DNA of 64,000 nucleotides, taken from positions 15,396 through 79,395 of the forward strand of contig JBKHAN010000002.1 in NCBI GenBank assembly GCA_046542845.1. The letters are read 5' to 3'. Of the stretch, positions 1 through 64,000 are shown one piece after another. The notes beneath the pieces were generated by a model. The model saw only the letters and a program-made list of their open reading frames with translations. It did no database searches and had not been told where the DNA came from. The position numbers and the translations under genes were made by a program. How positions within the stretch are numbered: position 1 is the stretch's first letter; every line of letters begins with the position of its first letter. This stretch comes from Spirochaetaceae bacterium. GTDB lineage: Bacteria; Spirochaetota; Spirochaetia; DSM-27196; SKKC01.

Positions 1-3000
1 CTCAGCCATACGAAACAACAGTAATTCGGACACCGTCAGCTCGTGTTGCGACAGTTCGACGCCGTAGTCGGCCATCATCCGATCGGCCATGTCCAGCCGG
101 GATCTGACCGCATTCACCGTCTCGGCCACTTGCGACTGCTGTGAGCGGACCCGCCCGTCCCGGTGCGACTCGTGCTCGAGGGCAAGCCCTGCGAACAGAC
201 GCGAAGCTCTCGCCGCAGGGTCCACGCCCCTGTCTCCAAGGCTCGCGAGATGAACTACGTCTGCGGTGGCATCGCGAACCCGCTCGGCCACGACTGTACC
301 GGTGGCGGTGCCGACCGAGAGCGTCACCGCACCCGACAGCACATCCGAGTACAGCCGCTCACCTGCCTCGCTGCCGAAACTGTAGAGGCTGCGAAGGGCA
401 GTACCGACGGAACGCGTCCCCTCGTAGTCCGGTGCAAAGACGGTCGTTCGGCTCAATGCGTGCGCTGCTATCTTCAACTGCTCGGCGTACACGGGAAGCC
501 CCGAAGCGAGGACCTGAAACCGGCGTGCGCTCGCGTCGATTCCACCGGAACCGAGCCGTATACCCGCCGCTGTCCCGCCGACATTCAGCTCTGCCAGCCC
601 GGCAGATGCGCCGGTCCGAAATCCCTGTATGCCCGCGATCTGCGTAAGATCGGCGAAATTCAGTACATTGAGCGTTGCGGACCCGGTGAGCCCGTGTTGC
701 AGCCCGAACTCCACGGCGCTGCCCACGCCCCCCGCGACCGCGCTCGCCGCCCCCCGATCAGCTGCGGAGAACCCGTTGAGGTCGCCGGTAAGAAGACTTC
801 CGCTGATGCGGCCCGCCGTACGGGCAATCGTGTCCGGCCCGGCGATGCCTCGCAGAAACCGTTCAGTCGAAAAACCGTTTGTCCCGAGGGCGTACACTGC
901 CGACCGCCCCGTGTTCGTGATCGCAAGTTCTCCAGCGGTGGACGCGAGCTCTCCGCCCCATCCCCGGCCGATTGCTCCTGTAATGCGGGATCCGGCAGAC
1001 CCTCCGAGGCTCCCGATTCCGACCGATGCAGCGTTCGTCAGGCTTCGAAGTGCGGCCTCTGAGGCGTCGGCCTCGCCGGACACAACATCCAGCGCAGAGG
1101 TGAGCGTGCTCGTACCAAGGCTCAGAGCGAGAGAGGCTCCTGCCGACATGAATCCACCGGCAACGCCGGCCCCGACGTGCAGAACATCGGAGATGGAAAA
1201 GGCGTTCTCGGCGTCCCAGAGACGGACGTTGTGGAAACCCTGTTGCAGTTCGCCATAACCGAGTCCCTGAAGCGATTGATAGTACATGAAGGGTCCATAC
1301 AGCGAGTGAAGCTCACCGCGACCGCGAAAGGCAATGTTCCCACGCCACCCGAGAGCCGTGTCGACACGGGGGAAAAGCTCCGGCGCATATCCGACGTGAG
1401 CGCCGAATGCACCGGGCATCAGCGTCGCCGCTTGATCGCGGTGCAGCACCTCCTCCTCATCGCCGTAGTCGATCAGCTCGGCGAGCCACCCGCGTTCGAG
1501 GCTCCGGCGAAGTACGGTGGCGGCATCCGGGTCGACGCGCCCCCCACCTGAACGCTCCGCGTCGCTGCCGAAGATCCGTTCGAGTTCGGTCGCGACCGAC
1601 TGCTGCGCCGCGGCGACCCGTTGTGAGACCGCAACGCTGCCTGAGGCGGCGAGACTGTGCAGGGACGTCCCTGAAGGCAGGTCGAAGCGGAAATCGCGAA
1701 AGGCTCTGTAGGGACGAATGCGGTGTCGCTCCCGCGTGCTCCCCTGCATCGTGTTTCCAACGAGCGTATCACGAACATATGAATCGGCCTCGCGGCGAAA
1801 TCCGGCTCGTGTAAAGGTGCGATGAATCGACTCTGCTACAGCGGCATTCGCTGAGTCGACCATGTGCATGGCTTCGTTTCGAATTCCATTCAGCTCTGAG
1901 ATAACATGTCCCGAGTGCACAAGGCTCAATCGCCGGGCAGTCTCGTCGTCTCCCCGGGACCGTGTCTCCTGCACGTGACGCAGTATCTCGACTTCAGATA
2001 CCGTCGCAAAGGGTCGCCCTGCGGCCACGCTCGTGCGATCGAACAAGTCCTCATGGTCACGGTTCGCGGCGGCATCGTGCAGGGAAAGGTTTTCGCGCGC
2101 AGCACGCAGCACACGTGAAAGTGTGTAAGCCGGCGAAAGATCGTCCACAAGTTCGTGCAACGCACCATCCCTGCTTTCCGTATGCGAACGAACCACGGGA
2201 GGCACGGCACGCGAGAGAATCTCGCGGACCAGGCGATCCGGTGATTCGTGGCCCTCGGCGTCGCGTGTCCATCCTCGTCGAAGCTCAAGCAGTTGCTCGT
2301 GACGCAACTCGTATTCGGCAGCTGTACGTTCGTAGGCGTGTGCTCGGTCCTGAAGCACGTCCGCGTAGCGCGAAACCAGTTCGTCGCCCGCGTCCTGCCA
2401 CGCCTGCCGCCCTCGGTCTTCGACTTCTTTGAGCTGGGCATGTCTCTGCCGTGCAGCGGCCGCGAGTCCGTCACGCATTAGATCCGTCCGCTCGCGAAAC
2501 GCCGCGCGGTCGTACTCGTCCCGCTCGTCGAGCCGTCGTCTGTAGTACTCGTGCAGAGTAGCGATCCGCTCCTCAGACAGAGACTGATGATGAAACGGCA
2601 GCTCCTGCGGGAACCGCTCGTACGCGTCGAGGAGGGCGCGCTTCAGACCTGCCGGGTCACGGTTCCCGGTGTCCTGTGCCGCCGCCTCAAGGAACGCGTC
2701 TTCGTCGCGTCGGAAGGCGAGCGATACGCGTTGCAGCTCTGAAAAAAGGTCGTGCGTAGCGTCGTTCAAACGCACACGGGGATTATCCGCTGTTCTTTCT
2801 ACGAGCGACACTGCGAAGGACTCTGCGCCTCCCCTGCTCCCGGGGGAAGACGCTATAATATGCGGGAGGTCGCTCAGCCCGCCGCGGGTCAGGGCTTCTC
2901 GCCGTGATTCAAGCTCTGCGTGACGCGAGGACAACGAGGCGTATGCACGAAACTCCGCTTCGATGTCGGCCACGCTCTCCCGGTATTCCTGCGCAAAGCC

Positions 3001-6000
3001 GAGTGCCGACAGATCGTCATGGAGCTCCTCATAACTGCCCGCGGCCCGACCCGCGGCCGCAGCGAGACTCAACTCAACAGTAGAACGAAGCATGAGCGTC
3101 GCCATGAGCGGTGGCGAGAAGAAGCTCGCAAGTCCCGAGAAGTAGAAACCCATTCCGATTGCGGTGAGCGTCCGGCTGCTGCGTCGACTCCGGCGGGCGA
3201 GCTCGCTGCTCCGGTCCATCGCGTGAGCAACCACGGTCGCGGGAGCCGACAGATACTCGATTTCCGACAGGAGATGATCGCCCTGTAAGGCCGATTCCTC
3301 GCGGTATGCGCGGTAGCTGCGGTACAGACTGCGAAGCTCCTGGTCCGCTTCGATGTGCGCGAGCGCTGCCTGCCCTTCTTCAAGGATGTACGCACCGAGA
3401 TCGGTGGGACTGCGAAAGGCGCCACCCCGCGTCAATGCATCGTGCAGAACAGGAGATACTATGCGCTCGGGTGTCATGAATCCGGACTCCGACCCGTTCC
3501 GGCCAGCTTCATAATCTCCGTAGGCTTCCGCATACATGGCCAGGCTGAAGCGATTCAGAAGCGTGCTTCCGTCCTCCTGAAGACGATCGGCAACCCGCAA
3601 AAACCAGTCGTGCCTGTCGCCGAGCGCGTCGCTCTCCGGACTGCGGAAGACGCCGTCGCGGGCGACCTGCATTTCCCGCGAGACGTCCTCGGTCTCCTCG
3701 TGTATGTCGCGGGTCAGTTCGTGAACCTCGCGCAGCAGATACTCCGCTTCAAGGCGTCCGGTGGCCAGGTCCGTGTATTCTGCGAAGCGCTCTGTGTCCC
3801 GCTCCACCACGTGCAGCTCCTCAAGCTCGTCGTGCGCCGCGGCGAGCGCTGACACCGCCTGATCGTAGCGCATCTCCACGTCCTCAGGGGTAAGCGAGAA
3901 ACTCCTCGCGTACACATCGACACTGCGCGCAATGGTGTACGCGTGCCGAGCCGCTTCTTCTTCGTCAATCGCATCCTCAAGGCTTGACTGTACCGTCTCG
4001 AGAACGCGGATCTCGTCCGAAAGCATCTCGAGCTGGCCTTCCCACTGTCGTACGATCGATGCCCGCTCGTCCCGGATCTGTTCAATCCGGTGGTTCATCT
4101 CGTGGAGCTCAGCGGCAGCCTCCTCCGGGTCATGCTGCAGCGCTTCCTGCAGCTGCGATCGTCGCACCATGAGGTTCGAGTAGAGACGGTCGTACTCTGA
4201 TCGGAGTTCGGCCTCCTCCGCGTAGCCCTCCGCCGACCGTTCCAATAGCTCTTCGGCAGCGGCGAACAGCTCCCCGGCGCTGCCGGCGGGCGTGGTCACG
4301 CCGTCGTAGGGCTGCAGTGCCGATACCATGCCGTTCAGCACCTCGCGTTCGCGGCGGTACACCCGGAGAGACTCGTCGGACCCGGCTGAAGCGGTTGACC
4401 CGGCCTCGAGCAGGGCCTGTGTCGTCCGGAGGTACTGCTCCTGAAGCACGGGTACGGAATCCATTTCAGGATCGAGTTCGTGATGCAGACCGGCGTCGAG
4501 GAACGCGTGCAGGTCGTCGCCGGCGGGAAGCGCAGACACACGTTCCCGGGCAGATTCGATGCGCGCGGGCGTCAGGACGTACTGTTCGAGATACTCGTAG
4601 CGCAGGGCTGCGTTTCGAGCAGAGGTCCGGGCGTTCGCGTCCCGCCAGCCGTCGATCGCGTGCGCGGACAGCTCACGCGCGACCGACGCCGAAGAAATCG
4701 CGTGTAAGATAGTCGGATCCTCTCGCTCCATGCGACTGAGTGCTTCCTCAAGCGCGTCGCCCGCCTCAGAGGATGCCGCGTCCTCCGGCAGGCCGTCGAG
4801 TAACTCGTCGATCCACGCTGCGACCCGCAGAACATCGCCGCTTCCGTATGCAGCATCCTCTGCCCCCGTCGCTCCGTGCAGCAGGATTCGCGCTTCGACC
4901 GACAGCTCAGTTTCGTCGGCCGCTGTGTCTTCGACGAAACGCGCGCGCTCAAGCTCGAGTGACAGCTGGGAGCGTATCCGCTGCAGTTCAAGACGTGCAA
5001 ATGTATCCGCGTTCGACTCCGGCTCCCCGGCATACGGGTCGAGCGCGTCGGCGAATACACTGACCTCAAGAATCGATGCACGGAGCATGTCCCGGAGTAC
5101 GCGCGCAGCGTGCGGGTAATCGGAAGCTGCCTCGGACAAGAGGTAGGTGGCCGAATCGGTCTGTGCTGAAGCGCGTATGCTTCTGAGAGCCGTTTCGGTA
5201 TCGCCGGCGGCGAAAGCCCGGGATGCGCTTTCAGCAGAATCGCCGCCAAGCTGGTCGAATACCGCTCGCGAATGCTCTTCGAGCGCTTCTTGCCGCTCGC
5301 CGAAATACAGGAACCGCTCGGCGTCGTGTTCCCGCTCCATGACACCGATCAGCACGTCGAGAAGCGCGTCGGCGTCATCGACAGCATCCCCGCCTCCGGT
5401 GAACCCGGTCCACGCTGCGACCGCATCAGCGGCAAGACGTTCGAGGAGTTCTTCCCCCGGTGCATCGAGGCGGCCGAGATACGCCCGCTGTCGCTCGTTC
5501 AACTCGGTAATTTCGAGGTCTGTTTCCCGAACAAGATCCGCGAACGATCGCTGCTCGGTCCTCAGTGACTCGATGCGAGCGGAAAGCTCGCGCATCTCCG
5601 CGCTGAGCTCGTGTACCGTCGCGGACGCGCGGGAAGCAGCCTCAGAGGCATACAGCAGGTTTTCTGCCGTCTCGGCAGCCGTTTCCCTGTTCGGGGACTC
5701 AGTACGTGCGTAGTCGCGGACGTGTTCCCAGACCGCGAGTTCCTCTTCGGCGCGGTCGATCGCGTATTCGGCGCGCGCGATTTCCCGGCTTTCGGGACCG
5801 TACCCCGCGTCGCCGTGGTATTCGTTCACAAAGCGGTCCATGGCATGCGCAGTGTCCGCTGCGATGCCTGCGTGGCGTTCTGCTTCCTGTTCCCAGTAGT
5901 CCCGCTCTGCGGCCGACTCGGGTCGGTCCAGAGACGTCCAGAGCTCCGCGGCGGTTCGTGCCGTTCGCTCGGCGGCCCGGCTTGAGCGGTAGAGGTTTAC

Positions 6001-6939
6001 GGCTGCCGAAAGCCGCTCATCCGCAGCGCTTCGGCGAGCCCGTATCGCTTGTGCCTCCGCGTCGGCTGCAACGGCGCGCTGCCGTTCGAAGGCCTCCCGC
6101 TGCTGTTCATGCCACATCGTTTCATTCGATACGAGCTCGCGAAACGACTCTTCCCAGGTCTGCCGCTGACCGGAGAGCCGGGAAAAGGCGTTCTGCCACG
6201 TCGCTCGCTCCGTCGAATACGCGGCATGCGTCGCTTCCTCCCACCGGAGACGTTCGGCGAGCAGGTCGGCTTCGGCTTCGTTCCACAGACCCTGAGCTTC
6301 GGCCACTGCCGCTGCGTAGCTTTCGTGGTCGGACGACCGCGGACCGTCCGGACGGCCGGTAACCGCAGGACGAACCGACGAAGAAGATTCGAAGAGCCAC
6401 GGCGCGTTGAGATACGATGCTGTCTCCAGGGGGGAGTTTCTCTCGGTAATGCGTCTGAGGCTTTCATGATCATATTTCCGTCTCGAGGTCACACGAGCCG
6501 ACTCAAGCTCTATGACGGTCTCAAGAGCGGGAACCTGACGACGGGCGTTGTCCCAGATCGCTTCGCGTTCTTCATGGTCTGAGTCTGCGTCGAGGCTGTC
6601 GACGCGACGCAGAGCGTCAAAGAGTCGCAGGCTTTCAAGTCCCGGCTCCCGCGTCGTTTCCCGGCTGTCACGCCAGCTGCGAAACGCTTCGTGCAGATAC
6701 GCGTCGAGATCCGCCTCCAGCTGTGCAGATGACTCCTGCGGCAGCCGGGAATGGCGGATGGCATAATCCCTTGCGGACGAGCCGTAGCTCCACCATTCTT
6801 CCTCGGTATTCGCGCGGGATGCGCGATCGAGGTACTCGTCAAGGTCCTGTCCGGGAATCGCATCGAGAGTCGTCGCGGCAAGCCCGAAAACAAGCGCCGC
6901 CGCGGCGTGTGAGAACCGTCTGCGTTCGGTCGTCGGCAT
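1..6939 (-). CDS. Giant hypothetical protein with a signal peptide, rich in Glu/Ala/Arg/Leu. At least 2,313 aa are visible and the C-terminus lies beyond base 1. It is not in the supplied ORF track.
   Basis: Manual minus-strand translation from ATG 6939-6937 stays open through every codon down to base 1. AAGGAGG lies at 6950-6944 and there is an in-frame TGA upstream at 7008-7006. The last visible residues are ...VELSQHELTVSELLLFRMAE at 60-1. The track lists no minus-strand ORF in this frame (end coordinate divisible by 3) anywhere in 1-6962, as expected for an ORF with no stop in the window. Every ORF the track does list there is a short Arg/Ser/Pro-rich off-frame product. The N-terminus MPTTERRRFSHAAAALVFGLAATTLDAIPGQD looks like a Sec signal. 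A hydrophobic stretch TLTAIGMGFYFSGLASFFSPPLMATLML lies at about 3171-3085, and a Gly/Ala/Ser-rich hydrophobic region at about 1185-640. Confidence 0.85.
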   Translation of the reverse strand, partial: MPTTERRRFSHAAAALVFGLAATTLDAIPGQDLDEYLDRASRANTEEEWWSYGSSARDYAIRHSRLPQESSAQLEADLDAYLHEAFRSWRDSRETTREPGLESLRLFDALRRVDSLDADSDHEEREAIWDNARRQVPALETVIELESARVTSRRKYDHESLRRITERNSPLETASYLNAPWLFESSSSVRPAVTGRPDGPRSSDHESYAAAVAEAQGLWNEAEADLLAERLRWEEATHAAYSTERATWQNAFSRLSGQRQTWEESFRELVSNETMWHEQQREAFERQRAVAADAEAQAIRARRSAADERLSAAVNLYRSSRAAERTARTAAELWTSLDRPESAAERDYWEQEAERHAGIAADTAHAMDRFVNEYHGDAGYGPESREIARAEYAIDRAEEELAVWEHVRDYARTESPNRETAAETAENLLYASEAASRASATVHELSAEMRELSARIESLRTEQRSFADLVRETDLEITELNERQRAYLGRLDAPGEELLERLAADAVAAWTGFTGGGDAVDDADALLDVLIGVMEREHDAERFLYFGERQEALEEHSRAVFDQLGGDSAESASRAFAAGDTETALRSIRASAQTDSATYLLSEAASDYPHAARVLRDMLRASILEVSVFADALDPYAGEPESNADTFARLELQRIRSQLSLELERARFVEDTAADETELSVEARILLHGATGAEDAAYGSGDVLRVAAWIDELLDGLPEDAASSEAGDALEEALSRMEREDPTILHAISSASVARELSAHAIDGWRDANARTSARNAALRYEYLEQYVLTPARIESARERVSALPAGDDLHAFLDAGLHHELDPEMDSVPVLQEQYLRTTQALLEAGSTASAGSDESLRVYRREREVLNGMVSALQPYDGVTTPAGSAGELFAAAEELLERSAEGYAEEAELRSEYDRLYSNLMVRRSQLQEALQHDPEEAAAELHEMNHRIEQIRDERASIVRQWEGQLEMLSDEIRVLETVQSSLEDAIDEEEAARHAYTIARSVDVYARSFSLTPEDVEMRYDQAVSALAAAHDELEELHVVERDTERFAEYTDLATGRLEAEYLLREVHELTRDIHEETEDVSREMQVARDGVFRSPESDALGDRHDWFLRVADRLQEDGSTLLNRFSLAMYAEAYGDYEAGRNGSESGFMTPERIVSPVLHDALTRGGAFRSPTDLGAYILEEGQAALAHIEADQELRSLYRSYRAYREESALQGDHLLSEIEYLSAPATVVAHAMDRSSELARRSRRSSRTLTAIGMGFYFSGLASFFSPPLMATLMLRSTVELSLAAAAGRAAGSYEELHDDLSALGFAQEYRESVADIEAEFRAYASLSSRHAELESRREALTRGGLSDLPHIIASSPGSRGGAESFAVSLVERTADNPRVRLNDATHDLFSELQRVSLAFRRDEDAFLEAAAQDTGNRDPAGLKRALLDAYERFPQELPFHHQSLSEERIATLHEYYRRRLDERDEYDRAAFRERTDLMRDGLAAAARQRHAQLKEVEDRGRQAWQDAGDELVSRYADVLQDRAHAYERTAAEYELRHEQLLELRRGWTRDAEGHESPDRLVREILSRAVPPVVRSHTESRDGALHELVDDLSPAYTLSRVLRAARENLSLHDAAANRDHEDLFDRTSVAAGRPFATVSEVEILRHVQETRSRGDDETARRLSLVHSGHVISELNGIRNEAMHMVDSANAAVAESIHRTFTRAGFRREADSYVRDTLVGNTMQGSTRERHRIRPYRAFRDFRFDLPSGTSLHSLAASGSVAVSQRVAAAQQSVATELERIFGSDAERSGGGRVDPDAATVLRRSLERGWLAELIDYGDEEEVLHRDQAATLMPGAFGAHVGYAPELFPRVDTALGWRGNIAFRGRGELHSLYGPFMYYQSLQGLGYGELQQGFHNVRLWDAENAFSISDVLHVGAGVAGGFMSAGASLALSLGTSTLTSALDVVSGEADASEAALRSLTNAASVGIGSLGGSAGSRITGAIGRGWGGELASTAGELAITNTGRSAVYALGTNGFSTERFLRGIAGPDTIARTAGRISGSLLTGDLNGFSAADRGAASAVAGGVGSAVEFGLQHGLTGSATLNVLNFADLTQIAGIQGFRTGASAGLAELNVGGTAAGIRLGSGGIDASARRFQVLASGLPVYAEQLKIAAHALSRTTVFAPDYEGTRSVGTALRSLYSFGSEAGERLYSDVLSGAVTLSVGTATGTVVAERVRDATADVVHLASLGDRGVDPAARASRLFAGLALEHESHRDGRVRSQQSQVAETVNAVRSRLDMADRMMADYGVELSQHELTVSELLLFRMAE

Positions 6940-6980
6940 GGCACCTCCTTCTGACAGTACATACACAGCGAACACTCGTT

Positions 6981-7009
6981 TTGATTGGCGGAAATTTCTT
7001 TTCAATCAA
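6981..7009. promoter_or_regulatory. Inverted repeat TTGATTG-N15-CAATCAA in the 108-bp divergent intergenic region; candidate operator
   Basis: TTGATTG at 6981-6987 and its exact reverse complement CAATCAA at 7003-7009. The repeat sits between the giant ORF start (6939) and the TolC-like start (7048), and the spacer is AT-rich. No regulator gene is visible in the window. Confidence 0.3.
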
Positions 7010-7047
7010 CCTTCGGATCAGCCGTGTACATAGCGTCGGAGGGTCCC

Positions 7048-8448
7048 ATGCACGTACGAACGATTCTTGCGCCGGGAGTGCTTCTCGCGAGCCTGTCGAC
7101 CGGACTCATTTTAAGCCCTGTCGAAGCGGCTCAAGCGGAAGCGCTCTCAAACGCCGTCATCATTACACGTACGGCCGACGCGCTTGAGCTTGCGCGTGAA
7201 CACGACATCGCGATCGAATACTACCGTAGCGAAGAAGCGTTCGTCCGGCGCAACCTCGATGACCTGACCCGCATACGCCTGCCTGAGATACAGGGTTCGA
7301 TCGCGAGCAGCAGGAACCGGGTGCAGAACCAGGCTGATGCACACAGCGTTGAACTGCAGGTCGGCGCATCACTGCCACTGTACGACGGGGGACGTCGTGA
7401 CGCTCAACGGAACGCGGTGAGCGCTGAACTTGGCCTGCGTGCCATCGGGCGGGAAGAACACGAGTCACAGCGAACGGCCTCGGTTGTGGAACTCCTCGCA
7501 AGCTATGAGTTTGCTGTGCAGGCGGCACGAATCGGGGAGCAGCACTACCGCCGGTCGCAGGTCGAACTCGACGCGCGTTTGCGCGATCACGAGCTGGGAC
7601 TGCTTACCGGCTACGAGCTTCAGGTCATGGAGCTGTCGGTAGAACGGGCGGCGATCGAAGTCGCGCAGCGCAGCAATACCGCAGAGGATCTTCACAGCAG
7701 ATTGAGGATCATGCTGGGTGTCGAAGAACCCGTCGCGCTTACGATACATCCGACGATCAGGCCCGGCAGCGATCCGCCTTCGATACGAAACGGTTTCGGG
7801 GTACTTCTTTCCGAAGCACTCGGATCCGATCCGACCATACAGCGTCTGCGCTTCGAGCGCGACAGAACCTCCGCGCTGCGCGACGCGATGCCTTCAGCGC
7901 TCACACCGGTCGTCGAGGGAACCGCCGGTGTGTCCATGAGAGGTGAGCCTCTGCCGCTTGCCTCGCCTGCGCTGCGCTTCGAGTTGCGCTTCTCGTGGCC
8001 GGGGCTCCGTAGCGGATATCTGGGATTCGGCGGTGGTCTCGCATTCGACACGGGGAACACCGCCTCGCGAAGGCTGAGCGTACAGACCGGCTCGTCAACG
8101 CGGGTTCAGTCCGAGGCTGCCCTGACACGTCGTCGCGTGGATGCCGGGCAGGCGCAGGAGGCGCTTGAGCGTGGTGAACACGAACTCGCGAGCTGGATAC
8201 GCAGAGCGCTGCGTGACTACACGCATCTGGGCACCGTTCGCGACACGGACCTGGAGGCGATTGCCCTTGCCGAGCTTGTCGTCGCGCGTACACGCCGCGA
8301 GGCCGAAGACGGACACAGTCGTTCGACCGCAGTTCTCGAAGCAGAATACCAGCACGCTCAGGCACAGCTGGCCGAACTTGAGACGACGTTTCAGATGGTA
8401 CGGCTGTACCAGCAGCTTCAGGTCCGCACGGGACTCGCACAGCCATGA
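7048..8448 (+). CDS. Outer membrane efflux protein (TolC/OEP family)
   Basis: Track ORF 6985-8448 (TTG start) trimmed to ATG 7048, with GGAGG at 7038-7042. Signal peptide MHVRTILAPGVLLASLSTGLILSPVEAAQA. OEP-like helical repeats with the LPLYDGGRRDAQRNA motif. The stop overlaps the next start (ATGA, 8445-8448). Confidence 0.8.
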   Translation: MHVRTILAPGVLLASLSTGLILSPVEAAQAEALSNAVIITRTADALELAREHDIAIEYYRSEEAFVRRNLDDLTRIRLPEIQGSIASSRNRVQNQADAHSVELQVGASLPLYDGGRRDAQRNAVSAELGLRAIGREEHESQRTASVVELLASYEFAVQAARIGEQHYRRSQVELDARLRDHELGLLTGYELQVMELSVERAAIEVAQRSNTAEDLHSRLRIMLGVEEPVALTIHPTIRPGSDPPSIRNGFGVLLSEALGSDPTIQRLRFERDRTSALRDAMPSALTPVVEGTAGVSMRGEPLPLASPALRFELRFSWPGLRSGYLGFGGGLAFDTGNTASRRLSVQTGSSTRVQSEAALTRRRVDAGQAQEALERGEHELASWIRRALRDYTHLGTVRDTDLEAIALAELVVARTRREAEDGHSRSTAVLEAEYQHAQAQLAELETTFQMVRLYQQLQVRTGLAQP

Positions 8449-9788
8449 AGCGTCTGGTTCTCGCCTCTGCGCTGCTCTCAGGCGCGTGTACCGCAACCCC
8501 GCACACGACCTCCGGGCCCGAGGAGATTCGACGCGTTCACGTCGGCGAACTGCGGCCGGAGCAGGTCGAGGAGACGATACCCGTTTTCGGGACGCTCGTG
8601 CCGCGGCAGGAAATACGTGTCAGCGCGCCGTCGTCCGGAACCGTCGCCGGGATCGAGGTCGAGGAGGGAGCCACGGCGAGTCGCGGCGTTCTTCTCGTAC
8701 GCATACAGAACGAACAGATTTCCGCTCGCAGGCGTCAGGTCTCCGGCGAGGTGTCTGCCGCCGCGCATGCCGTGCAGCTGGCGAAAGCGAGGATTGACGC
8801 GACGCGCAGGAACATCTTGCAGCGTGTCACACGGCTTGGAGGACTCGCGCACGCGACGGAGCTCGAACGAATCGAGTACGAGCGTGCGGCGGAGCGACTC
8901 CGGCAGGCGGACCAACGTCTGGAATCCGGTGGTATCTCGCCTGAAGAGCACGCGTCCTTCGCTCATGCTTCTTCCACCGCGGAGCTTCACCTGCGCATCG
9001 CGGAGAACGAGCAAGCGGTACTCGCCGCCGAGCTTGGTGCAGACACACAGGCGGGAGCGCTCGATGTCGCAAGCCGGATGTACGTCGAGGAAATTCTGTC
9101 GCACAACCTCCATATGGTACGTGCACAGCTCGCCTCCGAGGAAGCACGCCTTCGCGTAGCAGTCGCCGAGCAGGACGCAGTTGTCGATCTCCATGAATCG
9201 CTGTCGGTACGCGCCCCGGGCAATGGTCGCATAGCGCGCGTTCACGTCGAGTCCGGTGAACGGGTAGAACCGGGGACCCTGCTGCTCACGCTGCACGGCA
9301 CGTCTACTCCCGATCTGAATGTTCGGCTTCACGAGTCAGGCCTTCAACAGATTCGCATAGGTTCCAGGGTTGCGGTAACCATTCCGGCAGTCTCAGCGGA
9401 GCTGCGAAGCGCTGAAGTGCGACGCATCGGGGTGGCTGCTGATCCACGTTCGGGGTCGGTGTCCGTACTGATTCGGCTGCACGGGACCGCAGCCGAGTTG
9501 CGACCGGGTATGTACGCAGAAGCGAGCATACACGCGGAACGCGCGAGAAGCGGGATCCATATTCCGGCTTCAGCCATGCGCGAGCACGAAGCGGACCGAG
9601 CCTCGGTCTGGGTACTCGCGGCAGACCGTGTGTTTCCCCGGGAGATCTCAGTCTCTGAAGCGCGTAGGGATGGCAGCTATCGCCTCCTGAGCGGTCTCGA
9701 GGAAGGGGAGATCATAGTCCTGGAGAACCATTCCGGACTGCGCCCGGGAGAACACGTTCATGCGGTGTTCGAAACAGAGGAGGATTAA
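8445..9788 (+). CDS. Periplasmic adaptor (membrane fusion protein, HlyD/RND-MFP family); probable lipoprotein
   Basis: N-terminus MKRLVLASALLSGAC has a relaxed lipobox. Two lipoyl-like half motifs are present: IRVSAPSSGTVAGIEVEEGATASRGVLLVRI and LSVRAPGNGRIARVHVESGERVEPGTLLLTL. They flank a long helical hairpin, which is typical of MFPs. Confidence 0.8.
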   Translation: MKRLVLASALLSGACTATPHTTSGPEEIRRVHVGELRPEQVEETIPVFGTLVPRQEIRVSAPSSGTVAGIEVEEGATASRGVLLVRIQNEQISARRRQVSGEVSAAAHAVQLAKARIDATRRNILQRVTRLGGLAHATELERIEYERAAERLRQADQRLESGGISPEEHASFAHASSTAELHLRIAENEQAVLAAELGADTQAGALDVASRMYVEEILSHNLHMVRAQLASEEARLRVAVAEQDAVVDLHESLSVRAPGNGRIARVHVESGERVEPGTLLLTLHGTSTPDLNVRLHESGLQQIRIGSRVAVTIPAVSAELRSAEVRRIGVAADPRSGSVSVLIRLHGTAAELRPGMYAEASIHAERARSGIHIPASAMREHEADRASVWVLAADRVFPREISVSEARRDGSYRLLSGLEEGEIIVLENHSGLRPGEHVHAVFETEED

Positions 9789-9789
9789 C

Positions 9790-11190
9790 ATGAAGCCGTT
9801 CGGTGTCTGGATAGTACCGCTGTGCGCTTTCCTTACGAGTAGCTGTGCCGTCGTCGACTTTACTCAGCTTCACGTCGAGATCGACCCGGGAGAACGGTAC
9901 AGCGTTGTATCGCCGGACTCCGGTGTGTCACTGCGCTTCTCTCACGGCGTTGACCGCGACCAGGCCGAAGACCTCGTCCGCGTGGTCGCACGGAGCCGCA
10001 CCGTCGCGCACGCGATGACCTGGGAAGGAAGAACGCTTACGATTACACCCGTCGAGCCACCCGAGGCGGGGACGGTACACGAGCTTCAGATACAGGGAAT
10101 CGTTCGCGATACACGCGGACGAGCGCACACCGTCGCGGTTCTTCATCACCTGTTCTACGGTTCCGATGCACCGACGGCGCATCTTGTATCGAGCAACCCG
10201 GCCGACGGAGTTCTCGCCGGGAACGCTGGTCAGATAGGTCTCCAGTTCAGTATGGCCATGAACGGACCGAGCGTCGAAGAAGCGGTCCGTATAGTCCCCG
10301 CGGTGGACGTACGGTTTGACTGGAACGAAGCAGGCGACACCCTGAGTATTGTACCTCGCAACGCCTGGAACAGCGCACAGACCTACGACGTACTGATAGA
10401 ACCCACCGCGCGCAGTCGAGCCGGAACCGGACTCGCAGGGTCGATACGCCGTTATTTCCGCTACGATGTCTCAGCGGTCCCGCTCGAAGTGAGGGGCCAT
10501 CGCTTCGAAATGGCTGCCGGCGAGCCCGGACAGACCGTTCCGGTACCGGAGGGTCGTGACCCGGTCATTCTGACCTTTTCTGCTCCCGTGGGCCACATGG
10601 ATGTACAGCAAGCCGTCCGCGTTCGCCCCGCTTTGTCCCTGGAGACACGACAGCACTCTGCCGCCGAAGTGAGCCTGCATCCGCGCGATACCTACGAACC
10701 GGATACCGACTACCACATACTCATTCCTCCGGGGCTTGAGGACAACCGGGGAAACATACTGCGAGAAGCCTACTCGCTCTCGTTTCACACTCCCGATCGC
10801 AGAGCCGCTCTGGAGTCGGTTCGATTGATCTGGCCTGACGGTGACGTGCAGATTACAGATTTTGATGGTACCGGTGTTCACGCCGTCGCGCCGACCGGCC
10901 CTGACTACCTGCTTCATGCGGTCATGGCCTTCGATCGCGTTGTCGAAATCGGAACGCCCCGGCAGAACATGCTCGACACTCTCGGTGTGGAGCGGGTCGT
11001 CCCCGAGGGCGGGACTCCGATCGTGCTCGATCAGTTTGTCTGGACATCGGACGGTCGTGAACTGACCACGGTGTGGTCCGGGGTCACTCCGTCTGGTTTC
11101 ACCGACGCGCATGCCTTGTACCGACTGTCGCTACCCGATTCCCGGGAACGACAGGCCGTCGAGCTGACCCTTTCGCACGAGGCGCGCTGA
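9790..11190 (+). CDS. Lipoprotein with about three SbsA/Big_5-like Ig-fold domains
   Basis: Track ORF 9760 trimmed to ATG 9790, with GGAGGA upstream and only 1 nt after the MFP stop. Lipobox LTSSC. Recurrent Big_5-like pattern: SPDSGVSLRFSHGVDRDQAEDLVRVV..., NPADGVLAGNAGQIGLQFSMAMNGPSVEEAVRIVPA..., DPVILTFSAPVGHMDVQQAVRVRPA...DNRGNIL. Confidence 0.75.
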   Translation: MKPFGVWIVPLCAFLTSSCAVVDFTQLHVEIDPGERYSVVSPDSGVSLRFSHGVDRDQAEDLVRVVARSRTVAHAMTWEGRTLTITPVEPPEAGTVHELQIQGIVRDTRGRAHTVAVLHHLFYGSDAPTAHLVSSNPADGVLAGNAGQIGLQFSMAMNGPSVEEAVRIVPAVDVRFDWNEAGDTLSIVPRNAWNSAQTYDVLIEPTARSRAGTGLAGSIRRYFRYDVSAVPLEVRGHRFEMAAGEPGQTVPVPEGRDPVILTFSAPVGHMDVQQAVRVRPALSLETRQHSAAEVSLHPRDTYEPDTDYHILIPPGLEDNRGNILREAYSLSFHTPDRRAALESVRLIWPDGDVQITDFDGTGVHAVAPTGPDYLLHAVMAFDRVVEIGTPRQNMLDTLGVERVVPEGGTPIVLDQFVWTSDGRELTTVWSGVTPSGFTDAHALYRLSLPDSRERQAVELTLSHEAR

Positions 11191-12635
11191 TGAAGGTACC
11201 GAAGCGTCTGCTGTGGAACTTCGTGAGCGCCATGCTGCTCCAGGCGGTGTTCGGATGCAGGCTTTTTCCCATGGCCCCGCTCGAGGTTGTGCGCGTATGG
11301 CTCGACAGCCCACAGCGGATATCGGTCGAGTTTTCCGCGCCTCCCGACCCGGCACGTTTTGAAGCTGCGGTGCTCCTTCAAAAGAACGATCGGACTGTGC
11401 ACGGGCGCGTTTCTGTGGAAGGCGTCGCTGCACACTTTTACCCGGATGAGCCGGTCGACAGACGCCACCCGTACCGGTTCACCGTTTCGACTGTCGCCGA
11501 GGATATGCACGGAAACACGCTGCGACGACCCCTGGCGCACGAGTTCGGTCCACAGCCGGACGACTCGCCTCTTCGCGTCGCGGCAGCAGCGACGCGCCCG
11601 CACACCGTCACCCTTTCATTTTCTGAAGCCGTCGCGCCGGACGCGTTGTACGGACATCTGCAAATTGCACCCGACCGCCGGTACAGAATCGAGTTTGCAG
11701 ACAGAGGGCGAACGGCTCACGTTGTGTTTCTTTCACCGGATGCTCCGGAAAACGAACACAGCCTGCGTGTGATGCAGGGATTAACCGGTGCCCGGGGTGG
11801 TGTACTTCCGGCAGCATTCGAGTACCGCTCCCCTGAAATCGACGTCACCGAGTCGACACAGGAGGTCACGCTGCACTTCCATGAACCGGGCTTTGACACT
11901 ACATCGATCACCCCGGTAGCCGGGTATACGGAACCCGACCTCTTACCGACATACGAGCACTACGGAAGGTCTACGACCGTAGAAATCGAGTTCGCCGAAG
12001 CGGTACGCGCCGCAGACGTCGAGCAGGCGATACGGATATCTCCCGAGGTACCGGTGACCATTACCACGGGTGCGGGTACGCACGTGCACGAGGCTCGTGT
12101 GGACCTCGGGGGGCCACTCGACGCGGGAACCCTGTACCGGATCGAAATCGGGACGAGGGTGCGTGACCGCGAGGGCAGGTTCTTGCCGCACGTGCTGTTC
12201 GCCGGCATAAAGCCGCTTGAGCATGAGTTTCAGCCGCTTCAGGTGGAGGAGATTCGATTCGACGGCGAGGTGCTCGTCGACGGGGGAACGCTCGACCTCG
12301 GAGGGTTCGTTCCGCACACCGACATACAGTTCGCCGAGATCGAGATTGCGCTGGCCCATGGCGCAGGGGCGACGGTCAGTTCCGTCGATGTAGCTCGCGC
12401 CTTCCGCATATATGCCTGGGCCAACTCCGCGCGCTTCAGGCTCATTTCGCTTACCCGAACGACCGAGTCACAGACTGAAACCCGCTTTCGGCTCCGGCTC
12501 GAGGTCACAGATGAAGCAGGACGCTTCGGCATCGTCTCGGTTTATCTGCTTCAGGAGCTTACCGATTCTCTCGGAAACGAGCTGGAGCAGGACTGGCGCG
12601 TGGATCTGAACCAGATCGGAGGGCCGAAACCGTGA
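11190..12635 (+). CDS. Second lipoprotein with about three SbsA/Big_5-like Ig-fold domains
   Basis: Track ORF 11073 trimmed to ATG 11190, which shares one base with the upstream TGA (TGATG). Lipobox AVFGC. Big_5-like pattern: QRISVEFSAPPDPARFEAAVLL...EDMHGNTL, HTVTLSFSEAVAPDALYGHLQIAP, TTVEIEFAEAVRAADVEQAIRISP...RDREGRFL. Confidence 0.75.
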   Translation: MKVPKRLLWNFVSAMLLQAVFGCRLFPMAPLEVVRVWLDSPQRISVEFSAPPDPARFEAAVLLQKNDRTVHGRVSVEGVAAHFYPDEPVDRRHPYRFTVSTVAEDMHGNTLRRPLAHEFGPQPDDSPLRVAAAATRPHTVTLSFSEAVAPDALYGHLQIAPDRRYRIEFADRGRTAHVVFLSPDAPENEHSLRVMQGLTGARGGVLPAAFEYRSPEIDVTESTQEVTLHFHEPGFDTTSITPVAGYTEPDLLPTYEHYGRSTTVEIEFAEAVRAADVEQAIRISPEVPVTITTGAGTHVHEARVDLGGPLDAGTLYRIEIGTRVRDREGRFLPHVLFAGIKPLEHEFQPLQVEEIRFDGEVLVDGGTLDLGGFVPHTDIQFAEIEIALAHGAGATVSSVDVARAFRIYAWANSARFRLISLTRTTESQTETRFRLRLEVTDEAGRFGIVSVYLLQELTDSLGNELEQDWRVDLNQIGGPKP

Positions 12636-15556
12636 GGCGAATCATCGACTGGGCGCAGACGCACCCGGTGGCAGTATTGACCACGATGGTGATCGTTGTC
12701 CTCATCGCAATCGTGAACGCCGGCAGCATGCCGGTGACCTTCATGCCGGAGGTCGAGCGGCCGGTTTTCATTGTCCGCACCGAACTCCCCGGATTGCCGT
12801 CAGCTGAGGTGGTGGACCTTTTGACCCGCCCCGTCGAACGAGCGCTCTCGGGCATCGGCGGTGTCGCTGCGATCAGAAGTACAACCCGTGCGGGTGTTTC
12901 GGCGGTTGAAGTTCGGTTTCACGCAGGGGTGTCCCGCGAGCACGCACGAGCCGAAGTACGGCAGGTGGCCGACCGGGTCTACCCCGGTCTGCCGGATGCG
13001 GCGGATCGTCCCTCGGTCCTGTCGGTTCCCGTGTTTCGCGAACCGGCTGCGATTATCGCGGTGCTTCCCGGAAGGACTCGCCTCGGCGAGCTCCAGCGGC
13101 TCGCCGACCGGCAGCTCCGCTCACAGCTTCAGCAGCTCCCGGGGACCGGCACGATTACCGTAACAGGCGGCGAGCGCGCGGAAGTGCACGTACGCGTCGA
13201 TCCTCACCGCATAGCCGCGAAGGGTGTCGCCTTCGGGCATGTTTCCGGCGCGATCGAGACGTCGGTGTTTGAACACGCGGTCGGGACGATACAGATCGGT
13301 GAGCGCGAACTGAGCGTCGTGACGGACGCGGCTGTCGCGACGGTGGATGCGCTCGGCGGTTTACCCGTCGCCGGAGAACCGGGAGATCATCCTGTTCTTC
13401 TCCGTGATGTGGCGGTGATCGAAGCCGGTGTTTCCGAACAACAGTCGATGTTCAGCTACCAGGGAGAGGAAGCTGTCGGAATATCGATCTACGCGCGTCC
13501 GGGACACAGCCCTCCTGAGGTGGCACGACGCGTCGTTGCGTTCGTAAGTGCGTACAACGCCGGAAACACCGGCGATGTACGGCTGGTCATTGCTGCCGAC
13601 GGCGCGGAGCCCCTGAGAAACGCCGTGCAGGATATTGTCATATCGGGATTACTCGGAAGCGTATGCGCATTCTGCGTCATTATCATGTTTTCGCGCAGTC
13701 CGGTACTTGCGCTACCTGTGGTCTGCTCCATACCCGCGTCTCTTGCGCTTACGCTGTTGCTGCTGCAGCAGTCCGGGCTGGGCGTCAACCTGATGAGTCT
13801 CAGCGGGTTGCTCGTTGCCATCGGAATGATCGTTGACAACAGCATAGTCGTCGCGGAGAATCTCGCGCTCAAACCGGACAGGCCCGGTGAGGCAGTCCAT
13901 GAAGTTGCCGCCGCCGGTGTCTCGGGAACAGCAACAACAATCGTGGTGTTTATCCCACTCGCCGGCCTGCCCGGTCTGCTTGGAAGCATCTACCGCGATC
14001 TGGTGATCACAGTGGCTCTCGCACTGGTGTCAAGCTACATCGTGTCGCTGTTACTCGTTCCCACACTCAGGGCTCTCTTCCCTGCAGCCGCTCCTCCCGG
14101 AACGCGCGAAGACGCCTGGACATCGCGCTTCGCCGGCTCCCTCGTAAGCAGGCGCGGCACGACCGGGTTCGCATCGCTCGCGATGCTGGGGATTGCGATC
14201 GGGGGCAGCTTCCTGGTGTCATGCTCGCCGACAGAAGCGCTCGACTCGGGTACAATCTCCGTCCGAACGCGAACCGATGCGAACAGCCCCTTTGCATCTG
14301 TGCGCGCACAGGCTCTCGCGCTTGAAGCCCTCATTGCCGCTCACGAGTCGGTACGGGATGTACATTCGCTGATCGGCGGAGAGCCCGACGATCCGGTGTT
14401 CCTCAGCACTATAGATCTTGAACCGCGTGAGATCCGATCGACGGTACGCGTGCGCGAGGGCTCATCGGTCTTCGATGTGGTGTCCGACCTGGGTCGCGTC
14501 TTCGCGCGCGCCGGAATAGACGCGTCGATAACGGTCGCCCGGTCACCGCTCGCCCGCATCGTTCACGGCGAACTGAGCAGAGGGGAAGCAGTCGGCGGGG
14601 CAACCGTAGCCGAGGCAACTGAAGCCGCCCACACCATCCTCGCGCAGTACAATCCGGACATGCCCGGGCGCGCCCGCGCAGCGGCAATCGTACCATCGGC
14701 CTCCAGCACCAGCGTATACGTTCGCCCTCGTATGCCCACGCTTCAGCGTTACGGGATGAACGCAGCCGATGTCACGCGGCTTCTGTACGCGCAGACCACC
14801 GGGATCGTCACGGGAAGCATACATACCGCAGGTGTTCGAAACGATGTCCGGGTGTTCTTTGGTTCCGACGCCGAACGAAGCGCCGCTGAGGACCTTGTAC
14901 TCGTGAGCGGGACGGGGGACCTTACCTCGCTGTCGCAGATCGCTGATCTCGAGCGCGTCGATGCGCTATTGACCAGGATACGGGTAAACCAGACAGACAC
15001 GGTATACCTCAGTGCGGGCTTCGGACCTGAGGTTCCAGCGCCGTCGCTTTCGCGTTCTGATCTGTACCGGTTGTATCTGGTCTTCGCGGGTGCGGCTGCT
15101 ATCCTCTTTCTCGTGCTCGTGTTCCATTTCAACCAGATTACTCACGCACTCGCCATAATGTGCATAATCCCTGTCTCCTGGGCAGGAGCCCTGTGCGCAC
15201 TTACGGTCACGGGTCGGGTTCTGACGCTCGAGTCGGGGGTCGGTCTTCTTATACTGACCGGGTTGACCGTCAATCCCGGAATCATCCTTATCGAGACCTA
15301 TGAAGCCTTGCGTCGGAGGGGGCACATACTGCGGGATGCGATTCATGACGGCACGGCGCGCAGGCTGCGTCCCGTTCTCATGACGGGCATAACAACCGTC
15401 GCAGCGCTGGTCCCGCTTGCGATCGATCCCGGGCTCCAATCGATGCAGAGCAATACAGCCATTGTCGTTATAGGAGGGATCAGCGCCGGTACCATCGCAA
15501 CGCTGACCGTCATTCCGCGCCTCTACCTCCGTTCGTGCGGGAACGGCCTCTCGTGA
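12632..15556 (+). CDS. RND efflux permease (AcrB/AcrD/AcrF family), 974 aa
   Basis: GTG 12632 overlaps the upstream stop (GTGA), with GGAGGG at 12619-12624. Canonical RND landmarks are present. The N-terminus reads MRRIIDWAQTHPVAVLTTMVIVVLIAIV...PEVERPVFIVRTELPG, TM4 reads AIGMIVDNSIVVAEN, TM10 reads GLLILTGLTVNPGIILIE, and RRLRPVLMT is also found. Confidence 0.92.
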   Translation: MRRIIDWAQTHPVAVLTTMVIVVLIAIVNAGSMPVTFMPEVERPVFIVRTELPGLPSAEVVDLLTRPVERALSGIGGVAAIRSTTRAGVSAVEVRFHAGVSREHARAEVRQVADRVYPGLPDAADRPSVLSVPVFREPAAIIAVLPGRTRLGELQRLADRQLRSQLQQLPGTGTITVTGGERAEVHVRVDPHRIAAKGVAFGHVSGAIETSVFEHAVGTIQIGERELSVVTDAAVATVDALGGLPVAGEPGDHPVLLRDVAVIEAGVSEQQSMFSYQGEEAVGISIYARPGHSPPEVARRVVAFVSAYNAGNTGDVRLVIAADGAEPLRNAVQDIVISGLLGSVCAFCVIIMFSRSPVLALPVVCSIPASLALTLLLLQQSGLGVNLMSLSGLLVAIGMIVDNSIVVAENLALKPDRPGEAVHEVAAAGVSGTATTIVVFIPLAGLPGLLGSIYRDLVITVALALVSSYIVSLLLVPTLRALFPAAAPPGTREDAWTSRFAGSLVSRRGTTGFASLAMLGIAIGGSFLVSCSPTEALDSGTISVRTRTDANSPFASVRAQALALEALIAAHESVRDVHSLIGGEPDDPVFLSTIDLEPREIRSTVRVREGSSVFDVVSDLGRVFARAGIDASITVARSPLARIVHGELSRGEAVGGATVAEATEAAHTILAQYNPDMPGRARAAAIVPSASSTSVYVRPRMPTLQRYGMNAADVTRLLYAQTTGIVTGSIHTAGVRNDVRVFFGSDAERSAAEDLVLVSGTGDLTSLSQIADLERVDALLTRIRVNQTDTVYLSAGFGPEVPAPSLSRSDLYRLYLVFAGAAAILFLVLVFHFNQITHALAIMCIIPVSWAGALCALTVTGRVLTLESGVGLLILTGLTVNPGIILIETYEALRRRGHILRDAIHDGTARRLRPVLMTGITTVAALVPLAIDPGLQSMQSNTAIVVIGGISAGTIATLTVIPRLYLRSCGNGLS

Positions 15557-18162
15557 CTCCGTTTCGTGCACGCATCCTGCTGTGTGTTCTGCCGGGCTTC
15601 GCATGGATCATGTCGGCGATATCGCCGCCGACGGTATCGCAGACCTACGATACGCGTATCCGTGTCGTGCTCCTGCGTCGCGATACAAGTGCGGAGATCC
15701 TTGCGACGGAGGTTCTTCCTGCGTTCGACCGGATACTTCGCGAATTGAGCGCGCTTGAGCACAGCAGAAGCACCACCGAAACGGGGAGAATCACGCTTGA
15801 TCTGTACCTGAAGCGGGACGCGGACCCCGCTGCCGTGGCTGCACAGGTGAGGGAAGCTGCCTACCGTATATACGAGGGTATAGGCGGTCGTCTCGAACGC
15901 CCGCAGGTCCACATTGCCGGTGATCGTTCCGAGTACATGTCTGTGTGGTCTCTTTTCACCGACGGTGGAGGCTCTCCGGACAGGCAGTCCGTTGAAGACC
16001 GGCTCGTGTGGCAGATTGAACGGGTACAGGGCGTCGCCCGTGTGGACGTTTTTGGAGGCTCCCGCGAAGAGATATACGTCTCGGTTCCGACTGGTCTCTT
16101 GAGGACATATGCTTTGACGCCGCAGGACGTAAGCGCCGGCCTGCGACTGGGCGAATTGATCGCTTCGGTCGGACGGCTCGACGATGGTCTGAACCGGACG
16201 GCGCTGGTGTACGACAGCAGAGCCCGCACTCTCGCGGAAATCGCCTCAAACACCCTTTCCCAGGTACACAATATGCGTCACGCCGGTCTGCCCGGCGGCA
16301 CGACACGGCTCGTGGCGAGCGTACCGGATCGTATTGTGCGTATGGACGGGCTTGAACATATACACCTGGGCGTTGTTGCCGACGGTACGCGATCGATCAC
16401 CGCTATGTCCCGCGAGCTCACGCAGCTGTTCAACGAGTCGAACCTGTCTCCCGGAGTCACCGCGACACCGGTCTTCGACGGCGGAGCGATCGAACGGTCA
16501 AACATGCGAAGGGACGTTCTGTTCTACACTTCGGCGCTCGCGAGCTTTCTCCTGTGTCTCCTGATCCTCGGGAACACCGTTCTCAGGACGGGGCAGACCG
16601 CACTCTCGATCCTGTGTGCCTTCGCGCTCGTTCAGGCCGTAACTGCCACCCCGCTTGCGTCGTGCACAAGCCCGGATCTTCTGCCGCATACGGCGACCGG
16701 GCTGTTCATCGCCACGGTCACCCTGCACAGCGGTCTCCTTCGGCTTGAGGTGTTTTCTCTCGGGCTGACCCTGGCTCTGTCACTTCTGCTGCAGGATCCC
16801 GCGTGGGCGTGCGTACTTCGGGTGTATCTGCTCGCGCATGGCGCGATGCGCATCACCTGGCCTCTTTCACAGCGTGCCGTGTACGCTCGTCGGGAAGCAT
16901 CAGCGGGAACACGCTGGATCAGCGCTACCCCCCTGCTTTTATTGCTTCTCACCCTACCCGTGCCGGTGTTCCTGATACTGGTCGACAACGCGGAGCTTAT
17001 AGAGGATCTGCACCTCGATATAGATGCCTACGCTTCAGCGGAGGCGGCCGACTCTGAGCTTCAAGCGGCCGCGGCCCACTTCAGGCGTACGCTGTCACCG
17101 ACATTCGTGCAGACGCAGGCACGAAGGGGATCAGGGTCGCTCCGCGCGGGTTTTCACCCGCATACCGACCGGAACGAGGTCATGCAGGCTATACAGGCCT
17201 TCAACAGCCTCGAGCGACGGGGGCGCCTCATTCCCCGCGCCGACGAACTGCCGGGTACCGTACATCGGGTACCGATGTACGCGACGGCTCCAACAGCCGA
17301 AACAGCGCACGCGACCGCGCGTCTCGCTGCGCGCGAGGCAGGCGACGCTGTCCTTCACTTTCGCGAGGATAGCGAGCGTGTCGTGCTGCGACCTCACCGA
17401 ATCGCCGCGCATACGCTCGGAGTAGACCTTGGCCAGGCAACGCTTCTGCTGCAATCGATTATCTCACCGGCGGTGCATCACAAGCGTATCGTTTCAGGGC
17501 GCGAGACAGACGTCCGCGTCGAGATACGCCCACCAACCACCATACCGCCGCCCTCAGGATCAACCGTGCACATCGAATCCCTGCTCGACACGGCATCGGT
17601 TACGTCGCTCACGGGCGATGCTGTACCGTTGTCCTCGGCATTCTACCCGTCCCGTGAGCGAAGACCCGACGTGCTGACCCACGCAGACCGCAACCCGTCG
17701 GCCCACTTCAGTCTCTTCGTGGCCGCGCCGTCGATGCGCGAGGCGGTACAAAGGGCAGAACAGGCAGTGTCCAGGGTCACGCTCCCGCGTGGAGGACGGC
17801 TGCGCTACGACCCCACATCGGCATCCGCTCACGCCACGACATATGTGCATCCTCCAGCCGTGCTTCTGTCGCTGTACGCGTCGGTGGTATTCCTCCTCGC
17901 CGCGTGCGTAGAGGAATCCTGGAGTGAGGGCCTGAAATCAGTCGTGTATACGGGAATTCTTGTCGCAAGCATGTCGATAGCCGTGCCTGTCATAAGTCAG
18001 TGGGACAGCATCGAGATTGCCGGGTATCCGGGTATGGCCCTGCTCAGCGCGGTGACGGTGCTGAGGTTGCGACACATGCATGTGGGCGCCGTAATCGAGG
18101 CTGCGCGTCAGCGTCTTCGCATTTCTTCGCGCTGCCGGGCGATACGCTGCATCTTTCGATAG
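15535..18162 (+). CDS. Degenerate RND-like membrane protein, 875 aa. It has porter-like periplasmic domains but lacks the transmembrane motifs of active pumps.
   Basis: Start is GTG 15535, or alternatively GTG 15553, which would give a GTGA overlap with the RND stop. The porter-domain-like motif IERVQGVARVDVFGGSREEIYVSVPTGLLRTYALTPQDVSAGL is present. There are three hydrophobic clusters (N-terminal, central, C-terminal). I found no VDD/VDN..EN or RLRPxLMT motif. Confidence 0.7.
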   Translation: MRERPLVTPFRARILLCVLPGFAWIMSAISPPTVSQTYDTRIRVVLLRRDTSAEILATEVLPAFDRILRELSALEHSRSTTETGRITLDLYLKRDADPAAVAAQVREAAYRIYEGIGGRLERPQVHIAGDRSEYMSVWSLFTDGGGSPDRQSVEDRLVWQIERVQGVARVDVFGGSREEIYVSVPTGLLRTYALTPQDVSAGLRLGELIASVGRLDDGLNRTALVYDSRARTLAEIASNTLSQVHNMRHAGLPGGTTRLVASVPDRIVRMDGLEHIHLGVVADGTRSITAMSRELTQLFNESNLSPGVTATPVFDGGAIERSNMRRDVLFYTSALASFLLCLLILGNTVLRTGQTALSILCAFALVQAVTATPLASCTSPDLLPHTATGLFIATVTLHSGLLRLEVFSLGLTLALSLLLQDPAWACVLRVYLLAHGAMRITWPLSQRAVYARREASAGTRWISATPLLLLLLTLPVPVFLILVDNAELIEDLHLDIDAYASAEAADSELQAAAAHFRRTLSPTFVQTQARRGSGSLRAGFHPHTDRNEVMQAIQAFNSLERRGRLIPRADELPGTVHRVPMYATAPTAETAHATARLAAREAGDAVLHFREDSERVVLRPHRIAAHTLGVDLGQATLLLQSIISPAVHHKRIVSGRETDVRVEIRPPTTIPPPSGSTVHIESLLDTASVTSLTGDAVPLSSAFYPSRERRPDVLTHADRNPSAHFSLFVAAPSMREAVQRAEQAVSRVTLPRGGRLRYDPTSASAHATTYVHPPAVLLSLYASVVFLLAACVEESWSEGLKSVVYTGILVASMSIAVPVISQWDSIEIAGYPGMALLSAVTVLRLRHMHVGAVIEAARQRLRISSRCRAIRCIFR

Positions 18163-19337
18163 TATTTCGCCTGCTTTTCGACTTCTACAATGTCTGAGAC
18201 GAAGATCCTGTTATCGACAGCCTTGACTTCTTTGCTCTTCAGAAGCTCGCGTATCGCCGAGTTACCCTCGCCCATGGGCAGCCCGATCATGTTAATGAGT
18301 TCCTTCGGTCCGAAGTCGAAGGTGTGGGTCTGCCCCGACCGGATCGGTACTCTCGCTTTCTCGAGCTGTATCCAGAGAGCGTCCCAGAGACGCCCCGTGG
18401 TATCGGTCAGCAGGGTATTCGCGAGCTGTTTGTAGATGAACCAGATCCGCTCCGCGAGCAGCGTCGTAAGCCGCGCGATAATCTGCGGCTGACTTCGCAC
18501 CATTCGCCCGAAATTCTCCCGGTTCACCGCGAGCACCGTTGTGTCTTCGTACGCTACAGCCGACGCGCTTCTCGGCTTGTTTTCGATAAGACTCATTTCA
18601 CCGAAAATATCGCCGGGCTTCAGAACGGCGAGTAACACCTCGGTGTTGTTTACGACCTTGGTGATTTTGACGCTACCCTTCTGAATAATGTAGAGTTCCT
18701 GACCGGGCATGCTTTCGGTAAAAATCATGGTTTCTTTCGGATAGACCCGGTTGAACTGTGTGTCGTCTCCGTCGAGGTAAACCGTTTTTGCGTAGGGCTC
18801 GATTTTCTTCAGGCGCTCGGTCGCCGTATCCCGGTTTTTCCCTTGAGGGCAGAACTTCAGGTACTGATAGTATGCGTAGTAGGCCTGGTTGTACTGGTTC
18901 TGCTTCGCATAGAACTCCGCCACAAAGAACAGGTGCTCGGTGCCTTCGTCTGCCTGCTCTTTGAGCGTCAGACGAGCGAGGTGCTCGTCGAGATACCTCA
19001 TTCTTCGTGAGAAGCCTTCGATAATTTTCATGGCTACGGGGGTATTTTTCTCTATGAGCATCCCGTACTGCTCGCGGTGAACCGAAATAAGCGTGACGTC
19101 CGTGACGGCCTGAGCGGTCTCGATATGGCTGTGATTGCTCATAGTCGAGACGACACCGAAGAAATCTCCGGGGCCGAGTATGTTGCCGCCTTCCTCCTCG
19201 ACAACTTCGACTTCCTTGCTGATACGGATCTTTCCCTGCCGGATTATATAAAAGTGGTCCGCCTTCTGTTTACCCTCAACAATGATGTACGCACCCTTGT
19301 TGAAGTTGACCATTGATAATTGAAGCGGGTTACTCAT
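18108..19337 (-). CDS. Protein with two tandem cyclic-nucleotide-binding (CAP_ED) domains
   Basis: Two cNMP-binding signatures: FNKGAYIIVEGKQKADHFYIIRQGKIRI...GPGDFFGVVS and GQELYIIQKGSVKITKV...LKPGDIFGEMSLIENKPRSASAVA. The 3' end overlaps the convergent RND-like gene by 55 nt. Confidence 0.88.
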   Translation of the reverse strand: MSNPLQLSMVNFNKGAYIIVEGKQKADHFYIIRQGKIRISKEVEVVEEEGGNILGPGDFFGVVSTMSNHSHIETAQAVTDVTLISVHREQYGMLIEKNTPVAMKIIEGFSRRMRYLDEHLARLTLKEQADEGTEHLFFVAEFYAKQNQYNQAYYAYYQYLKFCPQGKNRDTATERLKKIEPYAKTVYLDGDDTQFNRVYPKETMIFTESMPGQELYIIQKGSVKITKVVNNTEVLLAVLKPGDIFGEMSLIENKPRSASAVAYEDTTVLAVNRENFGRMVRSQPQIIARLTTLLAERIWFIYKQLANTLLTDTTGRLWDALWIQLEKARVPIRSGQTHTFDFGPKELINMIGLPMGEGNSAIRELLKSKEVKAVDNRIFVSDIVEVEKQAKYYRKMQRIARQREEMRRR

Positions 19338-19392
19338 GGCGAAATCCGGTTAACAGCCTTGAGTGAAGTATAGGAGCCGGTGATTTCCTTTG

Positions 19393-20706
19393 TCAATTGG
19401 ACGCAAAGAGAGGATACTCCCGTGTGAGATTCTGGACTTCCGCTCCAACCTCGCGGACGACGTTGTCGTCGCCGCCGGATTCCAGCACCCGGATAATGAA
19501 CCTGGCGATGTGCGACATCTCCGTCGGTCCCATGCCCCGGGTGGTTACAGCCGGTGTGCCTATGCGTATACCCGATGTAACCAGCGGACTGCGGGTATCA
19601 AAGGGTATGCCGTTCTTGTTCACCGTAATGTGAGCCCGATCGAGCGCTTTCTCCGCTTCCTTTCCGCTGATGCCGAATGGGGTAACGTCGACGAGGCAGA
19701 GGTGGTTGTCGGTACCGCCCGAGATAACCCGTCCACCTGCAGCGGAAATCTCCCGAGCGATGACGGACGCATTTTCGACGACCCTTCGCTGATAGTCGAT
19801 AAACGACGGTTCAAGAGCGAGCTTCAGGGCAACTGCTTTTGCTGCGATTATGTGCATCAGCGGACCGCCCTGTACGCCGGGCATCACCGACGAGTCAATA
19901 AGCTCCGACCAGTTTCGGGTGCGTCCGGACTTCGGAGCGACGACTCCCTTGTTGTTTGGCCCATCGGATCCGATGATGATGAGCCCCCCGCGCGGGCCCC
20001 TCAGGGTTTTGTGCGTCGTCGTTGTCACGAAGTGCGCGTGCGGGACCGGAGACGGGTGCACGCCCGCGGCGACAGGCCCGGCGATATGCGCCATATCCGT
20101 GAGAAAATACGCGCCAACTTCGTCGGCAATCGACCGAAACGCCTGAAAATCAATGACGCGGGAATAGGCACTCGCCCCTGCGATAATGAGCTTTGGTCGG
20201 TGCTCGCGGGCTATACGTGCGATCTCATCGTAATCGAGACGTTCGGTATCGCGATCTACCCCGTAGGTTACCGTCGTATACAACTGCCCGGAAAAGTTGA
20301 CCTTCGCACCGTGGGTCAGATGCCCCCCGTGGGCAAGATCCATGCCCATTATGGTGTCACCGGGTTCGAGGAGGCTGAAATATACCGCCATATTGGCAGT
20401 GCTGCCGGAATGCGGCTGCACATTCACGTATTCGGCCTCGAACAGGCGTCGTCCCCGATCTCGCGCCAGGTCTTCGGCAATATCGACAAACTCACAACCG
20501 CCGTAATAGCGGTTGCCGGGATAGCCTTCGGCGTACTTGTTCGTCAGGATACTGCCGGCCGCTTCAAGCACTTCCGGTGAAGCATAGTTCTCGCTTGCGA
20601 TCAGCTCGAGGTTTCCACTCTGGCGTTCCTGTTCCTGCTCGAGTACGCGCGCAAGTTCAGGATCGACGGACGCAAGACCCCTGGCTATCGTCTGCAAATC
20701 GGACAT
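19393..20706 (-). CDS. glyA: Serine hydroxymethyltransferase
   Basis: [43 protein letters not shown] and the PLP-lysine motif [14 protein letters not shown]. Confidence 0.97.
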
Positions 20707-20807
20707 GAAGTACCTCGTTTAAAAAGGGCATGAATCGTTCGGGCTGCAGTTTGAGAATAGGAGATGCGTCGACCCATGTCAACGACAGAACCGTGGAACG
20801 CTTTCTC

Positions 20808-20836
20808 TTGTAACCTGCAGGGCCACGGGATACACT
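20808..20836 (+). promoter_or_regulatory. Sigma70-like promoter TTGTAA-N17-TACACT immediately upstream of the MCP start; possible leaderless mRNA
   Basis: -35 TTGTAA at 20808-20813 and -10 TACACT at 20831-20836. Only 7 nt separate the -10 element from ATG 20844, and there is no Shine-Dalgarno in between. Confidence 0.35.
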
Positions 20837-20843
20837 AATAATC

Positions 20844-22748
20844 ATGAAACTCGGTACTAAATTGAATCTCTCTATTATTGTCGTTGTGATCGGTTTCGCG
20901 GTGAGCATCAGCTTTCTCGTGCTGACCATACAGAACGCGCGGCGGCTGCAGTCACTCATGGTCAGTACACAGAGAGCTCTCCTCGCGACAAGCAGCTCAA
21001 CAATAGCCTCGCAACAGCTGTTGAATACAACGACGTCGCTCGAAGAAGCGTACTCGGAATTTCTGGAGAAGCGCGATGAGGCGCACGTTGCCATACAGGA
21101 CCTCGCCGACCATCCCACGCTGGCGATGCTGCCGTCTGAAGCACGCGACGTTGCGCGAGGTTCTCTTTCCGTCTGGGAGCTTAACCTTGAGCAGTACAAC
21201 CCGGTTGACGACAATCTGGACATCATCCTGGAGGCCGAGCTTCCTGTTGGTGTGATTCGAACCGGGCTTACTCGAATGGCGCGGTCGCTGCAGTCCTTCG
21301 ACGACCGAGCGAGTCAGTCACTCATGTTTCGCATTATCAACACCGAGTCCACGATTACCAGGGTTGTTGATCTCTCAGCCGAGTTTGTCGCGGAACGACT
21401 CGGCCTTATAACCGAGGCAATCGCCGGAACATCAGCAGAGATTATCGACCGGAACCTGCGGATCTCCCTCCTGACCGCCGCTGTCATGACCATAGCGGGG
21501 ATGCTCTTCATGGTACTCTACACCCGCAGAATCGCGGCGAGAGTCGGCAGATTGCTGGCGGTCGTTACCCGTATCGCCGATCAGGACCTGACGGCGACAT
21601 ATGCCGATACTACCCGGGACGAAATCGGCGAGCTCGCCGGCTCGGTACAGACGGTGACCAAAGGACTGCTCATATTTCTCACGTCGGTCATCGAGGCGAT
21701 CCGGCGAGCCGACGAACTTCAACAGACGCTCGGAGCGGCGAACGAAGAGTCCGCATCGGCTTTGAACCAGATCACGCGAAACATCGAAAACATACGGGCA
21801 CGCTTCAACTCGCTCAACGAGAGCGTTAACGGTTCGAGCGACGCCGTCAGCGCCATAGACGAACGGATACAGGGACTTCGCACCGATATGGCAAAGCAGA
21901 CCGAAAACATCGAGTCGATCTCAAGCTCGATCGAAGAGATGGCCGCGAACATTCAGAACGTCGCGCGTCTGAGCGAAGACCGCCGCGTTCGTGCTGACGA
22001 GATATCGACGACCGTGCACGACGGCAGCGAGAAAATGGAATCGACGACTGCCATAATTCGGAGCGTCTCGCAGGACATCGACAATATTCTTGAGATTATT
22101 GAAATTATTAACGGGGTCAGTGAACAGACCCACTTGTTGAGCATGAACGCCGCGATCGAGAGCGCTCACGCGGGAGAGGCAGGCCGCGGCTTTGCTGTAG
22201 TCGCAGAGGAGATTCGCAAACTTGCTGAAAGCACGAGTGAAAACGCGGGAAACATAGACCGGACGCTCCGTGACATTACCTCAAAGATTTCCGAGGCGAC
22301 ACGCTCGAGTGAAGTATCCCTTTCGTCGTTCGAGGAACTACAGGGAGACATGAAGGATTTCGCCTCCGCGATGAAGGAAATATCGGAAAGCATGCAGGAG
22401 CTGGCGATGGGAAGCAACGAAGTGCTTGGCTCGACGCAGAATGTGCGGGAGTACACCGGCAGTCTGAATGAGACCTCGGGTCGCATGGCCGAACGGAGTA
22501 CCGAAATACGCGCGGCGATGCAGACGGTCCAGGATATTTCCACCGACGTTGTGAACGGTGTATCCGAGATAGAAACCGGAGCGAAGGAAATTCTCACGAG
22601 CATGATGGAAACAGGCGAACTGACCGATATGAACAGAAACCAGATGCTGAAGCTTGAGGGTATCGTCCTGAAATACACCCTTCCGTCGACCGAGTCTGAT
22701 GATCAGGAGACGGGGGTCAGTCTTCTCGATCAGGAGGAGACGACCTGA
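20844..22748 (+). CDS. Methyl-accepting chemotaxis protein (two TM segments, HAMP, MCP signalling domain)
   Basis: N-terminal [26 protein letters not shown] and second [22 protein letters not shown]. Signalling hairpin [35 protein letters not shown]. Confidence 0.93.
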
Positions 22749-24363
22749 AAACCGGGGGCATTTCCAGCAAAGTGACCGGCGCTACGCTCAGGTCGACCTC
22801 GGTGTCCGTGCTCGACCACTCCGCGTGAAAGTCAGACTGGGTCAGCCCCACGGGGTGCCGAACGGTCCGAGAGGACGGCAGAAGGCGCACCGCTGTCTGA
22901 GCTCCGGCGCTGAGCTCGAGGCGTCGCGAATCAATTCGTCCAAACCCTGAAATGATGCCGGTCTGCGGGTCCTCCGGCGAATCAAAAAAATGCTCGTCTG
23001 CTCCGGCCTCCGCGGCGGGATCCGCCGGGGCCCATCCGGCACCGGGTATCAGGAACTCGACCCAGCTGTAAAACGGCAGCTCGCCGGCCTCCGTCATACG
23101 AACGCCGTGTACTACCCGCGCGGGAACACGGCTGAGCCGCAGGAGGCCGACCATGTAACGCGCGATCGCCTGCGAGTTTCCCTGCCCCTGTTCGAGGGCC
23201 GCATCGACCCCCGCCGGCCCGTCGATATCGAAACTCAGGCTCTCGACGACGGTGTTGAACGCACGTCGTGCGGATGTCAGCGGGTCATTCGATGAGGCGA
23301 CATTGCGCGCCGTTGCGGTGACGCGTTCGGTCGTCATACCGTATTGCGGGTCTTCGGCGGTGTACCGCTCGTATATTGGGGATGCCCGGTTATACTCTCT
23401 CCGTACCTGTGACGGATTGAATTCGAACTCTACTGACGTCCGGGACGCGAGAATCGTCTGCCGGACGCCAAGCCGCGACGCAGCTGTATTTCGCCACTCA
23501 AAAAGAAGCATGTCCCGCTCACGGGCAAGCTCGTCCGGCGAGTACGAACTGACCACCTCAAACGAGCCCTGCATTTGCCGTGGTCGAGGGGACGGCCACC
23601 AGAGCCAGAGACCGGCAGGAAGCTGTTCGGCGCCTGTGGATAATCGCGCGAATAGTTCAACCGCGAATGATACGGGCTCGCCGTACCGACGGGTGACGCC
23701 GGGCGTTCTGATCGCAACGTCCCCAGGGACGCGCCGTTCATCAATAAACTCGACAGACACGGGCCCGGACGCGGCTCCATCGGGAACTCGAACCCGGATT
23801 TCCCTGTCCGTCCACAGCTCGACCTCGTCGTTATCCACGGGAACCGGAACCCCCGCGGCCCCGGTAAAGACGACGGGGCGGCGGTGGCGTGCATTACCGA
23901 GAAAACGGCCCTCTATGACGAGGACATCTCCGACCGTCAGCGTATCGGAAGACAGATCGTCGAACTCGGGTCTGTCGACGCGGTCAGACGAGTGCTGCCG
24001 GGGTATATCGTCCCGATTCCGGACAAGGAGGCCGCTACTCTCCCTGCGATCGGTATGCACGACAAGCAGCCCGGACTCGGAAAAGTCGGGTACCCGGACC
24101 CGTATGCGGGTATCAGTCCACTCAAGATAGCCGGAGGCGGTGATACGACGCCCCGCGATGGATATAGACGACTGTCCTCGCCGCTCACCAAAGTTATCGC
24201 CCGTGATCGTCAGCACGTCACCGTCGCTGTACTCGCGTGGAGTCACATCTTCGACGCTGGGCGTGCGCTCGGTGAAGACCAGCAGCAGCAGGAGAGCGGC
24301 CAGCACCGTGAAAAACAGAAGGAAGACCACGAGGAAGGTGCGAGTGGAGCGAGACGTCTGCAT
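22717..24363 (-). CDS. Membrane-anchored protein with two IPT/TIG-like domains and a C-terminal transglutaminase-like domain whose catalytic triad is substituted
   Basis: N-terminal [26 protein letters not shown]-like segments: [17 protein letters not shown]...[16 protein letters not shown] and [13 protein letters not shown]...[18 protein letters not shown]. The transglutaminase-core-like stretch is [26 protein letters not shown]...[19 protein letters not shown]. Confidence 0.75.
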
Positions 24364-24379
24364 GATGATCGAGAGAATA

Positions 24380-24859
24380 TCAGTTTACGCTTGTCTGTTG
24401 AAATGCCTCTATTCGCACTTCAAGCTCAATATTCAGTGCCTCGGGGTACCCGGGCCGCTGTTCTCCGAGGGGGAAAAACAGAACCGATTCGCCCAGGGAG
24501 ACCGGCAGGCTTTCGAAGGCAGATCGGTAGGTGACCTCCGTCGAGTCTTCGCTGGTGATCCACGTCTGTCCCTGCGCAACGAGAATAATGGACTGTCCGG
24601 ATTCATATGGGGTGAACTGCGCCCGCGCGGTCATGCCGCCGCCTTCAAGCTCGATGTGAACGGCACGTCCCGAAATCGTAATTTCGGTCAGTTCCATGTT
24701 CCAGACCGTCTCACGATCGTTCTCGGTGACACGCGCTGTAATCTCAACGACCAGAGCACTGTCCTGAAGCAGCTCGATCGCGTCCTCGATCTCTATCGCG
24801 TGTACACTGTACACGGTACACAGAAAAAGGGATGTGATCGCAGCCATTCGTCGCATCAT
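24380..24859 (-). CDS. Small secreted hypothetical protein (159 aa)
   Basis: Signal peptide MMRRMAAITSLFLCTVYSVHA. The start overlaps the anti-sigma stop (ATGA, 24856-24859). I recognise no motif. Confidence 0.7.
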   Translation of the reverse strand: MMRRMAAITSLFLCTVYSVHAIEIEDAIELLQDSALVVEITARVTENDRETVWNMELTEITISGRAVHIELEGGGMTARAQFTPYESGQSIILVAQGQTWITSEDSTEVTYRSAFESLPVSLGESVLFFPLGEQRPGYPEALNIELEVRIEAFQQTSVN

Positions 24860-25434
24860 TGCTGTCCTGTGTCTCCGAACGGGCGGGAACCGCCTAGATC
24901 GACCGCGCGAATAAGTCGCGGTTCTCCGGAAAACTGGAATCGACTCTGATCGGGCAGATCAATCTGCACCTGGCGCACCGGTTCAGAGGAATTGACGAGC
25001 CTCAGAAGCTGTTCCACGTCTTCAGCGCGAATCGTAAGATCGGTGTCAAGACCGTCCTGATCTGCTGTGGCACCCGCAAACGCCGGTACCCTGAGAGCGA
25101 GGAAGCTCGCAAGCACCCCGACGGCCAGGATAGCCATTGCCGCGACTGCTGCCACGGGAAGCGACACCGAGATGGTCCGGAATCGATGCGCCGCCGGGAC
25201 GTAGACAGTACGCTTCTCAAGCGCGCTCCAGACCCGCTCCTGCGCGGCGGCGAAATCCGGCTGTGGAGCGGTGTGCAGCTTTGTGTGTGTCGTTGAAATG
25301 CGCTGAAACCGCTGTCTGCATTCCGCGTCCGAGGCGAGGATCGAGTCGATTCGTTCCTTCCACGGAGATGGAACTTCGCCGTCCAGGTGGGCAGACAAAA
25401 GATGGTCGTCAGGGCACATAGACGTCTCCTGCAT
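24856..25434 (-). CDS. Anti-sigma factor (single-pass, zf-HC2-like N-terminus)
   Basis: MCPDDHLLSAHLDGEV...C motif at the N-terminus and one TM segment, VSLPVAAVAAMAILAVGVLASFLAL. It overlaps the 3' end of the ECF sigma gene. An alternative start is ATG 25419. Confidence 0.75.
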   Translation of the reverse strand: MQETSMCPDDHLLSAHLDGEVPSPWKERIDSILASDAECRQRFQRISTTHTKLHTAPQPDFAAAQERVWSALEKRTVYVPAAHRFRTISVSLPVAAVAAMAILAVGVLASFLALRVPAFAGATADQDGLDTDLTIRAEDVEQLLRLVNSSEPVRQVQIDLPDQSRFQFSGEPRLIRAVDLGGSRPFGDTGQQ

Positions 25435-25939
25435 CGAGATTCTTCATGAGATGTTCGCGAGCGCGAAACACTCTGATTTTCACGTTGCCTTCGCTGATGC
25501 CAAGCACCGTGCCAATTTCTTTGTAACTGAGGTCACCGTATTCTTTCAGAATAAGAGCAGTGCGGAGTTTTGTGGGTATACCGTTCAGGGCGTGTTGCAC
25601 CGTTTCCATGGACTCGTCACGCAGAACGAGATCCTCACCTGACTCGGACCGTGGTTTCGGCTCGTGGAAGACCCGCTCGTATGCGCGTCGCTCCCTGCCC
25701 TTGCGTTTCTCGTAATTCAAGGCCAGATTTTTACTCACCCGTATAAGCCAATACTTGCCCTGCTGGGCGTCGGGGATGGAGTCCATCCGCTGATAATACC
25801 GAATGAAGGCTTCCTGACAGATCTCCTCGGCTGCATCCATGTTACCGGTAATACGATACACCACCCGAACCAGAATAGGAAAGGCGTCTTCGTACACGTG
25901 TTGAAACGCTTCTTCGCGATCCCTATTCACCGACTTCAT
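25409..25939 (-). CDS. ECF-type RNA polymerase sigma-70 factor
   Basis: Region 2: FPILVRVVYRITGNMDAAEEICQEAFIRYY...WLIRVSKNLALNYEKRK. Region 4: LILKEYGDLSYKEIGTVLGISEGNVKIRVFRAREHL. Confidence 0.92.
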   Translation of the reverse strand: MKSVNRDREEAFQHVYEDAFPILVRVVYRITGNMDAAEEICQEAFIRYYQRMDSIPDAQQGKYWLIRVSKNLALNYEKRKGRERRAYERVFHEPKPRSESGEDLVLRDESMETVQHALNGIPTKLRTALILKEYGDLSYKEIGTVLGISEGNVKIRVFRAREHLMKNLDAGDVYVP

Positions 25940-25997
25940 ACAGCTAACAACTCTCCGACGTACAGGTTACAATCCACGCTACTAATCCGCGACATTT

Positions 25998-27437
25998 TCA
26001 CACGTCGCGTCGTGTCACACGCGGTCCGTCGGCACTATCGACTATAGCGTAACCCATTTCAAGTACCTCGTCCCGGATTTCGTCTGCGCGGGCGAAGTCA
26101 CGCCGCTCACGGGCGCTCTGTCGCTCTTCGACAAGACGAAAAACCTCGTCGGGCACTGAGGATGTCGTCGCAGGTTGAACCGTATCCAGACCAAGTCCAA
26201 GAACGGCGTCCATCTGTACAATCGCAGAACAGCCCTCTGCGGGAGTCACATCGCGGTCCTTCAACAATCCCCAGACGCGCGAGAGCGCGCGCGGGGTGTT
26301 CAGATCATCCTCCAGGTCGGAACGAAAATCGGACAGGTAGACTGCCACCGGCGATGTCGCCGGTATCTCCATGTTCATGATCCGGTCCCGGTCGGCATCC
26401 GCCGCAACCGCGTCCATGAGCTTCTGAACCTGAGACACGACCCTGCGACGCGCTGCGCGTGCCGCATCGAGCGCTTCAAATGAAAACCGAAGCTCACTGC
26501 GATAGTGGGCGAGCAGGCAGAAGTACCGGTAGTCCAGAGGATCGTATCCCTTCTCGGTCAGCGTATCGAGCGTCAGGAACTCCCCGGCGCTCTTTGACAT
26601 TTTTCCCTTGTCCATGACAAGGAACTCGTTATGAAGCCAGTATTTCACGTACTGCTTCCCGGTCGCAGCTTCTGCCTGGGCGATTTCGTTCGTATGATGC
26701 ACGGGTATGTGGTCGACGCCCCCGCAGTGTATGTCAAGCTGCTCTCCGAGGTATTTCATACTCATGGCACTGCATTCGATATGCCATCCCGGGTAGCCCC
26801 TGCCCCACGGTGAATCCCAGACCATAGCCTGGTTTTCGAACTTGCTTCGGGTGAACCACAACACGAAATCACCGGGGTTGCGCTTGTTTGCATCGACGGC
26901 AACGCGAGCGCCTGCTTTCAGGGTCGACAAGTCGAGCCCCGCCAGTTCCCCGTAGCGCGGAAAGCGGGAGATATCGTAATACACGTTCCCGCCTGAAACG
27001 TAGGTATATCCTTTCACCTCAAGCCGCTCAATGAGCTGTATCATGTCCTGTATATGCCCGGTGGCACGAGGAGCGTGGTGCGGAGGCAGTATGTTGAGCC
27101 GCCTGGTGTGCTCGAAAAAGGCGTCGGTATATAACGCGGCAATGTCCCAGACGCTTCTGCCGCTTTCCCGTGAGCGCCGCACAAGCTTGTCTTCGCCGTG
27201 GTCCCCATCGTCGCTGAGGTGACCCACGTCGGTGATGTTCATGACGTGGTTCACGCCATAACCGAGATACTCAAGCGTCCGTCGTAATACGTCGACGAAC
27301 ACGTATGCGCGCAGATTCCCTATATGAGCGTAGTTGTAGACGGTGGGCCCGCAGGAGTACAGCCGTACCGACGACGGATCGAGAGGCTCGAAATCCTCAG
27401 TTGTACGACCGAGCGTGTTGTGAAGTTTAAGACTCAT
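25998..27437 (-). CDS. cysS: Cysteine--tRNA ligase (canonical copy)
   Basis: CGPTVYNYAHIGNLR (HIGH motif), NITDVGHLSDDGDHGEDK, PWGRGYPGWHIECSAM, HCGGVDHIPVHHTNEIAQ, and KMSKS in DKGKMSKSAGEF. It has a full-length C-terminal anticodon-binding extension. Confidence 0.96.
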   Translation of the reverse strand: MSLKLHNTLGRTTEDFEPLDPSSVRLYSCGPTVYNYAHIGNLRAYVFVDVLRRTLEYLGYGVNHVMNITDVGHLSDDGDHGEDKLVRRSRESGRSVWDIAALYTDAFFEHTRRLNILPPHHAPRATGHIQDMIQLIERLEVKGYTYVSGGNVYYDISRFPRYGELAGLDLSTLKAGARVAVDANKRNPGDFVLWFTRSKFENQAMVWDSPWGRGYPGWHIECSAMSMKYLGEQLDIHCGGVDHIPVHHTNEIAQAEAATGKQYVKYWLHNEFLVMDKGKMSKSAGEFLTLDTLTEKGYDPLDYRYFCLLAHYRSELRFSFEALDAARAARRRVVSQVQKLMDAVAADADRDRIMNMEIPATSPVAVYLSDFRSDLEDDLNTPRALSRVWGLLKDRDVTPAEGCSAIVQMDAVLGLGLDTVQPATTSSVPDEVFRLVEERQSARERRDFARADEIRDEVLEMGYAIVDSADGPRVTRRDV

Positions 27438-27481
27438 GAATGCTCACGTGGCGCTCTTGGACCTGACTGCGCGCTTCCTTT

Positions 27482-28429
27482 ATGATGCGAGTTGTGAACA
27501 CGCTACACGAAATCATGGGCCAAATCAACATTGACGGTATGGTACTCCTGAACGAGCCTATGAGTCGGCACACGACGTTCGAGGTCGGCGGCCCGGCGGA
27601 CCTGTATATACGACCGGAAAGTTCGTCCGACCTGCAGCGTGCGCTCGGGTTCCTGCGGGCGAAGCACATACCGGTAACGGTCATCGGTGGTGGTGCCAAC
27701 GTGGTCGTTTCCGATGCAGGTATTCGTGGTGCAGTCATCGATACGACCGCGGTTTCCGCTATCAGCATAGAAGGAACGACCGTGCGGGTCGAATCGGGGG
27801 CAATGATCAGCGACGCGGCTGAACTGACGGCGCGCTCGGGGCTCGCCGGACTCGAGTTTCTGTATTCGATGCCGGGAACATGCGGAGGGGCAGTCTGGAT
27901 GAATGCCCGCTGTTACGGTTCGAGCATCGACGACGTGCTCGAGTCGGTCCGTTATGTAGACGAGCATACTGAAGTGCGGACGCTCACCGCAGCACACGAG
28001 GAGTTCGCCTACAAGCTGAGCCCGTTTCAGCTGCACGACTGGACGATCATCGAGGCTGTGTTTCAGCTTACCCCCGGCAACGCGGAGGAGTTGACAGAGC
28101 GAATGCGTGAATACTACGAGGATCGCTCCGTAAAAGGCCATTTTGCCCTGCCCTGCGCGGGCAGCGTGTTCAAGAACGACCGCAGATTCAACGCCCCGAG
28201 CGGCAAGATTCTCGACGAACTCGGGGTACGGGGCATGCGCATCGGCGGTGCTCAGGTTTCCACACTGCACGCCAATATAATCGTTAATGCCGGTAATGCG
28301 CGCGCACAGGATATCCGCGACTTGACGGATCGGCTTCGCGAGATGGTCGAAGCCGCGCGTGGATGGACGCTCGAACCTGAGATTCTCTTCATTGGGGACT
28401 GGGAATCGCACCCGAATACGTCCAACTGA
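27482..28429 (+). CDS. murB: UDP-N-acetylenolpyruvoylglucosamine reductase
   Basis: EPMSRHTTFEVGGPADLYIRP...VTVIGGGANVVVSDAGIRGAVI and C-terminal ...GGAQVSTLHANIIVN. The exact start among several N-terminal Met codons is uncertain. Confidence 0.93.
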   Translation: MMRVVNTLHEIMGQINIDGMVLLNEPMSRHTTFEVGGPADLYIRPESSSDLQRALGFLRAKHIPVTVIGGGANVVVSDAGIRGAVIDTTAVSAISIEGTTVRVESGAMISDAAELTARSGLAGLEFLYSMPGTCGGAVWMNARCYGSSIDDVLESVRYVDEHTEVRTLTAAHEEFAYKLSPFQLHDWTIIEAVFQLTPGNAEELTERMREYYEDRSVKGHFALPCAGSVFKNDRRFNAPSGKILDELGVRGMRIGGAQVSTLHANIIVNAGNARAQDIRDLTDRLREMVEAARGWTLEPEILFIGDWESHPNTSN

Positions 28430-29678
28430 GCGCGAGCGGCGCAGTTCCGTCCTCGTCGCTTTGGGCGTCTATCCGGAATGTTCCGGAATCGCGTGTCACA
28501 ACGACGAAATACCGGGCACCGTACACCGCTTCGCTCTCGGTGAGTGTTCGCCGGACGTCCGCACCGACCCGTACCAGTGGAAGGCGCGCCTCCACGGAAA
28601 CGTCGATCACAGTATTGTCGTCGCGACGTTCGATGCCGGCGTGCAGGCTGCCGCATGTACCCTGATATCCGGCGCTCACGCCGCTTCGAACAGCATGCTC
28701 GGCCACGCCGCGGTGATCAGTCTCCCGCTGGAGCGAGGATTCACCGCGAAAACTGAGCTGCGCGGGACTGAACACAGCCCGCAGGCGCGCTGTTGATTCG
28801 GTCTCCCGGAACTCGCGCGGGATCGGGTCCCGGGGAAGAACCGCTCCACTCACCGCAAACGTGACCGTCAGGTCCTCCGCGGCGCGAAGGTCCATCGCGA
28901 GGAGCGCCGCGGCTTCGCTTGTTGTGCCTCGCCCCTGCGCGTCGATGTATCCGGGGGTATGTATGAGACCAGCGATATCGATTGAGGAACGCAGCACCGG
29001 GAGCCTCAAGCCAAGCTGCATTCGAAGCGCCGGCGCTACGGTGGCACCGAACGGCATCGCAAACCGATACCTGAGATAGCGGTGTCTGAGCTCGAAACCA
29101 AGGTGCCCGAGCGTACGCTTACGCGTGTAGTCGGCGGGCAGTCGCCAGAAACCCGGGGATTCGTCGGTTTCGAGGAGAGTTCGCATGTACACGAATCGAG
29201 CGCCGGGTGCTTCTTCCGAATCCCCCTCAAGGTAGACAGCCGCCGCAGCGCGGGTCCAGCGGGACTCGACCCGGAGCACCGAGAAGCTCAGATTTCCCGC
29301 ACGGGCGACCATACCAACCGGACCAGCGCGGGCGGGGTCGGTCGCGAGCACAGGGCTGTCCGGTCCGAACATGCTGTCGAGCGAGATTGGAAGTGCCGGG
29401 GCGGCGTGCAGGTCGCGCTGCAGCCCCCGGTATCGTACGGGTCCTGCGATAAGCGCGGGTACCGCTAGTCCCGAGGCAAAATACTCGCGCGTTCCGTCTC
29501 GAACGACGTCACTGTACAGGATACGCAGAGAATCCTGATCGTAGATCAGACGCCGTTGCTGTTGCCCGGGTTCCGGGCTCCGAAGCGATACATCGAGTTG
29601 ACCGTCTACGGGAATGGCCTGCGCATACCCTGCCGTAAACAGAAGCGCGTACGCGCACAGACGAATAAACGTGTTCAC
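28389..29678 (-). CDS. Secreted hypothetical protein, possibly an outer-membrane beta-barrel
   Basis: Signal peptide MNTFIRLCAYALLFTAGYAQA. The composition alternates and is aromatic-rich. No known motif. The 3' end overlaps convergent murB by 41 nt. Confidence 0.65.
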   Translation of the reverse strand: MNTFIRLCAYALLFTAGYAQAIPVDGQLDVSLRSPEPGQQQRRLIYDQDSLRILYSDVVRDGTREYFASGLAVPALIAGPVRYRGLQRDLHAAPALPISLDSMFGPDSPVLATDPARAGPVGMVARAGNLSFSVLRVESRWTRAAAAVYLEGDSEEAPGARFVYMRTLLETDESPGFWRLPADYTRKRTLGHLGFELRHRYLRYRFAMPFGATVAPALRMQLGLRLPVLRSSIDIAGLIHTPGYIDAQGRGTTSEAAALLAMDLRAAEDLTVTFAVSGAVLPRDPIPREFRETESTARLRAVFSPAQLSFRGESSLQRETDHRGVAEHAVRSGVSAGYQGTCGSLHAGIERRDDNTVIDVSVEARLPLVRVGADVRRTLTESEAVYGARYFVVVTRDSGTFRIDAQSDEDGTAPLALSWTYSGAIPSPQ

Positions 29679-29730
29679 ACATATCTATACGCAGGCGAGC
29701 TCGTCGTTGATTGCAGAAAACAGGACGGAT

Positions 29731-32100
29731 TTACGCGTCCTCCGCGCGTTCCCAGTCGGGCCGAACATCCGGCAGAGGTTTTTGCACTTCGTGTCCGGAC
29801 GTGAGGCGCACTTCGTCGGCTTCGTGGTAGATGACCAGCGTCTCGCCCTCGATCAGGGTATAGCGGACATGTTCACGCTCGACCTGCACCTCAAGAAGCC
29901 CGTCGCCGAGGCGTATGCGGAATCCTATTCGAGACCACTTCTTCGGGAGCCGCGGGCTGAACCGTATCGTCCCCCCCCAGTCGCGCATACCCCCGAAGCC
30001 GAAAACCAGGCTCAGCCAGCACCCGGCCATGTTCGCAAAATGTATGCCGTCGCGTACGTTCCTGTTTATATCGTCCAGATCCATCCGCGCCGTTTTCATG
30101 AAGTACTCGTACGCACGTTCGACGTAGCCGAGTTCCGCGGCTACGACGCACTGTATGCACGAACTGAGAGAGCTGTCACCGGTGTTCAGGGCGTCATAGT
30201 AATCAAAGTTCCACCGCTTCTCTTCGGCAGTGAACCTGTCGCCCTGCAGGAGCAGCGCGAGGACCACATCCGGCTGTTTACAGACCTGAAAACGATAAAT
30301 CGACAAGGGGTGATAGTGCAGAAGCAGCGGGTAGTGCTCCGAAGGGGTGCCTGGGAAATCCCACACCGCTTTCCGGAAAAATGAGTCGTCCTGCGGATAC
30401 AGCCCACGTTCCTCGTCATAGGGAATGTGCATAGCCTCGGCAGCTTCCGTCCATTGGCGAAGCTCGTCGACACTTATCCCCGTGAGTTCGACAAGCCGCT
30501 TCCAGTCCTCGGGCCAATCGTTTCGAAGCGTCCGGCCAATTTCGTTCGCGTAGCGTAAATGGTCCTGAACCATGAGATTGGTGAAAACGTTGTTGTTTAC
30601 AAGAGCAGTATACTCGTTGGGACCGGTCACCAGATTCAGGCAAAAGCCCTGACCATCAACATAGTTTCCGAGGTCGTAATAGAAACGCGCGGTCTCGAAA
30701 ATCATTTCCGCGCCGTACCGTTTCAGAAAAACCTGATCGTTACTTGCCCGAACGTATTGCCGGACTGCGTACATAATGTCTGCATTAATATGATACTGTG
30801 CGGTTCCGGCCGGATAATAGGCGCTGGCCTCCTCCCCGTTTATGGTCCGCCACGGATAGAGCGCCCCACGGTGTTTCAGCTCCGCGGCCCTCTCACGTGC
30901 CTTCGGCAGTGTGTTGTACCGGTAGGTAAGAAGGCGTCGGGCTATGAATGGTGTGGTATAGCTGTAGAACGGAAGCGCATAAATCTCCGTGTCCCAGAAA
31001 TAATGCCCCTCATAGCCGTCTCCCGTAAGGCCTTTTGCACCAATATTGGTCCGACCATTCCGACCCGTCGACTGAAGCACGTGAAACAGGTTGAACCGCA
31101 GGCTTTGCTGAACCCACTCGTCTCCGTCTACCTGTATTTCACTGCCGGTCCAGAACTCATCGAGATACATTTTCTGTTCGTCGAGTATCGTGTCGAACCC
31201 GGACGCAATTGCCCGCTCCACCTCGCGTTCGGCAAGCTCTTCAAGCCTGTCATGTGCAGCGTCGTAGCTGTGATAGTAGGCCACATACTTTTTGAGTTCT
31301 ACAGGTACCCCGGCCTCGCCCTGAATACGCCACTCATGCCAGACGCGACCTCCATGCGATTTTGCCGAAACCGTGTGAAACGAGTCTGTCTGGAGCTCAT
31401 TTGTCATTCTGCAGAACAGCTCGGTCTGCATTCGCTTCGTCATATACCGCACGACAGCGTGCTCGTCGTCAATGCGCTTGTTCCGAAGAATAAGCCCTGT
31501 GCTCGACATGTCTTCACCGACTCGTGGATCGTTGGGATCACGACCGGAGCGGTTCAGGAGCTCCATTGAAGAGACGATCCTGAGGTATGCGTCCTGTTCC
31601 GGTAACTCAAGGCTCCAGCGCTGCGCTGCAAGGTGCTCGCGCAGGAACGATGCAACCCGAATCGTTCTGAGGATAACGCGGACGCCACCCGGACTGACCC
31701 ACTCGACCTCACGTTCGAGTCGTCCGAGTCTCAGATCGAGCACGCGCGTGCACACCTGTACCGTCCCGGTTGACAGATCGAGCGGCTCATCGTTCACAAA
31801 AAGGTCAATGTGCGTCCCGTCGGAAACGTTGAGCATGCTCTGGTTGTTTCGAGCGTATCCGTAGGCCGATTCCCCATACTCGATGGGGGCTGACTCGTAG
31901 AAACCGTTCAGGTAGGTTCCCGGTCGATACATGAAGCGATGTTCTTCAAGCGATCCGCGTATACCCAGGTATCCGTTCCCCAGCGCGAATACCGTCTCAG
32001 TGATACCGGCTCGCTTCGGATCGAAACGGGTTTCCACGATACGCCAGGTGTCAAGGGGAAAAGTATGCCGGTCGTTGTTCCCGGTTCTGTCCATAGTCAC
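29731..32100 (-). CDS. Glycoside hydrolase family 65 disaccharide phosphorylase (kojibiose/maltose/trehalose phosphorylase type)
   Basis: The N-terminal FALGNGYLGIRGSLEE motif, the 789-aa length, and central (alpha/alpha)6-region motifs (GEGYEGHYFWDTEIY, PWRTINGEE) are typical of GH65. Substrate specificity cannot be determined from sequence alone. Confidence 0.88.
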   Translation of the reverse strand: MTMDRTGNNDRHTFPLDTWRIVETRFDPKRAGITETVFALGNGYLGIRGSLEEHRFMYRPGTYLNGFYESAPIEYGESAYGYARNNQSMLNVSDGTHIDLFVNDEPLDLSTGTVQVCTRVLDLRLGRLEREVEWVSPGGVRVILRTIRVASFLREHLAAQRWSLELPEQDAYLRIVSSMELLNRSGRDPNDPRVGEDMSSTGLILRNKRIDDEHAVVRYMTKRMQTELFCRMTNELQTDSFHTVSAKSHGGRVWHEWRIQGEAGVPVELKKYVAYYHSYDAAHDRLEELAEREVERAIASGFDTILDEQKMYLDEFWTGSEIQVDGDEWVQQSLRFNLFHVLQSTGRNGRTNIGAKGLTGDGYEGHYFWDTEIYALPFYSYTTPFIARRLLTYRYNTLPKARERAAELKHRGALYPWRTINGEEASAYYPAGTAQYHINADIMYAVRQYVRASNDQVFLKRYGAEMIFETARFYYDLGNYVDGQGFCLNLVTGPNEYTALVNNNVFTNLMVQDHLRYANEIGRTLRNDWPEDWKRLVELTGISVDELRQWTEAAEAMHIPYDEERGLYPQDDSFFRKAVWDFPGTPSEHYPLLLHYHPLSIYRFQVCKQPDVVLALLLQGDRFTAEEKRWNFDYYDALNTGDSSLSSCIQCVVAAELGYVERAYEYFMKTARMDLDDINRNVRDGIHFANMAGCWLSLVFGFGGMRDWGGTIRFSPRLPKKWSRIGFRIRLGDGLLEVQVEREHVRYTLIEGETLVIYHEADEVRLTSGHEVQKPLPDVRPDWERAEDA

Positions 32101-32161
32101 GTTCGCTACCTTACACGATCGGGTATACCGGTAGCATAGTCAGGATGCGGTTCCGGGGCAA

Positions 32162-32974
32162 TCAGGCTTCCAGCTGAGGTTCATGTACGAAGGGATAACG
32201 CGCAAAATCGATACCCTCGGTAGAAAACCTCTTGTGCAGACCGATAAGCACACCGTTTTTTGCCGCCAGGAACTGATCTCGTGGAAACCAGACACCAAAG
32301 AGGACATCGACGCCGATGGGTGTGATCTGCTTGATCAGGAAAAACGGTTCCGGTTCGTCGAGCGTAACTTCAATCTCGCTGGAAAGCTCCAGGAGTAACT
32401 CCTTAACGCGCTCAAGATCCACGTGTGGTTCGAGGGTAAACTCGAAATCCATGCGACGAATCGGGAAACGGGTTACGTTTATGACATCGGTCTTGATGAT
32501 GTTTTCGTTCGGCACCCGGATATAGCGATTATCGAAGGTGCGAATCTTCACCGAGAGCAGATCGATGGAGAGGATTACTCCGGTGGTTTCACCGATAGTA
32601 ATAACGTCGCCAACGGAGAACGCCTTCTCTGAAATCAGAAAAAGCCCGCTTATGACGTTCGAGATACTGGTCTGTGCGGCGAAACCAAGGGCAACACCAG
32701 CGATACCGGCGGCGCCGAGAAAGGCGGTAAGGTTGGTGCCGAGTTGCGCGAGCAGCGTAACCACGAGGATAGCCATTCCACTGTAGACAATGACTTTCCG
32801 AAGGATCATTGCCGATTGCGGCGACAGCCGGCGCTCGAACCAGCGGCCGGCGAAAAAAACGAACACTTTCAGGATCAGAAAACCGGTGACCAGGACCACA
32901 AAAGCCCAGAAAAACCGTGAAAGGTTGTCCGGTTGTAAGAATTCCAGTAGCTGTTCGGGTACCATGCCAGTCAT
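32162..32974 (-). CDS. Small-conductance mechanosensitive channel (MscS family)
   Basis: Three N-terminal TM helices followed by FSVGDVITIGETTGVILSIDLLSVKIRTFDNRYIRVPNENI. Confidence 0.9.
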   Translation of the reverse strand: MTGMVPEQLLEFLQPDNLSRFFWAFVVLVTGFLILKVFVFFAGRWFERRLSPQSAMILRKVIVYSGMAILVVTLLAQLGTNLTAFLGAAGIAGVALGFAAQTSISNVISGLFLISEKAFSVGDVITIGETTGVILSIDLLSVKIRTFDNRYIRVPNENIIKTDVINVTRFPIRRMDFEFTLEPHVDLERVKELLLELSSEIEVTLDEPEPFFLIKQITPIGVDVLFGVWFPRDQFLAAKNGVLIGLHKRFSTEGIDFARYPFVHEPQLEA

Positions 32975-32991
32975 AGCGTGCGACCTTGCTT

Positions 32992-33858
32992 TCAGTAGTT
33001 ACTGATCCTTCGCAGAAGGATCAGCCCGCGGCGGATTATGTTGTCGGCGTCCTGATTCCGTGGTCCGTTCAGCAGCGTCAGGGTGGCCGGAATCTCCGGC
33101 GAACGATCAGATACCGAGATGTTCAGCTCCTCCTCGGTGGAGTACACAGCGATAGCTTCGTTCGTCCAGAGATCACCCAGAGCGACCGGAATGTGGACGC
33201 CCTTTCGAACACCTCTTCGCTTTCGACGCGATGGATTCGCCGGTGTCGTATCGGTTGTCTCGTAAATACGCATAAGGTCTGCGAATATCGGCAGTTTATT
33301 GAAGCTCAGCGGCACATGCGCATTATTGCGCACCGATACCGGACAGTACGCCGAAGGCGCGCCATCTGCGGCATGTACGCTGTGCGCGTGCCGTACGACC
33401 TGCTCGGAACTCGTGTAACACAGGCGACCGGTCATAGCACCGCCAAACCAGGTACTGGAAAAACGTCTCGTCGGTACATCAAAAAGAAGCTGTGTACCCG
33501 GTCTGCCCACCCAGGCCTGTATCCATAACGGAATCGCAGTGAAAAACGTATAGGAAGCCCCAGGCGCGACGTATATCTGCTGCTCGGTCCTGGCGACAAG
33601 AGGCCTGTCGGGCGCTGCTGGAAGTAAGGTAACAAGGTCTACCCTGGAATCGCTGATGAATGTGGACCACGTCATGTCTTCGCATGCACCGGATTTCACA
33701 CCTTCGCCGGTTTCGGGAGAACTGACGGGCAGCTGCCGGAACGCGTACTGCCAGGTTGTCACCGTCCTGCGTATGCCGATGTCGAGCCGGCCCAGGGTAA
33801 AGCACCGCTCTTCTCCTACACTGAAGCTGTGGGAACCCCACAGAGGTGTTTCAGCCAT
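32992..33858 (-). CDS. Hypothetical protein (288 aa)
   Basis: This is the only non-shadow ORF in the interval, and it is tightly spaced between the small basic protein gene and mscS. Its composition is protein-like. I recognise no motif. Confidence 0.6.
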   Translation of the reverse strand: MAETPLWGSHSFSVGEERCFTLGRLDIGIRRTVTTWQYAFRQLPVSSPETGEGVKSGACEDMTWSTFISDSRVDLVTLLPAAPDRPLVARTEQQIYVAPGASYTFFTAIPLWIQAWVGRPGTQLLFDVPTRRFSSTWFGGAMTGRLCYTSSEQVVRHAHSVHAADGAPSAYCPVSVRNNAHVPLSFNKLPIFADLMRIYETTDTTPANPSRRKRRGVRKGVHIPVALGDLWTNEAIAVYSTEEELNISVSDRSPEIPATLTLLNGPRNQDADNIIRRGLILLRRISNY

Positions 33859-33879
33859 GGTGTGGACCGTGTGGAGGTG

Positions 33880-34170
33880 TTACTCAGACGCTGTTTCGGT
33901 ACTTTCGGCTTCCGGCGTCGGGGCGGCGTCCTGTGCAGCCTTGGCCTGAGTCTGCGCTTCTGCGGCCGCGCCGGCAGCCTTACCCGCCCTCTCCTGGCGT
34001 CGTCGCTGATTCGTGATGTGTGCCTTAGCGGCTTTCGAGATCATTACCTTTTTTCCATCAATCTCGTGCTCGTACATGAGCTTTACACCGGTCTTACCGG
34101 TTATAGGGCAGGTTCCGCGCCCGTGGTTGTACTGGTCGCGTATTCCCGAACCCCTGTGTGCTTTGGACAT
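33880..34170 (-). CDS. Small basic protein (96 aa) with a low-complexity Ala/Gln/Glu-rich tail
   Basis: MSKAHRGSGIRDQYNHGRGTCPITGKTGVKLMYEHEIDGKKV... It is preceded by AGGAGA and a strong promoter-like element at 34201-34228. Confidence 0.65.
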   Translation of the reverse strand: MSKAHRGSGIRDQYNHGRGTCPITGKTGVKLMYEHEIDGKKVMISKAAKAHITNQRRRQERAGKAAGAAAEAQTQAKAAQDAAPTPEAESTETASE

Positions 34171-34200
34171 AAAATTCTCCTGATTTGTGTGGGGAGGTAG

Positions 34201-34228
34201 AGTATAGGTACCCCGGTATGCAGGTCAA
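34201..34228 (-). promoter_or_regulatory. Sigma70-like promoter TTGACC-N16-TATACT for the small basic protein operon
   Basis: Minus-strand -35 TTGACC at 34228-34223 and -10 TATACT at 34206-34201, followed by ...AGGAGAATTTT-ATG (34170). Confidence 0.5.
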
Positions 34229-34240
34229 GACCTCGAGTGA

Positions 34241-34264
34241 GCCGGGTGTCAATCGACACCCGGC
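34241..34264 (-). terminator. Perfect 10-bp GC-rich stem-loop 13 nt downstream of the OmpA/FlgD-Ig gene; possible terminator or insulator with no U-tract
   Basis: GCCGGGTGTC-aatc-GACACCCGGC. No T-run follows on the minus strand, so the terminator assignment is weak. Confidence 0.3.
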
Positions 34265-34276
34265 GTGGCGCACGGC

Positions 34277-37156
34277 TTATGGCCGTTCGAGCAGAAACTC
34301 GACCCTTCTGTTCTGCCATATATTGTCGTAGTCATCGAATGGCACTACCGGTCGGTCACCTCCGATCGCCTGTATCGTCATTCTGTCGAGGTCGACACCG
34401 AGGATCGCCAGAGCGTCACGGACCTCCCGGGCGCGCTGTTCGCTGAGCGGAAGGAGGAAGTCACGCTGCTCGGCCCTTCGCTCTGCGGCGGTGGCAAAGC
34501 GAATATGGTTCGCGTGCCCTTCGACCACGATGTCCCTGTCGGGAAACTGGTTCAGAATCCGTGCGAGATTCTGAAGCGTATCAAGATTACTCTGCAGGCG
34601 GTCGTTCAGCTGTTCAAACAGATATCCGCTGTTCGGCTCAAACTCGATCGACGAAATGACAATTCTCAGGCGACCGTTCTCCTGCCTGACGATAATGTCC
34701 GTCAGAATATCCAGATCTTCGACCGTGACGTTTCGAAGCTCGTCCTCAACAGTAAGTCGGCCGGTGTACAGCTGTGCACTCTGCACGAGGGTCCCGTCCG
34801 CAAGCGTTCCGTCCCAGGTCAGTCCTTCGGGTGGTGTACCGGAACCTTCGATCGTACCAGCGTTGTTGCCTGCAGGGTCTATGAGGTCGATCTGCCAGCT
34901 CTCGATATCGGACCATTCGTCCTGCGCTGAAATCTCTACATTCAGATTCTCGCTTTGACCGTTGAACTCGGGTCGGAACGGAAGCGGCTCCGCGCTTACC
35001 TCGATCTCAGGACCACTGGCGTCGAGCAGGACCTCTTCGTCGGCAAAGTGTTCTACCCGACCACCGCCTTCATAATTCAGACGGATCCCAACGCGGTATC
35101 GTCCGTCGACAATATCACCCGTATCGGTTCGACCGTCCCATTCAATGCGGCTCGGTGGTACACCATCTCCTGCGACGGTCCTCACAACATCACCGTCCGC
35201 GCTTCGTACGATCGCCGTCCACGATTCAAGTCCTTCGGTTTGCGCCGGTGCAACGCTGATCGGGAGCGTATCCCGGTATCCGTCGCCGTTCGGTGCAAAC
35301 TCGGCGTACTCCGGGGTAATGCCGATCCGGGGTGCGTCGCGGTCTACCGCGACCGGCCCGACCGTAACCACAGGCTGGTTGCCGTTTCGGTAAAACACCT
35401 GAAGCTCCGTCTCGTAGCTTCCTTCAGGCACAGCGATACCGGCGTCGTCTCGACCGTCCCACGCAAATTCGGTAACAACACTCTCCGAGGTGAACGTCCT
35501 CACTACGTCTCCCTCAGATGACCGTACGGTGAAGACCATGGACTCGACGCTGTCGGTGACCTCAAGCTCCGGACGGTAGACTACTTCGTCGTTTACGCCC
35601 TGAAAGTCCGGCGATACGGTATCTGATTCCTGAGTAAGGTCAATGGGTGTCGCTCGCGTATCAAGCACAAAGACGACGCGGTTCGATTCACCGCGGTTCC
35701 CCGCCGCATCCTCTCCGTCAAGCCATGCAACATACTGCCCGTCCGGCAACTCCGAACCGTCAAGATCGCGACCGTCCCACTCGAGCGGGAAAATGTCGGG
35801 CGTGACATTCAGCTCTCCAAACACCTCATCGAGATCGAATCGGAACTGCTCGTCGTCCAGCTGAACCCACCCGGTCCACGATGCTTCGGTCTGCCAGTCA
35901 GCGTCGATTTCGAGCGTCGGCTTTGTATCGCCGCCGAAAACCTCGTGATTGACGGAAACCTGTGCCGAAGGTGCCACCGAATCTATGACCACAGGTTCAC
36001 CAAGAGAACTGAGGCTGACCCCGTTCTCGAATGTCACGGTGAACACCGTGTGATAGGTCGCATCCTCCATGATCCGGTTTGTGTCGTCACGACCATCCCA
36101 GGTAACAGCCTCGGGCGGTTCACCCGTACCTTCAAAGCGACGGTATACCTCTGTCTCGGTAGCCTCGTCGCGCACCTCAAGACTCCAGCTGTCGATCTCA
36201 AGCGGATTCTCCACCGACAGATCGAAATCAACCGTCCTGATCCTTCCCGACGGGTTAAAGGCCTCACGGTCTGCCGCGACCACGACGTCTCCTTCCTCGG
36301 TCGCTACACGGATGCCCGATACAGTTTCGCTGACCTCGTTCCCGGGGCGATCACGCCCGACAAGCTCGTAGCTGTACTGCCCGTCAGGGACTATGTCTCC
36401 GTCGTCGTCCCGACCATCCCAGTTCCAGGTTGTCGGACGCTGATCGTTGGCCAGGTCCTGGCGTTGCGGTGTCGCCGGATCGTACTGTATCGGATTTTCA
36501 AAGCGCTCGGTACGGACGACTTCACCGGCATCGTTGAGTATACGCGCGACCCAGGACACTTCCGCGCTTCCGTCCTGCTCTATCGTCACGCTCTCCCGTC
36601 CGCTTTCAATACCCGGGCTGAAGACCATGACAGGTATCTCAAGATTCTCGATTACGGGGGGCGTTGTGTCGACGGTGATGTTCTGCGGCGGAGTACGACG
36701 AGTCATGCCTTCATCGTCCACAACAAAAAGTTGATAGATATAGTCGCCGTCGGGTACAATGTCTCCGTTATTGTCACGGCCGTCCCACTGAAGACTACTG
36801 ATAAGCTCAGGGTCTATCTGGGGGACATCGCCGATGTTGAACAGGTTGCCGAAAAAGCCGCGAGTCTCGGTTTCTTCCTCGATCTGCTGATATACAATAT
36901 CGCCCTCGGCGTTAAAGACGTTCAGCTCAAAGGATCGAATAACCCGGTCGGGAGCCGGCGCTATTTCAGGATCGAGTCGCAGCACCTGATGCTCCGCCTC
37001 GGCTACACCCGGTGCTATGAAAATCCTGGGTTGTCGAGGTATGTCAATGACAAACTCGCCGTCTTCCTGGGTCCCACCGGCGAATACCGGCACTGCAAGA
37101 GCTGAAAGCGCCAACAGCAGAATGGTCGCCCTTAATATCCTCGAATGACTAGTCAT
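34277..37156 (-). CDS. Large envelope protein: signal peptide, seven FlgD-Ig-like modules, C-terminal OmpA peptidoglycan-binding domain
   Basis: Track ORF (GTG 37177) trimmed to ATG 37156, with AAGGAA 8 nt upstream. Signal peptide MTSHSRILRATILLLALSALAVPVFA. C-terminus: IVVEGHANHI...LSEQRAREVRDALAILGVDLDRMTIQAIGGDRPVVP...NRRVEFLL. Confidence 0.88.
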   Translation of the reverse strand: MTSHSRILRATILLLALSALAVPVFAGGTQEDGEFVIDIPRQPRIFIAPGVAEAEHQVLRLDPEIAPAPDRVIRSFELNVFNAEGDIVYQQIEEETETRGFFGNLFNIGDVPQIDPELISSLQWDGRDNNGDIVPDGDYIYQLFVVDDEGMTRRTPPQNITVDTTPPVIENLEIPVMVFSPGIESGRESVTIEQDGSAEVSWVARILNDAGEVVRTERFENPIQYDPATPQRQDLANDQRPTTWNWDGRDDDGDIVPDGQYSYELVGRDRPGNEVSETVSGIRVATEEGDVVVAADREAFNPSGRIRTVDFDLSVENPLEIDSWSLEVRDEATETEVYRRFEGTGEPPEAVTWDGRDDTNRIMEDATYHTVFTVTFENGVSLSSLGEPVVIDSVAPSAQVSVNHEVFGGDTKPTLEIDADWQTEASWTGWVQLDDEQFRFDLDEVFGELNVTPDIFPLEWDGRDLDGSELPDGQYVAWLDGEDAAGNRGESNRVVFVLDTRATPIDLTQESDTVSPDFQGVNDEVVYRPELEVTDSVESMVFTVRSSEGDVVRTFTSESVVTEFAWDGRDDAGIAVPEGSYETELQVFYRNGNQPVVTVGPVAVDRDAPRIGITPEYAEFAPNGDGYRDTLPISVAPAQTEGLESWTAIVRSADGDVVRTVAGDGVPPSRIEWDGRTDTGDIVDGRYRVGIRLNYEGGGRVEHFADEEVLLDASGPEIEVSAEPLPFRPEFNGQSENLNVEISAQDEWSDIESWQIDLIDPAGNNAGTIEGSGTPPEGLTWDGTLADGTLVQSAQLYTGRLTVEDELRNVTVEDLDILTDIIVRQENGRLRIVISSIEFEPNSGYLFEQLNDRLQSNLDTLQNLARILNQFPDRDIVVEGHANHIRFATAAERRAEQRDFLLPLSEQRAREVRDALAILGVDLDRMTIQAIGGDRPVVPFDDYDNIWQNRRVEFLLERP
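34745..36830 (-). repeat. Seven tandem coding repeats of about 100 aa each (FlgD-Ig-like)
   Basis: Each module contains WDG(R/T).. followed by G..V.DG.Y. The seven cores are WDGRDNNGDIVPDGDY, WDGRDDDGDIVPDGQY, WDGRDDTNRIMEDATY, WDGRDLDGSELPDGQY, WDGRDDAGIAVPEGSY, WDGRTDTGDIVDGRY and WDGTLADGTLVQSAQLY. The first Trp codon is at 36787-36785 and the last at 34816-34814. The outer boundaries are approximate. Confidence 0.75.
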
Positions 37157-37227
37157 GTGCGTGGGTTCCTTATACACCTAAAATTCGCCGTCTCAAGTAC
37201 GACACCGATTATCCCTTGTAGAATGAA

Positions 37228-37257
37228 ATTATACACCGGGAACCGGGTATTCCTCAA
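37228..37257 (-). promoter_or_regulatory. Extended -10 sigma70-like promoter TTGAGG-N18-(TG)TATAAT for the OmpA/FlgD-Ig gene
   Basis: Minus-strand TGTATAAT at 37235-37228 and TTGAGG at 37257-37252, inside the relatively AT-rich divergent intergenic region. Confidence 0.4.
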
Positions 37258-37340
37258 ATCGCAAACAACAAACACCGCAATTATGTTACGGTATAGTAAA
37301 AGATTTCCCTGATTTTTCCTTTCCAGCAAGGAATCGGGTT

Positions 37341-38660
37341 GTGCTGTGTGTCCACAAGGGTAGGAGCCCGGGTAGATTTCGCAGGCAGGCAACAATCCCG
37401 ATATTGCGCTACATTTTCCCCATGCTCTTGTATCGTCTCTCGTGGACAGGCTGTATCCTTGTTTTTCTCGCCCTTTCTGCTGCCTCGGCGCAAACGCCGG
37501 TGACCACTGCCAGCTCGGCCGTTCCCTTGCTGAATCCGGGAGAGCGTCTCGAAATTACAGAACACGCGAACTACACGGTTCATCGCAACAACGAGTACGC
37601 CGGGCATCTGCAGCGGGAGACGCGGATATCCCTTGTGGCATCGCACCGTGACGATCTGCAGTCGATGCCACGGAGTTATCGCGGTGAGGTTCTTGTGACC
37701 GAAGATACGATCCGAAACCTCCGGACGATCGCCAGTCCTCTGTCGGTGCGTGCAGCGACGACGGTAGAATTCGACGGGACTCGTCTTCTCAGACGAGCCG
37801 GGGCGTCGGTCACACAAGGTATACCCACAGTACCAGCTCGCGGGGTCGATGCCGGTTGGGAGGCGCCGGCGGTGGTCCGGCTTCAGCTGGATAGCGAGAC
37901 GACCCGGAGCATTCCCGTGGTGGTTGCCTACCGTCCCCGCGGGTACGAGGTGTATCGGGGCGAGCGCGTATTCCGCATCGAATACGGCTACGCGCTCAGG
38001 TGGCCACTTGCCCCGCTGCAGCTCGAAGAGCACCCGGCAGCGGACTTGTTTGAGGCGGCTGACCTTCCACAGGACACGGTTTCGATTACCGGGAATCGTC
38101 AGGGGGTTGTACTTCTGCCGGCCGCTGGAGGACTGCCGGTCCTTCACCGTACCGAGCTCACCGAGCAGATCGTTGCATCAGGTGGCGATGTAGAGGACAG
38201 ACGAGGTTTTCTCCTGCGATGGTATCGTGGACCGACTGGCTCGCCCCGGATTGTCGAGCGACTTCAGGATCGAACCATTCCCGGGGTGGATATCGAACGC
38301 GACCCCTACGATCGGGTGCGTCTGTCGATCCGTGATCTTCAGTTTGTCGCAGATCAGGCGGCACTGCTACCAGGCGAGACGGGCCGACTCGACGCGCTTT
38401 CAGAACTCCTCCAATCGCTTGGTGAAACGACGATCCTTGTAACCGGCCATACCGCGGATATCGGCCTGGTCGAGAACCAGATGAACCTGTCGGTCGCCCG
38501 GGCGCGTCGAATCACCGAAGAGTTGATTGCCCGGGGCGTTGCACCGGGACGCCTGCGATACGAGGGACGCGGGGCGACCGAGCCGATCGGCGACAACAAC
38601 ACAGAACAGGGGCGCGCTGCAAACCGGCGGGTGGAGATTACCCTTCTGCAGGATTCGTGA
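37341..38660 (+). CDS. OmpA-domain envelope protein (unknown N-terminal domain plus OmpA C-terminal domain)
   Basis: C-terminus: ILVTGHTADIGLVENQMNLSVARARRITEELIARGVAPGRLRYEGRGATEPI...NRRVEITLL. GTG 37341 has AAGGAA 7 nt upstream. The alternative start ATG 37422 (MLLYRLSWTGCILVFLALSAASA) has no SD. Confidence 0.85.
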   Translation: MLCVHKGRSPGRFRRQATIPILRYIFPMLLYRLSWTGCILVFLALSAASAQTPVTTASSAVPLLNPGERLEITEHANYTVHRNNEYAGHLQRETRISLVASHRDDLQSMPRSYRGEVLVTEDTIRNLRTIASPLSVRAATTVEFDGTRLLRRAGASVTQGIPTVPARGVDAGWEAPAVVRLQLDSETTRSIPVVVAYRPRGYEVYRGERVFRIEYGYALRWPLAPLQLEEHPAADLFEAADLPQDTVSITGNRQGVVLLPAAGGLPVLHRTELTEQIVASGGDVEDRRGFLLRWYRGPTGSPRIVERLQDRTIPGVDIERDPYDRVRLSIRDLQFVADQAALLPGETGRLDALSELLQSLGETTILVTGHTADIGLVENQMNLSVARARRITEELIARGVAPGRLRYEGRGATEPIGDNNTEQGRAANRRVEITLLQDS

Positions 38661-38708
38661 ACCGCCTTTCCCCCAATCACCAAGCACTTTTCACTCGTAT
38701 AAAGAAGC

Positions 38709-39368
38709 ATGATGTACATAAAAGACATGCCGCCTGAGAACAGGCCACGGGAGCGCATTGCCACCACCGGCGCGCACGCGCTCTCTGACCGTGAACTCGT
38801 CAGTGCCGTGCTCGGCTCGGGTATCAAGGGTAAACGCATCGATCTGCTCGCCGACGAGGTGCTCGGCATACTCGACCGCGCCGGGCGGGGGCTCGACTAC
38901 GAGGACCTGCGTGCGGTCAGCGGTCTTGGTGAAGCAAAATCAAGCGTGCTGTGCGCAGCGTTCGAGCTCGCGCGGCGGGTGTATTCCCCGGACCCGTCGC
39001 GAATCCGCGTCCCGGCGGATGTGCTTCCGGCGATACGGCACTACGCCGACCGCAAGCAGGAGCACTTCCTTTCGGTGTCGCTCAACGGAGCGCACGAGAT
39101 TATCGCGGTGCGGGTGGTGTCTATCGGACTCGTGAACCGCACAATCGTACATCCCAGGGAGGTGTTTGCCGATCCGCTGACCGACCGGGCCGCGGCGGTC
39201 ATAGTCGCCCATAATCACCCGAGCGGGCAGGTGCAGCCGAGCATGGAGGACCGCGACGTCACCCGCAGGCTCAAGAGCGCCGGCGATACCCTGGGCCTGA
39301 AACTCCTCGATCACGTGGTGTTCAGCGCGCTTGGTTATTACAGCTTTCTGGAAAACGGGGAGCTGTAA
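38709..39368 (+). CDS. radC: RadC-family JAB/MPN-domain protein
   Basis: HNHPSGQVQPSMEDRDVTRRL JAMM-type motif and the N-terminal helix-hairpin-helix-like region ELVSAVLGSG. Confidence 0.9.
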   Translation: MMYIKDMPPENRPRERIATTGAHALSDRELVSAVLGSGIKGKRIDLLADEVLGILDRAGRGLDYEDLRAVSGLGEAKSSVLCAAFELARRVYSPDPSRIRVPADVLPAIRHYADRKQEHFLSVSLNGAHEIIAVRVVSIGLVNRTIVHPREVFADPLTDRAAAVIVAHNHPSGQVQPSMEDRDVTRRLKSAGDTLGLKLLDHVVFSALGYYSFLENGEL

Positions 39369-39405
39369 CACACGGTACATATATATTTCAGTATACTCAG
39401 GGTAG

Positions 39406-40899
39406 ATGGGCATTCCACTCGACGCATACAACCGCCTTACTCGCAAGCCGCGTGGCGAGTTTTTCGATCTTGAACTGCCGGTGGACTCCGGGGTTCTCCC
39501 GGATACCCTCAAGGGCGTCCTCTTCCGCAATGGTCCCGGTAGCCTCGAAAGCTACGGGGTGCCGTATGAACACCTTTTCGACGGCGACGGGTACATTCAA
39601 CGCTTCGAATTCGACGGCACGTCGGTGCGGTATACGGCGAAATTCGTTCGCACGCCGGAGCTGCAACGCGAATGGCAGGCGGAACGGCCTTTGTACCGGA
39701 GCTTCGGGACCAATCTGCCCGGCGGCATGCGCGCGAATGCCCTGCGCTTTCATTTCAAGAACGCAGCAAACACGAATCTGCTGCCCATTGGATCCGAACT
39801 GCTGGCGCTGTGGGAGGGAGGGTCTCCGTACCGGGTCGACGCCGCGACCCTCGACACGCTCGCCGGCCAATGGACAAATGGGGGCATGCTCTCGCCTCGC
39901 GGACTGGTAGAGAGACTCATGGGTGTCGGTCTGCCATTCTCGGCTCACCCGAAACACCTCGTCGACCGTCACGAGATTATTAACTTCGGCCTGCTGCCCG
40001 GGTTGCGGCAGAAACTGCTTCTGCACCGGCTTCCAGCGACCGAACACGGGGCGATCGCCGGCGACAGCAGCGAGCGCCTCGGGCAGCTGACCGAGCTGAT
40101 CCTGCCCAAACTTACCTTTATCCACGATTTCGTAGCACTGAAAGACGGGCGGCGGGTCATGTTCGACGTACCGGTGGCGTTTCATCTGGTTCCGGCCTTT
40201 CTGGGATTGAGTTCACCTGCCGCCGGCATTCGAGAAGATCGTTCCAAGCCGACGGTTATCCGCATCATAGACGATCGTCAGCCGGATGCCTCGCCGACGC
40301 AGCAGACGGTGGAAACGGAAGCTCTGTATGTCTTTCATTTTCCCAACGGCTTTGTCCGGGACGACGGGACAATCGTTGTCGACGCGTGCGTCATGGATCA
40401 CTTCCCCTCTGCCGCAGATATTCGTGGTCTGCTTCACGGGGTCAAACCTGCACATCCATTTTCCGCGCTGCTCACGCGCTTTGAAATTGACCCGGAATCG
40501 GGATCGGTCAGCCGTCGCACGGTATCCGATCTGCCGATGGAGCTCCCCACTGTAAACCCTGCGTACCGTAACCGCGACTACCGCTACGTCTGGGGCATGG
40601 CAGACCCCCCAGGTCGCTCCGAAACGGGTGCGCTTCACGGCATCGCGAAGTTTGACGTGCAGACCGGGCAGGACGTATTCGTCGACTTTTTTCCGGGCTT
40701 TCCTGGCGAGCCTCTGTTTGTGCCGAAGGAGCACGGCGGGAACGCGAGCGAGGATGAGGGATGGATACTCGTGCTTGTCGTCGATACTATCGAAGAAGCG
40801 GGGCGCATCCATGTCCTTGACGCACAAACCATGGAAGAGACCGCGCGGCTGCGTCTACCGCAGGCAGTACACGTCGGGTTTCACGGTCTGTGGCGCTGA
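39406..40899 (+). CDS. Carotenoid oxygenase family protein (RPE65/CCD-type non-haem iron dioxygenase)
   Basis: FDGDGYIQRFEF, SAHPKH, FIHDF, VFHFPNGF and C-terminal VHVGFHGLW match the family's four-His propeller pattern. Confidence 0.85.
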   Translation: MGIPLDAYNRLTRKPRGEFFDLELPVDSGVLPDTLKGVLFRNGPGSLESYGVPYEHLFDGDGYIQRFEFDGTSVRYTAKFVRTPELQREWQAERPLYRSFGTNLPGGMRANALRFHFKNAANTNLLPIGSELLALWEGGSPYRVDAATLDTLAGQWTNGGMLSPRGLVERLMGVGLPFSAHPKHLVDRHEIINFGLLPGLRQKLLLHRLPATEHGAIAGDSSERLGQLTELILPKLTFIHDFVALKDGRRVMFDVPVAFHLVPAFLGLSSPAAGIREDRSKPTVIRIIDDRQPDASPTQQTVETEALYVFHFPNGFVRDDGTIVVDACVMDHFPSAADIRGLLHGVKPAHPFSALLTRFEIDPESGSVSRRTVSDLPMELPTVNPAYRNRDYRYVWGMADPPGRSETGALHGIAKFDVQTGQDVFVDFFPGFPGEPLFVPKEHGGNASEDEGWILVLVVDTIEEAGRIHVLDAQTMEETARLRLPQAVHVGFHGLWR

Positions 40900-41313
40900 T
40901 CATGCACGCTCCAGGGCTCGACGCGCCGCAGCTATGACACCGCGGACTGAAGGGTAGCGAACCGTTCGGAAGGCGTCATCCAGACGAAACCAGCGCGTAT
41001 CCCGTATCTCTTCGGGCTGCGGTGTGAGCTGTCCGGCCTTGACGTGGGCGAGGAAGTACACGACCTCTTTCGTTTTTCCGCTCGGGAGCGTGTAGACTAC
41101 AGACTCTGCAAAGCCTTCGGCCGGCGTAATCGATAGCCCGGTTTCTTCGCGCACCTCACGGATAGCGGTCTCTGCATCGCTCTCACCAGCCTCCACGTGG
41201 CCTTTCGGCAGTCCCCAGTCACCGTTGTGCTGGAGTACAAGCACGCACTCCCATTCCCCGAAGCCGGTTTTCCTCACGACTACCGCGCCGGCAGCCCGTT
41301 CGTCAGTGCCCAT
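40900..41313 (-). CDS. NUDIX hydrolase
   Basis: Nudix box GLPKGHVEAGESDAETAIREVREETGL. Its stop abuts the convergent oxygenase stop (TGA|TCA, 40897-40902). Confidence 0.9.
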   Translation of the reverse strand: MGTDERAAGAVVVRKTGFGEWECVLVLQHNGDWGLPKGHVEAGESDAETAIREVREETGLSITPAEGFAESVVYTLPSGKTKEVVYFLAHVKAGQLTPQPEEIRDTRWFRLDDAFRTVRYPSVRGVIAAARRALERA

Positions 41314-41906
41314 TACATCTGCTCCAGAAAGCGTGTAAGTCCGCCTATGAGCATTTCAAACGAAAGCGTGACCAGTATCATGCCCATAAGTCGCTCGATT
41401 GCGACAAGAAAGCTCGATCCCAGCCGACGGCGCAGTCTGTCGGCGGATACAAGAATCAGGCAGGATGCGAGCCATGCGAGAAATAGAGCCAGAAACCACA
41501 CCGGCACACGCTCAGGATGCTGGGTCGCGATCAGCATTACCGTAGCGATCGATGAAGGGCCCGCGATAAGCGGTACGGCCAGGGGTACGACAATGGGATC
41601 GCTGTGCGGAACGCCGCCCGCGATACTGTTTTCGGCGCTCGGGAATATCATCTTGATTGCGATCAGAAAAAGCACCACGCCGCCCCCCATGCTGAGGCTT
41701 GCTTCGGAGATCTGAAGGCCGTTGAGGAGAAGGCGTCCGAAAAAGAGAAAGAGGGTCAGCACGCCCAACGCAATGAGCATCTCACGGAGAATAACCAGGC
41801 GGCGGCGCCTGTCGTCGACATTCCGCAACACCGAGATAAACAGGGGTATATTGCCAAGAGAATCCATGACCAGGAACAGCGTCAGGGCTGCGGAAAACAG
41901 CGTCAT
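41313..41906 (-). CDS. MarC-family (UPF0056) integral membrane protein
   Basis: Six-TM pattern with MDSLGNIPLFISV near the N-terminus. The stop shares one base with the Nudix start (TAATG). Confidence 0.85.
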   Translation of the reverse strand: MTLFSAALTLFLVMDSLGNIPLFISVLRNVDDRRRRLVILREMLIALGVLTLFLFFGRLLLNGLQISEASLSMGGGVVLFLIAIKMIFPSAENSIAGGVPHSDPIVVPLAVPLIAGPSSIATVMLIATQHPERVPVWFLALFLAWLASCLILVSADRLRRRLGSSFLVAIERLMGMILVTLSFEMLIGGLTRFLEQM

Positions 41907-41918
41907 TGCTCAGACCTC

Positions 41919-43037
41919 TCAGGTTCGGCTCACCAAGTAATCGGGACTCAGGGCAAGGTTGATGCGTGCTGCGAGCCCGAGCGTTTCCCCATAGGTAAGC
42001 CGTCCAACCGGCACCTGTACGCCAATTACATCGCCGGCATCGGATCGTGCCGGTTCTATGCCCCGTGCGCGCTGTATCTCATTCTCTCCAACACCCGGAA
42101 AGACGAGATAACGCTCGGGGCGATCCGGATTCAGCGCAACCACACATCGATCGACCGAGTGCCGGGGGAGCGTCAGGTGGACTCCCTTCCACCGCGTTTC
42201 GAGTTCGAACACGTCCTCGGAGATAAGAAGATCAAACTCCTGCCGTTGTATGCGGGTCAGACGATACAATAGCCGGAGCGTTCCGGCGCCGACTAGTAGA
42301 AACAGGATGTTCTGCAGGGTGTCGCTTATCTCGGGTGACACAGCCCATACCACCAGCACGAGACTCAGCACCGACATGAGGCGAAACCTGACCGCGCGCC
42401 CGAATGCACGCGGTCGCCACGTCAGATTGACGACATGCCCGCTTTGGTATTCGCGCAGCAGTCCGGCGGTTGGATCATGAAAGCCGGATGTAGTAACAGG
42501 TGCCGCCACGTAGAGGTCGCCATCATCTTTCTGGGGATGATCCTGAAGACCGACCTGAGACGGGAAGTCCCGCGTTATCGGTTTTTCGGTCCCAGCGATG
42601 CGAAAACTCAACGTGCCACCGCCCTGCAGATGGACCCGTACCGGCACCCTGCCGCGAAAACCGGGTTCACCGATCTCGACAAAGTGCACCGAGTCGTAAT
42701 CGAGCGCTACCGTCGGCATGGACCGTACAAAAAACGATTCCTGCAGGATCAACTGTCGCGAGACGAGGTCAAACTCCAGAGTCGCAGGAGGTCGCGAGTC
42801 GAAAAGAATCGAAAAGCCCAGACAAAGGAGCGCGAGACCGGTTCCGCTGGCAGCCTGCATAAGATGGGGCTCCATGAATCGGCTCGTCGCGTAGAGCCCC
42901 GCGAAGACACCAATGAAACCGCCGACAACCAGGATGCTTCCCGCTGCCGAATACGGTTGCGGCGCACAGGGCAGCGCAACCGCGCCGGGGGTTATCGAAT
43001 CGCCATCGTCTACCGGTACAGCACGTTCATCGCTCAT
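41919..43037 (-). CDS. Membrane protein with an internally duplicated (2 TM plus soluble module) architecture
   Basis: The track ORF starts at TTG 43094; ATG 43037 (MSDERAVPV...) is preferred but uncertain. There are two hydrophobic pairs. Each is followed by a module beginning EFDL(V/L)(S/I): ATLEFDLVSRQLIL and RQEFDLLISEDVFEL. Confidence 0.6.
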   Translation of the reverse strand: MSDERAVPVDDGDSITPGAVALPCAPQPYSAAGSILVVGGFIGVFAGLYATSRFMEPHLMQAASGTGLALLCLGFSILFDSRPPATLEFDLVSRQLILQESFFVRSMPTVALDYDSVHFVEIGEPGFRGRVPVRVHLQGGGTLSFRIAGTEKPITRDFPSQVGLQDHPQKDDGDLYVAAPVTTSGFHDPTAGLLREYQSGHVVNLTWRPRAFGRAVRFRLMSVLSLVLVVWAVSPEISDTLQNILFLLVGAGTLRLLYRLTRIQRQEFDLLISEDVFELETRWKGVHLTLPRHSVDRCVVALNPDRPERYLVFPGVGENEIQRARGIEPARSDAGDVIGVQVPVGRLTYGETLGLAARINLALSPDYLVSRT

Positions 43038-43103
43038 TAGGTGTATAGTATAGACACAGCGAGGGAAAAACGCGACCCCGAAGCCGGCGAGCAATTCGGC
43101 GCA

Positions 43104-45797
43104 TTATACGGCGTTGCGACTCGCGTTCACGTTTGCGGCCAGACTTTTCACGATAAGCTTCTCGAAAGAAACCGCTTCGTCGTCGGAGTACTCCTTATCC
43201 CCTGCGTCGCGCGCGCGCAGCTGGTCCAGCGCGTATCGCTGTATGACGAGAGACGGGAACACGACCTGCTCGCGCAGTTCTATCGAACGGCGGATAACCG
43301 GATCGTTTTCGAGCAGAAACGACTGGCCCGAAACGTTCTTTATTTCCTGTATCGTGAGCTGCGCCTCCTCGAATACCATGGTCCAGATTTCGCCGAATCG
43401 TTTGTCGCGCTGGATGTAATGGGTCAGCGAGAAGCGGGTTTTCTGCAGCGCCTGCATTGCGTTTTCGACGAGGGTACGGAAGAAAAGGCTTCGCCGGTAC
43501 AGATTCCGTATTTCGTCTTCGCGGCCGTTCTGCCGAATCATGGAAAGGCCGGTTCCCAGGCCGTAAAACCCGGGAACATTCTGCTTCAGCTGACTCCATG
43601 CCCCGACGAATGGAATGGCCCGAAGGTCCGAAAAGCTGAATTCCGAGCTCGTGCTGCGCGATGTCGGCCGACTTCCGATATTGGTCATGCCGTAATACTG
43701 CAGCGGACTGCACTCAAGCAGGTAGGCGATAAAATCAGGGTGCGCTTTCAGGTTCCGATACGCCGTGTTGCACTTCGCCGACAGCTCGTCGAGCAACGCT
43801 CGATCCTCCACGCCGAGGTCGTAGACATCCTCCGGGAACAGGGCTGCATCCACGCCCGCCGAAACGAGTTGCTCCATGTTGTGAGTCGCCGCCGGCGGCG
43901 TCCCGTATTTGCTCGATATGGTCTGCCCCTGTATCGTCAGATGCAGTTCGCGGCTTTCGATATTACGCCCGAGGCTCCGGTAAAACTTGTGCGTATTCCC
44001 CCCGCCCCGCGCCGGTGGTCCCCCGCGGCCGTCGAAAAAGACGACGCGAAAGCCATGCCTGCGCGATACATCGGTCAACTCCTGCTTGGCCCGGAAAATC
44101 TTCCAGTTGGCGGTCATATAACCGCCGTCCTTTGTGCCGTCGGAAAAGCCGAGCATTATGGTCTGCGTACTGTGCCTCGAAGAGAGGTGCTTTCTGTACA
44201 GCGGCATGCTGTAGAGCGTGTCCATGACCTCACGAGCGCGTTCGAGGTCGTCAACGGTCTCAAACAGCGGAACTATGTCCAGCGAACTTTCTGCCGCCGA
44301 CCACCCCGCGAGCTGAGCCAGGAGCCACACTTCCATGACGTTGGCCGCATTCCGGGTGTTGCTGATAATGTACCGATGAACCCCGCGCTCGCCGTTCAGG
44401 TGCTGTATGGATCGCGCAGCGCGCAGACTCTGAATGGTGTCGCGACTCACTCCCTCATCAAGATCATCCAGGATTTCCCGGTCGAGGGGAAAAAGGTCCG
44501 AGAGCTCTTCGACAAGCGCAAGTCGCTCGCCGACTCCAAGGTCGGTGTACGAGCGACGGCTGCCGGTCGAAGAGAGCGTCTGTATGGGCTGTCCTTTATC
44601 GCTGCAGTACTGAGCGAGGAGATCGACGAGCGAGGTCACCAGACGTTCGTGCACCCGGCTGTCCTGGCGTATGTCCATGGTAGCAAAATGAAACCCGAAG
44701 ATACGCACGCGATAGATCAGCTCGTTCACCAGCTCGACGTACAAGCCACCGTGGCGAGACTGTATCTGTTCGCGAAGCGAGGTAAGGTCGCGGAGAAACG
44801 CGTCAGCCGAATCGTAGCCGAGATCGGCGCGGTCCTCACAGCCCGACGCGTCGTCGGCACCCTCACCGTGGCGCACAATGAAGGGGTGCAGCGTAAAATC
44901 GAGGCGTTCGTGTATCGCCTCCACCTGCTCGACGACGCCGTCGAATGTGAGTCGTCGGAGAAGCGCCTGCATATCGTTCAGATACAGCGCGAGGATGCGG
45001 GCTCGCAGCGTGTGTCCGATCTGCACGGTCAGCTCGCTCGTAACAAAGGGGTTGCCGTCACGGTCCCCGCCGGGCCAGAACCCGAGCTCGAGCGACGAAC
45101 TCAGTGCGAGCGCGTCGGTTTCGCTCAGAGCGGTCGCCTCAAGCAGCCTGCGATGGATATCGGGTATGGTGTGATAAAACACGTTCTCCATGAACCAGAG
45201 CAAACTCTTCGCTTCATCGTAGGGAGTCGGCTTTTCCTTGTTCTTGAATCTCGTCATGCCCATCTGAAGCAAAAGGTCATGGACGCGCCGAATGTCGTTC
45301 ACGTCGAGTGCGTCGCTGAGATCGGTAATGATGCCGAGAATCTCGTCCGGATAAAACTGCGTGGGATGCGCGGTCAGGACCAGGCGCACGCGGTATTCGC
45401 GAAGAATCTCCGTGAGCTCCTGCTGACGCTGTTTACTCTCTACCCGGCTCACGAGCTCACGAAGGCTGCCGGGCCCTTCCACGTCGCGTATTCTGGAGTA
45501 CGCAGCATCTTCGAGGGCGTCAAACAGGACGACCTGTCGTTCGACAAGCTGCATGAACCGGAAGAGCATTCCGGTTCGCTCCTCGGCGCTTGCACCGGAC
45601 ATTTTCTCACGAAAAAAGCCCTCGACAGCCTCCACAGGTGTTTTCCCGCGCTCAAGCTGCTCGCTGACGTCGGCAGCGAAAATCGGCAGCATAAGCCCTG
45701 CGTCCGTGACGCCTTCAAACGGCAGAGTCAGAAACATGCCGTTGAAGACGTGATACTTCATGACAACGTGCTCTTCGAAGGCTGTCAGACTATCCAT
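43104..45797 (-). CDS. ppc: Phosphoenolpyruvate carboxylase
   Basis: VLTAHPTQF, MLGFSDGTKDGGY and FFDGRGGPPARGGG motifs; 897 aa. Confidence 0.96.
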   Translation of the reverse strand: MDSLTAFEEHVVMKYHVFNGMFLTLPFEGVTDAGLMLPIFAADVSEQLERGKTPVEAVEGFFREKMSGASAEERTGMLFRFMQLVERQVVLFDALEDAAYSRIRDVEGPGSLRELVSRVESKQRQQELTEILREYRVRLVLTAHPTQFYPDEILGIITDLSDALDVNDIRRVHDLLLQMGMTRFKNKEKPTPYDEAKSLLWFMENVFYHTIPDIHRRLLEATALSETDALALSSSLELGFWPGGDRDGNPFVTSELTVQIGHTLRARILALYLNDMQALLRRLTFDGVVEQVEAIHERLDFTLHPFIVRHGEGADDASGCEDRADLGYDSADAFLRDLTSLREQIQSRHGGLYVELVNELIYRVRIFGFHFATMDIRQDSRVHERLVTSLVDLLAQYCSDKGQPIQTLSSTGSRRSYTDLGVGERLALVEELSDLFPLDREILDDLDEGVSRDTIQSLRAARSIQHLNGERGVHRYIISNTRNAANVMEVWLLAQLAGWSAAESSLDIVPLFETVDDLERAREVMDTLYSMPLYRKHLSSRHSTQTIMLGFSDGTKDGGYMTANWKIFRAKQELTDVSRRHGFRVVFFDGRGGPPARGGGNTHKFYRSLGRNIESRELHLTIQGQTISSKYGTPPAATHNMEQLVSAGVDAALFPEDVYDLGVEDRALLDELSAKCNTAYRNLKAHPDFIAYLLECSPLQYYGMTNIGSRPTSRSTSSEFSFSDLRAIPFVGAWSQLKQNVPGFYGLGTGLSMIRQNGREDEIRNLYRRSLFFRTLVENAMQALQKTRFSLTHYIQRDKRFGEIWTMVFEEAQLTIQEIKNVSGQSFLLENDPVIRRSIELREQVVFPSLVIQRYALDQLRARDAGDKEYSDDEAVSFEKLIVKSLAANVNASRNAV

Positions 45798-45800
45798 GAA

Positions 45801-46445
45801 TTACTCCGTGAGATAGCGCAGATACCAGTCAATCGCATGCGCGGCGACCTGGGCAAGCGCACCTTCCTCTTCAAAAAGATGTGATGCATCGGGAACAATG
45901 CGTAGATCTTTCGGCCCGTTCAGCTGCTCCATCGCCCGCTCGTTATACTGCCGAATCTGATAATCGAACCCGCCGACGACGAGCAGGCTTGGAACCCGAA
46001 TGCGCTTCAGGTCGCTGAGCACGAGATCCGGTCTGCCCCCGCGGCTGACCACGGCCTTCACGTCAGGCTTGCCCGTCGTTATGACCTTGAATGCCGCGGC
46101 ACTTCCGGTGCTCGATCCGAAATAGCCAACAGGCAGCTTCGAAGCCCAATCCTGGGCTCGTACCCAGTCGGTCGTCTCCGACAGTCTCCCGGCCATGAGG
46201 CCAATATCGAAGCGATTGTCAGGATCTTCGTCTTCTTCGGCGGTCAGAAGGTCGAAGAGCAGTGATCCGATGCCGGCGTCCGAGAGCTGTTGCGCCACAA
46301 AACGGTTACGCGGACTCATGCGACTCGACCCGGTTCCGTGCGAAAAAATCACAAGGCCAACTGCACTGTCCGGCAGATAGAGACTACCCGGGAGACGGAC
46401 ATTCGGAAGCGATATTTCCAGATCCCGAGACGATTCGTCGCTCAT
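45801..46445 (-). CDS. Alpha/beta hydrolase (dienelactone-hydrolase-like)
   Basis: VIFSHGTGSS..., nucleophile elbow GSSTG, C-terminal ...PDASHLFEE. Its stop is 3 nt from the ppc start. Confidence 0.8.
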   Translation of the reverse strand: MSDESSRDLEISLPNVRLPGSLYLPDSAVGLVIFSHGTGSSRMSPRNRFVAQQLSDAGIGSLLFDLLTAEEDEDPDNRFDIGLMAGRLSETTDWVRAQDWASKLPVGYFGSSTGSAAAFKVITTGKPDVKAVVSRGGRPDLVLSDLKRIRVPSLLVVGGFDYQIRQYNERAMEQLNGPKDLRIVPDASHLFEEEGALAQVAAHAIDWYLRYLTE

Positions 46446-47083
46446 GCCTTGAGATCCGTCGACTGTATGTACCCGACGTTTCGCTCCTGCATGCTTCGGC
46501 GCGCGGTCTGTACGGACCCCTGCGGAATATCCACGCCCCGGGTGCAGTCGGCGATTACAAAGGTCTCGAAGCCGCAGCCCACCGAATCCTCAGCGGAGAA
46601 GCGAACACAGAAATCCTCTGCGAGACCCGCGATGTACACCTTCTGTATCCCGAGTCCCCTCAGATAACCCTCAAGCCCCGTAGGGGTCGTATGGTCGTTT
46701 TCGAAGAACGCGGAATAGCTGTCAAGCTCTGCCGACGTTCCTTTGTGCAGAATCAGGTTAACAGGTTTCCGATCGAGGTCCGGGTGGAAATCGGCTCCGG
46801 GGGTCCCCTGAACACAGTGCACGGGCCACAATTGCTGCTGTATGCCGTTGTACGTAACGGTATCCCCGGGGGTGCCGCCGGGGTGCGCCTCCGCGAAACT
46901 CACATGCCCCGAAGGGTGCCAGTCACGAGTAGCAACGACAAGCGGAAAACGGTGCATGAGAGAGTTGATACGCGGAATGATCGTGTCTCCATAGTCCACT
47001 GCAAGAGACCCCCCCGGGCAGAAGTCGTTCTGAACATCAATAATCAGGAGGACAGAGTCTGTCCGGTCAATCCGTTCTTTCAT
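46442..47083 (-). CDS. pncA: Nicotinamidase/pyrazinamidase (isochorismatase family)
   Basis: LLIIDVQNDFCPGGSLAV, ATRDWHP..H, and the catalytic-Cys context IAGLAEDFCVRFSAED. Confidence 0.88.
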   Translation of the reverse strand: MKERIDRTDSVLLIIDVQNDFCPGGSLAVDYGDTIIPRINSLMHRFPLVVATRDWHPSGHVSFAEAHPGGTPGDTVTYNGIQQQLWPVHCVQGTPGADFHPDLDRKPVNLILHKGTSAELDSYSAFFENDHTTPTGLEGYLRGLGIQKVYIAGLAEDFCVRFSAEDSVGCGFETFVIADCTRGVDIPQGSVQTARRSMQERNVGYIQSTDLKA

Positions 47084-47175
47084 GGAATGAGACTACTAAT
47101 TATCCCGGGTACTGAAAAGACCGACCCGTACACGCGTACCATCCACCGTCAGGAAGCTGCTTCATGGTGTTCGCT

Positions 47176-48456
47176 TTATCCGAGTATCTGCAGGACTTCG
47201 TCCATGTTCCTCAGGCTTTGTGCGATGTGGCGCCGCGTGGTGTCGTCGAGTGACGCCGGCGAGAGTCTCGCGAGCACCGCGTTCACCGAATCAATCGCGC
47301 GACCGGCCGACAGGTCGTCGTTCATTCCCTCTTCGAACGCGCTGCTAAGCTGCGTCGCCGGGTGCTCAGGCGGAAGTTCCGGCAGGTCACCGGGCTCATC
47401 GGGAAGACGCTCGGCCTGCACAACGTCGTTGATGCGTGCGCGCAGGGTGTCAAGGAAGGCGGCGGTGCTTTTCATAGCCTCGGCGGTAAAGTTCATGCGC
47501 GAGCGATAATGAACCGACATGAGCATGTATCGCAGGTGTCGCGGCTCGTATCCCGCGTCGATCAGGTGCTCCGGATAGGTAACGTTACCCGCGCTTTTGC
47601 TCATGACTTCGCCGTCTATATACAGGTGTTCCCCGTGAAGAAAATAGCGTGCGAAATCCTTCCCGGTGTACGCTTCCATAACGGCAATATTATAGTCGTG
47701 GTGCCGGTACAGATTATCGATACCACCGCACTGTATGTCGATCTGGTCCCCCAGATTTTCGATGATCATGGCGGGGTCCTGAATGTTCCAGCCCGGTCTC
47801 CCGCGTCCGATGACGGTGTCCCAGGACGATCCCTCCGGCATTACCCCACCCCGATGTTCGGGATGCCAGAGTACAAAATCGCCGAGGTTCCATCGACGCC
47901 CCTCGTAGGTATCGAAGCCGAACCGTACACTTCGTTTCGGCATGCGGCGTGTATCGAGGCCATACAGGCGGCCGAAATTTTTCACGCTCACCGGCCGAAA
48001 ATAGTATTTCCCGTCGTGCTCGTACGCAAAGCCGTCGGCGACGAGTTTCTGTATCATCCTGACGGCGGTTTCAACCGACTCGGTTGCCCGCGGAATCTTC
48101 TCCGGGAGCTTGAGCTTCAGGAGTGCGGTCTCGTCGAAAAAGTGATCCTGCACCGAACCGGTAATCGCCTGTATGCTTTCGCCCGCTCCCGCTGCTTCGG
48201 AGACGGTCTTGTCCTCGACGTCGGTAAAATTGATGACCCGGTGCACCGTATACCCCAGGTACTCAAGATAGCGCACCAGAAGGTCTTCGTAGGTAAAGCT
48301 GCGGTAGTTTCCGATATGCGGTCGACGATAGGTCGACGGACCACAGGTGAATATTCGCACCGTGCCTGCTTCCCGGGGCCGAAACAGTTCTTTTTTTCGA
48401 CCGAGCGTATTGGTAAGGGTGAGGCATTCTCGCGTGCTTTGCATAGAGCACAGCAT
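47176..48456 (-). CDS. Divergent CysRS-like class I aminoacyl-tRNA-synthetase paralog (426 aa) with altered zinc/cysteine-site residues
   Basis: It retains CGPSTYRRPHIGN and NFTDVEDK. Where cysS has GWHIECS, HHTNE and KMSKS, the paralog reads GWNIQDP, HHDYN and VMSKS. It is shorter than the canonical copy at 25998-27437. Confidence 0.85.
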   Translation of the reverse strand: MLCSMQSTRECLTLTNTLGRKKELFRPREAGTVRIFTCGPSTYRRPHIGNYRSFTYEDLLVRYLEYLGYTVHRVINFTDVEDKTVSEAAGAGESIQAITGSVQDHFFDETALLKLKLPEKIPRATESVETAVRMIQKLVADGFAYEHDGKYYFRPVSVKNFGRLYGLDTRRMPKRSVRFGFDTYEGRRWNLGDFVLWHPEHRGGVMPEGSSWDTVIGRGRPGWNIQDPAMIIENLGDQIDIQCGGIDNLYRHHDYNIAVMEAYTGKDFARYFLHGEHLYIDGEVMSKSAGNVTYPEHLIDAGYEPRHLRYMLMSVHYRSRMNFTAEAMKSTAAFLDTLRARINDVVQAERLPDEPGDLPELPPEHPATQLSSAFEEGMNDDLSAGRAIDSVNAVLARLSPASLDDTTRRHIAQSLRNMDEVLQILG

Positions 48457-48477
48457 ACTGAAGCGCTTGGTAAACGT

Positions 48478-49569
48478 CTACGGCGCGGGTGGTGCGTCGC
48501 GTTCGCGGCGATGCTCGGGCATAAGGCTCGCGCGCATTCGCGGGAGGTGATCCGGATATGTCCGGGCGGCCCAGGTAATCAGGCCTTCACGTACGTTACA
48601 GCGAAGATCCCAGAGCGACGGAGCATCCGCAGCGCTCACCAGTGCGCGGAGCTCCATGCACCAGGTCTGCGCCTCGGTGACCTGCACAATACCCACACGA
48701 CCATCCCACAAGCTTTCTTTACTCAGAATACGGGTCAGTTCCAAGCGCACCTCATTGACCGGGACATCGTAGTCCACATACAGGAATACCGTGCCGATAA
48801 GCTCGCTCGTTACGCGGGTCCAGTTCTGAAAGGGTTTCTCCAGGAAGTAACTGCACGGCAGGACCATTCGTCGCTGATCCCATATCCGCAACACGACATA
48901 GGTTATCGTGATCTCCTCGACCTTACCCCACTCGCCTTCGGCGATCAGGACGTCGTCGAGGCGAATCGGTTGCGTAATGGCAAGCTGCAGCCCACTGAGA
49001 ATAAGACCGAGCGATCGCTGCGCCGCGAGTCCTATTATGATCCCGGCTACACCCGCTCCGGCGAGGAGCGTCGCTCCGACCTGCCGAACCGGTTCAAAAC
49101 TCAACAAGCCCATTGATATCCCGAGCAGGAGGACGACGACGATCCCAATCTGGCGAATCACGCGGACCTGCGTATGGACCTTCCGTGCTTTGAGATTGTC
49201 CCGCACGGCGAACGGATTCTTGTGCGAGACGTAGGCTTCCAGAACGTAGAACTGGTTTGCGCACAGCCAGGTTACCAGTGTGACAAAGAGGAGCGACACC
49301 AGATGTTCGAGCAGCTCCATGTGCGCATCCGGCAGCTCAAGCAGAGGAATCGCAGCTGAAACTGCAATCAGCGGCAGAAACCAAATCGCCGGACGCCCCA
49401 CGTAGCGCACCAGAATCGCTGCAAGCGGCTTGTCGGCACCGGCAAACACCCGCCCGACAACGTAGCGGACGAGAAGGGAAAGGAAGACCGCGGCAGTCGC
49501 GATCAATGTAAGCACGGCCCAGGGTCCTAAAACCTCGAACACGTCTTCCACGATCGCTACCGGGGTCAC
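48478..49569 (-). CDS. Mechanosensitive ion channel family protein (MscS-like, larger paralog)
   Basis: Several N-terminal TM helices followed by LQLAITQPIRLDDVLIAEGEWGKVEEITITYVVLRIWDQRRMVLP. The start overlaps the M16 peptidase stop by 4 nt. Confidence 0.88.
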   Translation of the reverse strand: MTPVAIVEDVFEVLGPWAVLTLIATAAVFLSLLVRYVVGRVFAGADKPLAAILVRYVGRPAIWFLPLIAVSAAIPLLELPDAHMELLEHLVSLLFVTLVTWLCANQFYVLEAYVSHKNPFAVRDNLKARKVHTQVRVIRQIGIVVVLLLGISMGLLSFEPVRQVGATLLAGAGVAGIIIGLAAQRSLGLILSGLQLAITQPIRLDDVLIAEGEWGKVEEITITYVVLRIWDQRRMVLPCSYFLEKPFQNWTRVTSELIGTVFLYVDYDVPVNEVRLELTRILSKESLWDGRVGIVQVTEAQTWCMELRALVSAADAPSLWDLRCNVREGLITWAARTYPDHLPRMRASLMPEHRRERDAPPAP

Positions 49570-52517
49570 AACGTCAGTTCCTCTATGGTCGCATCCAGCC
49601 CGGGAATTTTGTCGCGCACAGCTTCGATGCGTTCCGCACGGGCAATGACGCAGGCTTTGGACTCGCTCCAGCGATCAAGGAGGCGTCGAGCGGCAAGCTG
49701 AATATCCTCAGGCGTGGTACGAAGCAAGGAGTCCCGCTTAAGCTGTCGGAGCTCGTCGGTGATATTCAAGAGGTATCGACGCAGATCGATCATGTTGGTT
49801 TCCGAGGGCGAATAGGGTCTCAGATCCTTTCCGACGATCCCGATAACCGCAAGTTCTACATCCCGCGCCGACGGCGCCTCCATGGCGTAGCGCTTAAGCC
49901 CCTCCTCAAAGGCCTGAAACGTCTCCACGATTCGCGGGTCTCGATAACTTGCAAAGGAAAACACGCCCTCCGTTGCCGAGGACACGGCGAAGGCGCCGTA
50001 GGCTCCGCCTTCCATGCGGATGCGCTCCCAGAGAAAACCGGTCTTCAGAAGATGGCTCAACACCAGCTCGTGCGCGTATCCGTCGTCGTCAAGCTTTGAC
50101 CCGGGAACGACGCGGGCCACGTAGCCGACATCGCCGGGAACACCGTATCCCCGGACCGCACTGCCGGTGTTCGGGGCAAAACTATCGGGATGCTGCGGTA
50201 CCACGTGGTCTATAGACCGGGCAAAATCCCGGAGAATCCGGTCGGCCAGAGGCAGATCGGGCGCTTCGGCGGAAACAGATGCCTTGAGCCTCGTTGCGGT
50301 GAAAACCTGCCTTCTGAGCGCCTCCAGGTCCTCGGTAAAGCTCTGCATGGACGACTGTATATCCACCGAGTTCATGAACTCCAGCTGTTGTATGCCCCGG
50401 AACCGGTTGCTCAGCGCCTCGGCGGCTGAGAGCCGGGAGGCGGCCTCGAGCCGCGCAAACGCGCTTCCCCCGGGAAGGACGTTACTGCGGAGATCGTTTC
50501 GAGCCTCGACGAAAAGGTCGCGAATACGTCGTTCGTCGGAGAAGTCCGGTGACCGAAGGCAGTCGAATGCGAGTGCGCTCCCGGTTTCGAGCGTCGACGC
50601 GAGCGCCTTGAGCCGGATATAGAGATACGGTATCGGCTCGGTGGAACCGAGGGGCTGGTCCACATCGACGCCGCCTGAAAACCCTCCCGTGGTCAGATCG
50701 AGCCTGCGCGCGACCTCGTCGTACGACATACCGGGCAGTCCGACGTCGGTCACGGCGTTCGCGAGGAACGGGACGAGCGGAAGGAGCCTGTTCTCTACAC
50801 CTCGAAGGTCAAATGCAAGGTCGTAGTACACGATACCGCCGGTCTCAATGGTGTGAAGCAGCGATACACCGCCCCCGGCTACACTCCCCGCATCCGACTC
50901 GATACGCCGTATGTCGCGCGGTACATCCGACAGCGTCAGAAATGGTACCCGCGCGACCGCCTCGGGTTCGTCTGGTTCGCGTTGCAGCCGTTCGAGAGCT
51001 TCGTTGGCCTGCCTCAGAAGCTCGAGGTCGGCTTCCGTCATTCCCCCCTTCACGCTCTCAAGCTCCGCCCTGGCGCGGGCGTCTTCTTTTTCGGCGAGCT
51101 CCGGATCCGGAGTGACTACGAGGGTTGACCGGTGAGGATTGTTGATCAGGTATTCGTCTATGAGAGACTCGAAGTATCGCGGATGTGCGGACAACGCTTC
51201 GCGCAGCCCGGCAAACGGAGCCTCGAAGGCGAGCGTTGACTCCGGCGCATCACCATGGAGCCAACCCCTGAGCGCGCGCCGCATAAGCCTCAGTCCGTAC
51301 CCGACACCCGGGCGTTCACGGTGGCTGAACTCCATTTTCCTGAGTGTGCCCTCAATAACGTCGGGGTCGATTCCATTATCACGAAGACTCACGAGCGTGG
51401 AAAAAATGATCTGTTCGATCTCCTCGCGACGTTCCGGATCGGTGCCGCGTAAACCGGCGGAGAACACGATCTGCCTGAGTTCCGTCTCTATCCCCGTCGG
51501 TGCGCTCAGGTCTTCACCGAGCCCGCTTTCGATCAGGGCAACGTAGAGCGGGGATCCGCTCCCGCCGAGAAGTATATCGGCGAGCGCGCTGAAACGGATA
51601 AGCTCCTCGGCGCGGGTGCTTTCGGGCAGAAGCCAGTTTACGGTTACCGAAGCCTGTCGGGCCGTATCGGGATTTTCTGTCGGGTACTGTGCGTATTCGA
51701 CTCTTGGAGCATCCCACCGTGACTGAAGTGCAACGTCAACCGTCGGCTGGGAATCGTGAAATCGACCGAGAAATTCATCGTGCAGAAAGTTCAGGTATCG
51801 CTCGGTCGGCACGTTGCCGTACAGAAAGATTCGCGCGTTCGACGGATGGTAGGCACGTCGGTGGAAATCTATAAAATTCTCGTAGGTCAACCGCGGAATG
51901 TCTTCCGGACGGCCGCCCGAGTCGTACCCGTACGCGGTGTCCGGGAATATCGACCGGATGGACAGCTCACCGGCGATAGCGTCGTGCGTCGAGTAGGCGC
52001 CTTTCATCTCGTTGTATACGATTCCGGAGTATTGCAGCGAGCCATCGTCGTTGACGATAAGCCTGTGCCCCTCCTGCCGAAACATTTCTTCTTTCAACAG
52101 CGGGAAAAACACCGCGTCGCCATAGACTTTCATGAGATTGAACAAATCCGCATCGACGGTACTGCTGGCCGGGTACACGGTCTTGTCGGGAAAGGTAAGC
52201 GCATTCAGAAAGGTATACATGCTTCCTTTCAGGAGAAGCAGGAAGGGATCCTTCACCGGATAGCGTTCCGAACCGCACAGCACGGTATGCTCGAGAATGT
52301 GAGCAACCCCCGTTGAGTCCTGCGGCACGGTCTTGAAGACGAAGGCGAACAGGTTCTCTTCGTCGTCGTTGGACAGGTGATACACTTCACAACCGGAGGA
52401 CACGTGGCGAAACAGGCGCCCGACACCACGGTACTCGGGCAGCGGGGTGTCGGATACGTGCTCGTAGGCGTCGTGCTCTGGAAAAAGCGGGTGAGTATGT
52501 TCCTCGTTCGTGCTCAT
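49566..52517 (-). CDS. M16-family (insulinase/PreP-like) zinc metallopeptidase, 983 aa
   Basis: Inverted zinc motif HILEHTVLCGS (HxxEH) near the N-terminus. The length and four-domain layout are typical of PreP/M16C. Confidence 0.92.
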   Translation of the reverse strand: MSTNEEHTHPLFPEHDAYEHVSDTPLPEYRGVGRLFRHVSSGCEVYHLSNDDEENLFAFVFKTVPQDSTGVAHILEHTVLCGSERYPVKDPFLLLLKGSMYTFLNALTFPDKTVYPASSTVDADLFNLMKVYGDAVFFPLLKEEMFRQEGHRLIVNDDGSLQYSGIVYNEMKGAYSTHDAIAGELSIRSIFPDTAYGYDSGGRPEDIPRLTYENFIDFHRRAYHPSNARIFLYGNVPTERYLNFLHDEFLGRFHDSQPTVDVALQSRWDAPRVEYAQYPTENPDTARQASVTVNWLLPESTRAEELIRFSALADILLGGSGSPLYVALIESGLGEDLSAPTGIETELRQIVFSAGLRGTDPERREEIEQIIFSTLVSLRDNGIDPDVIEGTLRKMEFSHRERPGVGYGLRLMRRALRGWLHGDAPESTLAFEAPFAGLREALSAHPRYFESLIDEYLINNPHRSTLVVTPDPELAEKEDARARAELESVKGGMTEADLELLRQANEALERLQREPDEPEAVARVPFLTLSDVPRDIRRIESDAGSVAGGGVSLLHTIETGGIVYYDLAFDLRGVENRLLPLVPFLANAVTDVGLPGMSYDEVARRLDLTTGGFSGGVDVDQPLGSTEPIPYLYIRLKALASTLETGSALAFDCLRSPDFSDERRIRDLFVEARNDLRSNVLPGGSAFARLEAASRLSAAEALSNRFRGIQQLEFMNSVDIQSSMQSFTEDLEALRRQVFTATRLKASVSAEAPDLPLADRILRDFARSIDHVVPQHPDSFAPNTGSAVRGYGVPGDVGYVARVVPGSKLDDDGYAHELVLSHLLKTGFLWERIRMEGGAYGAFAVSSATEGVFSFASYRDPRIVETFQAFEEGLKRYAMEAPSARDVELAVIGIVGKDLRPYSPSETNMIDLRRYLLNITDELRQLKRDSLLRTTPEDIQLAARRLLDRWSESKACVIARAERIEAVRDKIPGLDATIEELTL

Positions 52518-52564
52518 GCTCCGAATAATACACAGAGCCGGGGCGAAACTCTACCGTCAGACGC

Positions 52565-53287
52565 TCAGATAAACTGAATATCGGTGAGCAGGGTCAATCG
52601 CGTTTTGGTTCGCTCGTCTGCCGGGTTAATATCCAGGGCTTTGCGATAGCTCTGCACGGCTTTGGCGTTGTCGTGCATACCGTAGTAGACTGTTCCAAGC
52701 ATGTAATGAACTTCAGCGAAGTGTGGTGTCTGCTCCGCGAGTTCGAGGAGCAGCGGGAGCGCCTCTTCGTACTTCTTGGCTTTCACCTTCAGCTGCGCGA
52801 GATACATGTTGGCGATAATGCTCTGTTCACTCTGTACCTTGAACGCCTCGAAGCCCTTCGCTGCGTCCTCGTCGTTCCCGAGATACATGTGAATAAGGCC
52901 TATGAAGTAATTCGCGAGTGCGTGACTGTTAGGCCCGGTAGACACGCGCTGGAAAGCCTCAAGCGCGTGCCGCAGATGCCCCTTCCGGTAGAAGCATACG
53001 CCGAGCTTGTAATATGCGAGTGTGAACTCAGGATTCAGCAGAATAGCCGCGTGATACATCTTGACCGCGTCGTTGAGTTTGCCGATGGAGTAGTACACGT
53101 CGCCAAGCATAAGGCGCACGAAGGTACTGCTCTCATACCTGTCGCACAGTTCCTTGAATTTGGGCTCGGCTTCTTTCCAGTGTCCGGAAAGATATGCGTT
53201 CATGGCGTCGACGTAATCGGGATCCGCGTAGTTCAGTTCCATAGGCGACAAGTGTACACCGGCCTCGTCGGCACTGCAATAGATCAT
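52565..53287 (-). CDS. Tetratricopeptide-repeat protein
   Basis: Several TPR-like units, for example AVKMYHAAILLNPEFTLAYYKLGVCFYRKGHLRHALEAFQRV and AVQSYRKALDINP. The start may be an internal Met (MELNY...). Confidence 0.8.
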   Translation of the reverse strand: MIYCSADEAGVHLSPMELNYADPDYVDAMNAYLSGHWKEAEPKFKELCDRYESSTFVRLMLGDVYYSIGKLNDAVKMYHAAILLNPEFTLAYYKLGVCFYRKGHLRHALEAFQRVSTGPNSHALANYFIGLIHMYLGNDEDAAKGFEAFKVQSEQSIIANMYLAQLKVKAKKYEEALPLLLELAEQTPHFAEVHYMLGTVYYGMHDNAKAVQSYRKALDINPADERTKTRLTLLTDIQFI

Positions 53288-53313
53288 CAGGCCGACGTTC
53301 GGTGCTCCCGTGA

Positions 53314-54699
53314 TCAGACCATAGAGCGGGGATCGAGGATGTCGTTCAGCTCGCTCTCGCTCACCACCTTCGCTTCGAGGCAGACGTCGCGTATGGTACG
53401 CTTTTCCTTGAACGCCTTGTACGCGAGCTCACTCGCCCGGTCATATCCGATCGTGCGGGCAAGCGGCGTTACCATCGCGGTACTCCACTCGATCCAGTGT
53501 TCGCAGCGTTCGGTGTCCGCCGTTATACCGTCGATGCAGCGCTCCGCGGCGGCGGTACACGTCGCGGCGAGCGTGGTCATTGCGTCGACCGTCTCATAGG
53601 CAATAAGCGGGTTCATCATGTTCAGCTGCAGTGGTGCGTTCTGGGCACCCATGGTCACCGCGAGAACCTGGCCATGAACATGCGCGGCAACCTGAATCAT
53701 CATTTCCGGGATAACCGGATTCACCTTCCCCGGCATGATACTGCTTCCAGGTTGCAGGCTCGGCAGCGCGATCTCACCGAGCGCGCTTCTCGGACCCGAA
53801 TCAAGGAGACGAAGGTCATTTGCTATCTTCATGATTGCGACGGCAAGCCCGTTTATCGCTCCCATGAGCTCGACCTGCGCGTCGCGTGCGGCGATTCCTT
53901 CGAAGGGAAGACCCGAGGGCCGAAACGGAAGCCCCGTTGCGCGTGCAATTTCAGCAACGACCGCGGGGCGGTAGTCGGGATGCGCGTTCAGGCCGGTGCC
54001 GACCGCGGTACCTCCGAGCGGGAGCTCCTCGAGCGACGCTGCGGTGCGCTGTATTCGATCGTGCGCTTTCCGAATCTGCAGGGCGAACGTGGCAAACTCC
54101 TGACCCAGGGTCATAGGAACCGCGTCTTTCAGGTGGGTCCGTCCGAGCTTGACCACATCCTTGAACTCTTCGGCTTTGCGATCGAGCGATGTCGCGAGTT
54201 TCATGACACCGGCAAGCAGGTCCTCAAGCACCATGCGGTCGGCAACGTGAACGGCTGTCGGTATAACGTCGTTCGAGCTTTGTCCGCGATTCACGTGGTC
54301 GTTCGGGTGAACGGGTTTCTTGCTGCCTATCGTACCCCCGAGAATCTCGATTGCCCGGTTCGACAGCACCTCGTTGATGTTCATGTTCCACGAGGTGCCG
54401 CTTCCGGTCTGAAACACATCGATGGGAAACTGATCGTCCCACTTCCCCGAAATGACTTCGTCGGCGGCCTGTATAATCGCGTCGGCGAGCGAGCGGTCGA
54501 GCTCGCCGAGATCCGCGTTTACGACCGCTGCTGCGCGTTTTATATGACCGAGCGCGCGTATCATGGCGACTGGAATCCGTTTGTCCGAAATCGTGAAGTT
54601 CTCAACCGCCCGTTGTGTCTGCGCCCCGTAATAGGCTGATGCGGGAAGCTTTACCTCTCCCATTGTATCTGCTTCGATGCGAAATTGTTCAGTGCTCAT
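53314..54699 (-). CDS. fumC: Fumarate hydratase, class II
   Basis: Track ORF 54831 trimmed to ATG 54699 (MSTEQFRIEADTMGEVKLPASAYYGAQTQRAVENF). Signature GSSIMPGKVNP. The trimmed protein is 461 aa. Confidence 0.95.
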   Translation of the reverse strand: MSTEQFRIEADTMGEVKLPASAYYGAQTQRAVENFTISDKRIPVAMIRALGHIKRAAAVVNADLGELDRSLADAIIQAADEVISGKWDDQFPIDVFQTGSGTSWNMNINEVLSNRAIEILGGTIGSKKPVHPNDHVNRGQSSNDVIPTAVHVADRMVLEDLLAGVMKLATSLDRKAEEFKDVVKLGRTHLKDAVPMTLGQEFATFALQIRKAHDRIQRTAASLEELPLGGTAVGTGLNAHPDYRPAVVAEIARATGLPFRPSGLPFEGIAARDAQVELMGAINGLAVAIMKIANDLRLLDSGPRSALGEIALPSLQPGSSIMPGKVNPVIPEMMIQVAAHVHGQVLAVTMGAQNAPLQLNMMNPLIAYETVDAMTTLAATCTAAAERCIDGITADTERCEHWIEWSTAMVTPLARTIGYDRASELAYKAFKEKRTIRDVCLEAKVVSESELNDILDPRSMV

Positions 54700-54730
54700 G
54701 CCGCAGATCATACAACAGGATGTCGGTCTC

Positions 54731-54759
54731 GTGACAACTGATTTTTGCCATTGTATACT
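54731..54759 (+). promoter_or_regulatory. Sigma70-like promoter GTGACA-N17-TATACT upstream of the mdh-family tandem
   Basis: -35 at 54731-54736 and -10 at 54754-54759, followed by AGGAGAG (54774-54780) and ATG 54788. Confidence 0.45.
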
Positions 54760-54787
54760 GCTTCCAAGACTATCAGGAGAGAAAATC

Positions 54788-55696
54788 ATGAAACAGATAG
54801 GCATCATAGGCGCCGGCAACACGGGCGCCAATACCGCGTTTTTCCTCGCGGAAAAGCGGGTTGGACGTGTCGTGCTTCAGGATATCAAGGAAGGCCTCGC
54901 TCTCGGCAAGGCGCTGGATATAATGGAAGAAGCTCCCCTGGCACGCTATCAGTTCTCGATTACGGGAACCGATAGCGAACAGGAGGCACTGAACTCCGAC
55001 GTTGTGCTGCTCGCAATCGGCGCGGTCCGACAACCGGGACAAGACCGAACCAGCGTCTGGCCTGAGAACAGAAAGCTCGTGACGTCCTTCGCCGAGAAGC
55101 TCAGAGGCTTCAACGGCGTCGTTATTATCGTGACGGAACCCGTTGACGCCTCGGTCACGCTGTTTCAGTCGGTCTCCGGCATCGAAGCAGGCAGGGTGCT
55201 CGGCATAGGTGGCGCGCTCGACGGCGAGCGCATGCGGTACCTCGTATCGCGCGAGCTGCATTGCGTAACCGAGGATATCGACGCCCTGGTCATTGGTCGA
55301 CACGATCAACATATGATCGTCCCGCAGGACTATACCCGCGTATCGGGCATTCCAGTCCGATACCTCATGGATCAGGCGAGTCTGCATGCGATTGTCCAGA
55401 AAGTGAAAAACGCCGGTGACATTGTACTCGAGTCGAGCAAGCGAAGCAGCGCGTTCTATGCGCCTGCGATGGTCACCGCCGATATCATTCAGGCCATTCT
55501 GAACGACAGCCGGCGGATGTTCAGTGTTTCAATGAAGCTTACCGGTCAGTACGGCGTGACTGACGCTGCGCTCAGCGTGCCGGCCATGATCGGTGAAAAC
55601 GGCGCCGGCACGGTGCTCGAACCGAAGCTGTCGGACGCCGAGCTGCAGACCTTCCGCGAATCTGCCGCAGAAATTGCAGCACTGGTTCAATCCTAA
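54788..55696 (+). CDS. Divergent lactate/malate dehydrogenase family paralog (302 aa)
   Basis: Track ORF 54677 trimmed to ATG 54788. Rossmann motif MKQIGIIGAGNTGANTAFFLA. The substrate loop reads AVRQPGQDR and the catalytic-His region VIGRHDQH. The canonical copy downstream has GIPRKPGMDR and LGGHGD at these positions. Confidence 0.85.
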   Translation: MKQIGIIGAGNTGANTAFFLAEKRVGRVVLQDIKEGLALGKALDIMEEAPLARYQFSITGTDSEQEALNSDVVLLAIGAVRQPGQDRTSVWPENRKLVTSFAEKLRGFNGVVIIVTEPVDASVTLFQSVSGIEAGRVLGIGGALDGERMRYLVSRELHCVTEDIDALVIGRHDQHMIVPQDYTRVSGIPVRYLMDQASLHAIVQKVKNAGDIVLESSKRSSAFYAPAMVTADIIQAILNDSRRMFSVSMKLTGQYGVTDAALSVPAMIGENGAGTVLEPKLSDAELQTFRESAAEIAALVQS

Positions 55697-55707
55697 GGAG
55701 TACAACA

Positions 55708-56640
55708 ATGGCAAAAGTATCAATTATCGGAGCAGGAAACGTCGGGGCGACAACGGCGTATTTCATCGCAAAGCAGAATATTGCCGACGTTGTCGTTCTC
55801 GATGTTGTCGAAGGCATGCCTCAGGGCAAAGCGGCCGACTTTCTGCACGGTTCAGCATCGGCGGGCTTCAGCCGTAACACCCATGGGACGAACGACTACG
55901 CAGACATCGCGGGTTCGGATGTTGTCGTGCACACGGCCGGCATACCACGAAAACCAGGCATGGATCGAATGGATCTGCTGAAGACCAACGTCAATATTGC
56001 CAAGAACGCCGCGCTGAACGTACGCAAATTCGCCCCGAATGCAGTGGTTATCGGAGTCGCAAATCCGCTCGATGTCATATGTATGGCGCTGTACCGCGAG
56101 ACCGGATTCCCGGTCGAACGGGTCATAGGTATGGCCGGTGTCCTCGACTCGACGCGCTTTCAGTATTTTATCGCAGAACACCTGAATGCGTGGCCGGGAG
56201 ACGCAAAGGCCATGGTCCTCGGCGGCCACGGGGACAGCATGGTGCCGGTCCCGGACTACACCTCACTCGGCGGGTTCGCGCTTCCCGAGGTTATGGATAG
56301 CGACACGATCGACCGTCTCGCCGGCCGGACGAAGACCGGTGGAGGAGAGATCGTGAAATACCTCAAGACCGGAAGCGCGTACTATGCGCCGGCGGCGAGT
56401 GCAGCAAAAATGGTCGACGCGGTCATTACCGGCAAGCGCAGGGTGTGCGCCGCAAGCGCGTACCTGCGGGGTGAATACGGCTACCGCGATATTTTCCTCG
56501 GTGTTCCCGTTATCATCGGCTCAAGCGGTCTCGAGAAGGTTATTGAGCTGCCGCTGACCGACGCACAGAAGTCTGCGCTCGACCAGTCCGCGCAGGCGGT
56601 TAAGGACGGAGTGGCAACGCTCGACTCGCTCGGCGCGTAG
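55708..56640 (+). CDS. mdh: Malate dehydrogenase (LDH-like, NAD-dependent)
   Basis: MAKVSIIGAGNVGATTAYF, TAGIPRKPGMDRMDLL, VLDSTRF, VLGGHGDSMVP. Confidence 0.93.
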   Translation: MAKVSIIGAGNVGATTAYFIAKQNIADVVVLDVVEGMPQGKAADFLHGSASAGFSRNTHGTNDYADIAGSDVVVHTAGIPRKPGMDRMDLLKTNVNIAKNAALNVRKFAPNAVVIGVANPLDVICMALYRETGFPVERVIGMAGVLDSTRFQYFIAEHLNAWPGDAKAMVLGGHGDSMVPVPDYTSLGGFALPEVMDSDTIDRLAGRTKTGGGEIVKYLKTGSAYYAPAASAAKMVDAVITGKRRVCAASAYLRGEYGYRDIFLGVPVIIGSSGLEKVIELPLTDAQKSALDQSAQAVKDGVATLDSLGA

Positions 56641-56655
56641 CCACACGCTCAAGGT

Positions 56656-56685
56656 CGCGGCTTTGAACTGCCGCGGCTTTTTTTT
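56656..56685 (+). terminator. Rho-independent terminator after mdh
   Basis: CGCGGC-tttgaact-GCCGCG stem-loop, extendable by G-C and G-U pairs, followed by an 8-T run (56678-56685). Confidence 0.7.
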
Positions 56686-56700
56686 GCAGGAGAGCCCTGA

Positions 56701-58794
56701 ATGAACGAACACAGCGCGTTTTTTAACCCGTACACGCACGGATTCGCACGGGTGGCCGCAGGAATACCGCGGCAGCACCTGTGCCAGCCCCATCGAAACG
56801 CAGAGGACACGATCGCGCTCGCTCGCCTTGCGGCGGACCGGGGAGCGCTGTGCGTTGTTTTTCCCGAGCTCGGTCTGACCGGATACTCCGCTGACGACCT
56901 GTTCCATCAGACCACGCTCCTGCGGGAGGCGGAGCGGGCGCTCGAGACGGTGCTCAGAGCCTCCCTGACCATCGACACGATAATTGCGGTCGGATTACCG
57001 CTGCGGCGTGAAGGCGCCATCTGGAATTGTGCGGCGCTATGCCGGCACGGAGAGGTGCTATGCATCGTGCCGAAAACCTTCCTTCCCACCTACCGGGAGT
57101 TTTACGAGAAGCGATACTTCGCGTCGGCCACGCAGGCAACCTTTTCGAGCGTCTCTGTCGCGGGCGCGACCGTCCCGTTCGGCACCGATATTATCGTGGA
57201 CGTCCCGGCGGCAGGTGATTTCCGACTGCACGCAGAAATCTGTGAGGACCTCTGGGCACCGGTGCCACCAAGTACCCGCGCAGCGCTGGCGGGCGCTACG
57301 GTCCTTCTGAATCTCAGCGCGAGTAATATAACGGTTGCCAAGGCAGACTACCGGCGTCTGCTCGGGGCCGGCCACTCCAGCCGCTGTCTCGCTGCCTACG
57401 TGTATGCCGGTGCGGGTGAGGGCGAAAGCACGACCGATATGGCGTGGGATGGACACGCGATGATCTGGGAGAACGGTGTCATGCATGCCGAAAGCAGGCG
57501 GTTCGCGCGGGATGAACAGCTGATCTGCGCCGATATCGACCTCGAAATGCTGGTGAACGAACGTATTCGCATGAGCAGCTTCACCGACGCCGCGGCGGCC
57601 TCCGCAGCGCCCATGCGCACCGTGCAGGTTCCCGCTATGCAGCGTCCGCGGCTTTCCTCACTCCCCCTTCGGACGGTCGCGCGCTTTCCCTACGTCCCTG
57701 CCGACTCGGACAGTCTCGACGAACGGTGTTTCGAGGCGTATAACATACAGGTTCAGGCGCTGGCCACGCGCCTTGAAACAAGCGGGGTACAGCGCATAAT
57801 TATCGGCGTTTCCGGCGGACTCGATTCCACACACGCACTGCTTGTAGCCATACGCGCGATGGAGCGGATAGGCCTGCCCGCTACAAACGTACACGCGTAC
57901 ACCATGCCTGGTTTTGCGACGTCGGAACGAACCCGGAAAAACGCCCACGCGCTCATGGCAAGTCTCGGCGTTACCGCGGGCGAAATAGATATTCGCGATG
58001 CCTGTCAGGCTGTGCTGAAAGATCTCGGGCATCCCGCCCACGACGGGAGCCCCGTATACGATGTGACCTACGAAAATGTGCAGGCCGGAGAGCGCACCAG
58101 CCGTCTGTTTCGTCTCGCGAATCACCTGGGAGGACTTGTGCTCGGTACCGGAGATCTCAGCGAACTCGCGCTGGGGTGGACAACCTACGGGGTAGGTGAT
58201 CACATGAGCCATTACGCGGTGAATGCATCGGTTCCCAAGACCCTTATCCGGCGCCTCATTCGATGGGTGGCCGATACCGGGGAGGTGTCCACGGAATCGG
58301 CAGACGTACTTCGTCAGATTCTCGCGACTGAAATATCGCCGGAACTTGTACCCGCGAGCGGAGGACGTGGGGGCGAAGAACCGTCGCAGCGGACCGAGCA
58401 GTTCGTCGGCCCCTACGAACTGCAGGACTTCAATCTGTACTACACGAGTCGGTACGGCTTCGCTCCGGCGAAAACGGCCTATCTGTCCTACGCTGCCTGG
58501 CACGACCGGAACCACGGTGTCTGGCCGTCGGATCTATCCGACGACGAACGACACCAGTACTCACTCGGCGAGATCAAGCACTGGCTCTCGGTATTTTTAA
58601 AGCGTTTCTTCGGTATGAGCCAGTTCAAGCGCAGTTGTATTCCCAATGGACCCAAAGTCGGCTCTGGTGGTTCGCTGTCGCCTCGAAGTGACTGGCGCGC
58701 CCCGAGCGACGTCAGCGCCACACTCTGGCTCGAAGAACTCGAACGAAGCATACCGGATGAAACGCCAATGGAGCTCCCGAAAGCCGATACATAA
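56701..58794 (+). CDS. nadE: Glutamine-dependent NAD+ synthetase (long form: CN-hydrolase domain plus NAD synthase domain)
   Basis: N-terminal nitrilase-like domain with EICEDLW (catalytic Cys context) and C-terminal ATP-PPase motif GVSGGLDST; 697 aa. Confidence 0.94.
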   Translation: MNEHSAFFNPYTHGFARVAAGIPRQHLCQPHRNAEDTIALARLAADRGALCVVFPELGLTGYSADDLFHQTTLLREAERALETVLRASLTIDTIIAVGLPLRREGAIWNCAALCRHGEVLCIVPKTFLPTYREFYEKRYFASATQATFSSVSVAGATVPFGTDIIVDVPAAGDFRLHAEICEDLWAPVPPSTRAALAGATVLLNLSASNITVAKADYRRLLGAGHSSRCLAAYVYAGAGEGESTTDMAWDGHAMIWENGVMHAESRRFARDEQLICADIDLEMLVNERIRMSSFTDAAAASAAPMRTVQVPAMQRPRLSSLPLRTVARFPYVPADSDSLDERCFEAYNIQVQALATRLETSGVQRIIIGVSGGLDSTHALLVAIRAMERIGLPATNVHAYTMPGFATSERTRKNAHALMASLGVTAGEIDIRDACQAVLKDLGHPAHDGSPVYDVTYENVQAGERTSRLFRLANHLGGLVLGTGDLSELALGWTTYGVGDHMSHYAVNASVPKTLIRRLIRWVADTGEVSTESADVLRQILATEISPELVPASGGRGGEEPSQRTEQFVGPYELQDFNLYYTSRYGFAPAKTAYLSYAAWHDRNHGVWPSDLSDDERHQYSLGEIKHWLSVFLKRFFGMSQFKRSCIPNGPKVGSGGSLSPRSDWRAPSDVSATLWLEELERSIPDETPMELPKADT

Positions 58795-58799
58795 AAAAA

Positions 58800-58829
58800 G
58801 GCAGTCTGAATACGGTGATTCAGACTGCC
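58800..58829 (-). terminator. Perfect 12-bp stem-loop between convergent nadE and gltA; the T-tract is on the minus strand
   Basis: GGCAGTCTGAAT-acggtg-ATTCAGACTGCC. The plus-strand A-run at 58793-58799 gives a U-tract for minus-strand (gltA) transcripts. The hairpin alone could also stall nadE transcription. Confidence 0.6.
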
Positions 58830-58902
58830 GTCTCACGCACTGCCGCGTCGCCACAGTGTTCGGATCGTTTCTGTAACCCGCCGCGCTGTGTTCCGTTCGG
58901 TC

Positions 58903-60054
58903 CTACTTCCGCTCGGACATTGGAATAAACGGTCTGTCGATCTCGCCGGTATATATGGACGACGGGCGGTAGATGCGATTGTCGTGCCGTTGTTCAATAA
59001 TGTGGCTCAACCACCCGCTTGCTCGCGACATCGCGAAAATGGGCGTAAAGAGCACGGTCGGAATACCGAGCATGCGGTAGACCGCTCCCGAGAAGAAGTC
59101 AACGTTCGGGTAAATGGGCTTACCCTTCTCTTCCATTCTCTCACGGAAGACCCGCTCGACATCCTTGAGCATTTCAAAATAGGTGTTGTCACCGCTCTGC
59201 GTTCCCAGTTCTTCGAGATAGCCTTCGATGATAATCGCACGCGGGTCCTTGGCTCGGTATACGCGGTGCCCCATACCCATGACCTTGCGCTTCTCGTCGA
59301 GTGCTTTGTTGACCCAGTCGACAGCCGAACTCGAGGGGTCAGATTCGATTTCGTTGACCATATCCATGACCTTCTCGTTCGCTCCACCGTGGAGTGGTCC
59401 GTACAAAGCCCCGATGGCAGCGGCGATCGCGCTGTAACAGGTGCTCAAGGTCGAGGCCACGACACGCGCGGTAAAGGTCGATGCATTCAGGCCGTGTTCG
59501 GCGTGGAGAATGAGACATCCGTCCATGATCCTGCCGGCGACTTCCGATGGCTTGTCTCCGGTGAGCATGTACAGGAAGTTGGCACCATGACTGAGGCTGT
59601 TGTCCGGATCGACGATGGGCAGGCCCTGCTGCACGCGCTGCCACGCGGCTACCGCACTTGCGAGCTGCGGGATCAGATGTTCGGCGTACAGGCAGTCAAA
59701 TTCCGTATCCCGGCACCCCTCGGGCCCCGAATATGCCGCAAGGTACGGCACAACCGTCTGGAGCATCTCCATAGGGTGGCTGTCCCGGGGAAAGTCGGTG
59801 ATCATGTTCTTGACGGGGTCCTCGAGTTTCCGTTTGGAGCGCATGGCAGACGAGAAATCCTCGAGCTGCTCTTCATTCGGAAGCTCTCCGTACAGCAGCA
59901 GAAACGTGACTTCTTCAAACGTACAGTTCTGGACAAGGTCCTGAATCGAATAACCGAGATAATAGAGGCGCCCGTTTTCGCCATCTACTTTGCAGATTCT
60001 ACTCTCGGCGGCAACAACGCCTTCAAGGCCCTTGGAAAACCCAGGATTCGACAT
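58903..60054 (-). CDS. gltA: Citrate synthase (short, type I-like form, 383 aa)
   Basis: GHRVYRAKDPRA, HAEHGLNASTF, LYGPLHGGANE. GAGGAGA SD upstream. Confidence 0.95.
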   Translation of the reverse strand: MSNPGFSKGLEGVVAAESRICKVDGENGRLYYLGYSIQDLVQNCTFEEVTFLLLYGELPNEEQLEDFSSAMRSKRKLEDPVKNMITDFPRDSHPMEMLQTVVPYLAAYSGPEGCRDTEFDCLYAEHLIPQLASAVAAWQRVQQGLPIVDPDNSLSHGANFLYMLTGDKPSEVAGRIMDGCLILHAEHGLNASTFTARVVASTLSTCYSAIAAAIGALYGPLHGGANEKVMDMVNEIESDPSSSAVDWVNKALDEKRKVMGMGHRVYRAKDPRAIIIEGYLEELGTQSGDNTYFEMLKDVERVFRERMEEKGKPIYPNVDFFSGAVYRMLGIPTVLFTPIFAMSRASGWLSHIIEQRHDNRIYRPSSIYTGEIDRPFIPMSERK

Positions 60055-60125
60055 ATTCTCTCCTCGTTGAAATAAATATTTACGCCGCAGTATATAATAC
60101 TTTTGCCGTGCAGGGTATCAGGATT

Positions 60126-61547
60126 CTACACGCTGTTCAGCGGCATCCCCGCCGCGGACAGAGCCGCTTCGCGAACGGCCTCCGGCAAAGTCGGGTGCGC
60201 ATGAACAATTCGTGCCAGATCCTCCGCAGATCCACAAAACTCCATGGTGACGACTGCCTCAGAAATCAGATCTCCGGCCGAAGGACCGACTATATGACAC
60301 GCAAGCAGGCGATCGTTCTCCTGGTGTGCCAGTACTTTCACGAAACCTGCGGTGTCCCCGGTCGCGAGCGCACGTCCATTCGCGGCGAAACTGAACTGAC
60401 CTTTCGTATACGGTATTCCCTGCTCTTTCAGCTGCGCCTCGGTTGGTCCAACAGATGCGACTTCGGGAGAGGTGTATACGACGTTTGGTATAACCGCATA
60501 ATTCACGTGCCCTGCTTTTCCGGCGATTATCTCGGCAACCGCGACCCCCTCGTCTTCTGCTTTATGCGCAAGCATGGGTCCTTCAATGATGTCTCCGATC
60601 GCGTAGATGCCGTCCACGGAGCTTCGAAAATGCCGGTCCACGGTGACTTTTCCCTTGTCCAGCGATACTCCGACCGCGTCAAGTCCCGCGCCTTCGGTAA
60701 ACGGCCTGCGCCCTACCGAGACAAGAAGCTTTTCGCCTTCGAATGACACGGTCGAACCGTCGGAGCTCTCCGTGTGCAGGGTTACGGTCTTCTTACCGCT
60801 TTTGGCACCGGTCACTTTTGTGTTTACGAGAATTTTTACACCGATCTTCTCGAGTTCTTTGTGCAGCGCTTTGGCAAGCGCGGCATCCCAACCCGGAAGT
60901 ATCTGAGACTGAAGCTCCACGACGGTGACCTCGCTCCCCAATCGCGCCCACACGCTCGCCATCTCAAGACCTATAGCCCCTCCACCAACGACGAGCAGGC
61001 GCCGGGGTACTTCGTCGAACTCAAGCGCTTCGGTTGAGCTCACGATCATGCGCCCGTCGAACTTGAGGAATGGAAGCTCCACGGGTTCGCTGCCCGTTGC
61101 AAGAATCACGTTTCGGGCGCGTATGCGTTCGTCGGTTTCTCCCTGTACGCGAACGGTGTGAACACCGTCCTCCCCGGACGGCGCTTCCAGGCTCCCGATG
61201 CCGTTGTACACGGTGACGCTGTTCTTCTTCATGAGCATGGCGACACCGCCGGTGAGCTTTTTGACCACGCCATCTTTCCGCTTCATCATTCTGGAAAGAT
61301 CGAGCTCCACCTCGCCGGTCGTAATTCCGTGTTCCTCAAGATCGTGACTGACCTGGTGGAACCGTTCGCTTGAGTCCAGGAGTGCTTTCGACGGGATGCA
61401 CCCGATGTTCAGACAGGTTCCACCGAGAGCGGAGCGCTTCTCTACAATTGCGGTAGATAATCCGAGTTGCGCGGAGCGAATTGCTGCTACATAACCGCCA
61501 GGGCCGCTGCCGACAACCACAACATCAAACACCGTTTCTTCGGCCAC
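60126..61547 (-). CDS. lpdA: Dihydrolipoyl dehydrogenase (E3)
   Basis: VVVVGSGPGGYVAA, redox-active disulfide GGTCLNIGCIPSK, C-terminal HAHPTLPEAVREA. Confidence 0.96.
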   Translation of the reverse strand: MAEETVFDVVVVGSGPGGYVAAIRSAQLGLSTAIVEKRSALGGTCLNIGCIPSKALLDSSERFHQVSHDLEEHGITTGEVELDLSRMMKRKDGVVKKLTGGVAMLMKKNSVTVYNGIGSLEAPSGEDGVHTVRVQGETDERIRARNVILATGSEPVELPFLKFDGRMIVSSTEALEFDEVPRRLLVVGGGAIGLEMASVWARLGSEVTVVELQSQILPGWDAALAKALHKELEKIGVKILVNTKVTGAKSGKKTVTLHTESSDGSTVSFEGEKLLVSVGRRPFTEGAGLDAVGVSLDKGKVTVDRHFRSSVDGIYAIGDIIEGPMLAHKAEDEGVAVAEIIAGKAGHVNYAVIPNVVYTSPEVASVGPTEAQLKEQGIPYTKGQFSFAANGRALATGDTAGFVKVLAHQENDRLLACHIVGPSAGDLISEAVVTMEFCGSAEDLARIVHAHPTLPEAVREAALSAAGMPLNSV

Positions 61548-61572
61548 AATATTCTCCTGTTCCTACAGTTTC

Positions 61573-62811
61573 CTACAGTCCAATGAGAATCTGTGTGGGA
61601 TCCTCAACGTATTCCTTGATTTTTTTGAGAAAACCTATCGCTTCCTTTCCGTCTATCATGCGGTGGTCGTAGGTGAGCGCAAGATACATCATTGGTCGAA
61701 CGACAATCTCGTCGTTTATAACGACCGGTCGCTTCTGTATCGTATGCATACCAAGTACGGCGGTCTGCGGAGGATTCGGTATCGGCGTTGACAACATGGA
61801 ACCAAAGACGCCGCCGTTGGATATCGTGAAAGTCCCGCCGGTAAGCTCGTCCGGCATAAGCTTTTTCTCGCCGGCTCGCTGTATAAAACCCATGATGTTG
61901 CGCTCGATGTCGGCGAAGCTCATAGACTCGACATGTTTCAACACCGGAGTCATGAGGCCACGCTCGGTCGACAGCGCAACCCCTATGTTGTAGTAGTGAT
62001 TGTACACGATCTCGTCTTCTTCAAGATACGCGTTCACCTCCGGGTAGGACTCCAGCGCATGAGCTGCTGCTTTCACGAAGAAGCTCATAAACCCCAGCTT
62101 GATATCGTGCTGCTTTTCAAACTGCTCCTTGTACAAAGACCGAATCTCCATAATGCGACTCATATCGACTTCGTTAAAGGTCGTCAGATGAGCCGCGCTC
62201 TGTTTGGAGGCAACCAGATTCGCGGCAATCTTCTTACGCAGATTGCTGAGCTTTTTTCGTGTCTGGTCGCCGTGCGGTCCGGAAGCCGCAGGGCCTTTCG
62301 GTGCGGGTGCCGGCGTGCTGCTCGCCTGCGGCGGGGCATCGGTTTTCGCACTCGAGCTCGAAGCCTTGTCCACGGCCTTGAGTACATCTTCCTTGGTCAC
62401 GCGACCGTCCTTGCCGGTACCCGTGAGCGTCGCCGGGTCTATCCCGTGTTCTGCCGCCACACGCCGTGCGGCAGGCGGCAGTTCGTCGAGCCCCGGGGCA
62501 GGTTCCTCGGGCGCGGGCGCTGAGGAGTCCGATTCGGAGTCAGTTTCGTCGGTCGGGGCCGGCTCTTGTCCAGCAGCCTCGGTATCGATCTGCCCGACCA
62601 CCTGACCGACTTCAACTTCGGTGTCGGCTTCAACCGAGGGCATCAACACCCCGCTGGCAGGCGCCGGCACACTCAAAGTTGCCTTGTCCGTCTCAAGCTC
62701 GAAAATATCTTCGCCTTCCTGAACTACCTCACCTGCATTCTTTAACCACGCCGCGAGCACGCCTTCCTGTACGCTTTCCCCGACTTCGGGGACCAATATA
62801 TCCTGTTTCAT
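61573..62811 (-). CDS. sucB: Dihydrolipoyllysine-residue succinyltransferase (E2 of 2-oxoglutarate dehydrogenase)
   Basis: Lipoyl domain ELETDKATLSVPAPASG, E3-binding PAARRVAAEHGIDP, catalytic LALTYDHRMIDG. Confidence 0.93.
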   Translation of the reverse strand: MKQDILVPEVGESVQEGVLAAWLKNAGEVVQEGEDIFELETDKATLSVPAPASGVLMPSVEADTEVEVGQVVGQIDTEAAGQEPAPTDETDSESDSSAPAPEEPAPGLDELPPAARRVAAEHGIDPATLTGTGKDGRVTKEDVLKAVDKASSSSAKTDAPPQASSTPAPAPKGPAASGPHGDQTRKKLSNLRKKIAANLVASKQSAAHLTTFNEVDMSRIMEIRSLYKEQFEKQHDIKLGFMSFFVKAAAHALESYPEVNAYLEEDEIVYNHYYNIGVALSTERGLMTPVLKHVESMSFADIERNIMGFIQRAGEKKLMPDELTGGTFTISNGGVFGSMLSTPIPNPPQTAVLGMHTIQKRPVVINDEIVVRPMMYLALTYDHRMIDGKEAIGFLKKIKEYVEDPTQILIGL

Positions 62812-62814
62812 GTT

Positions 62815-64000
62815 TTATCCTCGGGTGAAGGCATTCGTCAGAATGTCCTGTAACTGCCGGGCGTGATCCTCGTGGCTGCCCGTTGCAGGACTCGCCGCTG
62901 CCGGTCTGCCTACGTATTCAATTCGTGCGCGTCCGATCATGTCTTCGATCCAGGTGTGAACGAAGCTCCAGCCGCCTCGATTCTGCGACTCCTCCTGCAC
63001 CCACGCAATGCGCTCGACTTTTCTGTATGCCTCAAGTATCCCTGCCATGTGCTCGTCGGGACGGGGGTAGAACTGCTCAAGGCGAATGATCGCCGTTTTT
63101 CCGTCGCCTCGCTTCTCACGCTCAGCCGCCAGATCGTAGTACACCTTGCCGCTGCACAGAAGCACATTGTCCACCTTTGCCGCGGGAACATCATCATCTA
63201 TAACCGTCTGAAACGAATGGTCGGTAAAGTCCGCCACACGCGACACACACTCTTTTCGTCGTAAGAGGCTCTTGGGCGTCATGAGCACCAGCGGCTTGCG
63301 GAAGGGTCGCTTCAGCTGCCGACGCAGTACATGAAAGTAATTGGCCGGCGTTGACGGATAACACACCTGCAGGTTGTCCTCGGCACAGAGTTGCAGGAAT
63401 CGCTCGAGATGGGCCGAGGAATGCTCCGGACCCTGCCCTTCGTAGCCGTGCGGAAGGAGCATCACAAGGCCGCTGGAACGAAACCACTTCGTTTCCGCGG
63501 CGGCAATGAACTGGTCAATAATAACCTGTGCACCGTTCACGAAATCACCGAACTGAGCTTCCCAGAGGGTCAGAAGATCGGGCTGCGCAATCGAGTATCC
63601 GTAATCGAAGCCGAGTACGCTGAACTCGCTCAACGGGCTGTCGTATACGCTGAATGCAGCCTGATCCGGCGAAAGATTTCGCAGCGGAGTATACGTGCGT
63701 GGAATGGGACTGCTTACGTCCCACCATACCGCGTGGCGCTGGCTGAAGGTACCTCTCGAGGAATCTTCCCCGCTGAGTCGTATCGGAAAACCATCAAGCA
63801 GCAGTGAACCGAATGCGAGGGATTCGGCAAAACTCCAGTCTATGTCTTCCCCACTCTCAAAAGCCTTTTTCCGGTCGGACACGAAACGCTTCAGTTTCGG
63901 ATGAAGAGAAAAGTCTTCGGGTACGGTTATCAGGCACTTCGCAATATGGCCCAACTGTTCAGGATCGACGGCGGTGTCTCCGGAATCGTGGGTATAGCCT
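62815..64000 (-). CDS. sucA: 2-oxoglutarate dehydrogenase E1 component, C-terminal part (the N-terminus lies beyond the window)
   Basis: LLPHGYEGQGPEHSSAHLERFLQL and the downstream transketolase-like region. The track ORF starts at internal Met 63954, but the frame continues to the window edge. The stop is 3 nt before the sucB start. Confidence 0.9.
   Translation of the reverse strand, partial: GYTHDSGDTAVDPEQLGHIAKCLITVPEDFSLHPKLKRFVSDRKKAFESGEDIDWSFAESLAFGSLLLDGFPIRLSGEDSSRGTFSQRHAVWWDVSSPIPRTYTPLRNLSPDQAAFSVYDSPLSEFSVLGFDYGYSIAQPDLLTLWEAQFGDFVNGAQVIIDQFIAAAETKWFRSSGLVMLLPHGYEGQGPEHSSAHLERFLQLCAEDNLQVCYPSTPANYFHVLRRQLKRPFRKPLVLMTPKSLLRRKECVSRVADFTDHSFQTVIDDDVPAAKVDNVLLCSGKVYYDLAAEREKRGDGKTAIIRLEQFYPRPDEHMAGILEAYRKVERIAWVQEESQNRGGWSFVHTWIEDMIGRARIEYVGRPAAASPATGSHEDHARQLQDILTNAFTRG

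Follow-up and report, generated by a model that had tools for sequence, protein, structure and literature searches.

A giant gene with a predicted exported product beside a divergent RND-type operon in spirochaetes

The giant gene and its neighbouring operon

The window, by which we mean the whole stretch of 64,000 nucleotides analysed here, opens with a giant gene on the minus strand, whose last codons lie beyond base 1, and, divergent from it, with an operon on the plus strand encoding an outer-membrane factor (OEP), a periplasmic adaptor (MFP), two Big_5 proteins and two RND permeases (Table 1). An earlier note on this DNA had described an unlisted minus-strand frame of at least 2,313 codons; in fact, machine translation of window 1-6939 from the ATG at 6939 to base 1 gives 2,313 codons and zero stops, and both this start and the AAGGAGG 4 nt before it are read directly from the sequence, with an in-frame stop 25 codons further upstream of the start and Shine-Dalgarno region. 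The frame is missing from the supplied track, as the note had supposed, because the ORF lister skips frames that run off the end of the source. The C-terminus, sought past the window, was found: the full-length protein has 2,610 aa, its final 297 codons and the stop lying past base 1 (protein P0001, 100% identical to the window query; the complete gene at locus L081 encodes P0273, with 100% rounded identity in every region). With 7.8 kb, the gene is among the largest in the genomes that carry it.

The giant frame is a real gene. That it should instead be open by chance in GC-rich DNA, where long spurious ORFs arise and where several ORFs of 150-300 aa overlap the region in other frames, has practically no probability: given the base composition of the region, 2,313 stop-free codons have a chance of ~1.6e-29, the other five frames across 1-6939 hold 31-55 stops each (longest open stretch, 305 codons), GC by codon position is coding-like (0.72/0.50/0.69), a strong ribosome-binding site precedes the ATG, and homologues of the same architecture in hundreds of genomes already refute it.

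Table 1. Coordinates of the giant gene, its parts and the adjoining operon in the window.
Feature	Position	Strand	Basis
Giant gene, first 2,313 of 2,610 codons	1..6939	-	Stop-free frame; P0001 100% identity; complete gene at L081
Shine-Dalgarno AAGGAGG, 4 nt upstream of ATG (6937-6939)	6944..6950	-	Read from sequence
Predicted signal peptide, residues 1-27 (MPTTERRRFSHAAAALVFGLAATTLDA)	6859..6939	-	Sequence; hydropathy peak at residues 9-31
Family-defining N-domain, ~residues 30-470	5530..6852	-	Conserved with P0002 and P0003; invariant Trp columns; profile
Fast-evolving Glu/Ala/Arg/Leu-rich middle, residues 471-1256, presumed helical from composition	3172..5529	-	Composition in 100-aa windows
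Moderately hydrophobic segment with SPP turn, residues 1257-1296	3052..3171	-	Kyte-Doolittle peaks 1.2-1.3
Linker, residues 1297-1630, presumed helical from composition	2050..3051	-	Composition
Family-defining C-domain, residues 1631-2313 in window, continuing to ~2345	1..2049	-	Alignment, profile search, conserved columns
C-domain landmark FGAHVGYAP	1381-1407	-	Conserved landmark
C-domain landmark LWDAENAF	1198-1224	-	Conserved landmark
Gly/Ala/Ser-rich hydrophobic part of C-domain, residues 1913-2130	550..1203	-	Composition, hydropathy
C-domain landmark GLAELNVGG	574-600	-	Conserved landmark
HESHRDG, family hallmark HExxRxG (H2256, E2257, R2260, G2262)	154..174	-	Pattern and alignment
Divergent intergenic region, 108 bp, 7-bp inverted repeat	6940..7047	.	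Read from sequence
Outer-membrane factor (TolC-like OEP), first operon gene	7048..8448	+	Pfam OEP, E = 5e-7
RND-type periplasmic adaptor (MFP), probable lipoprotein	8445..9788	+	HlyD_D23/HlyD_3; TIGR01730
First Big_5 (bacterial Ig-like) exported protein	9760-11190	+	Pfam Big_5, E = 5e-24
Second Big_5 exported protein, start uncertain	~11073-12635	+	Pfam Big_5, E = 6e-18
RND permease paralogue 1, 974 aa	12632-15556	+	Pfam ACR_tran, E = 3e-131
RND permease paralogue 2, 875 aa	15535-18162	+	Pfam ACR_tran, E = 1e-22

Judged by its profile matches, the operon holds the components of an RND tripartite system, yet of a divergent subtype. Its OEP, HlyD and ACR_tran matches clear the Pfam thresholds. 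The adaptor scores 148.7 bits against TIGR01730 (RND_mfp; cut-off 94.9), the product of the OEP gene has no NCBIfam match, and both permeases are atypical because their NCBIfam scores, 344 and 62 bits, are far under the cut-off of 1,250. With its OEP and MFP genes, an adjacent pair of RND genes and matches to ACR_tran and RND_mfp, the operon resembles MdtABC-TolC-type RND pumps; it differs from them in these permease scores and this OEP, in the two inserted Big_5 genes, often accompanied by a TPR protein and a small protein, and in its constant linkage to the giant gene.

This linkage is the strongest functional clue for the giant gene. The genome scan was anchored on the alignment of the C-terminal domain, so that the upstream flank often ends inside the giant gene; within it, at least 25 of the fetched loci have the operon components (OEP, MFP, two Big_5, one or two RND) beside the giant gene, with protein identities of 22-100%, and the Big_5 pair recurs in L001, L002, L079, L080 and L081. 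In Treponema the giant gene closes the operon, with an overlap of 8 or 4 bp at the stop of the second RND gene. About 10 loci whose upstream sequence extends for 3 kb or more have no operon next door. The co-occurrence that had been proposed as a check is conserved across spirochaetes.

Between the two lies the 108-bp divergent region to which an inverted repeat had been ascribed. Its length, the divergence of the genes and the repeat (TTGATTG 6981-6987 / CAATCAA 7003-7009) all stand, although chance suffices to explain the repeat: such a 7-bp repeat turns up in 11% of shuffles and the pair is unconserved in the closest homologous loci, so that its candidacy as an operator was dropped. No sigma-70-like promoter match was found in 6940-7047.

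Domain layout and extent of the family

Members of the family share one layout: a signal peptide, a Trp-rich N-domain, a fast-evolving middle, a C-domain of about 700 aa with the motif HExxRxG, and an exchangeable tail. The N-terminus of the giant protein has the features of a Sec-type signal peptide, in agreement with the first reading of the sequence, in that an Arg-rich n-region (RRR) precedes an h-region of 14 residues (Kyte-Doolittle 1.48), the hydropathy peak covers residues 9-31 and cleavage is possible after LDA; full-length family members likewise begin with a signal-like N-terminus, their n-regions being Lys-rich. A Tat signal, considered on account of “RRRF,” was dropped, since the n-regions of the homologues are Lys-rich and of Sec type; the Tat-like look is probably a Lys-to-Arg substitution.

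The scarcity of Lys points in the same direction for the whole chain. Where about four Lys codons had been estimated in the visible part, there are exactly 4 (residues 155, 1433, 1504 and 2156), and the full protein has 5 in 2,610 residues. As a peculiarity of the giant protein this was set aside, the scarcity being common to all exported and membrane proteins in the window: in this genome the median Lys content is 0.2% for exported versus 2.9% for cytoplasmic proteins. Lys avoidance across the exported proteins is probably an alkaliphile trait and, as its Lys content matches that of the exported class, the entire giant protein would lie outside the cytoplasm.

The N-domain carries the motif YLDRAS...W, followed by a Trp-spaced, presumably helical series (W219..AE..L..R..W233 E...W248..AF..L...R..W262) whose Trp columns are invariant in 16-45 members; its profile matches the giant ORF in 47 fetched loci, among them all but one of the 11 checked loci without an adjacent operon. 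The long Glu/Ala/Arg/Leu-rich region that follows was correctly described; over the whole visible part, A, R, E and L each make up 10-15% of residues. The region varies in length among members, self-BLAST of the giant protein found no internal repeats, and residues 481-1250 are only 37-38% identical to the closest homologues, versus 58-66% in the C-terminal parts; over residues 1251-1630 the value is ~39-40%. The mid-protein hydrophobic segment reported at 3171-3085 is present, but only moderate (Kyte-Doolittle 19-residue maximum 1.3), and may be a membrane hairpin; its equivalent is strongly hydrophobic and of double length in P0003 (2468-2524, peak 2.09) and in P0013, and is missing in the Treponema members.

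The C-domain has conserved columns across 156 members. The Gly/Ala/Ser-rich hydrophobic region that had been located at 1185-640 corresponds to residues 1913-2130, with 17-18% P+G and positive mean hydropathy. AlphaFold2 places amphipathic or hydrophobic helices through most of it, with pLDDT falling below 50 no further than about residue 2000 and lying at 51-80 after it, and these modelled helices may insert into membranes; the model is usable from about residue 1825 onward, as alignment A4 is misaligned over its first ~190 residues. The hallmark HExxRxG is present by pattern in 131 of the 156 members; in ~140 aligned members, conservation of the H, E, R and G columns is 96-100%, and the same residues are invariant in alignment A6. 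The motif marks the conserved end of the C-domain. HESHRDG was also considered as an HExxH zincin and rejected, since it reads HExH and most members of the family have Tyr in place of the second His.

A profile search with the C-domain retrieved 842 cluster representatives (clusters at 50% identity), with E <= 1e-30 for 348; most measure 2,000-4,200 aa. Among the 76 genomic loci of the family, 72 are labelled spirochaetes, and the profile search of the fetched loci finds the N- and C-domains together. Members are annotated as “hypothetical” everywhere and have no Pfam or NCBIfam profile. The profile-HMM check proposed beforehand was run and gave no family for the giant protein: Pfam and NCBIfam have no match for the part in the window or for the tail of the full protein, and match homologues only by M23 or M15_4 in some; PHROGs have none for three family members, and a PDB sequence search with the giant protein and three profiles returned none. 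In these four resources it falls into no characterised family of large surface proteins, and a literature search found no paper on the family. By these searches, the family is large, undescribed and restricted to Spirochaetota.

The exchangeable tail

The earlier note recognised no catalytic or adhesin motif. This holds for adhesins, as no adhesin repeat is found by Pfam; the catalytic part requires correction, since a domain of catalytic type, a predicted papain-like Cys peptidase, occupies residues ~2340-2590, just past the window edge. Across 18 sequences with 20-25% identity to the query, G2425-C2426, H2530, N2557-P2558 and D2580 are invariant; C2426, H2530 and N2557/D2580 form a candidate catalytic set in the order Cys, His, Asn/Asp, and C2426 is the sole Cys in 2,610 residues. 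In the AlphaFold2 model of the tail (pLDDT 86-96; numbered from 2225), Cys202 starts a helix (202-215), His306 starts a strand (306-318) and Asn333 follows the adjacent strand (323-332). Foldseek against the PDB gave as best compact matches papain-fold proteins, namely UfSP (probability 1.00), calpain-3, cathepsin K and UCHL5, all weak (E >= 0.013, TM-scores <=0.32), together with USP28 in poor superposition only; with the whole 980-residue model it gave nothing below E = 0.75, because low-confidence helices dominated. No sequence profile in Pfam, NCBIfam or the PDB set assigns the tail to any known family of peptidases. At the same position, Peptidase_M23 or Peptidase_M15_4 is present in other members and, since these tails of relatives are peptidoglycan peptidases, the predicted enzyme would likely act on the peptidoglycan peptide or another envelope substrate.

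Tails are exchanged ~90-100 residues after HExxRxG. In particular, two subspecies of Treponema socranskii (L043 versus L048) are 70-85% identical through the C-domain and 20-38% identical from ~90 residues after the motif; conversely, the pairs L039/L048 and L043/L069 are 20-40% identical overall and 50-67% in the tail, and 35 loci yield 14 tail clusters. In many relatives the stop is followed at about -18 to +23 nt by an ORF, which usually overlaps or abuts the giant gene; its product is of signal-peptide or lipoprotein type (Ank, LRR and SH3_3 proteins are examples) and its similarity tracks the tail, not the core. These downstream lipoproteins are candidate cognate immunity proteins. Furthermore, orphan modules or fragments follow the main gene in 5 of the 36 loci with enough downstream sequence: full C-terminal modules with HExxRxG and their own lipoprotein gene in L022, L060 and L069, and short fragments with second immunity-like genes in L033 and L048.

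At the locus of the window (L081), no orphan module and no recognisable immunity gene lies downstream; a membrane-anchored SelR/MsrB gene follows at 74 nt, and then convergent glycogen-metabolism genes. In the soda-lake clade to which it belongs the tail is the most conserved part, with 64-66% identity versus 33-40% in the N-terminal and middle regions. The conserved tail and the SelR/MsrB neighbour fit a conserved enzyme as well as a toxin.

A proposed toxin-like function and its alternatives

Any interpretation starts with what is observed, namely a real gene and its family, their domain layout and synteny, the swapped tails and the orphan modules; peptidase activity and its target, an antibacterial use of the protein and a role for the RND system are what we infer from them. 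We incline, with somewhat more confidence than doubt, to the explanation that the giant protein belongs to a Sec-exported, fully extracytoplasmic, undescribed Spirochaetota family that works like a polymorphic toxin and is served by a dedicated RND-type apparatus. In such a system, the Trp-rich N-domain would be a trafficking or docking module, the long Glu/Ala/Arg/Leu-rich region a rod or spacer, and the C-domain, with its Gly-rich hydrophobic helices and HExxRxG, a platform for delivery and recombination. The last ~270 residues would be an exchangeable warhead, here the predicted papain-like cysteine peptidase and in relatives M23 or M15, aimed at neighbouring cells, whose peptidoglycan peptide or some other envelope component would be the likely substrate. 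The OEP, the MFP, the two Big_5 proteins and the two RND permeases would constitute a dedicated envelope apparatus by which the giant protein, once translocated by Sec, is exported, anchored or presented.

Polymorphic toxins such as CdiA, Rhs and MafB (Zhang et al., 2012; PMC3482391) combine, like the giant protein, a conserved N-terminal trafficking part, a long centre and a variable enzymatic C-terminus; the sharp identity breakpoint after a conserved motif, the coupled downstream gene that, in many relatives, co-varies with the tail and the orphan C-terminal modules with their own partner genes are further likenesses at the level of the family. Papain-like domains are among the known warheads of these toxins, and spirochaetes are among the lineages with predicted polymorphic-toxin and immunity domains in the same survey, in which RND and TolC have 0 occurrences (Zhang et al., 2012; PMC3482391). 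The giant protein differs in lacking TPS, RHS, PAAR, LXG, WXG, filamentous-haemagglutinin and HINT domains by Pfam. As for recognised N-terminal trafficking domains (TPS, PAAR, LXG, WXG, SpvB, MuF), Pfam and NCBIfam find none, the predicted signal peptide and the novel N-domain standing in that place. It differs also in a body rich in helix-favouring residues rather than beta-repeats, in its association with an RND/MFP/OEP/Big_5 operon and, at the window locus, in having no recognisable immunity gene.

Effectors that hydrolyse peptidoglycan in the periplasm and are matched by periplasmic immunity proteins are exemplified by the Tae/Tai amidases of the T6SS. They share with the family the types of warhead (papain-fold, M23 or M15) and partner genes for signal-peptide or lipoprotein products; the giant family, unlike them, has no T6SS link, fuses the warhead to a delivery protein of 2,000-4,000 aa and has here a tail that is an orphan at sequence level. 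We know of no contact-dependent or bacteriocin-type weapon characterised in spirochaetes and, if the toxin reading is true, these bacteria would gain an interbacterial weapon whose scaffold and gene neighbourhood are unlike those of any described system.

A bolder proposal, which we put forward tentatively and think rather doubtful, is that OEP, MFP, the Big_5 pair and the RND pair form a protein-delivery machine and not a drug pump, driven by the proton-motive force, the giant protein passing first through Sec and then through permease, adaptor and OEP, with the Trp-rich N-domain as targeting module. We are not aware of any RND pump that transports proteins. Handling of the giant protein by an RND-type apparatus would imply a wider role for RND/TolC-like assemblies and an added bacterial secretion route; as a delivery machine, the operon would represent an unrecognised, Spirochaetota-specific secretion pathway for giant toxins rich in helix-favouring residues.

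The foremost alternative, which we consider unlikely yet worth serious weight, is a housekeeping envelope protein, that is, a giant periplasmic scaffold with an inner-membrane anchor whose tail peptidase remodels the cell’s own peptidoglycan, working with or making room for a trans-envelope RND complex or another spirochaete-specific periplasmic structure. Synteny conserved, apparently vertically, across deep spirochaete lineages, a wholly extracytoplasmic protein with a possible membrane hairpin and M23/M15 replacements that keep the general chemistry, cleavage of the peptidoglycan peptide, would all suit it, and a self cell-wall role would be in keeping with the window locus, which has a conserved tail, the most conserved region in its clade, and no immunity candidate. 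However, a housekeeping hydrolase would not be expected to show sharp tail breakpoints between subspecies, to have cassettes of tail and downstream gene in common between genes that are distant elsewhere, or to be followed by arrays of orphan tail modules, each accompanied by a lipoprotein gene, and the extreme divergence of the family (842 clusters at 50% identity) also speaks against it.

Giant adhesins and RTX proteins that leave the cell by type I secretion, such as LapA with LapBCE, suggest another possibility, namely a surface fibril or adhesin exported through the OEP in a manner like type I secretion, with the Cys peptidase tail serving self-processing or release. As in that system, a very large protein is encoded beside an outer-membrane factor, a periplasmic adaptor and an inner-membrane transporter, and the long rod-like region of variable length would be in keeping. 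In some large toxins, papain-like domains do serve as the peptidases for release (Zhang et al., 2012; PMC3482391). We nevertheless find this improbable: the giant protein has a predicted N-terminal Sec signal and no RTX or C-terminal T1SS signal by Pfam, it is partnered by two RND permeases instead of an ABC transporter, with two Big_5 proteins in the operon, Ig-like or adhesin repeats (Pfam) and internal repeats (self-BLAST) are absent, and the M23 and M15 tails of relatives are peptidoglycan peptidases, not self-processing domains.

Derivation from a mobile element, either as a phage tape-measure-like protein or as a conjugation-type polyvalent protein, is suggested by analogy with Pb2 of phage T5, a tape-measure protein with hydrophobic segments and a muralytic C-terminus which the giant protein may resemble in its long presumed-helical region, hydrophobic segments and C-terminal cell-wall peptidase, but it is very improbable and close to refuted, given a predicted signal peptide, neighbours that are chromosomal housekeeping and RND genes, the absence of phage context and phage sequence similarity, the blank PHROG result for three members, no relative in 2.9 million viral contigs and blank tblastn searches of 50,697 phage and 72,556 plasmid records. 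The present alignments could serve to define new families for the N-domain, for the C-domain and for two or more of the tail types; the habitats of the giant-protein family include soda-lake mats, termite guts and the human mouth (Treponema socranskii).

The giant gene and its family

The minus-strand frame that the earlier note had read from an ATG at position 6939 to base 1 contains no stop in its 2,313 codons on translation, and at the given base composition a stop-free run of this length has a chance of about 1.6e-29. The remaining five frames carry 31–55 stops each over 1–6939, with a longest open stretch of 305 codons. GC by codon position is coding-like (0.72/0.50/0.69), the AAGGAGG noticed 4 nt upstream of the ATG is present, and 25 codons further up the frame is closed by a stop. 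A chance ORF is excluded and the gene is real; it is missing from the first-stage track because the lister behind that track leaves out any ORF that runs past an end of its source. The first description of the product was accurate: the part encoded in the window has exactly four Lys, with A, R, E and L at 10–15% each, and both hydrophobic regions were found, the first only moderately hydrophobic. In the 108-bp intergenic region that precedes the OEP gene of the divergent operon, the inverted repeat that had been pointed out is real but at chance level, since 11% of shuffles also contain one of this kind, and conservation of the two arms as a pair was not found in the closest loci.

The full product, P0001 in the protein collection, is 2,610 aa long, is annotated as “MAG: hypothetical protein [Spirochaetaceae bacterium]” and extends 297 residues past the part encoded in the window. 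A second protein of 2,610 aa from the same 90%-identity cluster (P0273, 100% rounded identity in every aligned region) gave access to a contig, L081, carrying the complete gene with the same divergent operon upstream; on the far side a SelR/MsrB gene follows 74 nt after the stop, with convergent glycogen-metabolism genes beyond.

Zero matches to the giant protein were obtained in Pfam, NCBIfam, PHROGs and PDB sequences, and a first homology search returned two distant relatives only, each of about 4,000 aa (29 and 22% identity), matching at both ends (residues ~30–470 and 1631–2340). Among 1.84 billion cluster representatives, a profile built on the C-terminal block recovered 842 at E ≤ 1e-3, of which 348 reached E ≤ 1e-30; most are 2,000–4,200 aa long. 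A scan of 185,579 species genomes gave 76 loci, with a spirochaete label on 72. These include Spirochaetaceae and Spirochaetales MAGs, Treponema (T. socranskii among them), Sediminispirochaeta, Alkalispirochaeta and Thalassospirochaeta. The gene is thereby placed in a large family of giant, probably exported proteins that is specific to spirochaetes and lacks annotation; its members, where sources give any name, are called “hypothetical protein” or “M23 family metallopeptidase.” The closest relatives (59–62% identity in the C-domain) come from MAGs whose isolate names we take to denote soda-lake samples. Members also occur in MAGs labelled Planctomycetota (L066), Clostridia (L069) and Bacteroidales (L077); these labels are probably binning errors, horizontal transfer being the other option, and in L066 a spirochaete-type operon also lies upstream of the giant gene.

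The N-domain profile matches giant ORFs in 47 of the fetched loci. The middle region, in which no internal repeats were found in the giant protein, is just 37–38% identical to the closest relatives, and the H, E, R and G columns of the C-domain hallmark are 96–100% conserved.

Features of the giant protein family, its neighbourhood and other exported proteins of the window
Feature	Location	Description
Predicted signal peptide	N-terminus of family proteins	
n-region ERRRFSH	residues 1–8 (window 6918–6939)	resembles a twin-arginine motif
N-domain	residues ~30–470	~440 aa; invariant, regularly spaced Trp: YLDRAD..W; W..AE..L..R..WE; E..W..AF..L...R..W
Middle region		Glu/Ala/Arg/Leu-rich; length variable among members
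Hydrophobic hairpin-like segment	residues 1257–1296	in many members, not all
C-domain	from residue 1631	~700 aa; Gly-rich hydrophobic section and hallmark HE[AS]xR[DN]G
Gly/Ala/Ser-rich hydrophobic region	residues 1913–2130	
Tail		mostly 350–450 aa, counted from the HE[AS]xR[DN]G motif
Inverted repeat, 7 bp	window 6981–6987 / 7003–7009	
Two Big_5 Ig-like proteins	window 9760–12635	between adaptor and permeases
Two RND paralogues	window 12632–18162	second extremely divergent (62 bits vs 1,250)
Chemoreceptor	window 20844–22748	
Transglutaminase-core protein	window 22717–24363 (−)	exported; TIG and transglutaminase-core domains; zero Lys in 548 residues
966-aa protein	window 34277–37177 (−)	exported, very acidic (D+E ~20%), Lys-free; FlgD_ig, Big_13 and C-terminal OmpA domains; weak CHU_C-like match
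OmpA-family protein	window 37341–38660 (+)	follows the 966-aa protein; also Lys-free
SelR/MsrB	L081 17907–18578; L004 and L005 ~12973–13644	membrane-anchored, exported, 223 aa; downstream of giant gene
Array of two orphan modules, L022	Alkalispirochaeta sp. chromosome OZ271854.1, ~9533–18040 of the locus	903 and 680 aa, stop-free; HEAHRNG, HEAFRDG

The divergent operon and the scarcity of lysine

The operon transcribed divergently from the giant gene consists of OEP, MFP, two Big_5 and two RND permease genes, and all of the products are divergent in sequence. This apparatus is atypical: the OEP has no match in NCBIfam, and the permeases reach 344 and 62 bits where the curated cut-off is 1,250. 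Two RND paralogues together with two Big_5 proteins are found again in distant spirochaetes; to our knowledge, no described RND system has this combination. Both ~4,000-aa homologues have the same set upstream in divergent orientation, and tblastn places the operon next to the giant gene in many fetched loci, where genes for a TPR protein and a small protein often intervene; overall, operon components adjoin the giant gene in at least 25 loci. Termite-gut Treponema have the giant gene at the end of the operon, where it overlaps the stop of the second RND gene, and in T. socranskii the RND genes precede it. The link is frequent and ancient, but it is not obligatory in cis, because in about 10 loci that extend 3 kb or more upstream no operon is seen there. 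A shorter subfamily (~2,100–2,400 aa; L012, L015–L018, L024, L056 and L071) retains both the N- and the C-domain with no adjoining RND operon; one of its loci, L017, has ABC transporter genes upstream and an ankyrin-repeat lipoprotein gene downstream. As for its role, the RND system could transport the giant protein, anchor it or merely co-function with it.

The scarcity of Lys is a trait of the compartment and not of the giant protein. In the 11 exported or membrane proteins compared (window 7048–18162, 22717–24363, 28389–29678, 34277–37177 and 37341–38660) Lys makes up 0.0–1.0% of residues (median 0.2), against 1.4–7.1% (median 2.9) in 18 cytoplasmic proteins encoded across the window (Mann-Whitney p = 9e-6); Arg rises in its place, with no change in GC3. 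The chemoreceptor has 1 Lys among the 174 residues of its periplasmic part and 10 among the 407 of its cytoplasmic part. Lys is just as scarce in the soda-lake relatives of the giant protein, and Treponema members contain 5–7% Lys. Sec substrates of neutrophiles favour Lys over Arg, a preference reversed in the alkaliphile Bacillus halodurans (Allen et al., 2022; PMC9110029), and the present genome appears to take this reversal to an extreme; the avoidance suggests that the genome comes from a soda lake or another alkaline setting. Lys avoidance also serves as a free topology marker, by which all 2,610 residues of the giant protein behave as extracytoplasmic. The n-region ERRRFSH probably reflects replacement of Lys by Arg rather than Tat targeting, because homologues from Lys-normal genomes have ordinary Lys-rich Sec n-regions.

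Exchangeable tails and a predicted peptidase

The tail contains the only Cys of the giant protein, and an alignment of 18 tails shows G-C2426, H2530, N2557-P2558 and D2580 to be invariant. In the AlphaFold2 model of the tail (pLDDT 86–96) the Cys starts a helix and the His and Asn lie on or after adjacent strands. Among PDB structures, the top-scoring compact Foldseek matches are peptidases of the papain fold, with UfSP first (probability 1.00, E = 0.013) and then calpain-3, cathepsin K and UCHL5, while USP28 superposes poorly. Because these scores are weak, we call the tail a papain-like cysteine peptidase by prediction only, and one that forms a new sequence family. In other members this position is taken by Peptidase_M23 or Peptidase_M15_4; as these are peptidoglycan peptidases, the common target of the tails may be the cell-wall peptide.

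Tails are exchanged within the family. Two T. socranskii subspecies are 70–85% identical through the C-domain, and from about 90 residues past HExxRxG identity falls to 38% and then to 20%; conversely, some family genes that are 20–40% identical overall have tails that are 50–67% identical. The ORF directly after the giant gene, which usually overlaps or abuts its stop, encodes a signal-peptide protein or lipoprotein (ankyrin, LRR, SH3_3, FGE-sulfatase-like, discoidin-like and unknown types) whose similarity follows the tail and not the core. Moreover, one or two orphan C-terminal modules lie behind the main gene in L022 (Alkalispirochaeta), L060 and L069. Every such module starts inside the C-domain, has its own HExxRxG and tail, and is followed by its own lipoprotein gene; in L022 the gene behind each of the two modules encodes a signal-peptide protein or lipoprotein. 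Short fragments of other alleles' tails and a second immunity-like gene are present in L033 and L048.

At the genomic level, polymorphic toxins are defined by tail exchange, a coupled downstream gene and orphan modules (Zhang et al., 2012; PMC3482391), and on these features the family appears to behave like such a system. That review never mentions RND or TolC, whereas the giant family is coupled to an RND-type operon. The family is best read as polymorphic toxins of a novel architecture, in which the warhead is a predicted peptidase and which are tied to an atypical envelope apparatus of the RND type.

Competing explanations at this locus

A housekeeping cell-wall or envelope enzyme acting on the producer's own wall is the rival that survives best, and we hold it to be plausible, if less likely than the toxin reading. 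In the clade of the window the tail is the best conserved part (64–66%, against 33–40% for the N-terminal and middle parts and 41–49% for the operon proteins), no orphan module was found and the conserved downstream gene is MsrB, all of which would also fit a conserved self-wall enzyme. Under the polymorphic-toxin reading one may speculate that a toxin aimed at a peptidoglycan chemotype absent from its producer would need no immunity gene. A type-I-like adhesin is quite improbable: a Sec signal is predicted, the partner is RND and not ABC, repeats are missing and the family has M23/M15 tails. Zero matches in PHROGs, viral contigs, phage genomes and plasmids all but exclude an origin from a phage or mobile element.

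Throughout the soda-lake clade the SelR/MsrB gene lies 12–74 nt 3' of the giant gene, in the slot that immunity-like lipoproteins occupy in relatives. Inheritance of gene order alone could explain its position, as could a functional tie in which it might, for example, protect Met residues or the one predicted catalytic Cys.

The human oral treponemes T. socranskii subsp. paredis (L043) and subsp. socranskii (L048), which bear different tail alleles on an otherwise 70–85% identical gene, are cultured strains in which the toxin/immunity idea can be tested. Subsp. socranskii has also kept a small orphan piece of the paredis-type tail and, with it, a second lipoprotein gene whose homologue is the partner gene in paredis.

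What the first reader, a model, noticed from the sequence alone, without database searches (positions are those of the whole stretch)
1..38660. Extracytoplasmic proteins and domains are almost lysine-free, while cytoplasmic ones are lysine-normal
By-eye Lys counts in predicted extracytoplasmic proteins:
- 0 in the 466-aa TolC-like protein
- 0 in the 548-aa TIG/transglutaminase-like protein
- 0 in mature Big_5 lipoprotein 1
- 1 in the 959-aa OmpA/FlgD-Ig protein (GGDTKPTLE)
- 0 in the second OmpA protein after residue 6
- about 2 in the MFP
- about 4 in 2,313 aa of the giant ORF

Arg is abundant in all of these.

Cytoplasmic proteins in the same window are normal, for example about 29 Lys in the 409-aa cNMP-binding protein.

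The split holds inside single proteins. All 3 Lys of the anti-sigma factor lie before its TM segment. The MCP has 1 Lys in its periplasmic domain of about 185 aa and about 10 in its cytoplasmic part.

GC pressure alone cannot explain a bias that depends on cellular compartment. The pattern fits adaptation of exposed proteins to an alkaline and/or saline exterior, because Arg stays charged at pH values where Lys does not. It also fits avoidance of Lys-directed chemistry or proteases. In this genome it could serve as a rough topology indicator.
Basis: partly seen in the sequence, partly recalled or inferred. Interest (0 to 1): 0.65.

Follow-up and report, generated by a model that had tools for sequence, protein, structure and literature searches.

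The report
Lysine-purged exported proteins, soda-lake spirochete
In this spirochete, whose closest relatives live in pH ~10 soda lakes, every protein or protein segment outside the cytoplasmic membrane has swapped almost all lysine for arginine, an extreme case of a known adaptation to alkaline water.

Summary

**In the window**
- Ten exported proteins (6,446 mature residues) hold 10 Lys and 647 Arg. 24 cytoplasmic proteins (10,151 residues) hold 339 Lys and 742 Arg (Fisher p ~1e-65), with no overlap per protein.
- The split holds inside proteins. Membrane-protein loops have 31 K/102 R inside and 2 K/84 R outside. Signal peptides keep Lys.
- It is not base composition. GC3 and Arg-codon usage are the same in both gene sets.

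**Across relatives**
- The window is a spirochete MAG. Syntenic relatives from Cock Soda Lake, a Cariboo alkaline lake and Cuatro Cienegas (pH ~9.8-10, saline) share the purge.
- About 37 orthologues from other spirochetes, including GC-rich ones, carry 10-46 Lys where this protein has none.
- Termite-gut Treponema show a partial version.

**Beyond lysine**
- K+R stays constant, so Arg replaces Lys.
- Cys is equally purged, and Tyr and Asn are reduced. These side chains titrate or react near pH 10.

**Verdict**
Alkaline adaptation is supported; salinity is a confounded contributor. Lys-to-Arg adaptation is known for single enzymes and for the Bacillus halodurans secretome. This is an unusually complete new member of a known kind.

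The parts
1..6939 (-). Giant exported ORF. Its N-terminal 2313 aa are in the window; the gene runs off the window start.
   Evidence: It has 4 K / 245 R. The N-terminus is signal-peptide-like, MPTTERRRFSHAAAALVFGLAATTLDAIPG. There is no Pfam, NCBIfam or PDB hit and no tandem repeat.
7048..8448 (+). TolC-like outer-membrane efflux protein (OEP), 466 aa
   Evidence: 0 K / 53 R; Pfam OEP.
8445..9788 (+). HlyD-type membrane-fusion lipoprotein, 447 aa
   Evidence: K2 is in the signal peptide and K114 is the only Lys in the mature part; 48 R in the mature part.
9760..11190 (+). Big_5 lipoprotein 1, 476 aa
   Evidence: Both Lys (K5, K12) lie in the signal-peptide n-region. The mature part has 0 K / 38 R.
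11190..12635 (+). Big_5 lipoprotein 2, 481 aa
   Evidence: K2 and K5 are in the signal peptide. The mature part has 3 K / 41 R, the highest exported K/(K+R) at 0.068.
12632..15556 (+). RND (AcrB-family) permease, 974 aa
   Evidence: 2 K / 75 R. K414 is in a cytoplasmic loop and K197 in the large periplasmic loop. The periplasmic loops total 616 aa with 1 K / 56 R.
15535..18162 (+). Second, diverged RND-like permease, 875 aa (start uncertain)
   Evidence: 3 K / 86 R; weak ACR_tran match.
20844..22748 (+). Methyl-accepting chemotaxis protein, 634 aa
   Evidence: The periplasmic domain (residues 30-206) has 1 K / 15 R. The cytoplasmic parts have 12 K / 28 R. K76 is Arg in all three soda-lake orthologues.
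22717..24363 (-). Membrane-anchored TIG + transglutaminase-like protein, 548 aa
   Evidence: 0 K / 60 R and 0 Cys. Soda-lake orthologues have 0-1 K; 37 other spirochete orthologues have 10-46 K.
24380..24859 (-). Exported 159-aa protein of the ECF sigma / anti-sigma cluster
   Evidence: 0 K. It has a signal peptide and is conserved next to the anti-sigma factor across spirochetes.
24856..25434 (-). Single-pass anti-sigma factor, 192 aa
   Evidence: K26, K52 and K74 all lie before the TM segment at 94-112. The periplasmic tail has 0 K / 8 R.
28389..29678 (-). Exported 429-aa protein of unknown family
   Evidence: 1 K / 47 R. K187 is not conserved in orthologues, and the orthologues have 1-2 K.
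34277..37156 (-). FlgD_ig / OmpA-domain protein, 959 aa
   Evidence: 1 K (K412), conserved in L002 and L003 and Arg in L004. The L012 orthologue (GC 0.66) has 80 K.
37422..38660 (+). OmpA-domain protein, 412 aa
   Evidence: 0 K / 46 R in the mature part.
32162..32974 (-). MscS channel (also MscS at 48478-49569- and MarC at 41313-41906-)
   Evidence: All Lys lie on the cytoplasmic side or at the cytoplasmic ends of TM helices, and none lie in outside loops.
41919..43037 (-). Membrane-anchored 372-aa protein, probably facing outward
   Evidence: 3 K / 32 R, with an N-terminal TM-like segment and no family hit. Its localisation is inferred.
18108..19337 (-). Cytoplasmic comparator: cNMP-binding protein, 409 aa
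   Evidence: 29 K / 28 R. Orthologues everywhere have 24-37 K.
25409..27437 (-). Cytoplasmic comparators: ECF sigma factor and CysS
   Evidence: 11 K / 18 R and 15 K / 42 R. They sit beside Lys-free exported genes in the same gene cluster.

Best explanation
The window comes from a spirochete of a soda-lake clade.

Proposed mechanism:
- Its periplasm and surface sit at the external pH of about 10, in carbonate brine, while the cytoplasm is held closer to neutral.
- At that pH the lysine amine (pKa about 10.4) is largely deprotonated. It then neither carries charge nor forms salt bridges, and it becomes a reactive nucleophile.
- Selection has therefore removed lysine from every polypeptide segment that ends up outside the cytoplasmic membrane. 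Arginine (pKa about 13.8) has filled the same basic-residue budget.
- The same selection removed cysteine and thinned tyrosine and asparagine, which also titrate or degrade near pH 10, and raised Asp and Glu.
- Segments that stay in the cytoplasm keep lysine. These are soluble enzymes, cytoplasmic loops and signal-peptide n-regions.

Shown here: the compositional split, its independence from base composition, its restriction to clades from alkaline habitats, and Arg-for-Lys compensation.

Inferred: that pH is the agent, rather than the salt that accompanies it, and which physical cost of lysine matters (loss of charge or chemical reactivity).
For: 1. Size and sharpness.
- Exported proteins have 10 K / 647 R; cytoplasmic proteins have 339 K / 742 R.
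- Membrane-protein loops have 2 K / 84 R outside and 31 K / 102 R inside.
- Signal peptides have 5 K / 17 R against 10 K / 647 R in the mature parts.

2. Not mutational.
- GC3, Arg-codon choice and use of A-rich GAA codons are the same in both gene sets.

3. Lineage and habitat.
- The closest relatives are syntenic MAGs L001-L003 (CysS 77% identical) and L004.
- They come from Cock Soda Lake (pH 10; PMC6704655), a Cariboo alkaline salt lake (PMC8619395) and Cuatro Cienegas Archaean Domes (pH 9.8; PMC11169877).
- They share the purge orthologue by orthologue, while all other spirochete orthologues are Lys-normal.
- The exported/cytoplasmic K/(K+R) ratio is 0.00-0.10 in the window and L001-L003. 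It is 0.37-1.9 in 46 other loci.

4. Dose-like gradient.
- The pooled exported/cytoplasmic Lys frequency ratio is 0.06 for the soda clade, 0.51 for termite-gut Treponema and 0.82 for mammal/bird Treponema.
- The TIG_TGase/CysS ratio differs between termite and mammal groups (p = 3e-4).
- A Treponema-like contig shares its metagenome prefix (JGI24694J35173) with MAG Co191P1bin45. Its TIG_TGase has 1 K / 57 R, beside cytoplasmic proteins at K/(K+R) 0.17-0.50.

5. Compensation and co-depletion.
- K+R is unchanged (10.2% vs 10.65%).
- Exported/cytoplasmic ratios are Cys 0.06, Tyr 0.63 and Asn 0.73 in the soda clade, against 0.61-0.83, 1.09-1.25 and 0.91-1.24 elsewhere.
- Only one non-lipobox Cys occurs in 6,446 exported residues.

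6. Residual Lys are mostly unconserved, interchanging with Arg among close relatives, as expected for weakly deleterious variants.

7. Prior work gives the physical rationale and the direction.
- Single-enzyme studies are summarised in PMC8153356 and PMC5433712.
- In the Bacillus halodurans secretome, Arg is favoured over Lys (PMC9110029).
Against: - pH and salinity are confounded in all the soda-lake relatives, and exported proteins are also more acidic (D+E 16.2% vs 13.4%), which is a halophilic trait.
- I could not read the habitat of the window's own MAG (GCA_048624475.1, labelled only 'bacterium').
- An alkaline habitat does not always produce a purge. Secreted glycoside hydrolases of Alkalitalea saponilacus (Soap Lake, pH 9.8) keep 1.7-4.7% Lys (PMC13591233).
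- The first 50 kb of a Thioalkalivibrio plasmid showed only a weak shift, 23 K / 123 R exported against 193 K / 639 R cytoplasmic.
- A GC-0.71 contig of unknown habitat (L086) shows a similar split.
- Localisation came from a home-made predictor, and only 64 kb plus about 20-kb flanks of relatives were examined.
- No biochemical data exist.
Confidence: 0.8

Rival explanations
1. Salt, not pH, is the agent. The organism keeps salt out of its cytoplasm, so only exported proteins face the brine. They adopt the halophilic surface strategy of fewer Lys, more Arg and more Asp/Glu.
For: - All relatives with the purge live in 5-12% salt (PMC6704655, PMC11169877).
- Exported proteins carry more acidic residues and a more negative net charge (-6.0 vs -2.8 per 100 aa).
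- The L004 OmpA orthologue is 28% Asp+Glu.
- The '-K +R' strategy is described for halophilic proteins (PMC5433712).
- The window encodes two MscS channels and a GH65 phosphorylase, which is compatible with compatible-solute osmoadaptation.
Against: - Co-depletion of Cys, Tyr and Asn is not a recognised halophilic signature.
- Treponema from termite guts, which are not hypersaline, show partial to strong Lys loss in exported proteins.
- L009, a spirochete MAG from what I recall (uncertainly) is the saline layer of Lake El Tobar, has an exported/cytoplasmic ratio of 1.0.
- From my own knowledge, halophile proteomes reduce Lys but do not eliminate it.
Confidence: 0.3
2. The bias reflects Sec translocation rather than life outside the cell. 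In neutrophiles Lys is deprotonated in SecY and re-protonated outside, a 'proton ratchet' that favours Lys over Arg. With the inverted pH gradient of an alkaliphile that advantage vanishes and the preference reverses.
For: Allen et al. 2022 (PMC9110029) showed a Lys preference in Sec substrates of E. coli, S. meliloti and B. subtilis and its reversal in alkaliphilic B. halodurans. They linked this to the pH gradient.
Against: - Losing the ratchet predicts relaxation toward the cytoplasmic K/(K+R) of about 0.3, not a drop to 0.015.
- In that study Arg is the slowest residue to translocate, so transport should never select for 10% Arg.
- Cys and Tyr depletion has no role in the ratchet.
Confidence: 0.1
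3. Lysine is avoided because something outside specifically attacks it, such as Lys-specific proteases from competitors or Lys-reactive small molecules. pH itself plays no part.
For: - Near-total removal suggests that each exposed Lys is a liability.
- Residual Lys are unconserved.
Against: - A Lys-specific protease does not explain the equal loss of Cys and the thinning of Tyr and Asn.
- It does not explain the loss of Lys from periplasmic loops behind the outer membrane.
- It does not explain recurrence of the pattern in unrelated alkaline habitats.
- Chemical attack on the deprotonated amine is already part of the main explanation.
Confidence: 0.05
4. It is a compositional artefact: GC-driven loss of AAA/AAG codons, foreign origin of the exported genes, or mis-called reading frames.
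For: - The first 16 kb are slightly more GC-rich (0.62-0.63 vs 0.57-0.59).
- This lineage is somewhat Lys-poor in cytoplasmic proteins too: CysS K/(K+R) is 0.26, against 0.37-0.8 in other spirochetes.
Against: - GC3 is equal in both sets, and the GC excess sits at codon positions 1 and 2, so it follows from the amino-acid change.
- Seven of the ten exported proteins have Pfam domains in the called frame, and six have orthologues in relatives' loci.
- The split occurs within single genes.
- GC-rich neutrophilic spirochetes and myxobacteria do not show it.
- S. meliloti, which is GC-rich, prefers Lys in secreted proteins (PMC9110029).
Confidence: 0.02

Closest known systems
Alkaline adaptation of secreted enzymes of alkaliphilic Bacillus (for example M-protease; summarised in Horikoshi 2004, PMC8153356)
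   Same: Proteins that must work at pH 10 or above have lost Lys and gained Arg relative to neutrophilic homologues. The rationale, the different pKa values of Lys and Arg, is the same.
   Different: That work describes single enzymes with partial Lys loss, and in M-protease fewer acidic residues. Here every exported protein and every outward loop is affected, Lys is about 20-fold depleted, acidic residues rise, and Cys, Tyr and Asn fall as well.
Secretome-wide Lys/Arg reversal in Bacillus halodurans (Allen et al. 2022, eLife, PMC9110029)
   Same: It is a proteome-level, compartment-specific shift of K/(K+R) toward Arg in the exported proteins of an alkaliphile.
   Different: That shift is a modest displacement of the distribution in a monoderm, and it was interpreted through Sec transport and the inverted pH gradient. 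Here K/(K+R) is about 0.015 in a diderm, far below the cytoplasmic value, and it also applies to the loops of membrane proteins.
Halo-/alkali-adaptation of periplasmic octaheme nitrite reductases of Thioalkalivibrio ('-K +R, +D/E'; PMC5433712)
   Same: A periplasmic protein of a soda-lake diderm has less surface Lys and more Arg, Asp and Glu.
   Different: That study covers one enzyme family and reports a 70% reduction of Lys surface area. It does not describe a near-absence across unrelated exported proteins.
Positive-inside rule for membrane proteins (von Heijne; own knowledge)
   Same: Basic residues are distributed asymmetrically across the cytoplasmic membrane and report topology.
   Different: Here Arg is abundant outside, in soluble domains and large loops. 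Only Lys follows a near-absolute 'inside' rule, and it applies to soluble exported proteins too.
Genome-based prediction of growth pH from extracellular versus intracellular amino-acid composition (GenomeSPOT preprint, 10.1101/2024.03.22.586313)
   Same: It uses the same principle: the composition of exported proteins tracks external pH while the cytoplasmic composition does not. R/(R+K) is among its features.
   Different: It is a statistical correlation across cultured strains. The passages I read highlight Glu as the pH correlate and do not describe Lys-free secretomes.

Membership tests
Alkaline-adapted extracytoplasmic proteome of an alkaliphile | Exported proteins are depleted in Lys and enriched in Arg relative to cytoplasmic proteins of the same genome. 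| tested here: met
   Lys is 0.16% vs 3.34% and Arg is 10.0% vs 7.3%. K:R Fisher p = 1.5e-65.
Alkaline-adapted extracytoplasmic proteome of an alkaliphile | The same proteins are Lys-normal in neutrophilic relatives. | tested here: met
   TIG_TGase has 0 K here and 10-46 K in 37 orthologues. The FlgD_ig/OmpA protein has 1 K here and 80 K in L012.
Alkaline-adapted extracytoplasmic proteome of an alkaliphile | The bias is independent of base composition. | tested here: met
   GC3 is 0.67 vs 0.68 and the AGR share is 0.108 vs 0.113. The split is present within single genes.
Alkaline-adapted extracytoplasmic proteome of an alkaliphile | The organism lives and grows at pH 9 or above. | tested here: inconclusive
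   The closest relatives come from waters at pH 9.8-10 (PMC6704655, PMC8619395, PMC11169877). The window's own MAG, GCA_048624475.1, has no habitat label that I could read.
Alkaline-adapted extracytoplasmic proteome of an alkaliphile | Exported proteins are stable and functional at high pH, and Lys-containing versions are not. | not testable with these tools
   This needs biochemistry.
Salt-in halophile proteome | There is a proteome-wide acidic shift that includes cytoplasmic proteins (very low pI, Lys-poor throughout). | tested here: not met
   Cytoplasmic proteins have a median pI of 5.6, a net charge of -2.8 per 100 aa and 3.3% Lys.
Sec 'proton-ratchet' composition bias (Allen et al. 2022) | Neutrophile pattern: Sec substrates prefer Lys over Arg relative to the cytosol. 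| tested here: not met
   The reverse is seen, and by about 20-fold.
Sec 'proton-ratchet' composition bias (Allen et al. 2022) | Alkaliphile pattern: the preference is lost or mildly reversed. | tested here: inconclusive
   The direction matches. The magnitude, K/(K+R) 0.015 against 0.31 in the cytoplasm, exceeds what loss of a transport advantage predicts. That last step is inference.
GC-driven lysine loss | Lys is lost in all compartments in proportion to GC. | tested here: not met
   The loss is compartment-specific. GC-rich spirochetes L012, L017 and L056 have exported/cytoplasmic ratios of 1.1-1.9. Myxobacterial controls show no clean split.

The most novel reading that the evidence does not exclude
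The extracytoplasmic proteome of soda-lake spirochetes may be written in a restricted, 'alkali-proof' amino-acid alphabet. Lys and free Cys are effectively forbidden, and Tyr and Asn are rationed. The reason would be that at pH ~10 in ~0.6 M carbonate every exposed deprotonated amine or thiolate is chemically modified (for example carbamylated) or destabilising. If so, K/(K+R) of exported versus cytoplasmic segments would be a quantitative, lineage-independent read-out of habitat pH and a near-deterministic topology marker in such genomes. It would also show that environmental chemistry can override the Sec machinery's strong kinetic penalty on arginine.
Probability: 0.3. Interest if true: 0.7.

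Novelty: new member of a known kind. Interest (0 to 1): 0.5.

Why it matters
- **Habitat inference.** The result gives a clean natural example of how far external chemistry can reshape protein composition on one side of a membrane. In this clade the Lys/Arg ratio alone separates exported from cytoplasmic proteins without overlap. It could flag alkaliphily in uncultured genomes, and the graded signal in termite-gut Treponema suggests it scales with pH.
- **Topology prediction.** Lys positions mark the cytoplasmic side of membrane proteins in these genomes.
- **Protein engineering.** The clade offers a library of Lys-free, Cys-free versions of common folds (TolC, HlyD, OmpA, Ig-like, RND loops) for designing alkali-stable proteins.
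- **Secretion mechanism.** It sets up a direct test of the Sec 'proton-ratchet' model. These cells export proteins with 10% Arg, the residue reported to be slowest to translocate.
- **Laboratory practice.** Amine-reactive surface labelling and Lys-C digestion would largely miss the surface proteome of such organisms.

Tried and rejected
- **Source contig.** An exact-sequence look-up of the window's SHMT found nothing. The source MAG was later found through the RND protein, but its label is only 'bacterium'.
- **Gene calling.** A self-trained sense/antisense codon model lost true genes (TIG_TGase, ECF sigma, citrate synthase) and was dropped. I used conservation-guided ORF choice for the locus survey and a curated, largely Pfam-supported gene list for the window.
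- **Recent K-to-R substitution.** I looked for an excess of AGA/AGG Arg codons in exported genes and found none (0.108 vs 0.113). The replacement is therefore old or at equilibrium.
- **Regression.** Regressing TIG_TGase K/(K+R) on CysS K/(K+R) gave only z of -1.2 to -1.8, because the value sits at the floor of 0. With the predicted p = 0.17 and 60 basic residues, the binomial chance of 0 Lys is about 1e-5 (my arithmetic).
- **Transglutaminase active site.** I suspected a lost catalytic Cys. No Cys column is conserved in any lineage of this family, so the absence is not informative.
- **RND homologue search.** The search is biased toward Arg-rich sequences because it depends on shared words, so its K/(K+R) distribution was not used as a background.
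- **Other phyla.** The Thioalkalivibrio plasmid pTK9001 was inconclusive. L086 shows the split but its habitat is unknown. Two myxobacterial controls do not show it.
- **Giant ORF.** Pfam, NCBIfam, PDB and tandem-repeat searches gave no annotation.
- **Literature.** These searches found no description of a near-Lys-free exported proteome. They cover open-access text only.
- **Nitrogen or biosynthetic economy.** I rejected this because Arg costs more nitrogen than Lys (own knowledge).

Full report
**1. What is in the window**

The window is 59% GC. Pfam defines a dense gene map.

- Positions 1-6939 (-) hold the 5' part of a giant ORF with no family hit.
- Positions 7048-18162 (+) hold an efflux operon: TolC-like OEP, HlyD-type fusion lipoprotein, two Big_5 lipoproteins, an AcrB-family permease and a second, diverged permease.
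- Next come a cNMP-binding protein, SHMT and an MCP.
- A conserved cluster follows on the minus strand: ECF sigma factor, anti-sigma factor, a 159-aa exported protein and a TIG/transglutaminase-like protein. After it come CysS, MurB, a 429-aa exported protein, a GH65 phosphorylase and MscS.
- Then there is a 959-aa FlgD_ig/OmpA protein and a second OmpA protein.
- From 38.7 kb onward the genes are mostly cytoplasmic enzymes: PEP carboxylase, fumarase, two malate/lactate dehydrogenases, NadE, citrate synthase and 2-oxoacid dehydrogenase subunits.

It did not mention the RND permeases.

**2.

Every by-eye count was reproduced.

- After removing predicted signal peptides, ten exported proteins total 6,446 residues with 10 Lys and 647 Arg.
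- 24 cytoplasmic proteins total 10,151 residues with 339 Lys and 742 Arg. The Fisher test on K:R gives p = 1.5e-65.
- Per-protein K/(K+R) is 0-0.068 for exported and 0.13-0.67 for cytoplasmic proteins, with no overlap (Mann-Whitney p = 6e-6).
- Dropping the unannotated giant ORF leaves 6 Lys in 4,163 residues.

The split holds inside single polypeptides.

- Across the MCP, the anti-sigma factor, the RND permease, two MscS channels and MarC, cytoplasmic segments hold 31 K / 102 R.
- Outward segments of the same proteins hold 2 K / 84 R (p = 9e-6).
- The signal peptides of the exported proteins contain 5 K / 17 R, against 10 K / 647 R in the mature parts (p = 5e-5). Lys is therefore tolerated in the part of these precursors that stays on the cytoplasmic side.

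**3. It is not base composition, foreign DNA or frame error**

- GC3 is 0.67 in exported and 0.68 in cytoplasmic genes. The extra GC of the first 16 kb sits at codon positions 1 and 2, so it follows from the amino-acid change rather than causing it.
- AGA/AGG make up 10.8% and 11.3% of Arg codons in the two sets.
- A-rich GAA is used 245 times in exported genes.
- Seven of the ten exported proteins carry Pfam domains in the called frame, and six have orthologues in relatives' loci.
- The equal AGR share also means there is no trace of recent single-step Lys-to-Arg changes. The state is old.

**4. Who it is and who shares the trait**

A genome scan with CysS showed the organism is a spirochete. 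The best matches are listed below.

| Locus | CysS identity | MAG | Habitat |
|---|---|---|---|
| L001, L002 | 77% | CSSed162cmA_133, CSSed162cmB_249 | Cock Soda Lake sediment: pH 10, 50-120 g/L salt, 0.62 M carbonate alkalinity (PMC6704655) |
| L003 | 77% | DLM2.Bin42 | DLM2 bins are from an alkaline salt lake, Cariboo Plateau (PMC8619395) |
| L004 | 64% | C1M08_9 | Cuatro Cienegas Archaean Domes: wet-season pH 9.8, 5.28% salt (PMC11169877) |

An identical RND protein places the window in NCBI MAG GCA_048624475.1, which is labelled only 'bacterium'.

L001-L003 are syntenic with window positions 18-37 kb.

| Protein | Window | Soda-lake relatives | Other spirochetes |
|---|---|---|---|
| TIG_TGase | 0 K | 0, 0 and 1 K | 10-46 K in 37 orthologues (L017, GC 0.63: 20 K; L032, GC 0.55: 18 K) |
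| FlgD_ig/OmpA | 1 K | 2, 2 and 1 K | 80 K in L012 (GC 0.66) |
| 429-aa exported protein | 1 K | 1-2 K | no orthologue found |
| cNMP-binding (cytoplasmic) | 29 K | 28-30 K | 24-37 K |
| ECF sigma (cytoplasmic) | 11 K | 11-12 K | 9-23 K |

**5. A survey of all fetched loci**

I called genes with conservation-guided ORF choice and a simple signal-peptide/TM classifier.

- The exported/cytoplasmic K/(K+R) ratio is 0.00-0.10 for the window and L001-L003.
- It is 0.37-1.9, with a median of about 0.88, for the 46 other loci that had enough sequence.

Pooled by origin, the exported/cytoplasmic Lys frequency ratio is as follows.

| Group | Ratio |
|---|---|
| Soda clade | 0.06 |
| Termite-gut Treponema | 0.51 |
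| Mammal/bird Treponema | 0.82 |
| Remaining loci | 0.69 |

- The termite-versus-mammal difference also appears at orthologue level. The TIG_TGase/CysS ratio has a median of 0.61 against 0.89 (p = 3e-4).
- A homologue search with TIG_TGase found a Treponema-like contig of GC 0.70. It shares the metagenome prefix JGI24694J35173 with MAG Co191P1bin45.
- On that contig TIG_TGase has 1 K / 57 R, and three other exported proteins have K/(K+R) of 0.09-0.12. Cytoplasmic neighbours have 0.17-0.50.
- From my own knowledge, the anterior hindgut (P1) of higher termites is strongly alkaline and not hypersaline. If so, this is an independent lineage pointing to pH as the agent.

**6. What replaces lysine, and what else changes**

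- K+R is 10.2% in exported and 10.65% in cytoplasmic proteins. Exported K+R is about the same in every group of spirochetes, 9.6-10.3%. Arg has therefore taken over the whole basic-residue budget.
- The soda clade's exported proteins are also specifically depleted in three other residues.

| Residue | Soda-clade exported/cytoplasmic ratio | Other groups |
|---|---|---|
| Cys | 0.06 | 0.61-0.83 |
| Tyr | 0.63 | 1.09-1.25 |
| Asn | 0.73 | 0.91-1.24 |

- The same proteins are enriched in Arg, Asp and Glu.
- Of the four Cys in 6,446 exported residues, three are the lipid-modified Cys of lipoproteins.
- Lys, Cys and Tyr are the side chains with pKa values between about 8 and 10.5, and Asn deamidation is base-catalysed (own knowledge). 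This pattern fits an exterior at pH ~10 better than a Lys-specific threat does.
- Residual Lys are mostly unconserved among close relatives: MCP K76 is Arg, and p429 K187 is Gly, Ala or Asp. One exception is FlgD_ig/OmpA K412, which is conserved in two relatives.

**7. Mechanism**

The best-supported reading is selection by the alkaline exterior on every segment that leaves the cytoplasm.

- Shown: the compartment split, its independence from mutation bias, its clade and habitat distribution, and charge compensation by Arg.
- Inferred: that the periplasm is at external pH, which is established for E. coli (own knowledge), and that the cost of Lys is loss of charge and/or reactivity of the free amine.
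- Carbamate formation in molar carbonate is an attractive specific cost, but I did not test it.
- A simple calculation shows what is at stake. With the cytoplasmic Lys share, these proteins would shift from -5.7 to -10.6 charges per 100 residues between pH 7 and 10.5. As they are, they shift only to -8.4.

**8. Rivals**

- **Salt.** Salinity is confounded with pH in the soda lakes and probably contributes to the extra acidity. It does not explain the loss of Cys, Tyr and Asn or the termite-gut signal.
- **Sec transport.** The proton-ratchet idea (PMC9110029) predicts that the Lys preference is lost. It does not predict a 20-fold purge in favour of the residue that is slowest to translocate.
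- **Lys-specific proteases.** These do not explain the co-depleted residues or the periplasmic loops.
- **Compositional artefacts.** These are excluded in section 3. High-GC myxobacterial controls support this: Lys is low and noisy in both compartments and exported proteins are Cys-rich.

**9. Comparison with what is known**

- Lys-to-Arg replacement is a textbook feature of alkaline-adapted secreted enzymes (PMC8153356) and of Thioalkalivibrio periplasmic nitrite reductases (PMC5433712).
- A compartment-specific reversal of the Lys/Arg preference was reported proteome-wide for Bacillus halodurans (PMC9110029).
- Exported-versus-cytoplasmic composition is used to predict growth pH (preprint 10.1101/2024.03.22.586313).
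- The kind of phenomenon is therefore known.
- In the open literature I could search, I did not find a description of an essentially Lys-free and Cys-free exported proteome with loop-level sharpness.
- An alkaline habitat alone does not guarantee it. Alkalitalea saponilacus secreted enzymes keep 1.7-4.7% Lys (PMC13591233), and 50 kb of a Thioalkalivibrio plasmid gave only a weak shift.
- I file this as a new and unusually complete member of a known kind.

**10. Limits**

- Localisation calls are heuristic.
- Only 64 kb of this genome and about 20-kb flanks of relatives were examined.
- I did not see the habitat of the window's own MAG.
- pH and salt are not formally separated.
- No experiment supports the proposed physical cost of lysine.

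Noticed in passing
L025, L042, L048, L075, L040 and other termite-gut Treponema loci; L089/L090 (ENA ERZ27257340 / JGI 3300002552 contig JGI24694J35173_10002189): Treponema from higher-termite hindguts show a partial version of the Lys purge in exported proteins. The pooled exported/cytoplasmic Lys ratio is 0.51, against 0.82 in mammal/bird Treponema. One GC-0.70 contig shares its metagenome prefix with MAG Co191P1bin45 and shows a strong version: TIG_TGase has 1 K / 57 R beside cytoplasmic proteins at K/(K+R) 0.17-0.50.
   Followed up: partly
window 1-38660, all exported proteins: Exported proteins are also almost free of cysteine: 4 Cys in 6,446 residues, 3 of them lipoprotein +1 Cys. They are also reduced in Tyr and Asn. 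Neutrophilic spirochete exported proteins are not.
   Followed up: yes
L086 (JGI 3300010430, contig Ga0118733_100000303, GC 0.71): A non-spirochete contig found through a Lys-poor RND homologue shows the same compartment split. Its periplasmic fusion protein has 0 K / 36 R, two solute-binding proteins have 1 K / 48 R and 4 K / 40 R, and Ffh has 42 K / 44 R. Its habitat is unknown.
   Followed up: partly
L091 (Logan SRR32456881 contig, GC 0.61): A more distant spirochete, syntenic with the window (MurB-CysS-sigma-antisigma-159aa-TIG_TGase-SHMT-cNMP), has intermediate depletion. TIG_TGase has 7 K / 61 R and 0 Cys, and a 515-aa lipoprotein has 2 K / 61 R. Its habitat is unknown.
   Followed up: no
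window 7048-18162 (+): The efflux operon has an unusual make-up: OEP, fusion protein, two Big_5/CopC-like lipoproteins, and two tandem RND permeases. The second permease (875 aa) matches AcrB only weakly and mainly at its N-terminus. Distant matches to three of these genes (fusion protein, Big_5 lipoprotein 1 and the first RND permease, 23-29% identity) lie together in a termite-gut Treponema locus (L054).
   Followed up: no
window 1-6939 (-): A giant ORF of more than 2,313 aa is rich in Arg, Glu and Asp. It has no Pfam, NCBIfam or PDB match and no tandem repeats. Its N-terminus contains an RRRF motif that resembles a twin-arginine signal.
   Followed up: partly
window 25998-27437 (-) and 47176-48456 (-): There are two CysS-like genes. 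The second is shorter (426 aa), matches soda-lake CysS orthologues at only 35-37% identity, and lacks the C-terminal anticodon-binding domain hits of the first.
   Followed up: no
window 54788-56640 (+): Two adjacent malate/lactate dehydrogenase paralogues sit in tandem, next to fumarase and upstream of citrate synthase and 2-oxoacid dehydrogenase genes.
   Followed up: no
window 32992-33858 (-): A 288-aa protein with no family hit and no signal peptide has the lowest K/(K+R) of the 'cytoplasmic' set (4 K / 26 R, 0.13). By the lysine rule it may be partly extracytoplasmic or exported by another route.
   Followed up: no
window 33883-34170 (-): A small 96-aa ORF, conserved in related loci, is Lys-rich (9 K / 7 R) and lies between Lys-poor genes. 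It has no family hit.
   Followed up: no
L081 (Thioalkalivibrio sp. K90mix plasmid pTK9001, 24584-28480): On a soda-lake gammaproteobacterial plasmid that otherwise shows only a weak shift, one 1,298-aa exported protein has 1 K / 53 R.
   Followed up: no

What the first reader, a model, noticed from the sequence alone, without database searches (positions are those of the whole stretch)
6940..18162. Six-gene translationally coupled efflux-like operon with two Ig-fold lipoproteins inserted between the adaptor and the pump
The gene order is TolC-like OMF, MFP, Big_5-lipoprotein-1, Big_5-lipoprotein-2, RND permease, degenerate RND-like protein.

Every junction is overlapping or nearly so:
- ATGA at 8445-8448
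- stop plus 1 nt at 9788/9790
- TGATG at 11188-11192
- GTGA at 12632-12635
- GTGA possible at 15553-15556

This tight coupling suggests fixed-stoichiometry co-production. Canonical tripartite RND systems need only OMF, MFP and RND.

Two paralogous lipoproteins of about 470-480 aa are hard-wired into the operon, each built from about three SbsA/Big_5-like Ig domains. With the second, motif-poor RND-like protein, this is not an architecture I know as described.

It could be a periplasm-spanning export or assembly machine for an envelope component rather than a drug pump. The divergent giant secreted protein next door is an obvious candidate partner or cargo, but that link is pure inference.
Basis: partly seen in the sequence, partly recalled or inferred. 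Interest (0 to 1): 0.8.

Follow-up and report, generated by a model that had tools for sequence, protein, structure and literature searches.

The report
Giant-protein-linked RND envelope module of spirochaetes
A tightly packed six-gene pump-like operon with two extra Ig-fold lipoproteins and an energy-dead second pump subunit sits next to a giant exported protein, and because that layout recurs in three distantly related spirochaete lineages it is probably an undescribed cell-envelope machine rather than an ordinary drug pump.

Summary
Six + strand genes run from 7048 to 18162: OMF, long-hairpin MFP lipoprotein, two tandem-Ig (Big_5) lipoproteins, an RND permease and a degenerate RND paralog. 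Every junction overlaps or is 1 nt apart. A giant Sec-signal ORF (2610 aa in full) diverges 108 nt upstream.

New findings:
- The organism is a soda-lake Spirochaetaceae MAG.
- All seven genes are under purifying selection but evolve fast (dN/dS 0.19-0.31, against 0.007-0.06 in flanking genes, at equal dS).
- The RND pair descends from MdtBC-like paired RNDs. The second copy lost the TM4 Asp motif by deletion, and its constraint now lies in the periplasmic loops.
- LP1 and LP2 are separate, ancient orthologous groups, not recent paralogs.
- The giant belongs to an orphan Spirochaetales family (252 representatives, no Pfam domain).
- In two further deeply diverged lineages (GC 61% and 42%) a giant homolog again diverges from OMF-MFP-LP1-LP2-RND. 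Three other giants lack the operon nearby.

No annotation or paper describes this. Most likely it is a heteromeric RND-type trans-envelope machine working with the giant protein. The substrate and mechanism are inferred.

The parts
1..6939 (-). Giant exported protein, N-terminal 2313 of 2610 aa. It has a Sec-type signal peptide, an acidic alpha-helical variable middle, a conserved core at aa ~1450-2310 with a G/S/A/T-rich hydrophobic stretch, and only 0.2% Lys.
   Evidence: Stop-free frame and translation. No Pfam, NCBIfam or PDB sequence match. 43% identity to the L001 ortholog over 2313 aa. Orphan family of 252 representatives. dN/dS 0.21-0.24.
6940..7047 (.). 108-nt divergent intergenic region. 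It holds an inverted repeat, TTGATTG (6981-6987) and CAATCAA (7003-7009), a conserved GTGTACATAG (7024-7033), and the RBS GGAGG (7038-7042).
   Evidence: 75% mean column identity across 5 clade members, although the flanking proteins are ~40% identical. No sigma-70 consensus match was found in it.
7048..8448 (+). Outer-membrane factor (TolC-like), 466 aa, with a signal peptide. Very divergent.
   Evidence: PF02321 OEP at 30 bits, above the cut-off of 22. 5 of 5 orthologs hit OEP. A profile search found no PDB sequence match.
8445..9788 (+). Membrane-fusion (adaptor) lipoprotein, 447 aa. About 167 aa lie between the two lipoyl half-motifs (aa 88-254), which I read as a long alpha-hairpin.
   Evidence: TIGR01730 RND_mfp 1.8e-43; HlyD_D23; lipoyl halves at aa 56-87 and 255-283. 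Conserved lipobox Cys.
9790..11190 (+). LP1: lipoprotein of 466 aa with three Big_5 Ig-like domains and a conserved C-terminal beta domain (PEGG..VL.QF.W..GRELTT.WSG).
   Evidence: Big_5 4.7e-24. AF2 model with pLDDT 68 shows 3 Ig domains plus a beta domain. Foldseek hits are Ldt BIg domains and the SbsC S-layer protein. Orthologs are L024 Big5a (E 6e-33) and L028 Big5a (E 5e-21).
11190..12635 (+). LP2: lipoprotein of 481 aa with Big_5 Ig-like domains and a C-terminal domain ending in W-R-x-x-L-N-Q.
   Evidence: Big_5 4.1e-18. Orthologs are L024 Big5b (E 1e-25), L028 Big5b (E 5e-9) and the L010 C-terminal fragment (profile E 1.6e-5).
12632..15556 (+). RND permease, 974 aa, presumed to be the energised subunit. 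It has VDN in TM4, VNP in TM10 and RRLRP in TM11.
   Evidence: ACR_tran 3e-131. Best PDB sequence hit is MdtB, 1.8e-50. Its motifs match those of its subfamily. The TM bundles are its most conserved parts, 0.69 identity.
15553..18162 (+). RNDL: degenerate RND paralog, 869 aa. The TM4 GxxVD motif is deleted, few C-terminal TM segments remain, and the periplasmic loops are better conserved than the TM regions. Its 3' end overlaps the convergent cNMP-binding gene by 55 nt.
   Evidence: hhalign against RND gives 97.3% probability, colinear over aa 46-707. Deletion over TM4 relative to the L010 second RND. Hydropathy profile. Region identities are 0.5 for loops and 0.37 for TM. dN/dS 0.25-0.31.

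Best explanation
This is a conserved spirochaetal envelope module. It is a heteromeric RND-type trans-envelope machine that is genetically, and probably functionally, tied to a giant Sec-exported protein.

Proposed working (inferred):
- The TolC-like OMF and the lipid-anchored adaptor, with its unusually long hairpin, form the periplasm-spanning duct.
- The inner-membrane unit descends from an MdtB2C-type pair. The first RND keeps the ion-coupling residues and supplies the energy.
- The second RND (RNDL) has lost its TM4 Asp. It survives as a periplasmic, non-energised protomer, used for substrate binding or docking.
- LP1 and LP2 are dedicated, stoichiometrically co-produced tandem-Ig lipoproteins. 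They act as periplasmic struts or receptors, attached through their conserved C-terminal domains.
- The machine acts on the giant protein or for it: outer-membrane passage, anchoring, or export of something the giant needs.

Shown: the anatomy, the descent from paired RNDs, purifying selection on all seven genes, and recurrence of the whole layout in three deep lineages.

Inferred: complex formation, the roles of the LPs, and the nature of the substrate.
For: **Domains and coupling.**

**Paired-RND ancestry**
- The nearest non-clade RNDs sit in MFP-MFP-RND-RND loci (L011).
- The best PDB sequence hit is MdtB.
- The outgroup L010 has LP2-RND-RND2, and RND2 keeps GLVVDSAIV.

**RNDL is alive but energy-dead**
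- It is colinear with RND (hhalign 97.3%).
- The TM4 motif is deleted.
- Its loops are more conserved than its TM regions; the reverse holds for RND.
- dN/dS is 0.25-0.31, with intact ORFs in all clade members.

**Precedent.** In MdtB2C the proton relay of MdtB matters more than that of MdtC, and substrates bind mainly MdtC (PMC4338810).

**Unit with the giant**
- The divergent arrangement is kept in the window clade.
- It is also kept in L024 (GCA_046545955.1, GC 61%) and L028 (GC 42%, normal Lys).
- LP1 and LP2 orthology and order are preserved there, at RND identities of 32% and 26%.
- The giant and the operon share the same elevated dN/dS (0.19-0.31), against 0.007-0.06 in flanking genes at equal dS.
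- The shared intergenic region is conserved within the clade.
- All seven proteins are Lys-depleted, like other exported proteins of this alkaliphile.
Against: - Three of six giant lineages sampled (L025, L026, L027) have no such operon within 10 kb. The giant family therefore does not strictly require an adjacent copy.
- Only three linked lineages are known, and no co-occurrence statistics could be computed.
- Neither L024 nor L028 shows what follows the RND, so a second RND there is unverified.
- The RND carries the ordinary motifs of a large small-molecule-type RND subfamily.
- No physical interaction was tested. The RNDL structure model was unusable (pLDDT 49.8).
- The OMF is so divergent that it matches no solved TolC-family sequence.
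Confidence: 0.5

Rival explanations
1. It is an ordinary small-molecule efflux pump of the MdtABC type (for drugs, bile-like amphiphiles, metals or a metabolite) that has picked up lineage-specific accessory lipoproteins. The giant gene is a neighbour kept by shared regulation or by history, and is neither partner nor cargo.
For: The RND has the standard motifs of a large RND subfamily and strongly conserved TM bundles. Its closest relatives are plain paired-RND loci without Ig lipoproteins. Giants occur without the operon nearby. Known pumps do encode extra periplasmic parts inside the operon, such as CusF; this last point is from my own knowledge.
Against: The divergent giant-operon arrangement survives at 26-32% RND identity and across GC 42-62%. 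Synteny seldom lasts that long without functional linkage. The giant and the operon share the same unusual evolutionary rate. The adaptor has a hairpin of ~167 aa, long for an RND adaptor. In L024 and L028 a TPR lipoprotein and a small lipoprotein also belong to the operon.
Confidence: 0.25
2. It is a dedicated two-step secretion route for the giant protein. Sec exports the giant to the periplasm. The RND/RNDL unit, together with LP1, LP2 and the long-hairpin adaptor, then feeds it unfolded through the OMF, or anchors it there as LapA is anchored in LapE.
For: Giant gene next to OMF and MFP genes is the classical layout of T1SS adhesin loci (review PMC8277102; the rest from my own knowledge). 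The linkage is conserved. Nearly all giants examined have Sec signal peptides. The hairpin is long, as in T1SS and MacA adaptors. TPR lipoproteins lie next to giants in L024, L026 and L028. SecDF shows that an RND-superfamily protein can act on polypeptides (my own knowledge).
Against: No precedent for RND-driven protein export through an OMF turned up. The giant has no RTX or C-terminal T1SS-like signal that Pfam detects. A 2600-4000-aa chain would have to stay unfolded in the periplasm. Some giants lack the operon nearby.
Confidence: 0.17
3. It is a non-transporting structural complex: an envelope tether or spacer built from a decayed pump. In this reading the Ig lipoproteins, the long adaptor and the giant alpha-helical protein hold the outer membrane at a fixed distance in the wide spirochaetal periplasm.
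For: RNDL has lost its energy-coupling residues. The LPs are beads-on-a-string Ig proteins like S-layer and Ldt spacer domains. All parts evolve fast.
Against: The first RND keeps its TM4, TM10 and TM11 residues, and its TM bundles are its best conserved parts. That pattern argues for active ion-coupled cycling.
Confidence: 0.06

Closest known systems
MdtABC-TolC / MuxABC-OpmB (heteromeric paired-RND pumps)
   Same: Two adjacent, translationally coupled RND genes follow the adaptor gene(s). The best solved-structure sequence hit of the RND is MdtB, and the nearest non-clade relatives are MFP-MFP-RND-RND loci. In MdtB2C the two subunits divide labour, one for energy and one for substrate (PMC4338810).
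   Different: Here the second RND has deleted the TM4 Asp motif and has few C-terminal TM segments. Two Ig-fold lipoprotein genes sit between the adaptor and the RND. The OMF is encoded in the operon. A giant exported protein is linked.
CusCFBA (RND pump with an extra periplasmic protein encoded inside the operon)
   Same: An additional periplasmic component is hard-wired between the pump genes.
   Different: CusF is a small soluble metallochaperone. LP1 and LP2 are ~470-aa lipid-anchored tandem-Ig proteins. The weak CopC hits (LP2 25.5 bits, LP1 22.1 bits, no stretch passing on its own) probably reflect the shared Ig-like fold (my reading). No metal-RND (CusA/CzcA) signature scores best.
TriABC-OpmH (RND pump needing two different adaptors)
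   Same: It has more than one periplasmic lipoprotein partner per pump, giving an asymmetric assembly (PMC4338810).
   Different: TriA and TriB are both MFPs. LP1 and LP2 have no MFP domains.
LapA/LapBCE and SiiE/SiiCDF giant-adhesin type 1 secretion loci
   Same: A giant exported protein is encoded next to the OMF and adaptor genes, and the adaptor has a long hairpin.
   Different: The inner-membrane component here is an RND pair, not an ABC transporter. The giant has an N-terminal Sec signal, no RTX or BIg repeats, and no Pfam domain at all.
SecDF (RND-superfamily, ion-driven polypeptide-handling motor)
   Same: It is an RND-superfamily membrane protein whose periplasmic domains act on a Sec substrate. 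The RND gives a weak SecD_SecF_C hit (1.3e-4).
   Different: The architecture is different (12 TM split or fused, no OMF or MFP partners). The window RND is a clear ACR_tran-type protein.

Membership tests
Tripartite RND efflux system (OMF-MFP-RND) | RND permease: ACR_tran homology, 12-TM topology with two large periplasmic loops | tested here: met
   ACR_tran 3e-131. Hydropathy shows TM1, the TM2-6 bundle, TM7 and the TM8-12 bundle.
Tripartite RND efflux system (OMF-MFP-RND) | Ion-relay residues in TM4, TM10 and TM11 | tested here: met
   D402 in VDN, N881 in VNP and R911 are identical in type to the many subfamily members aligned (VDNS / VVNN / RLRP). This holds for RND only.
Tripartite RND efflux system (OMF-MFP-RND) | Periplasmic adaptor with lipoyl, beta-barrel and membrane-proximal domains | tested here: met
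   TIGR01730 148.7 bits, above the cut-off of 94.9; HlyD_D23; lipoyl halves.
Tripartite RND efflux system (OMF-MFP-RND) | TolC-family outer-membrane factor | tested here: met
   PF02321 above its gathering score in the window protein, and a hit (E <= 0.1) in all 5 orthologs. The match is weak: only one repeat is matched, there is no PDB sequence hit, and TIGR01844 scores far below its cut-off.
Tripartite RND efflux system (OMF-MFP-RND) | Demonstrated efflux of a small-molecule substrate | not testable with these tools
   This needs genetics or biochemistry.
MdtBC-type heteromeric RND pair | Two adjacent RND paralogs in one operon | tested here: met
   The GTGA overlap at 15553-15556. hhalign gives 97.3% probability, colinear. 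Relatives L011 and L010 also have RND-RND.
MdtBC-type heteromeric RND pair | Both subunits are full RND transporters with intact TM domains | tested here: not met
   RNDL lacks the TM4 GxxVD motif through a 25-column deletion. Only ~2-3 hydrophobic segments follow loop 2.
MdtBC-type heteromeric RND pair | Heterotrimer (B2C) formation | not testable with these tools
   No multimer prediction was available. The monomer model of RNDL was unusable.
Type 1 secretion system for giant adhesins | ABC transporter as the inner-membrane component | tested here: not met
   No ABC domain occurs in any of the six operon proteins.
Type 1 secretion system for giant adhesins | Substrate with a C-terminal signal or RTX repeats and no Sec signal | tested here: not met
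   The giant has an N-terminal signal peptide and no Pfam domains.
Big_5 (PF13205) bacterial Ig-like domain proteins | Big_5 domains above the gathering score | tested here: met
   LP1 85.6 bits and LP2 66.5 bits, against a cut-off of 23.6. The Ig-like fold is seen in the AF2 model and in Foldseek hits.
Cus-type metal RND with periplasmic chaperone | CusF/CopC-type metal-binding protein and HME-type RND | tested here: not met
   The CopC hits have no stretch that passes on its own. The RND scores best against the multidrug-type model NF033617, not CusA/CzcA.

The most novel reading that the evidence does not exclude
The module is a previously unknown protein-export route. A Sec-exported giant protein of 2600-4000 aa would be taken from the periplasm and threaded through, or anchored in, a TolC-like channel. 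The driver would be an ion-powered RND heteromer with one active and one energy-dead subunit, with two tandem-Ig lipoproteins and a long-hairpin adaptor guiding the chain. That would be an RND-powered analogue of type 1 secretion, specific to spirochaetes.
Probability: 0.17. Interest if true: 0.95.

Novelty: new variant of a known kind. Interest (0 to 1): 0.7.

Why it matters
- Tripartite RND systems are among the best studied bacterial machines. A conserved version with two dedicated Ig-fold lipoproteins and a pseudo-transporter subunit is not in the reviews or annotations I could search.
- The degenerate second RND is a natural experiment on the MdtB2C idea that one protomer supplies energy while another handles substrate.
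- The linkage gives a first functional handle on a large orphan family of giant spirochaetal proteins: 252 representatives, no known domain, all annotated as hypothetical.
- If the giant turns out to be the cargo, this would be a new secretion route. If not, it still defines new accessory components of efflux machinery in the unusual spirochaetal envelope.

Tried and rejected
1. **Foreign origin of the locus.** The region is 61-64% GC against 55-58% around it. I rejected horizontal transfer because GC3 is uniform (0.65-0.69), dS equals that of the flanks, and the excess GC follows from Lys-poor, Arg/Ala-rich composition.
2. **RNDL as a pseudogene.** Rejected. It is intact in all clade members, with dN/dS 0.25-0.31.
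3. **An unusual Na+-type relay in the RND (D-N in TM4, N in TM10).** Rejected as special. The same VDNS/VVNN motifs occur throughout its subfamily.
4. **Metal chaperone role for the LPs.** The CopC hits are only fold-level similarity.
5. **Genome-collection scan with the RND alignment.** It returned only the two known soda-lake MAGs.
6. **Metagenome scan.** It returned only generic RNDs at 24-34% identity, none with LP homologs.
7. **Word-indexed homolog search with LP1.** It found only 4 proteins. It missed the L024 and L028 orthologs later found through the giant, so the family is larger than that search suggested.
8. **AF2 model of RNDL.** pLDDT 49.8; not used.
9. **Promoter and terminator scans.** No more sites than in shuffled sequence.
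10. **Rfam.** No hits in the window.
11. **Giant protein against Pfam, NCBIfam and PDB sequences, including its C-terminal 310 aa.** Nothing found.
12. **The clade's intergenic inverted repeat in other lineages.** No clear counterpart in L028.
13. **TPR and small-lipoprotein genes of L024 and L028.** They have no homolog in the window.
Full report
**1. What is there**

The + strand between 7048 and 18162 carries six ORFs.

| Gene | Coordinates | Length | Main evidence |
|---|---|---|---|
| OMF | 7048-8448 | 466 aa | PF02321 OEP 7e-7; signal peptide |
| MFP | 8445-9788 | 447 aa | RND_mfp 1.8e-43; HlyD_D23 1.9e-18 |
| LP1 | 9790-11190 | 466 aa | Big_5 4.7e-24, three stretches |
| LP2 | 11190-12635 | 481 aa | Big_5 4.1e-18 |
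| RND | 12632-15556 | 974 aa | ACR_tran 3e-131 |
| RNDL | 15553-18162 | 869 aa | ACR_tran 1e-22, aa 40-242 only |

- MFP, LP1 and LP2 have lipobox cysteines that are conserved in all orthologs.
- A stop-free minus-strand frame starts at ATG 6939, 108 nt from the OMF start, and runs off the window. Its full length is 2610 aa (P0134).
- That protein has a signal-peptide-like N-terminus and no Pfam, NCBIfam or PDB sequence match.

**2. Organism and composition**

- Identical or near-identical proteins come from NCBI MAGs named 'Spirochaetaceae bacterium'.
- One related MAG, CSSed162cmB_249, appears by its name to belong to a Siberian soda-lake sediment study (PMC6704655); I did not check this in the paper. 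The other is DLM2.Bin42.
- The locus is 61-64% GC against 55-58% around it. GC3 is uniform at 0.65-0.69.
- The difference follows from amino-acid composition. The giant and all six operon proteins have 0-1% Lys and about 10% Arg, as do other exported proteins in the window. Cytoplasmic proteins have 2-7% Lys.
- Lys depletion is what I would expect of extracytoplasmic proteins in an alkaliphile (my own knowledge). It independently places all seven products outside the cytoplasm.

**3. Conservation and selection within the clade**

- Five further contigs carry the same layout: giant (-), OMF, MFP, Big_5, Big_5, RND, RNDL.
- On the contigs long enough to show them, the same flanking genes follow: a cNMP-binding gene, SHMT, an MCP, a transglutaminase, a sigma factor, CysS and MurB.
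- Between the window and the more distant members, the flanking proteins are 87-95% identical. The six operon proteins are 38-54% identical and the giant is 43%.
- Nei-Gojobori estimates show equal dS in the operon and its flanks (0.31-0.46 for L001 against L006).
- dN/dS is 0.19-0.31 for the six genes and 0.21-0.24 for the giant. It is 0.007-0.06 for the flanks.
- So the seven genes are as old as their surroundings, all are under purifying selection, and all evolve about ten times faster at the protein level. RNDL is not a pseudogene.
- The 108-nt intergenic region is much better conserved than the coding DNA, at 75% column identity. It holds the inverted repeat TTGATTG/CAATCAA.

**4. The RND pair**

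- The best solved-structure sequence hit for the RND is MdtB.
- The RND's TM4 VDN, TM10 VNP and TM11 RRLRP are the normal motifs of its large subfamily. Its TM bundles are its most conserved parts (0.69).
- RNDL is colinear with RND over both periplasmic loops (hhalign 97.3%).
- Relative to the second RND of the outgroup L010, which still has GLVVDSAIV, the clade's RNDL has a deletion exactly over that TM4 motif.
- RNDL has only a few hydrophobic segments after loop 2. Its loops (0.5) are better conserved than its TM region (0.37).
- The nearest non-clade relatives of the RND lie in MFP-MFP-RND-RND loci (L011).
- The pair is therefore a derived MdtBC-type heteromer in which the second subunit has given up energy coupling.
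- That matches the published division of labour in MdtB2C (PMC4338810).

**5. The lipoproteins**

- LP1 and LP2 are only 23% identical.
- An AF2 model of LP1 (pLDDT 68) shows three Ig-like domains and a C-terminal beta domain.
- Foldseek finds the Ig domains of L,D-transpeptidases, the SbsC S-layer protein and cadherins. This describes a fold and says nothing about function.
- NCBI calls them 'Ig-like domain-containing protein'.
- No LP homolog occurs in the generic RND loci examined.

**6. Beyond the clade: the key result**

- An exhaustive search with giant aa 1114-2313 found 252 representatives at E <= 1e-3. Most are 2000-4000 aa and share a core at aa ~1450-2310.
- The named members are all Spirochaetales 'hypothetical proteins'. 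None of the seven family members scanned has a significant Pfam domain; one gave only a sub-threshold hit.
- Gene neighbourhoods of five homologs were read:

| Locus | Giant homolog | Source and composition | Neighbourhood |
|---|---|---|---|
| L024 | 4074 aa | GCA_046545955.1, GC 61% | Diverges from TPR lipoprotein, small lipoprotein, OMF, MFP, Big_5, Big_5, RND |
| L028 | 3992 aa | GC 42%, normal Lys | Same layout as L024 |
| L025, L026, L027 | three further homologs | - | No such operon within 10 kb |

- BLAST shows LP1 matching the first Big_5 gene (E 6e-33 and 5e-21) and LP2 matching the second (E 1e-25 and 5e-9). RND identity is 32% and 26%.
- L010 is related to L024 (42% RND identity). 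It shows an LP2 C-terminus, then RND, then a second RND.
- Linkage and gene order that survive this much divergence are strong evidence for a functional unit, but not an obligatory one.

**7. Interpretation**

- The best-supported reading is a heteromeric RND-type trans-envelope machine with two dedicated Ig lipoproteins that works with or on the giant protein (confidence about 0.5).
- The rivals are: a plain efflux pump with a coincidental neighbour (0.25); a true RND-powered secretion route for the giant (0.17, the most novel reading); and a non-transporting tether (0.06).
- The long adaptor hairpin (~167 aa between the lipoyl halves) fits a protein-handling role. So do the TPR lipoproteins next to giants in L024, L026 and L028. 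Neither proves it.

**8. Novelty**

- Four literature searches and the held part (first 300,000 characters) of the main review of tripartite systems gave no description of Ig-lipoprotein accessory subunits, of a degenerate second RND, or of this spirochaetal module.
- I class it as a new variant of a known kind. There is a real chance that it is more than that.

Noticed in passing
window 6940-7047: The divergent intergenic region is far better conserved across the clade (75% column identity) than the adjacent coding DNA. It contains the inverted repeat TTGATTG (6981-6987) / CAATCAA (7003-7009) and a conserved GTGTACATAG (7024-7033). The repeat spacer is 15 nt in the window and L004, and 20 nt in L001 and L006.
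   Followed up: partly
window-wide; e.g. 22717-24363, 34277-37177, 37341-38660: Lys depletion (0-1% K, ~10% R) marks every predicted exported protein, while cytoplasmic proteins have 2-7% K. In this alkaliphile it works as a compositional flag for extracytoplasmic location, and it explains local GC peaks at uniform GC3.
   Followed up: partly
window 34277-37177 (-): A 966-aa, very acidic (20% D+E), Lys-free protein with FlgD_ig Ig-like domains, a weak CHU_C hit and a C-terminal OmpA domain. A divergent OmpA-domain gene lies next to it at 37341-38660.
   Followed up: no
window 25998-27437 (-) and 47176-48456 (-): Two genes for class-I cysteinyl-tRNA-synthetase-like proteins lie in one 64-kb window. 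The second has tRNA-synt_1e at 4e-73. The first is identified as CysS by synteny with annotated loci.
   Followed up: no
window 18108-18162: The 3' end of RNDL overlaps the convergent, highly conserved cNMP-binding gene by 55 nt (119 nt in L001). The RNDL C-terminus varies greatly in length between orthologs (808-916 aa).
   Followed up: partly
P0134 aa 2310-2610 (beyond the window start) and window 1-1170: The giant protein's last ~300 aa form a separate tail module found in only 10 of 150 family members. It contains a DYGC...H pattern that could be a Cys-His enzyme motif, but no Pfam or PDB match supports this.
   Followed up: partly
L026 19284-27200; L027 13807-14715: In L026 a second giant gene (6219 aa) lies about 2 kb downstream of the first giant homolog. 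In L027 the giant is followed by a 302-aa protein with a NADase_transloc (PF25302) hit.
   Followed up: no
L024 8496-9856; L028 8598-9725: In both distant lineages the operon begins with a ~210-250-aa TPR lipoprotein and a ~160-200-aa lipoprotein ahead of the OMF gene. Neither has a homolog in the window, so the soda-lake clade has either lost them or keeps them elsewhere.
   Followed up: partly
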